In this document: positions 1-64,000 of the stretch, in pieces
Position numbering within the stretch: position 1 is the stretch's first letter
How the letters are laid out: every line of letters begins with the position of its first letter
From: Podarcis gaigeae
Taxonomy: Eukaryota
Direction: 5' to 3' (one strand)
DNA length: 64,000 nucleotides
Assembly (NCBI GenBank): GCA_964106915.2
Contig: OZ066914.1
The notes under the pieces: model-generated
Databases searched by the model: none
The model's input: only the letters and a program-made list of their open reading frames with translations
What the model was told of the DNA's origin: nothing
Position numbers and translations under genes: made by a program

Positions 1-354
1 ATGTCTTTTATTGCCTTCCATGGCCTAACATAGTAATTGAAATAATAAAAAAGCCAAAGTCAATGCTCTAACATCTGATCATTTGCGTGGATCTTATGCA
101 GAGCGTGTTTGCTCAACAAGCACTTGGTACAATAAGGCCATGCAGAAAATGAACGATGTAATCCATTTATACCCTGCATACAACTTTATGTTCTTGCTGG
201 AATAACACTATAAATCATTCAGATGTTTTTGAGTCTTCTTTGGCATTTCGGCACATACCACTAGACAGCAGGGTTGAAATAACATACAAAACAAAACTCA
301 AGAAAGAGAGTAGTTGAACTCCTCGTAGAGCTAAAAGAGAATCATTTAGAGAAG

Positions 355-456
355 GGCCTGGGGAGACCCTGTCTGAAACCCTGAGGAGTCACTGCCTTTC
401 AGTACGGAGATAGATGATCCAGTGGTTTGATTCAATGTTAGATGATTCTTATGTCA
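355..456 (+). mobile_element. Degenerate 3' part of an old tRNA-derived SINE
   Basis: ctgtctgaaaccctgaggagtcactgcc...tagatgatccagtggtttgattc resembles the reverse complement of the tails at 23745-23918 and 62341-62528. Confidence 0.45.
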
Positions 457-2057
457 TGAAACAGGAAAATGCTGTCTTGACCTATGTGAAGCAGTATATT
501 TTAAACCAATCAGAAAGCACTATACTGGAAAAGATGATTTAGTAGACCTGGCCAATGTGATTCTGTATGAAAGCAACCACCAACAATGACAATATGGGAT
601 AATGAATGGAATGGTAATGGTGGTGGTGTAGAATGTCAAGCATAATGGAAAGCACACCATGTAAAACCTACATGCAAACAACAGCGTAAACTGAAGCCAC
701 ATGGTTTTCTTTTTAAAAAAAAATAATTATTGAGTAGTCAGGCACTTAAAAGTGTGGCTGTAGTCATGGTGCCATTTTTAATATGAGGTTTACACATACG
801 TTAAAAATAAGGATTTCAGATGATAAAAAAATTCAGGAAGAAATATTGCTGAGTTGGTAACAGAAATGAGATACTGCTGAGTTGGAATGTCAATCAAAGT
901 GAAAAAAAGAAAAAAGAAAACCACCCCTGGCTTCAAAAGTCACATGCATTCAGGAAGACCTGTGCACTCAAACTGACAGCTTATATGATACGTTAACATT
1001 TTCTCAGCATATGAAGAGACAGCTTTATACTGTCACTAAACAAAAAAGGGCAATTGACAGATTTTCATATGCTTTCGTGCTTTGTTGTTATACAGATGGG
1101 TTGAATATACTTTTCCATCCAGCGTGAACTTGAAGGGGAAATGCTGTTTCTAAGATGGGACTTTTTATCTGTTGTTTTATAAGCACTTGTATTCAAAGTA
1201 GCCTTTTAAGTATTAAAATTATTCATCTAACTCATTAAAGCTTGCAGTTAAGAGCAGCAATCAGTTGTGATAAAAGAACAGACTACCCCAAAGGTTCTGG
1301 AAGGACCTGATGCCTAAAGACCACCAAGAACACCCCTACTGCGTACACACTACAGCTTGTTTCTATCAGAGAGAAAGCTTTTTCCCATGCTTCCAATAAA
1401 TGGACATGGGTTTCTGAGGAGGATTTTAACATGTATAACCTCAGACCATTTAAGGTTTAAAAATGGTCAAACTAAATGGAAAACAGTGAAGTAACTGCAG
1501 TTTTGACATTGTATGTGTCCCACGCAGGCTGCACTGGTTAATACTGAAGCCACTACAACTAAACTAGCTGAAATTTCCAGACAGTAGAACTTCTCCACAT
1601 ACAGCCCAAATTACTGTAATTGGCTGTGTAAGTATCTTTGTGAAGGCTAACATGACCTGGAATGTCTGTGGTTCTTGTGAAATAATCTCCCTTCCGAACT
1701 GAGGCAAGCACCCACATTAATGCATTTTTCTGCACTCGCAGGAATCACATTTATTCTTGGAGGCCTTTTGCCGGCCATTAATAGCAGCTGGATCCTTTTT
1801 AACTACTTGCTATTGAATTGACGTAGCAGCTGCTGTTTTGTTCTGAATTTTGGGATCTCATTGTGTTTTCATATATTGTTATTATGCGCAAAAGGCAGCA
1901 TATATATGATGCAATAAATGGCAAAACAAATAACAATATTTTAAACAAATAAAGAGCAGCCTCACAAAGAATTCATGGCAGTAGACTGTGTGGGATGTAG
2001 GTTGGGCATGAATCACCATTACTATGTTATTCCTCTTTGTAAAGATGCACATGGTGT

Positions 2058-2330
2058 CAGGGCCAGTCCAAGACATTTTACTGCCCAAAGCAAAGGGCAA
2101 TATGCTCTTCCTACACACACATACAGAAGGTAACTAGACTGGTGGCAGAATATTGTTTCAGCACTGGCAACAGGATAGCACACCTGAGGACAACAGGTTC
2201 AAGTAAGAGAATGCAGAGCAAGCTGTGTGGCGCACGTATGTACACACACATAGTACACACACACTTCTTTCTCCATGCAACTGCTGCCTGGGGCAGTTAT
2301 CTCACTTAAACTAATGGCAGCTTATTCCTG
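2058..2330. mobile_element. Degenerate hAT-type non-autonomous element
   Basis: Starts CAGGGCCAGTCC and ends ...ctgctgcctggggcagttatctcac...CCTG, resembling common lizard hAT MITE ends. No clear TSD. Confidence 0.4.
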
Positions 2331-2702
2331 GCCAGTGAACTAATTTGAAGCTGGTCCTTTCACCTTTACATGCAGGAATGTACATAGGACACACAACATG
2401 CACAAGTTTAGGTTTGCTTCTCAAGGTATTTTCCATCTACATTAAAGATTGCATTTATTAATCAAGAAAATGAGTAAGTTCAGGACCATTCTTTTACCTT
2501 TTCCATACTCCAGATTTATGTTGCAAGTGTGCATCTAATTAGTTTGTGTAAATCCCATTCTCGCAGATTTAAATTAGGTTCAGGAAGAGAGTTCTGTTAA
2601 GGATTGCAGACTTACAGCCTGGGTCCTGATGACAGCTTCTTGGAGACAATTCTTACTTTCATATTTGAACTTTCATTTGAGTAGACAAGTACAGGATTCA
2701 AG

Positions 2703-2812
2703 GTTGTATCCAATGTTAGTTCAACTTGGAGTAGACCCATTGAAATTAATGGATATGGCACAGGTTCATTTGTTTCATTTGGGTCTCTGAGAATAATTTA
2801 GTTTGATACAAC
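2703..2812. repeat. Old imperfect palindromic (MITE-like) element
   Basis: Arms ttgtatccaa...gagtagacccattgaaattaatgga and ttcatttgtttcatttgggtctctgag...ttgatacaa are approximate reverse complements. Confidence 0.55.
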
Positions 2813-2880
2813 TTCAAACTTTTACTGTTTTCATATGTGCATGACCATTTTTAAAAATAAGCCAAAAATTAATAGCATAC

Positions 2881-3014
2881 CTGGAAAACTGCTGCTGCAG
2901 TCCTCTCATTTGAACCCTGTTGCGCTCAGATTCCAGTGTCACTTCTCGTAATTTTTTTTCACTTTCAAGTCTCAAATGTCGCTCTTCCTCCAACTCATGT
3001 ATCAGCTTCTCGCG
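2881..3014 (-). CDS. NCKAP5: Internal coding exon (134 bp) of NCK-associated protein 5, N-terminal coiled-coil region
   Basis: Translates REKLIHELEEERHLRLESEKKLREVTLESERNRVQMRGLQQQFS(R), matching the remembered human NCKAP5 segment HEKLIHELEEERHLRLQSEKRLQEVTLESERNRIQMRSLQQQFSR. Minus-strand acceptor is a poly-T tract + taAG|CGC at 3015/3014; donor is AG|GTATGC at 2881/2880. Phase 0 start, phase 2 end. Confidence 0.95.
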
Positions 3015-4494
3015 CTTAAAAAAAAACCCAGGAGAACAAAACTGTTCAACAGTGCTTTCAAATTTCAACAGTACTTTCACAATGCAAAAAAAGATTATGC
3101 CCCACTCCCATTTCTACATTCCAGTCCACCAGGTTTTGGTAATGCCTATTAAGTCATATTTGCCACCCTATATTAAAAGCTCACGTTTTTCTTGTTTGTT
3201 CTCCATACTCTGTACATCAGTATAGAGACAACTAAAACCCTGAGCTGCTTCCTTCTTGTAGTTTCTTGCCCTTTAGCAGGTTTCTGGAGCATCACCTCAG
3301 TTGGAGCATCAATTAAGCTATTATCCCTGGTACAAGGTGTTCCCCTGGAGGGCTTTAAAAGATTAGACAAAATCATGGGGAATACAGTTATCAAAAGCTA
3401 CTATCCATGATGTCTGTTCTCCCTTCTCTGTCAATGGCAATGTGCATCTGAATACTAATTGCATTCGAGCCCCACTTGCCAGCTCCCCATATGCATCTTG
3501 TTGCTCACTGTGGGAATAGGATTCTGGACTATGTGGGCTTTCATCCTGATCCAGCAGAACTCTTCTTACATACATAATGTAGTGGCATCAATGAGTCCTA
3601 CACATAGCTTGTCAAAAGTTCAGCTACAAAATTATAATGAAAAAGTTAGAAATTCAGGGGAATGCTGGGGAGGGGGGGATCACACCAGGCATTCTATTTA
3701 TGTGTGCATGCTTATTCAAAAACAATTGTAAACACAATGTTGTCCAATTTGTAGCCTACCAAAGGATTCGATGTATGCCTGATGGTGCTGACCTAAATTT
3801 TATGACATGCTTAGAAAAATGTATCACCAAATTACAGACATGGTTTCATTAGAGAATAATAAAGCTTTCTTGGTGTTAAGCCATTATTAGTGTAAGTCTT
3901 ACAGCTCTACATCTTATTATATGATAAATTTAAAATAGTAGTAAGGAAGAAACCAAAAATACATGCATCACAAGTCAGAAAAACTGATCTTAAAAACATA
4001 TCATAAAGGTAAATAAACAGACGACACACCAGGAGTATATAAGGGATTAAATGAAATATGTAAGATATTTTACTTCTGGTAAAATATGGGGAATTACACA
4101 GATAGCAGAGAACTTCTGTCTAGCTAGCCACACATAAAAGCTTGGAAGTGAGGGTTTTTAAATGGGAAAACACAGTTCCATAAAATAAATTTAGTGTTCT
4201 AATTAAATTGGCCAATTAATATTTATTCTTACTACCCCATAACACAATCCTGCAAGATACTAAGAATGTTACTTACAGAGAGCTTTGAGTAAGTATAAAA
4301 ATGTTCAGCATCTCCCACTGCCATAATCTTGCAAAACCACAAGCCCCCCCCTCCCCCCTCCCGCAAATACTGAAGTTCATCAACTGTAGCTAGGCTGGGG
4401 CTACACATTATTAAAGGGGCAGACATGCATTTCATAAATCCATAACTGCTGGTTATGGAGTCTGGATTGTGGTCTGAAAGGATGTGAAGCTACC

Positions 4495-4628
4495 AGCTTC
4501 CTGAAAATAAACAAGTCTAGGTCTGGTCGGTGCCTTGATTGGTGACTGCATGAAAACATGTATACCACCTTGGAAGAATGTAAACCATGATGGAAGAAAG
4601 GCGGGATATAAATCCAAAAAAATAAATA
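4495..4628 (+). mobile_element. Probable 5S rRNA-derived SINE remnant with L2-type tail
   Basis: 4503-4556 aligns without gaps at 34/54 nt to the 3' half of vertebrate 5S rRNA (from memory). Ends aaaggcgggatataaatccaaa followed by an A-rich tail. Confidence 0.5.
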
Positions 4629-4782
4629 TATGGAACATGTAGGGGGCTTTTACAGGATAGAATTTGTCACTGGAAGAGGAGACTTTGAAACCTTTCCCTG
4701 CCCACCAATAAATTATACATAATTCCAATAAATTCCTGGTGGTTTTGATACATAGCTTTTATTTTGATCCTGCAACAGGTGG

Positions 4783-4790
4783 TAATAATA

Positions 4791-4843
<53 letters not shown>

Positions 4844-5184
4844 TTATTACTTATACCCCACCCATCTGCCTGGGTCTTCTCAGCCACTCTGGGTGGCTTC
4901 CAACAAAATATTAAAATACAGTAGTCTATTAAACATTAAAAGCTTCCCTAAACAGGGCTGCCTTCAGATGTCTTCTAAAAGTTGTTTTTCTCTTTGACAT
5001 CTGGTGGGAGGGCGTTCCACGGGATGGGTGCAACTTCCGAGAAGGCCTTCTGCCTGGTTCCCTGTAATTTGGCTTCTCGCAGCAAGGGAGCTGCCAGAAG
5101 GCCCTCGGTGCTGGACCTCAGTGTCCGGGCAGAACAATGAGGGTAGAGACGCTCCTTCAGGTATACTGGACCAAGGCCTGTATA
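4783..5184 (-). mobile_element. 5'-truncated L2-clade LINE 3' end with microsatellite tail ((TAA)n at 4783-4843 on the + strand)
   Basis: Minus-strand peptide LGPVYLKERL...RTLRSS...QKAFSEVAPIPWNALP is the typical L2 ORF2 C-terminus. A close sister copy lies at 57549-57894. Confidence 0.85.
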
Positions 5185-5737
5185 ACTTGCAGGCACTGTG
5201 TCTCCAGCTTTGTTTGCTCTCTCCTTCCTCTCTCCTAACCAATAATAAATGAGATAAAGCCCTCACACAAACCAGCAAACTCTTTCATCTTCACCAGTAT
5301 TCTTTCTAGAGCTCAGCTAATTATGCAGAGCCCTGCTAATAATCCAGGAGGAAACCCCTAAGGCTAGACAGTCAAAGATCCAGCAGCAAAGTAAACAAAG
5401 AACTGGAAAGCAATTCTTTATTTCCTCACCCCACCAGTGAAAAAATGAGGGGGAAGAGTTTTTATTTTAATTTTCTTGTGGTGTTCATGTTGTTGGTTCC
5501 CCCTAAATAGCTTTCCTCCATATTAAAAATGAAGGTTTTTAAAATTTATTTAAAGGAGACTATATTTTTCCTTGCTTGCCCTCCCTCCTTCCCTTTGATA
5601 AAAAGGGAGAGATTGGTGTGGTGAGGGCTTGGGGGGGGCACTTCTGAGGGGGTGAATGGAGTGGAGAAGATTTAGCCTTATGCTGAAATTGGAGGTTGAG
5701 TACTATGTGAGAATAATGGGGAAGGTGTTTCTAGGTA

Positions 5738-5851
5738 AGCTGTGCAAGCAAATGCTCACAAGCAAGCCCTACTGAATTCAATGAAGCTTACTCCCAGGAA
5801 AGTAGAAGTTTAGTTGAACTCAGTGGGGTTTATGCATACACAGATTGCACT
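5738..5851. repeat. Old ~80-bp hairpin MITE-like family, partly duplicated
   Basis: agcaagccctactgaattcaatgaagcttactcccagg core, shared with copies near 16600, 21055, 31849, 36065, 40033 and 49950. Confidence 0.55.
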
Positions 5852-6104
5852 TAGACCTCTGAGTGGGGAAGCAGATGCAACTTGACTAGTAAATCACTTA
5901 TCAACGACACTTAAATTAGTTGAAAATATATTATATGGAAGTTTATTTAATATTTTTATTAAATCTACTACTTGCTTACATGTTAAGGCCCTCTACCATC
6001 ACAGGCAGCCTCGTCAAGGCCCTTGGCTGCTGTGGGGAAATGCGGCACACTCTCTGCCGCTGCAAGGAGGTACGATCGGACCCTCTGCCACCGCAGGGAG
6101 GCCC

Positions 6105-6289
6105 NNNNNNNNNNNNNNNNNNNNNNNNNNNNNNNNNNNNNNNNNNNNNNNNNNNNNNNNNNNNNNNNNNNNNNNNNNNNNNNNNNNNNNNNNNNNNNNN
6201 NNNNNNNNNNNNNNNNNNNNNNNNNNNNNNNNNNNNNNNNNNNNNNNNNNNNNNNNNNNNNNNNNNNNNNNNNNNNNNNNNNNNNNNNN
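6105..6289. other. Assembly gap (N run)
   Basis: 185 consecutive n. Confidence 1.
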
Positions 6290-6323
6290 AGCTTGTGACA
6301 TATTGTGATGTTGAAACCAGATA

Positions 6324-6563
6324 CAGTGGTACCTTGGGTTAAGAACTTAATTTGTTCCGGAGGTCTGTTCTTAGTCTGAAACTGTTCTTAACCTGAAGCA
6401 CCACTTTAGCTAACGGGGGCTTTCTGTTGCCGCCGCGCGGCTGTGCGATTTATGTTCTCATCCCTAAGCAAAGTTTTTAACCCGAGGTACTATTTCTGGG
6501 TTAGCGGAGTCTGTAACCTGAAGCGTCTGTAACCTGAAGCTTCTGTAACCTGAGGTACCACTG
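6324..6563 (+). mobile_element. Tc1/mariner (pogo/Tigger-like) MITE, copy 1
   Basis: TIRs CAGTGGTACCT/AGGTACCACTG, TA on both sides, repeated subterminal TGTAACCTGAAGC. Confidence 0.9.
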
Positions 6564-7403
6564 TATTGCCCAGCCCTACTAGATGGGAACTATTTCGCCT
6601 CTCTTAGATGGGAACAGAGAGCAATAAGCAACTCCGGACTCCTTCCAAATATGACTAAGCCCAGTGCCACCTAGTGACCAAATTATTTAATGACACTATA
6701 CTACGCACGCAGTGCCACACCAGTGTCTTTCACAGTAATATATATTTGGGATTGTACCTTTTAGTATACAATTTAAATTACTCAGAGCACAGACAGCCCT
6801 TTGTCTGCTCCTCATCGACTGCTGCTAAACTAAATGTTTCTCATCCTGCAATCAATACTTCTTTACGAAAATAAACTTAGGCATTGACAAACAACTCTGC
6901 AGCATATTGCAGCTTTCTTGACTGTAGGCTTCAACAGCATGAACAACTATCACCCCGAAGTCTGAGGAGGGCGGGAGAGTGAGTGAGGGGGAGAGAGAGT
7001 AATGCGCATTGGGTTTTCTGCTCATTTCAGTATTTACAAGCTGCTTACAGTAGAATCATTCTATTACATTAGACAAGTAGCAATTCTTCAATTCCCTTAG
7101 ATTAGTTAGTTAGTATGCCTTGGTTTCTCATTACCATTCCAAAATGGGCTGCTAAAGCTGACAGCTATCTTTTGCAGTTTTTTCCCCTTCCAGTTGCGCT
7201 TGTTATAGATTAAATTTAAGTAGCGTGAAGTAACACAAAATAGACTGTAATAACTTTGTGGCGATGGACTGAGAAAGGCCTTTCTTTTTAAACATTCTAT
7301 AGTTGCTGTATGCACTTTAAGGAGAGGGGGAGGGGAATGAAAAGATAAGAGAATTATCTGCAGGATAGGATCTAAAAACTGTCCACTTTAGCGATTTTAA
7401 ATA

Positions 7404-7406
<3 letters not shown>

Positions 7407-7439
<33 letters not shown>
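7407..7439. repeat. (CT)n microsatellite
   Basis: Seen directly. Confidence 0.95.
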
Positions 7440-7442
<3 letters not shown>

Positions 7443-8896
7443 CTTCAGTTGACCTATTTAAATGTTCAAGACAAATGCATGTGGGTTTAATATGTCCATT
7501 TCAGAATTCCCTGTATTGAGTGGAAAGTCTGAATGGGAATTCTAAGCAGGTTTAGGTGAATACACTTTTAATTCCTCTTTAAATCTTTGTGCTGAATGCA
7601 GAGAGGTCTGAAGGGGAGCTGCATGCATGTGGGCGGACCCTCTCCATTTTGAATCACACAAGCAGTCTCACCTCAAACACCTGAAAAGGATAAAAAGCTT
7701 TAGAATGAACAAACTATGGTTTAAACAAAGGCCTTACAGAAATCTGAAACCCAAATCTGAGTAGTTGGTTTAGTTCTACGGAAAATCCAACCCTACTGCC
7801 ATGGTTTCTTGGCCGTTGATTCCCTGCTAGGGTTGCCAGGCTACAATGCTGTACAGTGGGAGACTTAGGTTTTCAGACCAGAGGTGGGCAACTTCAAACC
7901 TAGAAGCTGAATGTGACTCCAGGCTTCCCTATCTAGTCCTCAGGCCACGAATCCTCTTCAGGCCTATTTCTACAGCTTGGATGGAGAGATGTGTGTAATA
8001 ACCTCCACCCTTTATGTCACTTGAATATGATACTGTACATAGTTTGGGTAAGAGCTGCATCTGTTGCTCCATGTGCTTTTGCCTCTGGTCCTACTCCAAG
8101 TGGCATGATGCCTCCAGAAGCTTGTTCATAAGGGATGCTACCCTGTGTTCCTTTGGCTTTCTCCTGTCAATATTGTGCAGACCTTCATGTCTCCAGACCT
8201 TATGCAAGGGATTGGCCTATCTTATTCTATCTGTAGCCCTTTCTTCCTTCAACTCCATGTTTTTACCACTCACTCAGCCACAACTACTTCAACCAGCCAG
8301 CCTCCACAGCACCTCATTCCACCCACCCCCTCTCTGTAGCCCCCTTCCTTCGCTTTTCTTGCCCCTTAGTCTTCTTAATTACTGGGCTACGTTCCCAGTC
8401 TTCACCACCCCCTTTGCAAACTGCTTATCCTAGCTGAACAGATGACCTTCCTATCCCTCAAAGAAACTGATGTGAAGCATGCTTTGTTCTTTAAGCAACC
8501 AAACATTCCTAGTCATTGCACTGGTAGTGGCAATATAATATAGATTTCTGTTTAATGTTCCCTTCAACTAAGGACCAGTTATTTTCCAATTTGTAAATCA
8601 GGGCAGCTTTATGTTTTCTGTTTCCATTCTAAGTAACTCCTAAATTAACAGTTCTTGTCACTAGAACAGAAATCCATTCAGCAGCTGGCAATTACAAATT
8701 CTGTGTGCTTTATTTGCATTTGTCTATTAAGATGACTAAGAAAGGAACTGTAAGATTTTCAGTGATTCTGGTGGGATGCTTTATGGACAGTAGATTTCAT
8801 GATTCGCATTCTTAGTCAATGGTGTTATTGGTGATGTAGTTCTTCTAAAGAAATGTTTGTGAATTAAAGTAGTTTCCTTGATGCCAGCACTCGCTA

Positions 8897-8929
8897 TGCA
8901 GTAGCTCAAAATTGCCACCAAGTGGCAGG
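8897..8929 (+). promoter_or_regulatory. Candidate bipartite CTCF site (upstream module + core)
   Basis: TGCAGTAGC-N6-TTGCCACCAAGTGGCAG matches TGCAGTNCC-N5/6-TGGCCACCAGGTGGC with few mismatches. Confidence 0.45.
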
Positions 8930-11163
8930 ACAGTGACTTTATTCAATTCCAATTTGGCTTTATTTATCTGGCACTGTGAACAGCTTTAATTGCATCTGTG
9001 CCACAGAGTAACTGTTGTTAAGAAGCTCTTTTTTCATTCTAAGTATAAAATTAATCTGTATTTAGAAATTTAGAATGCTATTACATGTGAAGTTACTGTA
9101 TATGCAAAAAGGCAAAAACAACATAAAGTAGCAATAGGCATTTAAGCTTTGCTCCTGCTCTCTCCAGCTGTGCAACCCTGGCAGGACTTGGAAAATAAAA
9201 AGGTATCACTGCCAAATAGCTGTTTAATTATGTGAAACAAGCAACCAGGGCCAATAAAACTAGAGCCACTACTAAAACTGCTTGTCATCTTCCACAGACT
9301 AATAAACAAATCCTACTAGGTAGATGGCCTTTTACAGTCTTACTTGGAGACTCTAGGTCTCTAGACATCAAAGCACTAATATGTATATAATTCACTATGG
9401 CACTATAACTGTTTCGAGCCATATCAGATTCAGAAATGACACCTGCATCAGTGGTACCCATCTTTTCTCTTGCTGACTTTTCAGATCAAGCTATTTATGG
9501 TATTTCCAATGGCACATGAAGGGATGTGATAAATGTATTTAACAAGGCTTTTTCCTATAATGAAATCTTTACTGTTTATTCAAATTTGAAGCTCAGAGCC
9601 AAGTTTGAGTTCTTGAAACTGATATTAAGCTCCTAGCCTAATTAATTTTTTTACTCAAAGGTATATTTCCCTGCCTTGATGTATATGCACCACAAAGAAG
9701 TAAGAAAAGAAGAGAATGTCATTTCAATGAACAAGAAAGCTCACATACTCATATCATTTAATTTTTTATCTTAAAACCATAAAGCTACTCAAAAATGAAT
9801 TTGCAAATGTAATTGAGCTTCTAATAGCTTCTAGAGGCAGTAATTAAAGAAATCTCATTTCCCTAAATTAAACATAATGAAATGTTTTTTGAGATCAAAT
9901 AAAAACTGGAAATGATATTAGACCAGGAATAATTTATACAAAAATCTAATGTTCACAAGTGTGAAAGATAAGGTTAAATCAATAGCAAAATAAATAATAG
10001 TTATAATATGTAATCTCTGTCTTGATCCAGTTACAATATGTTTCTCTGCTAGTAGATAAATACTAAGTATTGCAGTTTTTGAACTAATATATTTTTGTAA
10101 TGACTTACTGGTATGTTAGTGATATACTCAATGCAGACCACTCATCCTTCATAAAAAGTCAAACGCAGAAGTGTATACACAATATGGTGTGGATCCACCA
10201 AGGATTTACTACTTAATGGGCTTCTCAAGCTTCTGTTTAGATCAACAGCCTGAGTATAAGACAAAAGGAGACACAACTCTGTTCCATTCTCCTTGACTCA
10301 TCCCTATGCTTTTATTTGTCTAATCACTCACCATTTTTCACTCTGCATTGTGGCCACTTCCACCATACTGTTCACTACTTAATGCCAATGACACCGTTTT
10401 TTATGAAACTCAGTGGACATCATACAGAACCATTAACTCCTTCCTGTGGCACTTTTCATGACACTTTGCATTCATGATATTTCCATGTTGCATTGAAAGG
10501 AGTTTGCATGAAAGACCAGTGGTGTAAAAGGGAAGCACAGTCCTTCAACTCTCACTGTGCCTCCCATATTTTCTCATGTCATCTTTCTCCTTTATGCTTC
10601 CTAACAAGGATTTTTCAGGTTGACAATTGGAATTAACGCAGCAAGTAAGTCCTACATATTAGGTAAGGCTACATTACAGGTTGAAGCATGTAATAAACTC
10701 TGACAACACATCTCCTAATGACAATGTAATCTGGAGTGGAAAAGTGGCAGGCCTTGAACTTTTCCTTGCCTTCCATTTTTTAGATGGAAACTTCCTCAAG
10801 CTGCTCCTCCCATATGGCCAGATGCATGCAATACTGGAAAGAAAAACAGGGATGTGTAGAATTCCCGTAGTGATGGAAGAGGGGAGGGAATGATTTCCAC
10901 TCCTAGATAACCAGCTGAGCAGAGATATCTCATATACACTACCTTATCCAACCATGTACACAATACATGGGCCTATTAAGTTCTCCCCCAACAATACTGC
11001 CACACCAGTTGTGACTGGCTGAGCTGGGTCTTAAAGGCTTAGTGTACCCAAGCAGCATAAACCATAAGTTGGTTTGGATTTGAAGTTTGCTCACTATGTA
11101 TTTAAATAACATTATCAATTAGCATTTTTGTTTAGAGCAATACACACAGGTATGTGTATAACT

Positions 11164-11416
11164 CATGGGTAGGCAACCTAAGGCCTGTGGGCTGGATGCG
11201 GCCCAATCGCCTTCTCAATCCGGCCCATGGATGGTCTGTGAATCAGCGTGTTTTTACATGAGTAGAATGTGTCCTTTTATTTAAAATGCATCTCTGGGTT
11301 ATTTGTGGGGCATAGGAATTCGTTTATCCCCCCCCCAAAAAAAATATAGTCCAGCCCACCACATGGTCTGAGGGACGGTGGACTGGTGCGTGGCTGAAAA
11401 AGGTTGCTAACCCCTG
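11164..11416 (+). mobile_element. hAT/Charlie MITE with an OposCharlie1 (OC1)-like 3' half
   Basis: Ends CATGGGTAGGCAACC / GGTTGCTAACCCCTG; decayed 8-bp TSD gtataact/ctatagct. The 3' part ataggaattcgtt...tatagtccagccc...ggtctgagggacggtggactgg resembles the remembered OC1 terminus. Confidence 0.8.
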
Positions 11417-14324
11417 CTATAGCTCAATCTCAGCTGTACGTAGAAAAAAGATTCATGTGCTTGGTGATGATATACAAGGTTGCATGAGAAAAAGGAATAG
11501 CTCACATTTTAGTATGTCTGACTTTACAATATAAGAACTGAATTTAATGTTCTGTCTTACTGTGATTGGTATCTCCAGATGTTGCTTTAATTCAAATCGG
11601 AGATGCAGTTTGCTCAGAATTTATGCAAAAAGATTGAAGAGAATGGTTCAAGGCATCCTGTTTAGTCTCAGGCAAGTCATTATATAGTGGTGTCATCCAT
11701 ATATCTGTTGTAGCTAGTTACTCAAACCAATTTTGAATCTGATCGTGGCACATCAATGAAATGCCTCTTATCCAGAGCACAGAAATGGATTCTAAATAGA
11801 TTGCCCAGAACATGCTTTGCAATACCTCTTCAGCCATAAAGTGTAGTGAATATAAATTACTGTCAATCCAGCCATTTTTTTTCTGTGATGCTGAAGAAGA
11901 ACAGGACAACTTGACGAAGTAGCAAAACTCACAGATAACCCTAATGCTGCATCACATGATTCAGTGTCCTAAAAGAGAGACAATTCCTTTCCAGACTACC
12001 TTGATAGCTGCCAGCTCCAGAATAATGTTAGACGAATGACATCTAAAGAATGTGTAGGCCTGTAATATTTTGCTACCTCTCACTTCAGAATATTTCCCTA
12101 GGTATCACTGAAACCTTTTTAAAGCTTCCATCATGTCTTGTGACTTAGGTATTTTATTCATATTGCAGCTATTTATTCTACAGAACTTGTCTGATTACAC
12201 TTCTCTGCTCCTAGTGCCATATGATCTGGATTACTGGCTGATCAGTGAACAAACATCACTGCTTTGGGGGCATGTTGGCTGGACAGCCCCTCTCCTTACA
12301 ATTCTGGAAATCCTCATATTGCCAGATATTACATTTGATTACTATAAATCAAAGGTGCAATTATTCTTATAAGCTACCTTTTTTAGACTTCTGAAATGTA
12401 TATCCTCTTGCTATTGTGCTACTGAATGAAACATATTTTAATTCATTCTGAATGCAATTTTCCTGTGTGTTACCTTCAGACTATTAGGATGATCAGACAC
12501 AGCAAATATTTTCAGATAATTATCACTGTTGCATGTGGAAAGTGTTCAAACAATATTAAATCCCACGTTTAGTCGGAAAGGTGGTGTTTTTGCTACCAGG
12601 ATAGCCACTTTGGTATTCAGACTAGTAGGAACAGAGGAAGCTTGATGCAATAATTGACTATGTTTGCTTTGCATTTCCTTCCTTCCTTCTATTTTATCCT
12701 ATAACTAGGCTCATGGCTTTTCTTGTGAGAAACTGTAGACTTCCCAAGTTTCTACACCTTTCCAAGAGGCATGGAGATCCCTTTTAGGGAAATTTAAGTG
12801 TTTTTTAAGAGCGTTTTTAGCTGTGTGGCTTTAATTTCTGTACAGCTTCTATCTTTTAATGACTATATTGGCTGCTGTTAATGAGAGAGATGGAAGGTAG
12901 TGACACTAATAACATGAATGAACATTCTGGCTAATACAGGGTTTTAGAGACACATCGTCAACCCTTTGAACCAATAATTGTGTTAAAGCTGTGGGGGTGA
13001 GGTTAATAATATATTGGATAATTCTGATAGACTTTACTCCTAAATCAGTACAACTCAAATTTGTATCGGTTGGAAATTTTAATTCCAGATTTAAATATAT
13101 CCAAATATATCCATGTGTTCCATGATGCTTTTCTGATTATGAACAGAAACTGAGGGAATGGATTGGTTATTGGGACCATCACACTCCTTCCCCCACATGA
13201 GTATGATCTCTTCTCTTTCAACATAGGCAAAGCAACTCTGGTTAGCATTGGGCTGATCTGCATGAAGACTTGGGGCTTACATGGTTCCCCTCTAAACTCT
13301 CCTTTTCCTGCACAGCATGGAGAAGGATTTCTGCAGCATTTCATTTCATTTGACACAAATCCTGGTTTGTCACTGTGTATGAACCAGAGATTGTGCAGAA
13401 GTCCTTCCTCTGGCCACACGCGGGGGTGGGGGAGAAGGATGTCAGGGTGGGTTTACAGAAGGCCGAAGTTTGGCTTGGGCTTATTCTAGCTTGTTCATAT
13501 AGCACTAAAATATGGTTTAGTACTATGAGTGTACCAGCCTAATATGTCTGCACCAACATTATTGATAACCATAGCCCAAAACACAGTTTAGAAACTTTGG
13601 AGACAATAGCTTTGCAATGAGTGCTACCTATGGGTAGTTAAAATGCTGGCAGAAATGCATTGCTAATCATAATTATATCCAAAACTGGGAGGAGAATGCT
13701 CAAACGAGAGGAGAGGAAGAGATGGATCTAATCCATTTAATTAACTTGTAATTAGACTGTGTTGCATTTGAACTTGGCTTGTGTCTATCCTAGGATCACC
13801 TACAATAGTTAGGGACCACTGGGGGTATCTGAATTGATGCTATTACTAAATCCTTTGAACATTAGTGTACAGAATAGCCATAGGACAACCACACAATTTT
13901 TTTTAAAAAAAAGACAGCTGAAAAAAAAAGGAGATTTGCTGTGCATTTTTCATGTTAAGCGTATTGCAGTGACAAAAGGGCTTGTGGGTTGGTCAGGGAG
14001 CAGATAAAATGTGGATAAGTGTAAAGTGTCTTGCAACAATCATAGAAGGGAGAGCATTTATGGGACTCTTAGGGAAATTGATATGGGGCACAGGAAAAGA
14101 AATAGTCTCTGCATAGACTGTGTGGTACTGGAGAGAGCAGAGCAGAGCAGCTGTGGCTTCAGCCACATACAGGAGTTTGAGTATGTCTCAGAAATGTTAG
14201 GCAAGTAGTTAGAGCAGGCAGGTAGATTCTGGGCAGAGTTCATAAGAATTATTTCAGATTTAGGTGGGTTCACATATTGTCGGTATGCTTGACTGAGTTT
14301 ATCAGTTGAGGAAGAAACTTGTGG

Positions 14325-14566
14325 TGCCAGTGTGGTGTAGTGGTTAAGAGTGGTAGTCTCGTAATCTGGGGAACCGGGTTCGCGTCTCTGCTCCTCCCCA
14401 TGCAGCTGCTGGGTGACTTTGGGCCAGTCACAGTTCTTTGAAGTCTCTCAGCCCCACTCACCTCACAGAGTGTTTGTTGTGGGGAAGGAAGGGAAAGGAG
14501 AATGTTAGCCGCTTTGAGACTCCTTAAAGGGAGTGAAAGGCGGGATATCAAATCCAAACTCCTCTT
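14325..14566 (+). mobile_element. tRNA-derived SINE (Squam3-like), full length
   Basis: A box TGGTGTAGTGG, B-box variant GGTTCGCGTC, L2-like tail gccgctttgag...aggcgggatatcaaatccaaa(ctt)n, 7-bp TSD CTTGTGG (14318-14324 and 14567-14573). Confidence 0.85.
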
Positions 14567-15545
14567 CTTGTGGAAGCAGCAAGATGACAGGGGTCAAAAG
14601 AGGAATTTGGAAGACTGTTGAGTATTGAGGTTTTATTTTTTCCTGTATTTTACATGTATTTTACAACAGGGACAGACAAATAAGGCATGAGAACAAAGGT
14701 AGAAAGAGTGTTTTTGGAAAGATATTCAGTATGTTGGAAGCAGAGGGATTCTGTTTGTTTCTCTTGTGGAAAGACTGTCCAGTTTACTCCACATATGAGG
14801 AACGAAGGAACTTTGATCAAGTATTTTTCACTTGTTCTTCTTCCGGTAAGCACTACAGAGTGGCATTCTTTATGAAAAAACCGGGTGAATAATATATTCC
14901 TTTCGGCATTTTCAATAGAATTTGTAAGTGTGCTTTTTTTGGGAAAACTTTCCACTTGCTGAGAATACACAGAACAGGAAAGAAAGGGATTGACTTTTAT
15001 AGCCCAAGTTAACTTTTTCTTTCTTAGATAATATGTCATGGAATAACTGACTAGCAATAAATATACAATTAGATTTGCCATTTAGTAGACCACATTTAGT
15101 TTCTGCCATTTAGTAGACTACAACTGCATTTTATGTGTCTACCTAAAAACAATAATTCCCAAACTAGACTAATTCATTATAGATACATTTCTGCTCTCTC
15201 ATTAGCCCACAGTATACCCACCTCCTGAGAGATGAAACAGCAGTGGCAAAACAATGAAATGAGCTTTGGTACAACAGTTCATTTTCTCATCAAAGCAGTT
15301 AATCTGAATACATAACACCAGAAGGACTACTTCTGCCCTCAAATGGTAGGTTATCTGTATCCAACATGGAGCAGGGAAGAAGAGAAACATTCAGTTGGGA
15401 GTTAATGGCTGCCCAAAGAGGCAGAACTGAATTGGGCTTTTCCCAGATGCATATTCATGCCTCCAAACCACTTCTATGGTTGGAGAAGACCATACTTAAA
15501 GGCATCTGGCTGTGAACAGAAATTAGTGTACATCAACCTTCAACT

Positions 15546-15579
15546 CCCAGTTCCATGTCCGGCCACCAGATGGGCCCCC
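15546..15579 (+). promoter_or_regulatory. Candidate bipartite CTCF site
   Basis: CCCAGTTCC-N5-CGGCCACCAGATGGGCCCC. Confidence 0.45.
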
Positions 15580-16311
15580 ACTAGAGTAAAGTCTCTACCA
15601 TCTATATAACATATAGTCTCTACCATATAATCAACTCCTGAAATGTGACATCAGTGGTTGCTGTGCCTCTAAGCAATTTGCTAACCTCTTTAATTTCACA
15701 CCATATGTAAGCTCTCACTGAAATTCTTGTACCCACAAAACGGTCACTGCTTTAAACTTAATTCACATCCTAACACATAAATTAAGAAACACTTAATTAT
15801 ATCCTTGGAATTTGCAATTTTTCAAAACTAATTATTAAAATGAAATGAATTGCATTTGTGTTCATAAACTTTTTGATAACAGTGAAACAAAACAGCAGGG
15901 GAAAGTATTTTTGCTTCCAGCCTGCTGATTTAGTTGGAAAGCTGTACAGGCGCCGCAGCTGGCTTATCAAACACCAGTGGGGTGTCTTCATAATGACAGA
16001 GCTAACACTACAACTCTTCTGTCCCATTGTTAACTAACTTCCCACAAACAGGACAGCATTTCCATTTTCTATAAAGCGAGAATTTAGGCAAAAATTAGTA
16101 GTTTGATGTCAAGGGTTCCAAAGTGGCATTCTTTTAAACCTGAAGTATGCTTTTACCGAACTATACTATGTGAAGATGCAAGTGATAGTCTTTTGGTTTA
16201 CGTGTGGCTGCCAAGCATAAAGGCTTACAATGGAAGGTGAGCTTGTTATCTCAGTGAAGGCAAAGAACTATATTTAATGATGTGGAGAAGCTTCCCACAG
16301 TCATTTAAATG

Positions 16312-16440
16312 AAGGGTAGCTAACCGGCAGTCCTTCAGATGCTGTTGGATTCAAGCTCCCATCAGCCCCATCCAGCATGGCCAATGGTCAGGGGTCAAGA
16401 GTTACAGCAACATGTAGAGGATAACAGATTAAACACCCAG
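16312..16440. mobile_element. Degenerate palindromic hAT MITE
   Basis: cttcagatgctgttggattcaagctcccatcagcccc...atggtcagggg core, related to the 21088 and 26616 elements. Confidence 0.55.
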
Positions 16441-17202
16441 GATTTAGACGTTTACAAAAGTTCCTTACTACATATTGGTAAATGGCCACAATAAATCCCC
16501 CTTTTCAGCCCTACTTGAAATATTAAGTGCAGTGTCTTAGGATTGATTTGTGATACAATATAGGTTATGAGCCCTCTGGAATAAGTCGTGACTAAAGCTA
16601 TAACCTTAAACATACATCCATGGAAATAAGTACCACTGATTGTCCAACTTACTTTTGACTAAAGAGTCATAGGATTTGTTCTGTTCTGAGAAGTGACCTC
16701 CACTTCAGTGGCATTCTGGACAACTCCATGAAGAGAGTCAATAAGACCAGAGTGCAGAAATGGTTACAGAAGCAGTCATCATGAGATTGAGCTGAAGGCT
16801 GATGAAGATGCAACTCCAAAGTCACTGCCTCCATCTTCCATAAGAGGAGCCATTTTAGTTAAAGGAGACCAATCTGCTTTAGCAGTAATTTTCTCCAATA
16901 GAGCAGGAAAGACGGCGGTGTCACTAGGAGTTCTTAAACTGGAGTCATTTGAGTCAGAGGAGGGCAACACAAACTCCCTGGGACAAAAAAGTGCTGGCAT
17001 AGTAGGCTCTTCTTGCACAAATACTTCTGGTTTAGTGTTCACATTCTGATTAACTCAGCAAGTGAATGTTTATAAAATGAAATTGCATAGCTTTGAAAAC
17101 AATAGTACTTCCTATATGCCACGGCTAACTTGAAGTGGATCAGGACACTTTTCTGGTTGATTTGGTTTCATGGTTACATTGGTTACATTGTTGGCAGGGA
17201 GC

Positions 17203-17577
17203 TGTAGGAAAGGCAAAGTTTGGATATGGCAGCAGGTGATCACCCTTAGGCACCTTTGAAGGTGAAGGGCTCAGGGTTATGGGGTCCTTAGCCTGGGTAT
17301 GGAACATTCTTGAGGCTCACCTGCCACATCTGCCCGGAGTTGTGGGCACTGGACGAGGCTGGGATAGGAAGACATCCTTATTCACCACAAAGTGGGGCCC
17401 AAGCTTTGGGGTGATGCCTTGTCATGACCCTGAGAATGGGCAAGGTCTGGCTGGCCCAAGGATGTAGTTAAGCTAGGTTCCTACTCTTCTAATTTCCCTG
17501 GCAGATGCAATTTAAATAAAATGTTCAACCCATCATTTGTGGCTTGCCTGTTTATCCAGTGTCAAATTCTCCCTACA
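17203..17577 (+). mobile_element. Possible solo LTR
   Basis: GC-richer block bounded by TGTAGG...CCTACA inverted ends, with AATAAA at 17515-17520. No TSD recognised. Confidence 0.4.
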
Positions 17578-19007
17578 TTCAGCATGTGTTTTCTGAATTC
17601 CGATGTAGCTGCACTGCTCAGAAAGCAACAGGACTCATAATCCCAAAAGCAATGACTAACTTTGGGTAGATCAGAACACTTAACTGAACACTAGAGGGGA
17701 TGGGAATCTGTTTTAACACTGAAAATAAATCTTGACCCACTTTTATAGCACAACTTCCTTGAGCTAGCAAGAAATGTGGTTCCACAGAAATCTGCAATAT
17801 TTGTTACTGTTATTGTTAGGACAACAAAATTGAATTAGTAAAGAGCTCTCAAGTTCCTCACAAGTAGCACTGATGAGAAACTGCAGGCTGCATTATACAA
17901 TGATGCATATATTACTTTGATAATTGAAAAACCACATGCACGTATAGCGATACGGCACGGGTAGGACATTGGGGTCAAACATCTGCAAGTAGCATAAATC
18001 TGTGTTTTCAAATTCTTATCAGTCAGCTGAAGGCCTGACCTTGAACACATAAGAAGGCTACAGAAAAAGAAATGAGCAATAGCAGCTGAACAAATGAGGC
18101 TTGCTTGCTTGGTTCCAGGTAAATAAGAAACCTGAAAGGTGAATTATGCCTCTGATGTTTTTTGTTAATTTTATTTGTTGTAAATAGGTTCTATTAACAC
18201 GCTTTTATTGTTCCCTGTGCCTGGAGATCACAGTATGCAGGGCAGATAATAAATATTTTAAATAAACAAGCATTTAATTAAATGATTTTTGTACAATCTC
18301 AAAGTAATCCGATCAAGTGGTGCATAATTTGACAGAAGAGGTGACACTGGTTTAACCCACGTAATATTCTGGAAATTAAGATACTTTTTTTGAATGCTAT
18401 AATATGGAAACTTATACTATGATTACAGCCCCCTTGTATGATTCCTCATGCAACAATATTGCTCTTAAATATTAGTTGAGATTTTTTTCTATCAACTCAC
18501 ATTGAACACCACAATAACTAATGTTTATAAATTTTACTTTCTCCCAACACTTAAAAAAGAGCATTGCTATAAAAACATTAACCCAGCTCTACCCTACCTC
18601 CAACACACACCACTGCCCCTGGGCAATGGGGAGGGCTCTGGATTGCTGAGCTTAACCTTTTAAAATTAAAGTAGTCACAATTCAGTATTATTAGTGTCTA
18701 TGCGCTTCGTATCTATTAGCTACTGAGGTATTGCCCCAGGCAGAATAATCTGTTCCTAGCCATAAAATGGGATTTGTTCCACACTAGAGGGAACTGCTTC
18801 TGTGATATTAAATATACCCAGTGGATAGTGTGGAACTCCCTCCAACTTTCCCTTGATCAGCTTCTGCATGGGTTATCTAATGTATAAATGTCAACTTCCA
18901 CCTCAGGGCTACTTTTTTTTACCTTGTATCCTGTACTTTTGGAAATATTATATGTATTTTACACTGAGGTCTTAACAACCTCATGTTATCCTCTTATACA
19001 AATGATG

Positions 19008-19042
19008 GTGTGTTTGTGTTGTTGTTGTGGTGGTTGTGTGTT

Positions 19043-19082
<40 letters not shown>

Positions 19083-19083
19083 C
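19008..19083. repeat. Compound (GTT)/(GT)n/(GC)n microsatellite
   Basis: Seen directly. Confidence 0.9.
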
Positions 19084-21087
19084 TTGGAGAGAAAGAGATA
19101 GAGGGATTTAATGCTTTTCAAAAGGCTGTTGCAAAGAATGTACTGTAATAATGTGAACTTGAACACCAACTCAAAATTACATTCTGCTGCTTTTTTCAAT
19201 TCTATTTACTCCCAGCAAGAGGACTTGAGAGACAGCCCTTGCATCCAACTAAATCTAAAAATAAGGACAGTATATCCCATGTTTTTCCTCCAGTAAATAT
19301 GAAAGTCAGCATTTTAAAGAAAGTTGGGATTTATAAGTAAGTGCTGTGACCAAATTTTACACGTAACTGTAAATTAAAGTAGAATTGATTCAATAGGGTT
19401 TAAAGAATGCCACCAATGCTGCAACTTTATGGCATTTTCACTACAGACACTGGTTTTGAACTCATTCTGTTGAAACATGAGCCTAGTATCAGGCTGTAAG
19501 AGTGTCTTTGAGCCTGATGCTAGGCTGATATTTCAATACAATATGGCATATGCTGCTGTCAAAGTGAAAGAGGAACTAAAAAAAAAATTTTGTACATTCT
19601 GTGTAGTATTCACTCAATATAGAGATAGAGAAAATGCAACAAGCAAATCTAATCATCACTTATGATAAAGATTCTACTTAAACAGAGGTGGTTGTGTGTT
19701 GTTGTTTTGTTTTTAGTAATGGAACTATTTAAATGTATACAGCTCCCTCTTCTGGAAGAAAAGGAGAATCAGTTATATTAAGAACTGCCAGAGTTATTGC
19801 TTACTGAGCTGAGACTCAATAATGTAATTCACACTATAAACGGGTCAAATTTTCATCATATATTTTATGAATATGTTATGATAAATCTTATGCTCATTAA
19901 TTTGAAAAAGAAAACGAGAAAAAATCAGAAGGAAACAGAATATTCCAGCCAGTTATAAAGGATCATCTCTCTTTCTGAAGATCATTTTTGGTGACACAGA
20001 TAACTGCTTACTTTGAAAAATATTGGGGGGGGGGTGTTTCCTCTTGAAACTCAATATAAGTTACATGCTCAAAATGAAAAAAAGAAATCAAGTTAGTATT
20101 GGTATTAATTTTAATTTTAAAAAATGTAAAGGAAGATGAAGAAGTGGATTTAGTCATAAGATCATTGTGGAATATAAGAGTTGCTGAGCACTGACTCTTG
20201 CTAAACACAGGTATGATCTAGGAAATTAAAAGCTGGTATTATTTTAAAGAAAGCCTATTATGAAGAAACTCTTAAGAGGAATAATAGAAATAGAGCCACA
20301 TAGGTGCAGATTCCATTAAATGTGATAATGCTCTGAGTGAATTTTCATTTTATAAACACTGTGAAAACCAAGGCATCCATGAAACATGCACACAAGACTA
20401 ATGCATTAGGTATGTTGATGCTTTTTAATCCTGAAAATGATTTAACAGTTATAGGGGTTGTCAAAGCCAAAACTTTTACTTTGAATTTAGTAAGAGTAGT
20501 GTTTACTACTATTAAGTAGAGCACTGCTGAGATAAACTCTACATTTCCTGGAAAATAGTGAGAAAATGAAACTCTTTTAAGAACTTGAAAAATACAGAAC
20601 AATTTTTAAAAGATAGGCCCAAACTAGACATAAGTTGCAGCTCACCTAATATCTATTTTCAATGCTTAAAAGCAGAAGTGGAGAGCCCAAATCAGCTTTG
20701 GATGGGGGGGGGGGGGAGAGATCAATCTTTTCCAACAACTATTTCTCCGATTAAAACTTTGCAGGAAAAATGGGAGGAAAAGGTATAATACATTTAATTG
20801 CCTTTTCCCCCTCCACTAGGCTAATAGCAACTTTGGAGGCTTAGACTGGAAAACCAACATGGAAGGAAAAGGTTAAAATTAACCTCATTACTGATCACCA
20901 AAGTAGCATGCATTCAACAGGAAAGAAATGCATGGATCTCTTGTATCATAGGATGGTTTGGCCCTTAGCTTCTGGGTTTCTTATAATCCTTTTTGATTTT
21001 AACCCTTTTAAGATGAAACAATCACTCTCAGATTAAAGAAGCTAAAGCTCACTTCTGTACACACTTATTCTGAAGCAAGTCCTACAG

Positions 21088-21223
21088 CAGGCTTCCTCAA
21101 CCTCTGCCCTCCAGATAATTTGAGACTACAATTCCCATCATCCCTGACCACTGGTCCTGCTAGCTAGGAATCATGGGAGTTGTAGGCCAAAAACATCTGG
21201 AGGGCCAAGGTTGAGGAAGCCTG
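21088..21223 (+). mobile_element. 136-bp palindromic hAT MITE
   Basis: TIR CAGGCTTCCTCAACCT/AGGTTGAGGAAGCCTG; perfect 8-bp TSD TCCTACAG (21080-21087 and 21224-21231). Confidence 0.95.
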
Positions 21224-22227
21224 TCCTACAGTGTGGCTTACTGTCACACGTGCCTCACAAATATGCTTCCTAAAGTCTAGAGATGATAGGAAACCCCAAA
21301 CCAATAAATATCCTCATGAAGTGGTGAAAAATCTAATGAGTTCAATCAATGAGTTATGCATTGGAGTTTGAAACCATCTGGCAACTACGAGGGCAGCTTT
21401 CAGAAAGCACGTTTGCTGAGGTTCTAGATTACACAGAATCTGAATATGCAAGATGCACATCATCATTATTTAGCCTATAACTTGTTATATCGAAATAGAA
21501 GGCTAAAAAATAAATTTTACAAAGGGAAAAAACAAAAGGAATTGCTTGCAGGACATCCAATCTGCACAGTGTGATCTACCACAAAAAAAGAGACTGAGAT
21601 GTCCAGCAGGAGGCAGAAATAGAGTGTTAAACAGAAACAGGCAAGGCAAATCAAAAGGGGAGGGGGCGTGAATGGAAATGAGGTAGAAGATGAAATTGCT
21701 TTAAAGAAAAGGTCCAGCGTTCTGTTGTGGCTCCAGCTTTAGTGGTAACATTGCAGCAAATCTAAATATGTGGTACAGTACTTTTTAAAGAATCCTAGCA
21801 GGGCACTTCCAAGTTAATGCAATATGAGTTAGAAGTTGGCCTAATAGAGTCAGGGTCTGAAAGGATGATTTATGATACAGAGTTTAAACAGAAGTCATTC
21901 AGCAACAGGTTTTTATTTCCTGGCACCACACTGTAAAATTCCTAGCAGCTAACTTCCAAAAGACAACAGGGTGGCATTTAAGGTCATTTCAAAGATTAGG
22001 AAATGGAAATGAGTTTCACTTTGTCAAAGAGTTAATATGATTTAATGTTCATTGTTAAATTAAATTCAAACTAGATTTCATAACATGAAAATTTTCAGAA
22101 GTGTCAGAATGGTGCTCTTTTGCTAACAACCTTATAAAAAAACCTATGAGCTTTCTTGTTGCAGAGATTAGATACAATATGTGAGCAATTCAGCTTCACA
22201 AAACAATGGAAATTCTGCTGACATTTC

Positions 22228-22367
22228 TTGAAGACAGGAGCAAAGAACCTGTGGCCCTCTAGATGATGCCAGAGTACAACTCTCCATCATCTCTGACCAC
22301 TGAGCCAGGCTAGTGGGAGTTGGACTCCAATAGCATGTCGAGGGTAGCAAGATACCCCCATCTCTGC
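22228..22367. mobile_element. Degenerate palindromic hAT MITE
   Basis: ggccctctagatg...tacaactctccatcatctctgaccactg...gggagttggactccaatagcatgtcgagggt; same core family as 21088. Confidence 0.6.
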
Positions 22368-22502
22368 TCTAAGCAATTGCAGCTAGGCATAAACCAATCA
22401 GATTTTCCTAACCTGCTTCATCAGGAGAAGCCCTACACAAGGACTTCCACTTGCACAATATGATCTTCACCCCCATCTTCTACTCCACACCCCAGAAATA
22501 AA

Positions 22503-22712
22503 GTGCAAGTAGATAAATAGGTACCGCTCCGGTGGGAAGGTAAACAGTGTTTCTGTGCGCTGCTCTGGTTCACCAGAACCGGCTTAGTCATGTTGGCCAC
22601 ATGACCTGGAAGCTGTACCCTGGCTCCCTCGGCCAGTAAAGCAAGATGAGTGCCGCAACCCCAGAGTTGTCCATGACTGGACCTAACGGTCAGGGGTCCC
22701 TTTACCTTTACC
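22503..22712 (+). mobile_element. Sauria SINE, 5'-truncated
   Basis: gtgcaagtagataaataggtaccgct...ggccacatgacc...accccagagt and an (ACCTTT)n tail. Confidence 0.9.
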
Positions 22713-23744
22713 TAACCCACAAAACAGCATGTAGGGGAGAAGGCATATTGTTACACTTGGCAACCTGAAACATTTGTGCAGATGAAATGGTTGGAAGTGG
22801 GTAGCACTAAATTGCATCCTGTGATCTATGGAAGGTCGAATGACTGTCTGACTGACTCTCTCATACACACACATACACACAACACGTCTGCCGGCCTCAC
22901 CTACGCTTCTCCTTTTGGGATGGGATTTGATTTCAAAAATGAATCTGCAATTAACCTTAGCAAAACAGGGTTATACATACATTCACACCTATGCAAGCAG
23001 AAAATAACGGAGAACAATCCTGGGGGAAATGTTAGAAGAAATGCCAGACATTTACAAGAATATGCTATTCTTTATTAAAGCTACAGCTACTGGAAACCAA
23101 TTCAAAAACATTGAATGTTGAAAATTCTCTTTTTAAAAAATTGGATAATTTAGTCTTTTGTATCTCATCTGTTAACACTTCATTTACTACTAAACAACAT
23201 CAATTTCCAAATGACCTTAATGCTTTTGCATCAACAGACTTCCTAGTTGCCCCAGGCAATTGCACAGATTTATCTCCTCTGTGATAGAAAAGCGCTTCCA
23301 AGCTGGAGGAGGTACATTGCGCTTCCATGTGTAAGACAGCTATTTCAAAAGCAGGCATGTAACTCCCAACTCCCCCAGTAAAGACCCAGTACGCTGCCGA
23401 GAGAACGCACTGGACCTCTCACACAGCCAACTGTGCAGAGTTCAGATGCACTCCCTGCCAGCTGATTAATGGAGCAGCATTAATGTCAGAAGAGGTTGAA
23501 GTCGCATAGCATTTGGAGGGGGGAAGAGAGTTACAATAGCAAAGAGAAATACACAGACATTAAGGGAGAAGGTTAAACGATGAAAGCAGGAATCTCTATA
23601 GCAATGGTAAGTACTTTGCCCTTACTGTGGTGCTCTGGAATATTGAAAACACTCTGTGTTTAAAAAACAATACAAAACTCTCAACACATGAGCCCTCTTT
23701 TGCGACTGAGCTTTAGTCATAAATACCTTAGAGGCCTCTTCATA

Positions 23745-23918
23745 GCAACCTGCCTTATAATAAATCGGACCAATCTTGCATCCAAGTCTGTTCTGTCTAC
23801 ACTGGCTGGCAGCAGCTCTCAGAAAGGGGTCTCTCTCACACTCTCAGAAGATGCCAGGGATTGCACCTGAGACCTTCTGCACGCAAAGCAGTTGCTCTGC
23901 CAGCGAGCTATGGCCCTT
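23745..23918 (-). mobile_element. Old tRNA(Ala-like)-headed SINE
   Basis: Minus strand ggccatagctcgctggcagagcaactgctttgcgtgcagaaggtctcaggtgcaatccctggcatc is a tRNA-like head with A/B boxes, followed by a tail shared with 355-456 and 62341-62528. Confidence 0.7.
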
Positions 23919-24308
23919 TCTCCACTATGGTTCAATAGAATCAACATGATCAGTGAAGGATGGGTGATTGCAAGATATATTCATAACCACTGTCAATCAC
24001 AAAGAAGCCATTGACTTATTGCTGGTAGGAGGAGGTATGCTTCCAGAAAGAATGCAAATTCATTGGGTATAAGGTTTTGTACGTATATGTCATTAAAGGG
24101 TAGTGCTGTTAGTGCTGTAGCAGACAAAATGTTGGACTTGAACTGGGCTCAATTGCCTGCTCAACCACCAAGTAAATAAATATTAGTTTCCCGGCATTAC
24201 AAGAAAGCTGATATGAATCGATGTAAAACATCTCTTTACAATATGCAGCACATCTTAAATAATATTTTATGTTGTTATTACGAAACTGCTTTGAATTGTA
24301 TTATAGTA

Positions 24309-24668
24309 CAGTCGAACCTTGGTTCTCGAACTTAATCCATTCCGGAAGTCTGTTCGACTCCCCAAACCATTTGAAAACCAAGGCGTGGCTTCCGACTGCA
24401 CTCAAGGAGAGCTTCCTGCACTCAAGTGGAAGCCGCATCAGATGTTCAGTTTCTGAAAAATGTTTCGAAACTGGAACACTTCCGGCTTTTCAGCGTTCAG
24501 GAGCTTCCTGCAGCCAATCCGGAGCCGTGCCGGCGTCATGGAAGTCAGTCACGATGGTTTAGCGTGGGGACTGACTGAGCAGGCGGCAGGATCCACAAGG
24601 TTCGCGGGCTGGATTAACAAGCCCAGTGGGCCGCATCCAGCCCGCGGACCTTAGTTTGCCAACCCCTG
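24309..24668. mobile_element. Composite DNA-transposon remnant: pogo/Tigger-type left end joined to a hAT-type end
   Basis: TA|CAGTCGAACCTTGG at left; ggccgcatccagcccgcggaccttagtttgccaacccctg at right, the reverse complement of an end like that at 11164. Confidence 0.75.
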
Positions 24669-26302
24669 CTCTAGCTCTTACACTTCTATGGTTTCCCCAG
24701 TTTAATATTCCACCATTAATCCTATACAATTTTCACAGAGTCCCATTGAACTCTTGATTTTTAGTTCTTTCACAATTTCTCTAATCTTTTACCCAGTTAA
24801 GCACTTTTCAGTCATTTTGTGTGTAGACTGAACACACACGGAGTGGGGACAAAACTGCATCACCAAGCGTTCCCCCCCAAAATGTGTGTACAGTTGACTC
24901 CCTTGAACAGTGTGGGCTGCAACATAGGTGTGCTTCAGTGGGAAATTCCTCAAATTAGGGGCCATCCAGAGTGACTTTTCAGCATATGCAAAGGAAAGGG
25001 AGGCACTGACTAAGTTAGCAGTCTTCTGCTGACCCTAGAACTAACCCCTTTCAATGTACTGTATCATTCATAGCTCATTTCAAATATTTTTAGATGGAAA
25101 ATTCACTAAAGAAAATTACTATTCTCCCCGTTCCACCAAACCAGGCAATGCAGAATTCTCCAATTAAGGTGACACTTAAATAATGGCTCTATGTGAATGC
25201 ATTTTTTTTAATGTAATGCATCCTTTTAATAAGCACAGTGTAATGAAACTGGCTGGCATAGGACCCAAAAATAGATACGCACTAACTGGAGCATATCCAA
25301 AAGCATATGAATTGCGCCATTCGATATATCAGAAAGTCAGAACGTAACAGTTATGTTTTCAAAAGGGCACCTTATTAAACAAAAACTCCCAGGAAAAATC
25401 ATTTCCCTCCATTTTTTTTATTGAAAGTTTAATCTTGCTAGATAAACAATCAGGTCTGGCTTTTCATAATCTAGACTTTTCATTATATCTCTCAATAACT
25501 CAATTCTCAAGAACTCAAGGAAGTAGCATCTTAAATGGCACAGCACAATTTATTTAGGGTTCTTTGTATGCTCAACCTTTTTCTTTCCTCTTTTTTTAAT
25601 ATAGTGGGCTATATTTTTTGCCAGAAATTATGGTACAGCAGTGATAGGGATGATCACATTGAAACTCATTAATATAACTTGTTTTCCTATTATTAGCACC
25701 ATCTGAGCCTGTTGAAAGTCTTAACCAGGGCTTTAATTTTTCCCAGGAGGGCTTTAAATTAATTAGAGGTTTACATGCTAACAAAGAATCTGATACATTC
25801 ATAAATCAATCTAACGCTGAAGGATTACGAAAAGGGAGGGGACCAATTCAACTGGGATCTCATATTCAGTTAACATGGTGTGTTTCTACAAAAGGGTGCA
25901 GGTGTGAATTAGATGGATACAGAGAAGAAGCCACGATAATCACTTTGTATCACTTAAACCCACAGTGGGGAACACAGCAAATAAGGGCTTCTGGCCCTCC
26001 CTTAGTGACATCTACGCCAACATGAAAGGGAATATCACACAACTGATTCCATTTTAACCTTCATAAATAAATAGCATGAATGCCATAATTTATGCTACAG
26101 GCCATGGGACAAAGAAAATGCAATAAGAGCTAATGTTGTTAGGAGGAGACATAGGATTTTGAAATATGCAAAGAATAGGAGTATGAGCCACAAATAGTAG
26201 ATGAAATAATACTGAAAATCTGACTTGTGCTAAAATATAAATCATTACAAACACATGTGACTTGGGACCTACTGGTGAAGGGCAGGTATTAATAATAACA
26301 AT

Positions 26303-26303
<1 letters not shown>

Positions 26304-26353
<50 letters not shown>
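26304..26353. repeat. (TAA)n microsatellite
   Basis: Seen directly. Confidence 0.95.
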
Positions 26354-26615
26354 GTGGCTGCTTATATTCTTCAGTTATATTAGGTATTTTGTTTCACTGA
26401 AGACACTATTGTTATTCTACCATAGGAAACAATGCGGTGACAAGTTATAGCACTAGCTGCAAAAGAAGCGATAATGTGCATGTAATTGTCTGCTGCATTG
26501 TGGCCACATGCAAATTTAAGGACATGTCCACAATGCAGCCATTCCCTCTTCCCAGAGATCCTGGGACACTGCATTTCTGTAAGTGATAGCGCTAAAGATT
26601 TCTCAGCATCTAACC

Positions 26616-26751
26616 CAGTGTTTTCCAAACTTGGATCTCCAGCTATTTTTGGACTACAACTCCCATCATGCCTAGCTAGCAAGACCAGTGGTCAGGGATA
26701 ATGGAAATTGTAGTCCAAAAGCAGCTGGAGACCGAAGTTTGGGAAACATTG
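26616..26751 (-). mobile_element. 136-bp palindromic hAT MITE inside an older hairpin element (~26540-26822)
   Basis: TIR CAGTGTTTTCCAAACTT/AAGTTTGGGAAACATTG; perfect 8-bp TSD ATCTAACC (26608-26615 and 26752-26759). Confidence 0.95.
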
Positions 26752-29700
26752 ATCTAACCCAACTATAACCCAACTACAATCCACAGAAGTCTGTGGGGGA
26801 AAGCCATGACAGTTAAAGGTAGTGCTGGTCCCTGCCCCAGCACAAGTTCTATAGCTAGTCCCAACCTGCAATGGCAGCAGTATTTGCAACCTCAAGATGC
26901 CAATCTTCGTCAAGATGCCCACTAGGCATGGCAAATTGAGAAGGACAACCTTCCAAACTCCACCTTTCGCCAACTTAACCTTTTTAACCAGAGTCTTGTT
27001 ATCTGTAGAAAATGACAATCATGTAAATGGATTTATTGGTGCTGACCTATAAGCAAGGGACCAATGCTTCAGATCACGGTGCCTGCTCATTGCTGCTTTT
27101 CATCCTCAGTAAGTTCAGACCTACCACTGAGCACCAGGAGCAGCAGGGTGCAGCTTCTCTTGCCTGAGGGCTAAGAGTCAACATCATCAGAGGGCCTAGC
27201 ACTGATATTTGCCACAGCCAGGCCACACAAGTGGTTAAACTGCGAAAGACGCTGGTCGCAATTAGCATCCTGCTGCTGCAGCTGCAGCTTCTGTTCAAGC
27301 AGTCACTACTAACACTCAGTTCAGCAGCCCAAGGCATGCTCCAGCCAATCCATGGTGTGATGAAACTCAGGAAACTGACAAATCCTTACAACAGCACCTG
27401 CCCAAACAGGTATTAGGGTGCAATGCCGAAGGTAAGTTCTTCCACATGCTGCACTTAAAAACCTTATGGCTTCAACCCATGCTGCACTAGATGAGAGTTG
27501 GGTGCTTTTTAGTGGTTTTCAGCTCTTTCTGTGTGTGGCAGGATTTACTCATGGCTTTTTTTTCCCTTTCTTGCGTTGCCTACTTGTGGCTGTTTTGGAT
27601 TTTAATGTTAGATTTTACTATATTTATTCCATTTTTATTTGCATACCAGCTAGAAAATTTGTGAAGTGACAATGTGTGTTTTCACACTGTGAAGTGAAGT
27701 ACTTTCTCTTCTGCCCACTTGGGAGTTCCTTGAAGAGAGTTTTGCATTTTAATAGTGGGGAAGGTAGCATTTGTGTACCCCTGGCATAAAGATGAATGAC
27801 ACCTCTGGCCAACCAACACTTGGAACCCCCATATCTAACCTTAGATTCTTATTGCTTAAGCGATTTTATTTATTCATTTAAACATATTTTTATTAAAGAT
27901 TTATTGGTTTACAAAAGTATGTGCAATGTCTTTTTCCCCCAAGTTACATATTTTGAGAAACTGTGTGTTAATAATTGCATTCAAAACCGAATTGACAAAT
28001 GAAGGGCAAACACAAGATAGTGAAGTGTGAAATACCAATAAATGAGAACTCAACTTCAACAAACATGCAATTAGTGTTTAGGATGGAACTTACAGATGCG
28101 AACGTGTGTGTGTGTGCTTCCAGATCACTGCAAGGAAAATAAGTCCCACTTCAAATATAATTTATTTTACAGTGAATCAGAAGTAGGTCGCTCATATTTC
28201 TGCAGTTTGCTTAAATGCAGTAATATATGAACTGGTGCTAGTGCCTGACCATCAAGTGTACTGCAGCTCCTGTAAAGGGAAAGGCAAAGTGTAGCAGGCA
28301 TGAAGAGCCTATCTCTTGAGAAGATCAGTAAGCAATAAAGTTGATGCTTTAACTGCAGTCAGGGACAGTCACCTCACCTGACCTACCACTGTAAAGAGGC
28401 TGCCTTCCTTGACCGTGGGCTGGCTGATCTCTGTAGTACTGCCTTTGTTAAGAGCTTGGATGGCCATCATAACTAGAGACTGCCAGTTCAAGACCTTGTG
28501 TTTGCATGTTATAATGCATGCTTGTATATGGGTATGAGAAATGACAGAGAGGGATGGAGCCTTTTGTTTTTAATCCTTGGGTTTCACTTAGCCAACACAG
28601 GAACATTATCTTCATCGGGGGGGGGGGGGAGAGAGACCAATACAACCAGGCTACATTCAGAAAGGTATTGTATAGAAAGAAAAAGTGCAAGAAGGCTCAC
28701 TAAAATTGTGGTCACAGTTATAAAACAAGCTACTGCCAAGTTCTAGCTTCACACTGTAACAGCAGGAAAATGATTTCCATGGAGTATGGAAAAGGTGAAT
28801 GGAAAGAAAGACTTAAGAATGAGCATGATCAATCTTTCACATGTTTCCATGGTTTTCTTTGTCCATTCTCCATAGCTAGCACTGGGTGATTAATTACTAA
28901 TGAAGTGTATGTGATTTCAATCTTAAAATTGCCTATTTATGCACCTAATGAGCATGATTTTTCATATGGTCATCAGCAGTCAAAGCAAGCCATTATGATG
29001 GCCGATAATGTTTTCCTGGGATTCTCTACTACTTCCTGCTATCAAAAGAAGTGATCTCTTTCTAAGCGGTGTTATGATTTCATCATCTGTAAAATCGTAC
29101 GTTTACATTTTGATTGTAATCACAGACAAAGCCAGTGTGTGTGAAGCCTGAATGGGAACAGGACAAATCTCAAATGCAAAGCCAAAACTTACCATTGTTC
29201 TGTCACTCTTACTTCGCGCAACTTCCTGCTGTAGACGAGCCACAGACAGCTTCTCCCTATGGAAAGAAGAAAAACATAAAAAGCAGCTCGTTTTTCACCA
29301 GCTGGGAAAATGTATCATTTGTATGTCACCATAGCATTCTTGCTCATCAATGCAGCAACCCCCCTTGGCAGAAACTGATTTATCTGCCTTATTTTATAAC
29401 ATATATTTTAAAGCACTTGTATGCTTTTGTTGTATTTCTTGACAGAGAAATTGATACATATAAGCACCAATTATTTCCCAAGGTGTGGGAACCCAAAAGT
29501 GGTTTGCGATCATAACTGTAAGTGAAAACTCCACTTTTGATATACAGTATTGTTTAATAAATGGTCTATGGCTCTGCATATGACTTTTATTCTACTCTGT
29601 GATAACATACTTACTTCCCTAACTTCTGCAACAAAAGTAAAGTAGACTTAAAAGCAAACTGAAAGGTGTTTTTAAAGACCAAAAACATGAACTTTTTCAA

Positions 29701-30125
29701 TACCAAAAATATGAATTTTAGAAGAAATGATAACCCATCTCTTTTAAAAAGAAACTCCATCTCTGTATCATTCATTTCAAAGCATCTTAAAAGAATAAAA
29801 CAGGATGCATGATTGGGGAGCAGCAGGAGTTGTACTGTTCCAATATATGGTCCTAAACCATGTACACAAGCCTGAAAATGCATAGAAATTGTACAGGTGG
29901 CCGAGTTAATGTGGGCCTGTCTTTCCATGTTCCCTCAGCCATCCCTATACCCATTTTTCATGTCCATAAAAGTTTGTACACGTAAGTCCATACAAAAAAC
30001 ATGGCAAATGACCACATGTAGGGATTGTACAATCAAGTGGATACATGTGGGACTAGCCACCATGCTCCTACCCCCTCCCTACATATGTTATTCCCTAACA
30101 GTCAGCTCCACAGAGGTTCAAGATT

Positions 30126-30471
30126 TGTTGTTGTTTAGTTGTTTAGTCATGTCCGACTCTTCGTGACCCCATGGACTAGAGCGCGCCAGGCACACCTGTC
30201 TTCCACTGCCTCCTGCAGTTTGGTCAAACTCATGCTGATAGCTTCAAGAACACTGTCCAACCATCTCGTCCTCTGTTGTCCCCTTCTCCTTGTGCCCTCA
30301 ATCTTTCCCAACATCAGGGTCTTTTCCAGCAAGTCTTCTCATGAGGTGGCCAAAGTATTGGAGCCTCAGCTTCACGATCTGTCCTTCCAGTGAGCACTCA
30401 GGGCTGATTTCCTTCAGAATGGATAGGTTTGATCTTCTTGCAGTCCATGGGACTGTCAAGAGTCTCCTCCA
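30126..30471 (-). mobile_element. BovB (RTE-clade LINE) 3' end, 5'-truncated
   Basis: Peptide LEKTLMLGKIEGTRRRGQQRTRWLDSV...WRALVHGVTKSRT is the BovB ORF C-terminus; (CAA)n tail. Confidence 0.95.
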
Positions 30472-31848
30472 CCTGCTAAACTCCCAAGACCATTCTCACT
30501 TTGCCCAGAGCACTCAAGAAGCTCTGAGAGAAGTATCACTTTGTTCAGCTTGCTTCTAGTCAACGGTACCTCTAAATGCATCTTGCCCAAATACCAACAT
30601 AAATTTTTGGAATCAACACTGCCAATAACAACCGCTATACTTAAAAAACACAGGATACAACTAATGCACACCATAATGACTTCCTTGACAGTTCTACAAG
30701 AAAGTTCTTTGAAAGTGTCAACAATGCTGACAGCAACTCCTTCCTAGACACAATCACTGGCAATGAACCCCACTGCGTAGGACTGGATAAAGTACGAGTG
30801 AGAAGACGGAGCCAGCAATGCTCTTTTGTGAACCAATCTGTTGGGAAGAGCTGTGGGTAAAAAAAAAAAAAGCCTGTAGTGAGGAATAAAAAAGCCTGCT
30901 CTATAGAGATTTATGAGGATCCACAGGATACATTGCAACTGATAGTCATTGTGTTTGAAAAGTTATGTCTTCAGACAGCAAACTAGTCTCCTTGTCTTCC
31001 CCATAATAGGCAGGAACCAAGTTAATAAATTAGCTTCTTACATATTTATTGCCCATTTTCTCTAAATCTGCAGAGCAATTGGAACCTCTATTTTTTAAAA
31101 AAGTAGTGCAAATTAAAAACTCTTCATTCTATTCTTTTCTGTGTCCTTAATATTTTATTTTGATTGATAATTTACCCACTCTTACGTGCTGCTTAATTCT
31201 TATATGCAGTTTTCCCTTCATTATCAAGCCATATTTTGTGTATCTCAACACTTCATAAAGAAACTTATACACATACCTAGGCTCTCAGATTGTATGAATA
31301 CCTTTTGTAATGTTGTTCTTGTTGTTACCAATTTGCTAAGGATCCATCTAAAATGCCCCCAAATTCTACAGAGTTTTTATGGAAAAGAAAAATTACAAGG
31401 CAAGTTAAAAGCATTTTTATTTTATTTTTGCTTTTCAAGGGTGGGGGAGTCAACAAAACATGGTTCTCCATTTCCATTTCCAGACTTTCATTATCTCAAA
31501 TTGTAGCTAGTATAAATACTGAATGTCACTTACAATAACCATTGTTTTGATTCTCAAGTTTTGAATAAAGCTTCTGTTCTTGCTATTAACCGAACAAGGT
31601 ACATGGTAAAAGAAACTTCTGTGGCTGTGGGGTTTTCATAAAGTAGATTTATAAATCATGCTCTAAACTTTTTTTTAAGACCTTGATGCTATTTCATTAA
31701 AAAGGGCAATCTATAAACTGCAAGTTCAGCACCTCACAGTATATTAGCAACCACCAGCTTCATTTACTGTTTGTTTTTTAATGATGCCCTGTATAAAATG
31801 CTAACCCAAGCAAATTACAAAGCAGTTGATCATGTTTCGGGGATTTAG

Positions 31849-31930
31849 CCTGCAATCCTATACACTCTTACCTGAAAGTATGTCCAGTTGAACTGGAGGG
31901 GGCTTACTTTTGAGCAGTCAGCTATAGACT
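31849..31930. repeat. Old ~80-bp hairpin MITE-like family copy
   Basis: tgcaatcctatacactcttacctgaaagtatgtccagttgaactggagggggcttacttttgag. Confidence 0.6.
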
Positions 31931-33140
31931 ATATGGCTAGTTCTAGCCAATGGTCAAATTGTGCTTCTGTACTGGTTTGCTGCTTTAGTCATTTTTAGGC
32001 TGTAGTGGAACAACTCTCACACATGTGAATAATCTTGGACTAAGAAACTAATGCCAAAGGAATTATTCTTTGAGCTCTTTATTCAGAAAAAAATATCTGG
32101 AGCAGGGAAGAGGACTGTGGAAGCAACATTAGATTATAGCTGGTAGAAACAATGCAGGCCACCACACAGTTCCTTTCCTTTTTCTCAGCTGTCTGTAAAT
32201 AAAAGCCTCAGCTTTATTCATTCCATGAGGAAAGTGAAAGCACTGATTGACTGCCCCTATTCAATTCTACATAGAGAAGGAAAGGCAGCTAAATGTCTCC
32301 AGAGTCTTTGAGAATCCCGAAACCTCATTTGAACTTCACTAATAACATTTCACTTTCTGACACAATGCTGTTGATTTTTTTAATCCTCAGTTTTATCCAG
32401 CACTCTCAAGTTGCATCAAAAGTTTGAATGTTAGACCACAAAAGCTAATTTTTTATTTTATTTTGAATAACACATGCAAACATTTAGTATAGAAACAAAA
32501 TCAAGCAGCACTCTTTAAACTGATTTTATAAACAAAATAAGTCAACTTAAGTCAACTGAGACTAAAAATGTTTCAGAGTACTACACTTATGATTCAATTT
32601 AACTGCTTCTGGGTCAACCAAATTCAGTCCAATATCCCCATGATGAAATACTGACCCCAGTATTTTGATTTGTCCCGTATGATATTATTGTCCATCATTC
32701 ATCCTAAAACAAACATTAAAGAAAAGTGAAAACTTAATGTAAAAGACAACCACACTGTTTTGTCAACTGTGATTCTGGATAATTCATTAGCTAAAGTTCT
32801 ATATCAAACTGTAAGGATCATGAGCAGAGTTTAAAGCGTCTATAGAAATCAACAGTGCTAGACTTGGGACTTCACAAATTATATAAAAACAAAATATTAT
32901 TTAAAATTTATTTGTGCCTCCTCCCTCACTATATATTTGCATGGGCAATAAAACACCCATGTATGCCTCTGTAGCACAAGGAAAACAGTAATAGAAGACA
33001 AAATAAGGCATGAAAGGCCAACAGACACGCACCCTTTTCTGAAGTGGACCATCATGCTATCTGAGACCACATCATGGTGAATAGGAAGAGGAACAAGGAA
33101 AAAACAGAACTGAATCATAAAGATCTTCTCCATGGATGCA

Positions 33141-33631
33141 TGTTACGAGCCCAGAGTCCAGCAGTGGTTACAACATGGAGTCAGAGGCTGCAGACTTTCT
33201 AGCTAAGGAGACAGATCAGATGCGTGGCTCTGAACCTGATGTTGAAGGATCAGGAAACAACTGAGTCCAAGGCTGAGGAATATGAGCCCCCAGAAGAACT
33301 TCCTGTATCAGTAGGGCAAGAATTTGGATCTTTATAGGTACCTTCACCTGAGGAACCAAATACCTCCCCCAGTACCTCTACAGTCCAGCAATGTAGGGAA
33401 TGCACCAGGCTAGGGAACAGAGTGCCCCTCTTCAGTTAGAGGAATGGGCTTTAACAACCTAGAGTTAGCGACAAGCGGGTGGAACCCAAGAGAGGTAGTC
33501 TAAGAGCAGGAGCTTAAAAAGGCTCAGTCTGCTCTCAACCTTTGCTGGAGCAAGTGGCTAACTTGGAACTATCCATGGTCCTGACCAACCCATGCTTCCT
33601 TCTATGTGTGATGTGGCATTGGATCAGAACA
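33141..33631 (+). mobile_element. Probable solo LTR (Gypsy/ERV-like), degenerate
   Basis: Purine/GC-richer block starting TGTTA and ending GAACA, with TATA-like cttaaaaagg near 33513. TSD is poor. Confidence 0.45.
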
Positions 33632-34336
33632 CTGCCATGCAAGTCTCATAATACCAGGCAGCAAATCACATTTTGCATACCCAGTGCAGCCATGCCAAGG
33701 CTCCACAGGGATCTCTCAGGTCAACTTATCCCTCTGCTGCTTGTTGTGCATGCTACAAAATCTCTTCTCCTTTGGGAAAGTGAGGAAATAGGAATGGGTA
33801 GGGTACAAGACCCATTTTGAGGAAGATACAGATTGAATGGAGCTGCACCTAACTCAAAATGGGACCAGTCAGTTTGAGTAGAGGGAACTGGTACTCAAAT
33901 CTTAACCTCTCTTTTATCAGTGTCAAGTCCAGGTTTTGCTGGACCTTTGAAACGACACACTCCACAAACACCAACTTAATCTACCTCCTCAATGCATTAA
34001 GTCTAGGGGTCTCTTGTCAGTGACCTCCCTGCTGGGGTGTATGGCCCCAGCAAATGGCAAATCCTTGGCACCAGTCCTGTTCCAGATATCATCTTAGCTC
34101 CAATATATACCAATAGCATACTTCGTGGAATTAGTAGCAATTCCTATCCTGTCTCCACACGTAAACACTAAAATTCTACTGCACTATTCCAACATATTCA
34201 TGATTTTTACACGAAATACAAAGTTTAACAGCTGTGCTTTGAAACAATCTTTGTAGAAGTGAAGAAATTAACATATAAGCAATTGTGGGTGCTAATAAAG
34301 AAAATACCTTTTGTGACACAGAGTGAATTTCCAGAT

Positions 34337-34340
<4 letters not shown>

Positions 34341-34377
<37 letters not shown>
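34341..34377. repeat. (GT)n microsatellite
   Basis: Seen directly. Confidence 0.95.
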
Positions 34378-34379
<2 letters not shown>

Positions 34380-35771
34380 ATCTCAGATGTTGTATTAAAA
34401 TGAATATACTACATGTAGCAAGTTCTATTCTCCTGCAAAATTAAAATGGGGTATTGGGGTAAGGATCCTGAAAGTAGATAATCTTTTCTGAGCAAAAATT
34501 CAAACTATAAAAGGGTCAGACCAGATACATGCACTCTTTTATGCAAGCATACAAATGTATAATAATAGTTCAGGCAAATTGTTCAAGGCTAAAAGAAAAA
34601 GGACTTCCATTTTTACCTGTCAAAACCAAGGTTCTGCTTCCGAGAATTGTCTTGCTTTTAGTCTATCTCCATTAGCACACTAATAAGCTCACATTAATAG
34701 ATTATGCCATTTGCAAAATCATGAACAGTTATACCTATTGGGCATCGTTCATCTCCATAATGCTGGCAGGTATGTTAAGGAACCCTAAAAGCAGGGCTGG
34801 TTTTTAATCCTGCCTTCTAATGACTCCTCTCATTATAAAAACTCAAGTCATCTAATTAAGAAACAAAACTTGTAAAGGCCAGTTAGCCACATGGTTCAGG
34901 AGCTGAGCATCAGATAAAAAGGTGTCATCTGCCAGTGCAAGGTTCTGCTCCAGAGTAAGTCCCTCAAAAATGACTGGACAAGACATAAGGGAATGCAAGG
35001 GGATAAATGGAACATAATAAGGCAAATATGTAAAATAAATCTGATGGAATTGACAGTAAGTTATTGACACTATGACCTACACATTCTAAAAATAGATTGC
35101 AGGGCTACCTTCAATAAGTCAATTGCACAGTAAAACTATGTCCTGTTCTGCAGGGCTTGATCCTTATAATCCATACCATTGCGTACAACAGGGACGTCAA
35201 ACATAATGTGTGGGGGATTTATCAGGTCTTCGCAATGAGGCCTACAGTTCTACTTTACATACAAAAAACCTTAAACCATATACCAAGCCAGTGACATTGG
35301 ATTCTCCCTCTCAACGTAATTTATCCCCAGTTAGTTGACTGCAGGAGTCAAGGAATGTGAGGCGCAAAGAAGAGTGAACTGAAGGGCAACAAGCTGTGAT
35401 TAACTATGACTTGTTGAAACAAGGCAACTTCAACCATGGGCTATTGAAGCAAATGAAATGAAATCTCCCAGCCTCTTCCTCACAGCCACAATGAAGGAAT
35501 GGGGATAGTTGAGAAGGATTTCAGAAGCTCACAGACTCCTTCCTAACAAAGTACCTTGGCTCATTGAGATGTCTAAATCAACTCAGTGTTAATAGTACTT
35601 GGAATGTATGTGTTGAAAAATAAAAATAAAGTCTTCAACAAAAGAAAAGTGTGTTAGCATCATTTAATAATTCAGGCTCCTGTGACATTATTAATATATA
35701 AATGTACTGTATAATAATGGGTACCTGGCTTTTCAGGGCATTTTACATAGCTCTGGGAAAGTATACCCCGT

Positions 35772-35914
35772 GAGCAGGATAGGTCAGTTGGCTAGAGTGT
35801 TGTGCTGACAAGAGCAACAGTTCAATCCCCGTAAGGGACAGCTGCATATTCCTGTGTGGCAGAGGGCTGGACTAGATGATCCTCAAGGTCCTTTCCAACT
35901 CTACAGTTCTATGA
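35772..35914 (+). mobile_element. SINE: tRNA-Ile-like head + CR1-type tail
   Basis: Head tcagttggctagagtgttgtgctgacaa...gttcaatccccgtaagggaca resembles tRNA-Ile; tail ggactagatgatcctcaaggtcctttccaactctacagttctatga. Confidence 0.75.
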
Positions 35915-36064
35915 AAAACCAATTGAGAAATCTCAGCGGCCGGTTCTTGCTTTTATTCAGATACATTAGACCAGGGGTGGGGAAACTTTTTGTCTCAGTG
36001 GGTCTGACAGGTTCTCCACCCATGCACTACTCAATAGTGCCTTAGGATGCAATCCTAACCCTCA

Positions 36065-36150
36065 TGCAATCCTAACCCCCCACAGACATGGGAGTAAGCC
36101 CCATTGAATTCAGCAGGAATCATGAGCAGTCATGATACAGTTTGCACTGT
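36065..36150. repeat. Old ~80-bp hairpin MITE-like family copy, left end duplicated
   Basis: gggagtaagccccattgaattcagcagg core; atgcaatcctaaccc occurs twice (36047-36080). Confidence 0.6.
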
Positions 36151-37278
36151 AAGTAACTTTGTTTCATGGTGCTAAGGAACATTGCACAATATTTTTATAC
36201 AATCAAAGCTGCATAATGCATTCATCTCTCAATGCATCCTCTCACTTAACATTTTGGGCTCTGTTACATCAGCTGTGAAGTCTTGCACGTTTAAATAGGA
36301 CGACAAAGAAGCAACAACTGAGAAAGTTTTGGCACCTCCTGGGCTAACAACAAATGAGGCCATGTACACAACTTGTCTAGCTACAAAACACCCATGTGCT
36401 ATGCCACTATTTTTAAAAGTTAGCTAAGGAAATGCCCTTCATTGACTGGGTAAGTGGTGTTTTGCAAAGTAAAATGTGGCCTAAATTAACGTAGGGAAGA
36501 CTAATGTGACACAATAATAAAATAAAATAAAATAAAATAATAAACAATGGCACTCTCTCTCTCTCTTTATTAATCCCCACTAATATGAAGCCCTCTTTAA
36601 CCACTGAAAGTATCCCCAACCTAGTTTTGTCCACATCATTTGAAAGGCAGCACATCCAAAACCAGGAAGTCAATGCTCTTGCATAGTGCTTATTCTAGCC
36701 TAAAACACTATATATTGCTGCAGCCTTCAATGCCATGCATGCCACCACAAGCAAATACTGACCATGATTGTTCTCATTAAGTTTATAAGAATCCAGCCCA
36801 AGGAGATGCGGCCACAATTAATTAATTTACAAGTTTAACTAGAACTGTGGTTAGCACACAATCACTACAGCTTTCTTCCTTCAACGATTAGCCATGATTT
36901 ATCACCTTCTAGAGGAGTCCTAACAGTCATTACTGGATTTTTAATCTCCAAAGTGGAATATAGCACTGGAAAAAGTCATTTGCGTGTCAATAACTGTTGC
37001 TATCCTACAATATTTAAAGCATGCCGAAGACTTGTGTATTTAGAAAAGAGGTGTCAGCTGGTAGCCTGTTGGCTAACTCCAGACAGTAGCCAAATGGCAT
37101 TTGGCCTAACGAAGGCTAGCCATACATCATAGTTATGCAAACCAAGTTGTGCATGGGGCTCTGTGCTGCTGCATGCAGTCTGAGCGAGCCCAGCCTTGTT
37201 CCTCATTTCCTGGAGTAGGAAAATGTAGCCTAAGCACTGGTTCGGATGCAACAGATTTGGCTACCAACACATTAACTA

Positions 37279-37520
37279 CAGTGGTACCTTGGGTTAAGTA
37301 CTTAATTCATTCCGGAGGTCTGTTCTTAACCTGGAACTGTTCTTAACCTGAAGCAACACTTTAGCTAATTGGGCCTCCTGCTGATACTGAGCCGCCGGAG
37401 CACAAATTCTGTTCTCATCCTGAAGCACAGTTCTTAACCTGAAGCACTATTTCTGGGTTAGCGGAGTCTGTAACCTGAAGCATATGTAACCTGAAGTGTA
37501 TGTAACCCGAGGTACCACTG
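37279..37520 (+). mobile_element. pogo/Tigger-like MITE, copy 2
   Basis: Same TIRs, TA flanks and internal sequence as 6324-6563. Confidence 0.9.
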
Positions 37521-37873
37521 TATATAAAAGATGAAGGCAACTTGGGGAAAACCTAGAAACAGACTATTTAGGGCAAATGATACCAGAAATACAGTTTCCT
37601 CCATTCTTTCCTCCCAGGAGAAAAATACAAGGCAAGGGTTAAGTTGCCCTTCTCACCTTGCTGGCCCTTCTACTGCAGATTGCAGTCTCCATTGCTGCAT
37701 TTTGGATAGTTTTTTTTGTTTTTTTAAAAAAGAAACAAGAACTACAGTGACGAGAGTCACACGCGGAGTAAACTCCAAGAGGGCCTTTTATCCTCTCCTA
37801 CACCAGTGGATCAGCTCTTACATAGGTGAGCCCTGGCACGGTGGAAATATACTGAGTCCTAGAACCATCTGTC

Positions 37874-38238
37874 GGGACGCAGGTGGCACTGTGGGTTAAA
37901 GCCTCAGCGCCTAGGACTTGCCGATCGAAAGGTCGGCGGTTCGAATCCCTGCGGCGGGGTGCGCTCCCGCTGCTCGGTCCCAGCGCCTGCCAACCTAGCA
38001 GTTCGAAAGCACCTCCGGGTGCAAGTAGATAAATAGGGACCGCTTACCAGCGGGAAGGTAAACGGCGTTTCCGTGTGCGGCTCTGGCTCGCCAGAGCAGC
38101 GATGTCACGCTGGCCACGTGACCCGGAAGTGTCTCCGGACAGCGCTGGCCCCTGGCCTCTTAAGTGAGATGGGCGCACAACCCCAGAGTCTGTCAAGACT
38201 GGCCCGTACGGGCAGGGGTACCTTTACCTTTACCTTTT
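37874..38238 (+). mobile_element. Full-length, young Sauria SINE
   Basis: GGGACGCAGGTGGCACTGTGG head, B box GGTTCGAATCC, (ACCTTT)n tail, perfect 14-bp TSD TAGAACCATCTGTC (37860-37873 and 38239-38252), CpG-rich. Confidence 0.97.
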
Positions 38239-38296
38239 TAGAACCATCTGTCAATGGTGACTGGACTAAGGAAGGGAGAAAATAAATGCTATAAAA

Positions 38297-38618
38297 CAGC
38301 CACGTCCAACAGATAGATCGTTATCCACCAGTAGATCACTGGACATATTTGGTAGATCACTGCCCCCACCCCCAAAGAAGCTCAACAACCATAGCTGTAA
38401 ACTTTCAGATTTGAAAATAAGGGATCAGCAGCCTCACCTGTCCCAGGGACAGTCTATGGGATATCTAACAATCCGGGATAGCAGCGGGAAATGGCGCTCA
38501 ACAACTTTTACTTGAACCCCAAAAAAATGGCCCCCGTCCTTCCTCAAAAAAAAGCTCAACAACTTTGAGGGGGTAGATCACTGCCAGATCGCAGTCTCTT
38601 GGGAGTTGGCCACCCCTG
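38297..38618. mobile_element. hAT MITE with repeated TAGATC subterminal motifs
   Basis: Ends CAGCCACGTCCAAC / GTTGGCCACCCCTG; 8-bp TSD ctataaaa/ctatagaa. Confidence 0.75.
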
Positions 38619-39914
38619 CTATAGAACAATTCAAGTAACAAACTGTTCTTTATCCAGCAAAAGTTCAACATTTGAAGTGCATAACTACACAACATGTAGT
38701 TTTGTTGTGGGTTTTGTCTTTTGTGTGGGTGGTGTTTTCTTTAGCCTTGCCTTGCCCCCTTGTTAGTTTGCTTCCCGTAAGAAACACACCAAGGGACTTG
38801 TTTTTAGAAAACGTATTACTCCACACCCATAAAGTATCAAATTTAAAGAGACACCGGATATGTTACTTTCTGTCTGGTCTTCTCAGGAAAAGGTTACTCA
38901 GAGCCTCTTTAGACCAGTTAATTAAAAACCACCCAAGAAGAAAGGGGAAGAAAATATTAAAGCATGTAAGACAGACCACCCGGTTCAATCATTGTTTTTC
39001 TGGTGGGGGTCATTGTTAATGTCCCCCCATGGCTCAGATGCCCAGCTCATATCCACTGGAACCATGTGTTCAGTACTGTGGGCCCAATCTCATGATACTC
39101 CATTCCATCTGAGATCAGACAGGCTCCCTCCAAGTTCCTGGTGAAGACTTTATTATTATTTCCACGGGAAATTTAAGTGAGACTTTTTGATTTTACTATT
39201 AAATGTAACTGCCTTTAGGCTGTATCCCTGTTGTGCATTGCTTAGTAACTTTGATGTTACGCAGTATATAAATTATTAAAATAAATAAAAATACATGTGT
39301 GATGAAGCAAGATGGATACTGGATAATAGAGATGGCTCGCTGCTTCATATGCAATAAATTATGTTGTTTTAAAATCAGGAGTTGACTATTGATTAATAAT
39401 TTCCAAGAACTTACGTACGTAATGGGTTTATTACATCCAACACTATGTTTAAAGGTCCAATTAATTAATACCAATGTGTATTGATTTTTGCAACAGGATG
39501 CTCCTGGTGTCTGCAGTCTAGAGAAAGGCAGTAGGCTTTTATTAACAGTTGACCTTTTAACTGATCTTAATCATGTGATTGCCAATGTGGGATGCTTACT
39601 AGGGTTGGCATACAGAACATAATGTTTTCCAAGAATTGCAGGCTTACTTTTTCAATCTTGTGATTAAGCACATTAACAAGCAGTAAGAATTAAAGGTTTG
39701 TATGCCAGTTTAACAAGCCGTTTCTCTTAACTGCTGTGAGATAAGAAAGTAATATAAATACAAGTCGTTTGTGTTTACTCAGTAAACAGGTGCTGCTTGC
39801 TCCTTGCTAAGCAGATGGTGAATTCAAGAATACTGCAGTTAATTAACTTAACTCTCCGTTACGGGGGGGGGGGGGGGGAGCAACTAGAATCCTGCCTCAA
39901 CTTCCACAGCACAA

Positions 39915-39915
<1 letters not shown>

Positions 39916-39947
<32 letters not shown>
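39916..39947. repeat. (CA)n microsatellite (a poly-G run lies nearby at about 39863-39878)
   Basis: Seen directly. Confidence 0.95.
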
Positions 39948-39949
<2 letters not shown>

Positions 39950-40100
39950 GATACATAAAAGTGTTTTCATAACCATCACACCCATTTATTGCCAATATTT
40001 AGGCAAGAAATTCTAACTCGGCCACCAAAAAGTGCAATTCTATGCAAGTCTCCTCAGAAGTAGGACACATTGAATTCAATGAACTTACTCCCAGGTGTAG

Positions 40101-40195
40101 CAGGGGTACCCAATCCGGCCCCCTCCAGCTGCTGTGAACTACATCCCCCCTGACCATTGTCAGGACTGATGGGAGCTGTAGTTCACAATGTCTGG
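40101..40195. mobile_element. Truncated palindromic hAT MITE inside an old hairpin element (40033-40210)
   Basis: caggggtaccc...ccctccagctgctgtgaactaca...tgtagttcacaatgtctgg. Confidence 0.65.
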
Positions 40196-41023
40196 TCTAT
40201 AGCCTTGCAAGCTGTAAAGTGCTGCATTGCCTTATATTATTAAATGGCAATTCTACACAGTTGTGTCAATAATTCCCTTACTGATCACAGTTCAGACTGC
40301 CAGGATTGGCATCAGGAGGAGAGTTCTGGTGTTCCTTTGCTACACGCTGCTTCCTGTTTGAATGCTACAGTCACTCGATTCCAGTGACCCGGCATTATGC
40401 TGATGAGCTCAACTTTACATCTCATGAATGAACCAATAATTTGCATTCTAACCCTGTGATTTCCTATTGTGTTACCCAACAGACTGGGATTATATCTAAT
40501 GATATTGTGGTTTTATATTGTCAGCTTCCCTTTCTAATGCAACATTTAAATTGCTTAGCTAACATTGCTAGAATATGTGTTGGGCGGGCGGACAAGTTGG
40601 TAACTGTGGGAAAATGGATACTAGAAACAACATGAAAAGACAGTGTCAGTTTTTGTGGTAACCTGTCAGGTGTTTTAAGCACCTTGATGCCACAAACATC
40701 AGAAAGATTCTGGAAGACGGATTTGCTTAGTGTGAGAGCACAGCCAATACTTTGTCAGATGCAAAATGTTGTGACAGCTGAGTATAAGTAAATATTATGC
40801 CCTTTGTTTTTCTGATAGAAAAGCTCTTTAAAAGGGGGTTTTGTTTGTTTGTTTTTACTTTAAAATTTCATATCCATTTACACACCTGGAAAACAGAGAG
40901 AGAAAATACTGAGAGAGAAAATACTAAGAGTAAAAGAAAGATACACTGAACATGAAATAAAAATATTCTTACTATCCAGACAAGGAGACAAGGGTATACT
41001 AAAATGCAAGCAACTAGATCACA

Positions 41024-41277
41024 TGTGGTGGCTTCCAGTTTGTGGGATACTCTCTCTAAGGAAGTTCGCCTGGTGCCTTCAGTATATATATTTTAGGCGC
41101 CAGGCAAAAATGTTCCTCTTCAACCAGACCTTGGGCTAATTAATATCCTACAGCCTTTTAAATGTATCTGTCAGAAGGCGGGGTCATTGTACTGTTGCTT
41201 TGGTTTAATTATTGTGTTTTATGCTGTGTACTGCCCTGGGAACTCTTGCTGAGTGGCGGTATATAAGTCTAATTAAC
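41024..41277 (+). mobile_element. Older L2-clade LINE 3' end
   Basis: gtggtggcttccagtttgtgggatactctc (VVAPxLWNxLP-like), ttttaggcgccaggcaaaa, terminal ctgccctg...ggcggtatataa. Confidence 0.65.
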
Positions 41278-43115
41278 CACCACCACCACCAACATCATCT
41301 AGCTTTCCTCCCCCTCGTGGAACCCAGCCACTAGCAACCAGGCTCAGCAACAAACTTCCATGCATTGCGTCAAGAGTTCTAAGTGCACAGCAAATGCAGA
41401 TGTGCAGCTAAATCTCTGTCTGTATCATAATGCTCATCTGGTCTCCATCTAACCACTGGAATTTATCTTTTTATCCAGATAAACAGAGATGCACATGCAG
41501 GCCATTATGCAGGAGTGGCTGGTAGGGCAGCCCAGCATTTCTTCCCAGGCTCCCCAACACCATCCATCACTGTTAGTTACTGAGCAGGAGAGGGGCAGGG
41601 CAACAGGGAGCTAAGTGCAGTACAGATGTAGCAGCGGTGGCACTGTGTCTCTGCAGCTGCAACTGTGCCTTGCCTCCTCCCTTCAGTATGCAGAAGCAGC
41701 AGTGCACAGTGCTGAGAAACCAGGGAAGCAGTGCCAGCAACTACTGCCATTATGCACTGCATGTGTTTAACTACAATCCTTAAGATTAGGGCTCAGCTAT
41801 AAAATGAGACATTTTAGCTAAGTGGACATCAATTTTAACTAATCATCTTATGTAGTTACCTAACATTACAGGATGTATTGTTAGCAGTGTCACGTAAATG
41901 ATGCAGATGGAACCCAGAGAGAAAAGAAATCCTGGTAAAACTTTACTAAGAGAACTGAACAAAGAGTATAATTTAAGGGGGGGAAACAGGTTTTGTCTTT
42001 TTTATTTCATGCCTTATACACTGCAGGGAGACATCCAACCAACCATTCAGATGAAAACTCCCTCAGAACCACACAGCCTATCAGAGCCCGTGTTACCTCA
42101 GCAAAGATCACAATGATCTTCTTGGTTGTTAAGCAACACTCCACCACCACCACCACCCCTTGATTAGCTGACTTACTAACAACAGAATTAACCCTTAGGT
42201 TACAAACCAAATTATCTCTACTGTTGCAATTCCCACATGTATCATACTGAAGTGAAGAGAATGTAAATTCAGCAGAGAACCTGGTTGTATTAATGTTTCC
42301 ACAGTGTTAGCCCATCTACATTGTGTACATTCTGATGTTCTTGTTAGGTTCAGCTATATGGGCACCTAAAATTTAATCTATGCAATAAAAAGTGCAGGAA
42401 GAGGTCACCTAGAATGCTTCAACCTTGCTGCAAGAACCTTCGGCTTTCTCTTGATTTACCAATCAAGTGATTGATTTATCAATCCTAAAGTTGTATTAAA
42501 ATTAGTATTAGCATTTAGCATTGCATGAGACGTGCCAACACACTGCAATCCAAAAAGCATATGGAGGGAATTTGCACAATTAGGCAAGCTGCCAAGTACT
42601 TAGAGTTCTACTTTATTATCATCATTACCATGAGACCCCTTGGCTTTAAAAAGGGGCTTAAATATAAGGACTAATAGAAGTCATTTTAAAATGCCAGGTA
42701 AAGCCAGGAATGTTTAAATTCCAACAACGACAGGTCATTTTGTTATATTCTGAAACCACAGAAGCCAAGCTGGCCAAAGGGCAAAAGGAGGCATTATCCA
42801 TGTTACCTTCTGTGTCCTGCTCTGGTGAAACATTTGTAGACATTACAATGAAAGTTTACATAACCTGATTTTGGCAGCATTTCTTCAGAGCTCTTTCAAA
42901 TCTCTAGCTATGGGCAAACAATCTCTGATGTACATACAAACGTTCCTTCCTTGCCCACAAGGACTGCCCCAATTACTTGAATGGAAGTAGCAGGTATGCA
43001 GGCACATTATTTTGCGGTCAAAGATTTTGTCCTTCCACAAATAGTCCATCTGCACTGAGTGCACACTGGGCTCTGGACTGGATCAATTAGCTTTTTCCTT
43101 AGGGTTGTGATCAGG

Positions 43116-43142
43116 GTGTGTGTGTGTGTGTGTGTGTGTGTG
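43116..43142. repeat. (GT)n microsatellite
   Basis: Seen directly. Confidence 0.9.
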
Positions 43143-43191
43143 CTATTTCTTTAATTAATCTTCATTGCTAGTAAATTAAATGCAGGACTTT

Positions 43192-43229
<38 letters not shown>

Positions 43230-43253
43230 GGTTTTGGTATATATATGCAGGTT

Positions 43254-43295
43254 TTGAAGATGACGAGTGAGACCTCGTCGAAACGTCGCCTAGAC
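43254..43295 (+). ncRNA. Minimal type I hammerhead ribozyme-like core (Penelope-associated), 5' strand of stem I apparently lost
   Basis: (U)UGAAGA-U-[GACGAG ugagac CUCGUC]-GAAAC-GUC: conserved boxes, a 6-bp stem II and a GUC cleavage triplet. Confidence 0.65.
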
Positions 43296-43351
43296 ACCCC
43301 AACTTTTACACGGGAAGACACCCGAGGACACCAAAACCTGCATTCCTGTAC

Positions 43352-43491
43352 NNNNNNNNNNNNNNNNNNNNNNNNNNNNNNNNNNNNNNNNNNNNNNNNN
43401 NNNNNNNNNNNNNNNNNNNNNNNNNNNNNNNNNNNNNNNNNNNNNNNNNNNNNNNNNNNNNNNNNNNNNNNNNNNNNNNNNNNNNNNNNNN
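43352..43491. other. Assembly gap (N run)
   Basis: 140 consecutive n. Confidence 1.
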
Positions 43492-43501
43492 CTAGCAATG
43501 A

Positions 43502-43539
<38 letters not shown>

Positions 43540-43567
43540 AGTCCTGCATTTAATTTACTAGCAATGA

Positions 43568-43601
<34 letters not shown>

Positions 43602-44868
43602 GCGCGCTTCATATAATGGCCACTCATCCATGTTAAATGACTCTCACAGGAGGCTGGGTTAGAAGTACACAATATCAGAACAAAACAAAACAATCTTAAT
43701 GCCTGCTCCAGGAAGCGAAAGTTGCAAGCCTGTGGAGACTGGTGGTACCGGACCTTGAACCATTATTGAGAATAATAGATTGAACTTCCCTGACCTTCTG
43801 TAAAGCAGCAGAATATTATCTATACCTTTATAGCCTCCCTGTGCTCTCTTCCCCTCTATGTTATGCATTCATCTAAACAGTGTGTTCTGGATCATTACCT
43901 TTCTTTTTCAGTCTCCCAGAAACTCATCTGTTACACTAGAAGTAGTTTGCCGTTTCAGAGCTCAGTTATTTAAAAACCAAAGCACATTCACTGATTGTGT
44001 ATTTATTATTATTATTATTATTAAGCAAACACAAAGGAGCTTGTGTCTTACGCCACTATTTTTCTCAATCCATTTCCCTCACACATCAACTATTGAAACA
44101 GGAGTCACCACTATACTGGTCAGCAGGGAACGTATGCCAAAGGCATTTTAAGAGGTATGTCTATGTAGCCCAGTGCTTCTCAAACTGTGGGTCACAGTCC
44201 ACAGATGGCCTTCAGTGTGTTCCTGGGCGGTCATACAATGAGGAGCTTTTTAACCCCCTTTTCACTGGGCTATCAACTCACTATTACAATGGTAAAACCC
44301 CTTTAAGAACCAGGTTTACTCTCTCACACCATCCCTCCCCTTTATATGTCATGCTTAAATTCTATTCAAATACATACTAGCCTATATTCACATGAAAAAC
44401 AAAACATAAAGCATAAAACATAAGCTAGTACAGAGTTAACTATCGATGCAATAGTCTTTCAATTTCTGTTGTAAAGGATGAAAATAGGCCTGGAAAGGTG
44501 TAGGTGGTTAAATTACAAGTGGAACATACTTCAAAAATATTCAAAAGCATTGGTGACTTTCTTTCCTGCTATTGATTCCAGTCTATTTCTAAAGCCAGGA
44601 ACCTCACTCAACAGCAATGGAGTCTCCTTTTAAAAAGAAGTTGGGTCCAAGATAATTTCCCACTGTGCCGAAGAGCGATACTGTATTTATGTCATTGTGG
44701 ATAATTAAAATGGCAGCTCTGACTGGAACGCAGAATGTCGTAACGCCAACAAAACATTCTAAACCTCTCAGCAGTGTATATATGAACATACATGTGTGCT
44801 GGCTGCGAACATGTGAGTCCAGGTACACACTAGTAACATTTGGGAGCATCTGTAGACACCAATGTGCT

Positions 44869-45226
44869 AAGGTAAAGGTAAAGGTTAAATCCAGTCAAAG
44901 GCAACTATGGGGCGTGGTGCTCATCTCACTTTTCAGGCCGAGGGAGCTGGCAGACAGCTTTCCGGGTCATGTGGCCAGCATGACTAAACCGCTTCTGGCA
45001 CAATGGAACACTGTGACGGAAGCCAGAGAGCATGGAAACACTGTTTACCTTCCCGCCGCAGCAGTATCTATTTATCTACTTGCACTAGCATGCTTTCAAA
45101 CTGTTAGGTTGGCAGGAGCTGGGACAAAGCAACGGGAGCTCACCCTGTCACGGTGATTCGAACCGTCAACCTTCTGATTGGCAAGCCCAAGAGGCTCAGT
45201 GGTTTAGACCACAGTGCCACCCATGT
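44869..45226 (-). mobile_element. Sauria SINE, near full length, older
   Basis: (AAAGGT)n tail at left; gattcgaacc B box and ccacagtgccaccc head on the reverse strand. Confidence 0.9.
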
Positions 45227-46656
45227 TGAGTAGATGCTCTACTACTGAGCTGAAGCCTTTACAGTGCTGATTAGAATGTTCCTGCTACTCCTCCCCACCA
45301 GAAAGTACACCACCAAGGGCTTCCTGAATCCTCTCACTCATCCTCGTCACCAGATTTTTCCACCTGCATTTTTTGGGACTCAGCGTCATGTCCTCTCTGG
45401 ATGCAGCAAATGTTCCAAGTGGCCCCTGCAGCTGAGTTCTCCAGAATCAACATGTTAGGTGGTGGTATCATCACCAAGGAAAGATCACAATACTCGTCCA
45501 ATGCAGAGACCTTTTGTTAAAAGGTTGAATGAATAGTAGAAGAGTAGACATGGCAACTGAAATTTCATGAACTGTGGGTTTCAGCTAATGAGTTTGACTA
45601 CACAACCTCTAACACACACAGAAGTTCAGAGAATACAAATGGAATGAATACATGCTCTACCCTTACATGTCAGAGCAAAGGCCCCTGAAGTCCTCAGCCA
45701 GTGTTCCTTGTGAAGACTTCCTCAGAAAAGAAGGAACAAGGAACAATGAGCCAACCCTTTTGGAACACAGACAAAGATGAGCTGAATAGTTGATAATGCT
45801 AACAACTCATTTAAGGGACATCAGAAGAATATCCTCCCCCCCCCCCCGCCTCCACACACACAGCAGCAGCAGCAGCTGAAGGGAAATTGCATTCTGGAAT
45901 GGTCCTCCTCTTCTCTCTTTTTGCAAGGCAACTGCTTATCAAAACTGAAAAGCAATTAATAATGTATTACTTCTGCTCATAGTCAGATTTGAAAATTATT
46001 TTTCTCTACAAGCTTAGCAGGGCCAGGGCCAGAAAACAGCATATTGCTATTATCAAGGGCACCTGTAGATGTTTTGCCTTGTCTAGTAAAAAGATTGCTT
46101 TTCAGAGTCTTTCATGTTCTGAATGAAACCTTCTGACCAGTTATACTTCGCATGCATTTGCTTTTAAATTTCACTGAGCAGCTATCTATAACTGAAGGAT
46201 TCTTCTTCTTTAATGATGTCTTATCATTGATGTAATCTGCTTTTTCCTTGTAAAGCTTTTGAGTTCATCTCCTTTATTTTGAATTTCTCCCCATCAAATT
46301 ACTTTCCCCTTTAGCCTTTCATGATAAGAATACAGGAAGCAAATGAAAACAAACTTAAACAAAAAAAGCCACAAGCCAGGAATGTTTTATCAAGTAAGTA
46401 TCTGCTGGCTGAACAAAGTGAGTGGATTCCCCCCTCCCCAACTTAATTTGACTGTCAACACTGAGTTTGGTGAAAGGATGTTTTTGGTTTGTATGTGTTT
46501 GCAGCCCAATAACTCTGCTGAACCACTGAGAAATCAAAATGAAATATAGTACATATGTTCAAGGGCAGAATTCTCACATTTCAGATCTGAATGCCAGCTC
46601 AACCACCCTCTCCTTTTTAAAATGGGAAAATTCAGTATACCACACAGTACAATATA

Positions 46657-46833
46657 CAGTGGTACCACTGGTTGCGAACAGGATCTGTCCCAAAGCCCCG
46701 TTCGCAACCTGAAAGGAACGCAACCCGCGTCTGCACACGCGCAAGCTGCAAAACCCAGAAGTAACCCTTTCTGGTACTTCCGGGACGCAACCTGAAAAGA
46801 CGTAACCAGGGTCACATATACCACTACTACAGT
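46657..46833 (+). mobile_element. pogo/Tigger-like MITE, second family, right end degenerate
   Basis: TA|CAGTGGTACC, repeated cgcaacc motifs, related to 60899-61151. Confidence 0.75.
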
Positions 46834-48226
46834 AGAGTGGATGGTACAGGCAACGCCACTTCCCTTAGGACTCAATCAGAAAATGGTTTGGCCACAGCAC
46901 AAGGCACACTTTTCAGAAGTGACTAGCAGAAATGCAGACATACTGGCACTTTTCAAGCAGCTGGGGCTCATCGCGTTGGTCTTGGGATATGTCTCCTCAG
47001 TGTGGGGAAGGGTGGAGTGCGCTAAGTTTGGCTCCCTTGGACACTGAGATCTCCATGCCATGTCTTAGATAGGTCACTAGTAGTTCAGTCTTCACAGTAT
47101 TGGAAAGAAGACATCCAGGGGCTTTGAGACAATACTATGGGATATATTAAAACAGTTGATGTCCCCTGTTAAGTGCTGTAAAGGCTGGGGCTCCAGCTCC
47201 TCCTTTACCAAGAGACCAGAGAGAGGAGGCTGCCCATAATCTTGTATTCTCTGGCTTCAGCTCCTGGTTGGGTCAGGAAACATAAAAGTCCAGCAGTCCT
47301 TGGGCGCCAGGCCTGCCACTGATGGGGCAATGACAAGGCTTTATCCACTATTTTGATTCCAACCAAAAATAACCTCAATTTGGTTTTTGCTCTAGGTTGA
47401 GGAAGAAGTGGTCAAGAGATGGGAGTGGTGGCTATTAACCCATTGTTATGGTCAGTCCGTTTCATGAAAAAGTCTGGAATTATGGCTCCAATTTTCCCCT
47501 ACAGGGATGGGGTACAGATTAGAATGGTCCATCTTCAGAGACAAATGTAATCCAAGTGATTTCTAAATGCCTTTGTGTGTTTTTTCCCAGTGGACAGAAC
47601 AAGCAATGCTATGGAAGCTCTTGTTTCTTGGAACAGTTTAAAAATTACTGCATTAGAGAAATTGGAAAATAAACATATGTTTGCTGCATGGCTATTAACT
47701 ACATATCCAAAGCATACATATGGAAGTGTTCTTGTTGCATTTTGTTTGTATGGATACAGTATTCTTCCCAGAACTGATCTCAGAAAAAAATAAACTTCTC
47801 TCTGTGTTTGGGGCAAAAGATGGCTAGGCACTACATTGATTGGTTGGTGGCCTTTGTCTCTGTCAACCCAGAATAAGTTTTCAACTATTTTTTCTACTGC
47901 GCAAGAGTTAAATCAGATAAACTTGCAAGCAGTTCTTTAAAAAATAAAAACAGTGGCAGGCCCACCAGAAGAATTGAGGGAGATGCAAGACAGAGGACTT
48001 GGAAGTGTATTAGCTGATAAGCCCATCTGTCAAAAGCATTTAAAAGGCTGGGGAAGAAGAATCTACTGTAAGTCCTCTTGATAAAGAAATGTCTGCATAC
48101 GTGCTCTCACTTGAAACTCACATCAGTAAATCCACTGTTATTTCTTGCAATCATTCTCTTGTATCCTATGTATCATATGCTACTTATTACCATAATTTTA
48201 GAAATACAGATACTAAGGAAAGTTCA

Positions 48227-48378
48227 AAAGTTGGTTAAAATGTGAGGTGCATTTAATAAATGGAAATTTGTGTAATTTTCTTTATAGAATAATTTTTTGT
48301 AATTATTCTTTATAAAGTTGGTTAAAATGTGAGATGCATTTAAATAAAGGGAAATTTGTGCAATTTTCTTTATAGAAC
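48227..48378. repeat. Imperfect tandem duplication, period about 87 bp
   Basis: aaagttggttaaaatgtgag...aaatttgtg.aattttctttatagaa starts at 48227 and again at 48314. Confidence 0.9.
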
Positions 48379-49977
48379 ATAGAACATTACTCAGCATGTG
48401 ATACAATTTGGTTCTCTCTTTCTATTCAGTAAAAATGTTCATTATATTTTATTCAGTGAGACAGCGTGAGATTCATTGGTTCCTTCTCAATTTGATGATT
48501 AACTACAACCATCAAGAACAAAATCACTATATATATTTTTATTAAAAAAGCACACGAACACACATTAATAAAACGCAAAAAACCAAAGGATGGGTTCCAA
48601 ATGGAACCGAGAGCAGCCATCCACCAGAGTCCTTAATAAAGTATACCTTGTGTGATAAAGTTAAGAAATGGTTCTTTTCAAAAAAGCCTATTTTTATAAA
48701 CAAAGCACAGTCACTCTTAATAATTTGGCATATGGAGATATATAGATATACGCACATACTATATATGTATGTATATATAATCTCCACACATACACACACA
48801 CTTGTCTATATTGTCGCATGCCACCCCAATCTCTGAGTGGTGCAAGATTCCAGGGGTTCCAGGTGCTTATGCAGGGTTCGGCTTCCTCAGAAAAAAGTGA
48901 CAGTGGAGACTGTGGTGTCTTTATGATCTATGATTCATTTATACAACCTGAGACTACGATGGAGGAACTCACAGCATTAACACCCCAATAAGGTCTTCCT
49001 TTTCCCATAGCCACAGCCTTGGATCCCCGTAGAAATCAGGCATGACTCTGTCTCTCAGCTGCCCAGCCTACTTCCTGTTTCTAGCCTCTAGTGTGCCCCC
49101 CCCCTCTCTCTCTCACACACACAGTATAGAGCCACTTTATTACCTTAATGACCCTTACTTAGGGGCCATTACTAAGAAAGCTGTCTGCCTATTGCTGGCA
49201 ATTGGATTCTTGTTGGATATAAGAATTAGCAGAAACTCAAGCATACAGTCTTATTCCTCTCACCGCTGCCCCCCCCCAAAAAAACCTCACAACAATATAT
49301 ATAGCAAAAGGGGGAAAGGCAGGGAATCACTGCAAGGATTATTTCAGCTGCAACTTGGCCTATTTCTCACAAACAGCAGATGACAGGATTAGACTGTGGC
49401 CTGGTTCAGATATTGCTGTTTTGAGCAGCCAAGTAATGGTTTATTTGGCCTGAAAACATAGCATGCCCATATATAAATTCACACTGAGATACTTAGAAAT
49501 GAACTCAATACTGAGATTATTAGTATTGGCCAGTAACTAACCCATACCGGCTATATGGCACAGTTGAAACCATCATACAGAGATAGGACCAAGTCTCCAG
49601 TGTGAAAGGTATCCCACCCAAGCTAGATTAATTTGACTCCAAAAATGTTTGCCCATGTTGCCCACTCACTCAGAGCGTCTGTTCCATGAAATATTCACAA
49701 TGGATTTAACATACCACAATTTGTATGTATGCAAGATACATCTCCAGGTGCAGTTAGTGATCCAGAAAAAGGTACCTGGAACAAAGGCACTTGCTTCTTT
49801 CTACAAACAGGACTCCCTTACTAGGTCAGGAAGATGGTCAGCAAGAACACAACCAACAGCACTGAATCCTGGTCTGAAAGATACGTGCAATCAGATTTTA
49901 AAGTGTTCCTATATGCCTGCTCCTACATGCCATTATACTGCCCAACAGTGAACTCCTTACTATGTCTACTCAGAAGT

Positions 49978-50137
49978 AAAGGTAGAGGGACCCCTGACCA
50001 TTAGGTCCAGTCGTGACCGACTCTGGGGTTGCGGTGCTCATCTTGCTTTATTGGCCGAGGAAGCCGGCGTACAGCTTCCGGGTCATGTGGCCAGCATGAC
50101 TAAGCCGCTTCTGGCAAACCAGAGCAGCGCACGGAAA
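49978..50137 (-). mobile_element. Sauria SINE, 5'-truncated, inside an old hairpin element
   Basis: Reverse complement closely matches 22550-22710. Confidence 0.9.
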
Positions 50138-51574
50138 AAAGTCATGCTAAATTCAAGGGGGCTTATTCACTTGTAAGTGGAGTTATGAGTGAATCCTAAT
50201 TCATTAGGGTTCATGCAGCATGTAAAATACACTCAGTTCAAGGCATAAAGGAGATTTGCTGCTTGATCTAAGAGGTTCACATTTATTCTAGTAGCAGAAC
50301 AGGGCCTTTGGTGCACACACACAACTTCATAAATTATCAACCACATAACACCAATAAATATCCATTTCCCAAAAGGAAACTAGACGCAAGTATAATTTAC
50401 TCTACATCCAGAATTCATTACCAACAAAGACTACATCAGTTGGTGGCATACTATATTTCAGGAACTCAGAAGAAAACTATTAATTTCTAAAAGTATTCCA
50501 GTGTCTTTTCAGTAACATATTAATACCGGCTTTAAAATGTCATGAAATTATTATGTAGTATCTTGGAACTTTACCAAAATTCAGAAAGAAAAACACCTAA
50601 AGGATTTCACATCTGGTTTCCCTTCTGAAAATACTGGTGGCATTTCTTTTAAGCTTGCTTTCTGCACACCAGCTCTAAGTTACAATAAAATGTCCTATCT
50701 GGATAAGCACGGAGGTGGGGGGGGGGAGTATATTTACACTGCTGCAGTCTTCTCAATCTTTTTTGCAACAGTAGACAATGTAAAAGACCCAAACATGACA
50801 TTAATACAAAAGGCTATTTTAAGAATCATTTTTCTCCCCCTATTACAGTGAAGAACAAAACCCCAAGCTTTCCAACATCACACTGAAAGCTATAATTACC
50901 CAATTCTGTGTGAAAATGAAATGATAACATTGTATTTTATGCAAGATGAAGCCATTGAGAAATGCAAAATGTGCCTTTCATAAATATGATGAGTGAATAC
51001 ATGACTGGAATGCAAAAAATTCTCGTTAGCTCTCTAGCAAGAAAATAAGGAAAATCATGGTTTCCTCCGTTTAGTGTACAAAAAACAACCTCTCAGTAAT
51101 TTTACACTGAAAAATATTTAGCTTCCCCAGATCTGGTGCTTGCTCTCCTTTCTACAACATGCAAGCCTAAACACCAGCTTGTTGACAAGGACTGACTGAT
51201 GCCTTTTCACAGAAAGCAGCCCACATGGAAAATGTGCATTTTTGGAAAATCAGTGGAGTGCACATTGTAAGGATGGCTTATCAGAACATGGGCTATAGCA
51301 ATAGGCGAGTGTTCAACACAACATAGCAGAGCACTGAGGGGGTTAACCAAATATAATATTTTCGCTGATTCAGATCTGATCTGTCCTGTACCTGACTTGG
51401 CATTATGAATATGTTGCTGTTTTAAACTGCTTTTTTTATATTTATCACTGTTGTGATAGATTGGGGCAGGCAAGGTGGAATAGAGAAGTTTAGAACAGGT
51501 TGGAAAGGCGAAGGAAAGAGTAAGAAAAAGGGGGAAAGGGAAACAGGCAGGAAAATGTTTCTGGTGGTGATGGT

Positions 51575-51719
51575 ACACGAGGCGGATTTTGCGACGCGTG
51601 CAGGTGAGCGGTTTTCGGCATCCTCCCCTAAATAAGCTCAAAACTTTTTTCTTAAATTTGAGTCCCCAAAGAAGTGGGCGACTTATACATGGGGGCGTCT
51701 TATACACAGAAAAGTACGG
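51575..51719. mobile_element. One end of a Tc1/mariner-type DNA transposon
   Basis: CpG-rich patch ending gggggcgtcttatacacagaaaagtacgg|TA, with a duplicated cttataca subterminal motif. Confidence 0.7.
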
Positions 51720-53644
51720 TACGTCGTAGCAGATAGAAATGAGGCTAGGTAGGGAGAGCTTTAGGCAGGACAAGGAAATATGCAGTGACCAGGGGAGAAC
51801 TGCAGTGCTGAGAGAGCTACTGATCAGCAGTGGTGAAAAGGAGGCAATGAGCAGGGGATAGGGGAGCAAACGAGAAGGGAAGACTGATGGTCACTGGGAC
51901 CAGGAGGTCTGGTGGCGGCAGTGCCAAATTCTAATATATTGTAACCAAGAGTGTTGTGTGGCCAATATTTCACCCCACTCTTTGTCCCATGGTGTTTAGG
52001 CATACCTCTCAGTGTGCCTGGCATGCTGTTATTTGGGAACATGTTTAAAGCATGTCTGGGACACAATACAGCAAACAAAGCCTGAAGCAAGCAAACAATA
52101 AATATGACTTCCAAGAGAGAGATAACATTGGAAAGGAAAGCCACAACTCTATGCCACCCAGTATTTTACCCCTATCTATGATCTACTCAATGCTCAACAG
52201 GATATTTGTTTATTATTATTTTTTAACCCTCAAGTTTGTAGTGGCAGGGAAGGGAGCCCAGTGAAACAGAACTGGAGTTTTGTGAATAAAAATCATAAGG
52301 TGTCCACCATCATTTTATCCATTTTTATCTTGACGCCAGAAGCCAAAGGTTCTTTGCTTCCACAGTTATTCAAGAAAAGTATTGATATCCCATGTACTAA
52401 AAACTGAAAACTCTTTATGTAGCTTTATAAAGAAAGTGAAAGTAGCACAAATGTTCAGTAGTGTCCTAATATGTAGTTCTCAAAGATGCTATTAGCCTAT
52501 ACAGTACTTTAAATAAAAAGGAACCCATATATGTCCACACAAATACATACACAGTCAAAAGTAGCCTCTTCTGAACCAAAGCCCTTTTTGCGGATAGGTG
52601 TTTTTTTTAGATTTGTCAATCAGCTATACAAAACAGTTACTGTAGGATAGTAACCATGCATAGTTAACCAACCACTTAATCTGTTTTTTAAAAGCTGTTT
52701 TCCTTGCAAAATGGTTTTCTGAAAGTTGTAAAAGAATTTATTCACCAAGAAGCCAGGCAACCTGGAAATGGGTCAGAAAGGAATGTTTCCAGTATATACA
52801 CATTTCCTTCTTTGCATAGGTTAATATTTCACCATACTATAATGCAGTCTTGTGATGCTGTGGTATTTAAAAATTACTTTCCACTACAGTCTCTCTCAAA
52901 CACTTGCTGAATGTTTATTTTTAATATTTTCACATAATCCTTCAAATCTTGCTCAGGTGACGTCACAAGTACTGCTTATGTTAGGATTACTCTTGTAAGG
53001 AAGCTTGGTATAAAATATACAGTGATGAAGGTTCAACTATTAAGAGCCACTAATTGTTTCCCAGCTAAGTGCAAAGCCCTCCCCAACCATTCATAAGTGC
53101 AGTAATATGCAAAACTGGACCCTAAATCAATAGTGCTTTTACTAAAACACAGCCTCAAGAGAAAGCTGATGAAATTGCTGTGTGCCAAACAGGCGATTTG
53201 CCAACTGACTAATCATACAATGGTTAAGGCATGCAAGAAGAGGTTTAGTATTCAGATCCAAAGAAAACACATGGGTATTTGGCAGACCCAGATGGAAAAG
53301 CAAAATGTATACATGTGTGGAGGCTGCCACCTTGGCTAACCCATGTCTCGCAGAATGAAGGACCTTTAGACATAAAATGAGTGTGGTTCTCTAAAACTGG
53401 GTATTAGAAGATGTCTGCCATGTCCCATTAAACTTGCCATGTCCCATTATATACTGCTTTTTGCCTTTCTTTCATCCAGTCATCACATTCTCAAAATTTA
53501 TTGATTCAATATTTTTTTAAAAGGTGAATTTATTTAGGATGGAACAAATCCTCTGCTGTTCAAGTTTAACTTGGTTTAGAACAAACAGCCAGTTATGCAT
53601 ACAAGTACTCATAGGATCATAGAAACAGAGTTGGAAAGGACTCT

Positions 53645-53892
53645 GGAGCCAGGGTGGTGTAGTGGTTAAGAACAGTAGTCTCGTAATCTGGTGAACCAGG
53701 TTCGATTTCCCGCTTCTCCACATGTAGCTGCTAGGTAACCTTGGGCTAGTCACACTTCTCTGAAGTCTCTCAGCCTCAATTACCTCACAGAATGTTTGTT
53801 GCGGGGGAGGAAGGAAAAGGAGATTGTTAGCCTCTTTGAGACTCCTTAGGTTAGTGATAAAGCGGGATATCAAATCCAAATTCTTCTTCTTC
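53645..53892 (+). mobile_element. Squam3-like tRNA SINE, copy 2, abutting a reverse CR1-type tail fragment (53610-53644)
   Basis: High similarity to 14325-14566; B box GGTTCGATTTCC; (CTT)n end. Confidence 0.85.
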
Positions 53893-54956
53893 CGAGGGTA
53901 GCATGTGGCTGCAGTTAGCCCACACTAAATGAACATTCCCAAAAGATGAAATGAAGTTCACCCTGAACATCTGAATTCCATAACAATTCTGATTTCAAGA
54001 GGTTGCCACTTCCATGATGGGTGCCAATCTGAATCCTACACCAGGGGCTGTTGCTAACTGACCATGAAGCCTAATTTGCTTACTTGCGAGGTTAGACTGT
54101 GTCTGGTGTTTATTAAGCCTTCGTTCCAATTTGTTTGTGGAGAGGTTATACGACAAGTATTCATCCTGATTTGCTAGTGTGATGTTTATCTTCCCACTAA
54201 TCATTTGTTCATCCTGCACTTCTCAGTGCACTTCCCTGTTACTTTTCTAACCACAAGTCCAAAGGGTTCTCAATAACTGGATTGCCACAATTAATAAAAA
54301 AAAATCAGCTGGGTGGATAACCAAGTGGTTCTTGTCTATTTCAAACTTCCAATTAAGATGAAAGAAGGAGTCCCAACTCCCATTAAAAGCCCTGTTTGCT
54401 AAATTTTATGCAAATAAAAACCACTCAACCACTGGGGGATTCAGTCAATGATTTAAATTGCTGCAGAATCAGTTGCTGGACTCCTTTTTTTTTTTTACCC
54501 GCTTTGCTTAAAAGGATGAGACCTAATTACTGTAAAAGAACAGTCTGCTATATTGCTATATGCCTGTGAATAGGCACAGCTGCTAGGAAACCGCTGATTT
54601 GGATATAGGAGGCAGTCTCTGTATTGATCACTAGCTGCTACCAATTACACCCATTGAAACCATGAACAGCCATCAGTGCCATTTTTCAGGCACATCAGCC
54701 CACTCTTGCACAACATTATCTGTTCTTCAGTGAACCGGTAGCTTGATTTCCAATAAAACGTCCTAATATTATCCAAGCAAATAATATTTCTGGATACTTT
54801 TCCCCATCAGTACAGAAATGATTAGCTTGGCAGCTAAACATATACCACCATGATTAGATGGTTCATTTCACCACTTAGTTATAACATATTAGGTCCATCC
54901 TATTACACCAGCCACACTGGGGACACCGCAGTGCAATTCCTTTCCCAAAACAGATA

Positions 54957-55163
54957 CAGTGGTACCTCGGGTTAAGTACTTAATTCGTTCCGGACGTCTG
55001 TTCTTAACCTGAAACTGTTCTTAACCTGAAGCACCACTTTAGCTAATGGGGCCTCCTGCTGCCGTCGCACCGCCGGAGCACGATTTCTGTTCTTATCCTG
55101 AAGCACTATTTCTGGGTTAGTGGAGTCTGTAAGCTGAAGCGTATGTAACTCGAGGTACCACTG
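54957..55163 (+). mobile_element. pogo/Tigger-like MITE, copy 3, internally deleted
   Basis: TIRs CAGTGGTACCTCG/CGAGGTACCACTG, TA flanks. Confidence 0.9.
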
Positions 55164-57548
55164 TAGAGAGAAGTCATATTGCACTACATCAACGAGACCA
55201 CACCAGTATCAACCTGACCTGAAACTGATGCAACTCTCTTACAATGCATGGGGGAGTTCTCATCTTATCCAGCTGCATGAGAAGCAGCTACAATTGTAGC
55301 AAGTCTCACTTCACTCGTATAATGTAAGAAACATGCCTAATGAGGGTATGCCAAATTAGTAATGGTATTCAATTCTACTAGAAATAGGTATGTTACATGG
55401 CTGTGACAATTAGGATGCCCAACATTTACAGGAACACTATCTGATTTATTCTAAGATATACTATTCTATCCTAAGGTAACTTTATGAAGTTCTCAGAAGA
55501 GAAGTTTCCTGTCCCCTTTTACCTCGACCAGGCCCCTGAGCCCCATCTGGCATTAAAAAGGCAACATTGGGTTGGATACAATGGGCCAGATTCAGTTCTC
55601 CTGGAGAAGTAAATGTATGATTTTTGTTGGTCAGAGTTGATTGTGTGGCACATACCCCAGTTCCTTATTTTGATATAAATGGGCTATTATTGGAATGGGA
55701 GCACTGTGCTTGAAGGGTTTTGTTCTGTCAATAGATCACTTCCTGTTTGTTTGGTGCATAGACTATTCCCTTCTCAGAACGTACATGGAGCCTTCAGCAA
55801 CCTCATGGGTCTTTGCAGACCCTACAGAAGGATGGGCTTGCAGTGCTGGGAGTGCCTGGCCCTATAATAAGACTAGCCTGAAAAATGAGGGTAGAACAAA
55901 AGCATTTTACATCAAGCTGGATGTTGCAAATTTTAGTATATTTTATGCTAGTATGATTGTTTTCTCAAAATGTATACTCTTTTGCAATTATTTTAAACTT
56001 TCCAATCTTTACTTGAATAGTGTTCCAGTATGCAGCATCTGTTGAGTCTTTCGCTCAGAAGTTATTTTAGAAAACTGCAAAATTGCGTAAGAAAAGTTGG
56101 TGTCGTTTTTGTAATACCAGCCATGCTTAATTTCTATATTGAGCAGAAGTGAATCTAAACTAAGTACTTAGAAAGGGGGAGAAGGGCTTCTAGAGCCCAA
56201 TTACATGTGGTTACACAACATAGAAAAGAAAAGTCACTCTATGTGTGCCCAGAGGCCCTCCCTATTATTTCAGACTCAAGTTTCAGGGATTGAAAATGCT
56301 TTCTGCGGCTAAGTCTTGGCGATTTGGGTTTTAAATTAATCCTGAATGCCCAGCTATTTTAAATGAACACTTTCTGTTACCTCAACAATTCCTTAATTGT
56401 ACCTGGAATAAAAAAAACCTAAGAATAATTTAGGGGCTACGATCAAAATTTCGCAAATCCTGAAAATTGTGCATATTTTGTGTTCAGACATATCTGAAGC
56501 TAATGTGGCATACAAATACAGCGAAGCCCAGCTTGCTTGAATAGCAGTTAATATGCAATGATATCGCCTCGGGGTACTGTTAACACAGACCTCTCACTCT
56601 CTCACCCTTTACAAAGAGCTATTAATAGTTACTAAAGGATTTTTTGTTTTGCTTTTTAAACAGTATCACATTAGAAAAAGCTAGCGAGACAGGGCTGCAG
56701 AATTCAGAAGCTCATCTAGCATCTTAGAAAGAAAATGGGACTGGGCACCGGCATCCAGGTTGCAAGGAAATTGGTTTCTGCTCCTTTCTGACTCCTAGAA
56801 AATCTGTCTAACTCCCAGATTTTGCACCTCTGCCAGTGGATATTCCAAATTAACATATTTGGCAAGCATGAACTACTTCAGATCATTCTGCTTCTAAATA
56901 GATAACACTTCACCACTATAAAACCAAGCCCTTCTGGAGCAAGCACAACAAGCGATGAATCCAGTTTTCCTCCCAACTTTCAGCTACTAGAAGGACTGAG
57001 ACTATACACAAACATTAATCTTTCAATCAGTACTTTTTCACAACAATTAAGCACCTAAAACAATATACAAGATTACTATTGGACAACATTCATCTCAAAG
57101 ATTTCAGAGAAATGCAAGTAACATAATCCATAGGCAAAATACAAGGACTCCACATCACTTCTCTTAATTGTTTTGTAGCATGTGCATTTCTTTGAACTCT
57201 TGGCTATTTTTTAAGATGAACTTAGCATTTATGTTCACCTACGAAAACTTTAAAAGTTATGATACTTTGAAGCACCAAACAGAAGAACCAGAAATAGGTC
57301 TTTCATCTGATGTAGGGGATTTTTGCCCTTGCCAGCTTCTAGAACCATTTGGGCATTCTTGCTGCAAATATAATTATATTTATCACACACACATCAATAG
57401 CTATCATTTGTATTTTTTTAAAAAAAGAAAAATGTGTGCAGTAAAATAAAAGACACATTCTAACATCCTGTGTAGTTAGGCCCCATAGGGCGGGTGCTAA
57501 TCTGAAAAACACTTGAAAATAATCAGAATACACTAATCTCAAAGGTAT

Positions 57549-57841
57549 GAGCATCTCCACCTCCATCGTTCTGCCTGGACACTGAGGTCCAGTGTCGAGG
57601 GCCTTCTGGCGGTTCCCTCGCTGCAAGAAGCCAAGTTACAGGGAACCAGGCAGAGGGCCTTCTTGGTTGTGGCGCCCACCCTGTGGAATGCCCTCCCACC
57701 AGATGTCAAAGAGAAAAATAACTACCAAACTTTTAGAAGACATCAGAAGGCAGCCCTGTTTAGGGAAGCTTTTAATTTTAGTGTTTCGTTGGAAGCCGCC
57801 CAGAGTGGCTGGGGAAATCCAGCCAGATGGGTGGGGTATAA

Positions 57842-57888
<47 letters not shown>

Positions 57889-57894
57889 CATTAT
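57549..57894 (+). mobile_element. L2-clade LINE 3' end with (TTA)n tail
   Basis: Peptide VVAPTLWNALPPDVKEKNNYQTFRRHQKAALFREAF; inverted sister of 4783-5184. Confidence 0.85.
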
Positions 57895-58332
57895 TTGTGA
57901 CACACTGCTCTCTAATGCTCAGTTAATCAAATGGAAAGCAACTTAAGGTTACTTTAAAACTTACTTATACTGTGACCCTTTCAGATATACTTCAGTAAAT
58001 GCCATTATTGTTTTCTATGGCCTCACTCAGTAAGATGTGAACATGGGAATGGATTTGTAAACAATGTATGTTTTTTTTAATTGCACACTGCCAGTCACAG
58101 AGCTCTCAACTCCGATAGCAACACAACATAATCCTTAGTTATAGGATTGTTGAGACTCATTAGCTCCTAACACCTGCATTAGTCAGGCATAGAAAAGATG
58201 TGCTCACCTAAAGGAAAAACTAAAAGCAGCAACTCAGAGACAAGATGAAGATAATTATTTCCGGGTGTGCAAAGTAAGCAAATAATCCTTAATTTATAGA
58301 AAGCAATGCACTTTTTTCTGCTGAGATACAAA

Positions 58333-58496
58333 ATCTCTGTGGCACACTGGGTTAATGCATCTGGCTGTTAACCAGAAGGTTTGTGGTTCGAGCCCACCCA
58401 GGGATGGCTGTGGGCAGGAATCCTGCATTGTAGGGGGTTGGACTGGAAGCCCCTCAGGGTCCCTTCCAACTCTACAATTCTAGGATTCTCTGATTG
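58333..58496 (+). mobile_element. SINE: full-length tRNA-Asn(GTT)-derived head (58333-58406) + CR1-type tail
   Basis: 61/74 nt ungapped identity to the remembered vertebrate tRNA-Asn-GTT, anticodon loop CTGTTAA; tail ggggttggactgg...gggtcccttccaactctacaattctaggattctctgatt. Confidence 0.85.
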
Positions 58497-60898
58497 CTGA
58501 CACGATATGACAAACAAGCAAAGGTGATTCTTTCCCTTTTTCATATATGTCCAAGTCAACAAGAGTGTCTTAATGAAATCTGTGGATCACAATCAAAGAG
58601 CACGGATTTTTTTTAAAAAATTGTTTTCAACAGTTGGTCCCCAGTTTCCTTCCCCACTAGAGACTTACAGATATCCAAATATGAGTACCCCTTCAGAATG
58701 TTTGCAATATATACTTCTCTGAATTCAATTTAAGGTCTCAAAGTTATCAGAAGGTAGGGCAGTTTAATATAAGATGCTCTGGGAGCCTTTTCAGCTGAAG
58801 AATGGGGGTAAAAATCTTTGAAATAAGTCAACAAATACATTAATGCATGGGGTTTTCCCCATTTGGTCCTCAAAGGAGCCCTGTAAAGCACACTAAACAG
58901 AGAAACCTCAGTGTCACCAAGAGAGGATGGTGACTGAACAAGGATGCAAAGCCAAGTCTGTAATAACGTCCCACTTCATAATAATGTTGAGAAGACAAAC
59001 AAATTCATTACTGCTTCTTAATAGCTATTTCAGCCCATCAAGTTTGGCCCGTCTCACACACATTTCAACTTCACATTTTATTTTTCCTATAATTTCTACA
59101 GCAAATAAATACTTAGCATTTGCAATATGCTTCAGAGTATTTAAAGGACCTCACATTAAACACATCAGTAATTCATATTTTCCTTTATTCCTACTTTTTA
59201 ACTGCATCTGTAATTGTGATTCACAGGAATACTTATCTCAATAATGAGTGAAACACTGTCATCTTGTATGGTTTATTCTTTCTTTTTTACAGTTAGATTG
59301 TTAAGGGCTAGCAGCACTATCTTATAGGCGCTTCCTCAGCAGTCCGGTAAAGTGTTCACAGAATGAAAATATGTATCACACACATATTTTTACTATTAAT
59401 AATATTAATAATTAAATAATGTCAAAGACTTCACATGTCAAGAAGGCCAAGTTTGCACAGTGACCTTTCGCTTCAAAAAAGTTGCAAATTGCTTCAGTTG
59501 GGCCTGTATTGTTTGAAACGCTAACACATAGTTGGCCCACATACAGCCAAAATTGTGTTACCGTTGGAGCTGCCCCATGGCTAGCCAGTTAGCCTTCTAC
59601 AAGACAGAGGTGGAACAGAGTAGCAAGAGAATCATTACCAGGCCCAGAGCTCTTTTTGTGCCAGGTTCACTTGGGATTCCCAGCACGACAAGAAATTTAA
59701 GCTCTCAACCTTGCTTCTCAGGCAAGGCCCACTCGGCATGCCGGCTCAGAGTTAGGGAATATCACTTGGGGTTACCTGAGTGAATTCAAGTTGATGAGGG
59801 GAAACCCGTGCTATGAATGCATTCCAAATCACATTTTGATCTGAGAAGAACCAAGAGACTAGGGATGTCATCCAGAAGGGCAACAAGATAAACACTCCCC
59901 CAGCACTGCTTCCCCAGTCAAGTAAGCAATCCACTCTGCAGCTGCTCTGAAGCACAGAAAGCAATGTCAAAAGATCTGATGACTGGTTTCAGCATTACAA
60001 CTTGTTTGGCTGCAAGAGCAAATTTATTTCTACCTTAAAATGGATGGACAGCACTTACAAAGTGATTGTGTTTGTTGTAATTTCCATAACCATGAAAAGC
60101 TTCATCCACTAATTTATGAAGTCTACACAGATTAATTCATGCATATTACACTGTTGTTGGAGGCACAAAAGCAGGGCAGAACCATTTTCTTCCAGCTAGT
60201 TGACAAATCATGGTATTTTCCTCTCTCCCACTGACAACTGTGCTAAGAGGAGAACATCTGGGTCAAAGTAGGAATGAAGAGAGGCACCTTTACATAGAGC
60301 ATTCATGATGCCACCGTGGGCTGTGCTTAGAACCTTATGAACACTCGTTTTAACTGTGCATCAGTTGCGGGGCTTCAGAGGAAATCTTCAGACCTTTCTC
60401 ATGATACATTAGCATGTATTTTGATTTTAATGTTGTTATTAAACATGATACCAGGATGGACATCACAGATGAAGTCAAAAACAGAACCACGAAGAGCAAT
60501 TACAAGTCCTATAAAAAGGCATGCTAAATTTCTATCAGTTATGAGCTATTTGCTTTGAAAATCTGGTTTGTCACATCTGACAATCCCACAGTAATTTTTG
60601 CTGACCCACTGTCCCATAACTCTGAGAAGCCTGGAACTAAAAATGCAATTGTGCCTGGCAAATACAAATCCCCAAGCAAAGTATAATCATCTTAAGTAAA
60701 CTACTGTCAGGCAAAAGTCCTACACATCAAACAGTTCCCACAATGTCTTGTGCTGTTATCTAGCAGAAAAGTCCCACAATGGCTCCATATTCACGCACAT
60801 TAGGAGACCACACAGCTTCTATTTACTTCCACAGGTGATCATTTGGCGAGAAACGTATGCAGTCAATCCTTTGGGTTACATTACTTGCGTATAAAATA

Positions 60899-61151
60899 CA
60901 GTGGACGCTCTGGTTGCGAATGTGATCCATGTGGGATGCACGTTTGCAACCCACAGCGTTCGCAACCTGCAGCGGCACGTCTGTGCATGTGCGGGTTGAG
61001 ATTCTGCGCATGCGCAAAGCGTGATTTAGCGCTTCTGCGCATGCGCAACCACCGAAACCTGGAAGTAACCCATTCCGGTACTTCCGGGTTTCGGCGGTCC
61101 GTAACCCAAAAAAAACGCAACCTGAAGCGTCTGTAACGTGAGGTAAGACTG
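60899..61151 (+). mobile_element. pogo/Tigger-like MITE, second family
   Basis: TA|CAGTGGACGCTC ... GAGGTAAGACTG|TA, with cgcaacc repeats. Confidence 0.8.
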
Positions 61152-61572
61152 TACTAAATTGAAACTTATGCTTAATGAACTTTGAAACAAGGATATTATC
61201 CAGAGCTGAAAGTTATTTTAAATAAATTATATTTACAAGCTTTCTGTTTGGACAATTTTGACATTAAATGCTGAAAAGGAACTAGGTGCAGCAAGACCAT
61301 CTCGGCTGTGAATCCTGGAAGACCTGCTCCCTGCCTTGCTTGTGAGGGCAGGGCCTGACTGACTCCAGCTACAAAAGCTTAGGCTGCTGAACAAACACTT
61401 GAGCTGGGGGACTGTTGGGGAGGTTGTTGTTGCTGTTTGGTTTTTTTGTGTCTTTGTTTTAGATCTTGATGCAATTTATAGAATTCTCTCCCCATGGAGG
61501 TGCAACAACTTTTACCTTTTGAAGCTTCCAACCACAGGTGGAAATGTATGCATTTACTTAGCCTTTATTTAT

Positions 61573-61694
61573 ATAGAATTGTAGAGTTGGAAGGGACCAC
61601 AAGGGCCCTGTGATGCAGGAATCTTTTACCCAATGTGGGCTCAAACCCACAACTCTCAAGTTAAGTCTCATTTTCTACCAACTGAACTGTCCCA
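61573..61694 (-). mobile_element. SINE: tRNA-Lys-like head + CR1-type tail with an internal deletion
   Basis: Minus strand agttcagttggtagaaaatgagacttaacttgagagttgtgggtttgagcccacattggg resembles tRNA-Lys-CTT, then attcctgcat...ggtcccttccaactctacaattctat. Confidence 0.7.
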
Positions 61695-62340
61695 GGACTT
61701 TTGGCATAACTGATTAGATTGCCCAAGGTTATGGAAATCAGGGATTATATCATCTACTAAAAATTTTGTTATGTTACTATAATCATTGTTTTGTTGCTGA
61801 TTTTATATTTTTAACTTAGTTTTATTAATTGTTTCATTAACTGCCTTGAGATCAATTCTGAAGAACAGCAATAAAATAAGCAAATCGAAACAGAGAAAGC
61901 TGCCTATGAGGGTAGATTGCTCTATTAAGTATTTTTTTAGTTTAATTTCCGTCTATCATCCATCACCCATCATTATACCAGGGACAGATGCCAATGTCAT
62001 TCAGCTTCCAAACCAAATAACCGTTTCATCATTCCAAGCAACCTAGAATCCAAAGATAGACGATATTCCTCTGAGAATATATAAATACAATTTAATGGCT
62101 GCTGTGTTATTAAAGAACAAAAACAAAAACAAGCCCCTCAAAGGATTTTAGATAATGTCAAAATAGCAACAGCTTCAGAACTAAAAAAAGTAAAAAAAAA
62201 AGTTAACAAACAGGACAACTGCCAGTTCAGCCACTCAGACCATGGTGACAGTGTATATTATCCATTGTTTTTCTATGGCAAGGATAAGAACTTGAATAAA
62301 CATGCAGCACTGCCAGCTCATGGAGGAAGCACACTGACAG

Positions 62341-62528
62341 GAAGAACACAGGACACTATCTTACAGAAGATCAGACTATTTGCCCATCTAACCCAGTATT
62401 GTCTACTCTGACTGGCAGCACCTTGCCAACGTTTCAGACAGGAGACTATCCTATCATCTCCATGTCTCTTTCTAACAAGAGAACCTGGGACCTTCAACAT
62501 GCAAAGCATCCCCAACTGATAAGCACAC
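62341..62528 (-). mobile_element. Old tRNA-headed SINE, same family as 23745-23918
   Basis: ccagtattgtctactctgactggcagca...gaacctgggaccttcaacatgcaaagca. Confidence 0.65.
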
Positions 62529-63360
62529 ATGATTGAAGCGGAATGGTGTAGCCCATCAGGGCAAGGCCAAAACAAACTTACGGCTGTGATAAAGGATAGA
62601 ATGGCACTACCATCGTTCCACAATGGACTAGAAGTTGAATCTTCCAGGTTAACTATGGGGTGCAGGATGGGCCATGTGGCACACACATCTCTATCTTCCA
62701 ACAGTCAAGGTGCTCCTGCATATATCCAGGGAGCCTCCAAGCACCTATGGCCTGAAACAATGGCCTCACTTTGTCTAAAGGTAGGACCAGCCTCACAGTC
62801 AATACACACATAACTTCCACACAAAGGAGCAGAACAAAGTATTGCCACTACTCTATGTTATTTTGCCCTCTTTTCCTGATAATGTGTGCTAGAACATGTG
62901 CAATGTGACACACATAGTGTATAGTGCATTTCCCTACACTTGACAGCAAATGACTTTAAGGAGGTGCAAGGAGGGGAGAGTAGCACAACGAGGTCACACC
63001 TGGCATGGTTTCAACATTATACAATGCCAAACTACCGTTTAGCATGAAGGAGCCAAGTGTGCTGGTGTACGTTTTGAAAATCGTGGCCACTTTGGTCCTC
63101 TTACAGTCCTCCTGCTGCTGCACTACCAAGAACATTGCTTCTGAAGTCAGGCTCATGCTTGGTCTCACTCCAAACAAACCACAAGCTGTAACCAAGATTT
63201 GTTTGTGGCTCGCCACTCATGCTTTGTTTGGAGCTAGACATACATGATCCCAGATTTGGATGTAATGCTAAACCAAGTCATGGTTTGGCTTGGCTCCTAG
63301 TAGTGAGGCAGCGATCAGTGGCCACAGTCTTCACCCTGTGTACCAAGAAACTTGCTTTGC

Positions 63361-63786
63361 CTAGGGCAGGGCCTGATGGGCCGTATAAGAACTGCTGCTT
63401 CTACTGATGCTGCTACCCAGGAGGACTCCCCTGCTGAGCGCCTGTGGGCCCCAGTCCTGCCACTCACCACCTGGTCTAGGGAGGGGCCTGACAGGCCTAT
63501 AAGAACTGCTGCCGCTGGGCAGAGAGGGCTCTGTTTTTTGTGCGTGTGTTCTTTAAATTGCTGTTATTTTTTACCTATGCCATTTTAAACTGTGATATTA
63601 ATGCTGTATTCTTAGTTTTTGATTTTAATTTATGTGAACATTGTTTTCCAGTTGGTTGTGTATTTTTATGTGGTTTATTTATTGTTTATGACTTTTGTAA
63701 TTATATAAATCGTGTCATGTTGTAAGCCGCCTTGAGCATTGTTTTTAACTGTGGAAAGGCAGCATACAAATAAAATGATGATGATG
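63361..63786 (+). mobile_element. Retroposon 3' end with L2-type terminus, (ATG)n tail and an internal ~38-bp direct repeat
   Basis: T-rich 3' region then tgtaagccgccttgag...aaggcagcatacaaataaaatgatgatg; ctaggg..gggcctga..ggcc.tataagaactgctgc at 63361 and 63476. Confidence 0.6.
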
Positions 63787-64000
63787 CTGTTCACAGTTTG
63801 CCATGGTTTGCCTTATGGTGACATGAAAACTGAGCCATTGTGTTATACTACAAGTGAATACAGAAGGCAAATAGGGAAGGCAACTCTATGTCTAAAATGT
63901 TTAGCTCAATCCTGAAGAGTATTGATCTTGAGACACTAAAATTAAGTATGCTTCCATGCAATAAAGGAATCAACATATTTAATTAATGCAAAACTTGTGA

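Follow-up and report, generated by a model that had tools for sequence, protein, structure and literature searches.

Introduction

The window, a 64,000-nt stretch of Podarcis gaigeae DNA (contig OZ066914.1), holds three short elements that end in the same CR1-type tail and begin with three different tRNA-derived heads, which raises the question of whether one fixed tail repeatedly exchanged its head, as the first-pass annotation proposed, or whether the three fusions arose separately. A given lineage usually offers a single example of SINE birth, whereas three families of the same age on one CR1 tail make it possible to ask which tRNAs and which junctions succeed.

Results

The three elements with a common tail that the first-pass annotation had described are all present and align with the consensus of their respective class (Table 1). 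The heads were typed against a set of 44 different tRNA sequences, covering 22 types, from the same genome, and the outcome agrees with the earlier assignments: element 1 matches Ile(AAT) best, with a score of 62 against 33 for the runner-up, element 2 Asn(GTT) (100 against 37) and element 3 Lys(CTT) (65 against 47). Element 1 has a small deletion in its anticodon arm, and element 3 misses about 15 nt inside the tail; the missing piece is visible in the loose-end consensus at 61605 in 4/4 runs. Contigs assembled from sequencing runs of four other organisms join the flank of element 1 to its tail, while flank-to-element contigs for element 2 were recovered in 3/4 runs examined, run X1 giving no piece across it, which is uninformative. 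Among the contigs of seven sequencing runs, no empty insertion site was listed in relatives.

Table 1. Repeat features located in the window, with their layout and the evidence for each
Feature	Position	Strand	Identity to class consensus	Layout	Evidence
tRNA-Ile-headed CR1 SINE copy (element 1)	35777..35918	+	124/142	head to ~35840, linker 7 nt, CR1 3' UTR from 35848	alignment to class consensus; tail HMM (35848-35914, 65 bits)
3'-terminal remnant of CR1-type tail	53612..53645	-		last ~35 nt of tail	tail HMM, 12.5 bits (weak)
Unrelated ~250-nt repeat	53644..53891	+			second copy at 14322-14569, 85% identical
tRNA-Asn(GTT)-headed CR1 SINE copy (element 2)	58333..58493	+	146/157 (58337-58493)	head 58333-58406, linker 12 nt, CR1 3' UTR from ~58419	alignment; ARAGORN and Rfam (head tRNA-Asn(GTT), 53.5 bits)
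tRNA-Lys(CTT)-headed CR1 SINE copy (element 3)	61569..61698	-	118/130	head 61698 to ~61627, linker 4 nt, tail from 61622	alignment to class consensus

A fourth, bare tail had been placed at 53610-53644. Tail sequence is indeed found there, with a weak match; but since only the 3' end of the tail is left and a repeat adjoins it on the 5' side, it is a cut remnant and not an intact bare tail. Its source may be either a SINE or a LINE, between which the remnant does not discriminate. The adjoining repeat is presumably a Sauria/Squam1-type SINE.

Genome-wide searches confirmed that each element belongs to a SINE family of its own, the three families being headed by tRNA-Lys(CTT), tRNA-Ile(AAT; anticodon now GAT) and tRNA-Asn(GTT). 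ARAGORN reads the class consensuses as Lys(CTT), Ile(GAT) and Asn(GTT), in keeping with tRNA-derived heads that have internal A and B boxes. Each family is about 145-155 nt long and consists of a head, a short fixed linker (Lys 4 nt, Ile 7 nt, Asn 12 nt; the linkers named earlier are those of the family consensuses) and the tail, without a body. As for the clustering of the heads, they stay apart, with 65/73, 67/74 and 66/74 positions identical to cognate genomic tRNA genes against 46-54 of 74 between families. Exact head motifs occur 810 (Lys), 643 (Ile) and 200 (Asn) times, spread over many contigs, and rough estimates resting on 800 kb give 10-23 thousand Lys, 4-6 thousand Ile and about 1 thousand Asn copies. 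The expectation that each family is abundant therefore fails for Asn, which had no copy in the 800-kb sample and reaches about 800 by motif scaling.

When copies were chosen by head motif alone, 82/90 carried the tail (27/30, 27/30 and 28/30 by family; null 3/2000), and every junction is multi-copy and fixed. Head changes absent from tRNA genes are also fixed per family (Ile A35G in 69/74 copies, Asn A43G in 45/50, Lys C7A in 59/80), while the exact consensus linker is found in 48/80, 47/75 and 19/51 copies of the three families; these fixed changes and linkers indicate amplification from masters rather than repeated one-off chimeras. A T4 run, which would act as an internal Pol III terminator, is absent from all three consensuses. 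Target site duplications of at least 7 nt, at 3/72, 1/60 and 0/49, did not exceed their frequency in shuffled pairs, the CR1-type duplications listed for birds (1-5 nt) lying under this threshold. No fourth head class was detected among 361 distinct tail matches: the 60 left unclassified by the head model proved on realignment to be either bare tails or copies of the four known classes that had been interrupted or truncated. Nor was one found by eye when the first 100 of the 2376 matches to a B-box-plus-tail pattern were read (51 Ile, 43 Lys, 6 Asn); this pattern overlooks any head whose B box has decayed.

The identification of the tail as a CR1 3' end stood up well. The SINE tail consensuses are 0-2 bases from the 3' UTR of an old CR1 whose consensus, assembled from 12 long copies, has retained an open reading frame with a TAG stop; the tail, about 70 nt long, starts 5 nt after this ORF2 stop. 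Its 24-nt core has 4983 exact matches genome-wide and the reversed control 0, so that sharing of the tail is not due to chance. It is, in contrast to what had been supposed, no special SINE module: 25/30 tail-motif loci are not SINEs and most genomic tail copies are plain CR1 ends. The ORF end of a younger CR1 subfamily gave 5782 protein matches at E<=1e-20, with homologues in bird, turtle and lizard, many of the bird and turtle ones bearing the name reverse transcriptase; no Pfam domain was found in this ORF end, and none of the matches seen was named CR1. The label CR1 as used here is a sequence-based assignment from tail identity, the position of the ORF2 stop and the reverse transcriptase homologues, together with published descriptions (PMC5729268, PMC8665684). 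Two hairpins are predicted in the tail, the same pair in all five consensuses, and ATTCTRTG-type repeats, a CR1 hallmark (PMC5729268), come after the tail in roughly every second copy (44/87, 37/67 and 29/50). The three families likely spread using the copying enzyme of CR1.

Activity of the families overlaps that of this partner, all three being 9-11% diverged like the old CR1 (tail divergence 0.109 for Asn, n=22; 0.091 for Ile, n=18; 0.100 for Lys, n=24; 0.106 for CR1, n=28). One young subfamily, within Ile, is marked by four linked diagnostic bases.

With regard to origin, we somewhat favour the reading in which the three fusions arose separately, by independent capture. CR1 reverse transcriptase would start on CR1 RNA, copy the UTR of about 70 nt and then jump onto a tRNA that lacks the added CCA, at its 3' end. 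Viable jumps would fall downstream of a T5 run, at which Pol III stops, and upstream of the first hairpin; a chimera joined inside this interval would let Pol III read to the end while CR1 still recognises the RNA. Such a constraint would make independent founders resemble one fixed module, and every founder would later have amplified from its own masters. The T5 run lies at -49..-45 relative to the tail in the CR1 consensus, inside ORF2, and T4 or longer is kept at this site in 30/41 CR1 copies. Independent captures fit this layout, since the terminator leaves a narrow viable interval for the junction: 8/17 truncated CR1 5' ends inside it lie at -10..+3, compared with 8/53 when the constraint is lifted. 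A sharp stop of the reverse transcriptase at the junction was not seen, CR1 5' ends rising smoothly toward the 3' end.

The alternative advanced by the first-pass annotation is serial head swapping, in which one tRNA-CR1 SINE existed first and the reverse transcriptase switched from its RNA to other tRNAs (in an order such as Lys, Asn, Ile); we regard it as possible while leaning against it. Tail bases bear on both readings. Ile has the private changes T33 (62/69) and A38 (61/69), Lys has T39 (62/89) and the Asn tail is the unchanged CR1 tail; among the 361 distinct tail matches no derived base is common to two SINE families, whereas four are shared in birds, so the bird diagnostic of swapping is absent. 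A test for Lys-head/Ile-tail recombinants likewise showed no linkage (p=0.73). Swaps that predate the private changes would, however, leave no shared derived bases, so this result does not exclude them. Such an order of events counts against independent capture, and T39 is late, as Lys copies retaining the CR1 base at 39 (16/66 compared; 19/89 in another count) are slightly more diverged (0.139 vs 0.117). Three hints of kinship at the junctions also count against independent capture: the end of the Ile head, through C72A (60/73), reads like tRNA-Asn and both continue with GCTG, giving a common GGGAC-R-GCTG; the Asn linker contains TGGGCA, as does the Lys head end; and a derived A7 is found in both Ile and Lys heads. 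Head swapping further agrees with the location of all three junctions within about 10 nt, with the equal age of the families and with the precedent of TguSINE1/PittSINE (PMC5729268). Nevertheless, CR1 itself has GCTG around its stop codon (AGCTGAG in 19 copies, AGCTGTG in 10), and a hairpin arm copied locally would also account for the additional bases of the Asn linker. Ile and Lys heads are not alike at positions 3-4. Moreover, the hints comprise few bases each and were noticed only in hindsight. Rather unlikely as a whole, in our judgement, is the fuller account in which three uncatalogued CR1-mobilised SINE families, the first from squamates, arose in a single burst from one CR1 subfamily, with head swapping behind at least one of them, the birth site being set by a simple rule (between the ORF2 terminator and the first hairpin), and with an Ile subfamily that was very recently active.

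Two further origins fare worse. A fusion at the DNA level, whereby a 5'-truncated CR1 inserted downstream of a tRNA gene, or recombined with it, and replaced its terminator, is quite improbable. Heads ending at the discriminator base without added CCA and the commonness of very short CR1 ends are compatible with it, and the linkers would then be pre-tRNA trailers, which some cognate trailers resemble (a Lys gene agrees at 5/7 and an Ile gene at 6/10); but non-cognate tRNA genes score as well in 4/51, 6/50 and 4/51, the trailer similarity thus not rising above them, and no conserved 5' leader was seen. Given abundant CR1 3' ends and plentiful tRNA templates, the copies might also be chimeric retrocopies made independently of each other and not self-propagating families. 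This has next to no probability, being refuted by the derived changes common within each class (fixed linkers, fixed non-tRNA head changes, private tail bases) and by the linked bases of the young subfamily.

Discussion

The architecture and the swap mechanism are already known from passerine, turtle and tuatara CR1 SINEs. The closest likeness is to the passerine TguSINE1 (tRNA-Ile) and PittSINE (tRNA-Asp), for which template switching has been proposed; there, too, a tRNA head is joined without a body to the 3' end of a CR1, which has the hairpin and the ATTCTRTG repeat, heads differ on near-identical tails and tRNA-Ile is used (PMC5729268). In contrast to the birds, whose shared derived bases point to one SINE ancestor, the lizard has three heads co-amplified in one genome, higher copy numbers than the roughly 2000-2500 per bird genome (PMC5729268) and an extra 5' hairpin in the tail, not seen by eye in the printed PittSINE consensus. 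The template-switch mechanism invoked by the first-pass annotation was thus already in print for passerines (PMC5729268).

Other comparisons draw on excerpts of the published descriptions. The tortoise Pol III/SINE, with a tRNA-Lys head and PsCR1 as partner (PMC3747384), is by description also a tRNA-Lys head mobilised by CR1; it belongs to the turtle lineage and its CR1, whereas the lizard tail is that of a CR1 subfamily of its own genome. The tuatara tuaCR1-SINE1a/b, with more than 10,000 elements (PMC7116210, bioRxiv 10.1101/867069), are described as CR1-mobilised tRNA-like SINEs in a lepidosaur. Squam1/Sauria, Squam2 and Squam3 are tRNA-related SINEs of lacertid lizards as well, but according to the excerpts they measure about 190-350 nt and have a body, Sauria pairing with Bov-B and Squam3 with L2 (PMC10702118, PMC7983390, PMC13295347), unlike the shorter, bodiless families on a CR1 tail. 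The suggestion that the latter are Squam2 variants is unlikely by length and missing body, as compared by description (PMC10702118). For SINEU of crocodilians, recurrent addition of different small-RNA heads was attributed to template switching; these are snRNA heads with Tx1 as proposed partner and not Pol III tRNA promoters (PMC4494074). The literature, to which the search was confined (Repbase, Dfam and SINEBase lying outside it), yielded no squamate description of CR1-tailed tRNA SINEs, and judged from it the three families are probably uncatalogued members of a kind already described.

If true, the burst reading would make these families a natural experiment in which one genome repeats SINE birth three times, and the terminator-plus-hairpin interval is a testable rule. 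Besides, the short insertions number in the tens of thousands, and with some of them fixed across relatives and one young subfamily among them, they are potential presence/absence markers for lizard phylogeny. Finally, young SINE copies pass tRNA finders and can thus inflate tRNA annotations: element 2 reaches 53.5 bits in Rfam, while tRNA-Ile(GAT) is the reading given to the Ile family.

Three SINE families carry different tRNA heads on one CR1 tail

In agreement with the first-pass annotation, three tRNA-headed elements lie in the window, and their bounds could be refined; a further bare tail proved to be present but is just a weak remnant adjoining another repeat. Element 2 is called as tRNA-Asn GTT by ARAGORN and Rfam (53.5 bits), the only such call among the three, the others not being intact enough. 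Contigs from other organisms join unique flank to element 1 on its 3' side in 4/4 runs, while flank-to-element contigs were obtained in 3/4 runs for element 2 and in at least 2/4 for element 3; the insertions are therefore older than those splits.

Features of the window and copies of the younger CR1 subfamily (locus:position)
Feature	Position	Strand	Remark
Element 1, Ile class	35777-35918	+	refined bounds
Element 2, Asn class	58333-58493	+	refined bounds
Element 3, Lys class	61569-61698	-	refined bounds
Fourth tail	53612-53645	-	
~250-nt repeat, two copies	53644-53891; 14322-14569		one copy cuts the fourth tail; presumably Sauria/Squam1-type
Inverted-repeat, MITE-like element, two copies	21109-21213; 26626-26730		sub-threshold Rfam mir-5408 matches
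tRNA-like match, weak	23854-23910	-	25.4 bits, sub-threshold; no CR1 tail 3' of the match
High-copy repeat	~60861-61424		tandem-like internal joints in 4/4 runs
Younger CR1 subfamily copies	L121:3118; L183:932; L193:4418; L228:4951; L323:2356		

Each of the three head-plus-junction queries gave at least 40 matches spread over many contigs, and the exact head motifs occur genome-wide 200 (Asn), 643 (Ile) and 810 times (Lys, a count taking in a few genuine tRNA genes), against 0 for reversed controls. The tail was present at 27, 27 and 28 of the first 30 loci per head motif, a score reached by 3/2000 random windows. ARAGORN assigned the class consensuses to Lys(CTT), Ile(GAT) and Asn(GTT). Comparison with 65 tRNA calls of 22 types from the same genome, with one call that is a Lys SINE excluded, gave agreement with the cognate gene at 65/73 (Lys), 67/74 (Ile) and 66/74 (Asn) head positions, CpG sites making up about half of the differences, while the heads match one another at only 46-54 of 74. 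All stop at the discriminator base without an added CCA and are followed by the linker AAAG (Lys, exact in 48/80 copies), GCTGCAT (Ile, 47/75) or GCTGTGGGCAGG (Asn, 19/51), after which the first tail base is identical in all classes. Independent one-off chimeras are ruled out by the changes fixed inside each class. The source of the Ile head is Ile(AAT), its anticodon changed to GAT and fixed in 69/74 copies; the sampled Ile tRNA genes have AAT (7) or TAT (2), and Ile SINE copies could pass as tRNA-Ile(GAT) genes in annotation. A dense tRNA gene cluster on contig G000:C25 (~11.49-11.69 and 12.03-12.05 Mb) accounts for many of the genes obtained for Asn, Ile and Lys.

The three families are real and well defined, and their kind is already known from passerines (PMC5729268) and, in the accessible parts of the sources, from turtles (table, PMC3747384) and tuatara (PMC7116210, bioRxiv 10.1101/867069). 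Excerpts describe recurrent head addition for SINEU (PMC4494074) and squamate Squam1-3 as 190-350 nt long with a body (PMC10702118, PMC7983390, PMC13295347). The accessible parts of PMC11303007, PMC9498476, PMC7397244, PMC5381603 and PMC3531059 make no mention of a tRNA-headed CR1 lizard family; the available text of PMC9498476 leaves half of the repeats of a lacertid genome unclassified. No squamate account was found in the literature searched, where coverage of subscription papers was thin. Set against published descriptions rather than Repbase, Dfam or SINEBase entries, the families are probably uncatalogued.

The tail is a CR1 3' UTR

Most tail copies extend upstream as LINE, and 25/30 tail-motif loci are not SINEs. 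A consensus of 12 long copies has an open frame with its TAG stop five bases 5' of the tail, which is therefore the 3' UTR. In a younger subfamily, the homologous ORF end gave matches to 5782 of 8000 proteins scored, many of them bird or turtle "reverse transcriptase". A LINE protein end from the same genome shares 96% identity with a Podarcis protein, which marks the host as a lacertid-like lizard. The name CR1 was not seen among the protein matches to the ORF end, and a Pfam domain search of it gave no match; we use the label because of the bird homologues, the hairpin and the ATTCTRTG repeat, CR1 being the dominant TE of birds (PMC8665684) and hairpin plus repeat characterising its 3' end (PMC5729268). 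The same two predicted hairpins occur in 5/5 tail consensuses. Tail divergence is 0.09-0.11 across the three SINEs and 0.106 in old CR1, the older LINE subfamily, so that these amplified together. The younger subfamily (6-7 copies, ~3% diverged) has its own UTR variant with both hairpins kept; no tRNA head was seen on it, nor its variant in any SINE class. Besides, tails at L121, L207, L054 and L374 are broken directly 3' of a CTAG motif by elements resembling the MITE-like one.

Independent capture and head swap

The modular head-swapping system proposed in the first-pass annotation holds for the three tRNA heads on a CR1 tail, while the swapping is a possible reading: in the published passerine case of this mechanism, four derived tail bases are common to both SINEs (PMC5729268), and none is common to the lizard SINEs. 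Ile tails have private changes T33 (62/69) and A38 (61/69), Lys tails T39 (62/89), and the Asn tail equals old CR1 once copies picked by tail similarity are excluded (28 kept, 24 set aside). We lean slightly towards independent capture of each family from CR1. That at least one family was born by a head swap is a weaker candidate, although an early swap is still compatible with the private changes because Lys copies with the CR1 base at 39 remain (19/89; 16/66 in a second comparison).

The strongest apparent case for one origin is that all three junctions fall inside ~10 nt. A run of T5 is a stop signal for Pol III, and the one in CR1 ORF2, 49 to 45 nt upstream of the tail (T4 or more retained in 30/41 copies), would end transcription of any chimera including it, which would limit viable junctions to ~45 nt. 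Within this viable stretch, 8/17 truncated CR1 5' ends lie at -10 to +3, vs 8/53 overall; as the ends come from local alignments, truncated SINEs may be among them. The limit and this distribution make the closeness of the junctions unremarkable. Ile C72A plus GCTG is also similar to the junction of Asn, whose linker has TGGGCA as at the Lys head end, and A7 is common to Ile and Lys; however, these hints of kinship are each short, found post hoc and alternatively readable from CR1's own junction sequence. A DNA-level origin of the tRNA-CR1 fusion appears very improbable.

Abundance and recent activity

A census of eighty 10-kb stretches, placed at round coordinates and covering 800 kb of 1.51 Gb, gave 45 tail matches: 12 Lys, 2 Ile, 0 Asn, 19 CR1 and 12 without class; a second method found 11 Lys and 3 Ile. 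Scaled up, this corresponds to ~23,000 Lys (95% interval 12,000-40,000), ~5,700 Ile (1,200-17,000) and <7,000 Asn copies. Scaling from exact motifs gave ~10,000, ~4,200 and ~800 (3/37, 4/26, 7/27), from small samples, that for Asn favouring conserved copies. Of 2376 B-box-plus-tail matches, the first 100 were sorted by eye into 51 Ile, 43 Lys and 6 Asn, with no fourth head type among these 100 or in the census.

Four of the 75 Ile copies (L025, L106, L332, L343) have four linked diagnostic bases in common and a mean pairwise difference of 4.2% (minimum 0.8%; remaining Ile copies 19.9%), while their flanks all differ. This young subfamily was probably active recently from a second master, and its loci are candidate polymorphic insertions. 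Seven exact Asn-head motifs lie inside 20 kb on both strands (G000:C2:117164931-117184306), which suggests local duplication of one copy. Finally, the Ile copies L056 and L057 (G000:C16, 40.83 Mb) lie 5 kb from each other and are identical in sequence and in their flanks, which marks a recent duplication, either segmental or tandem.
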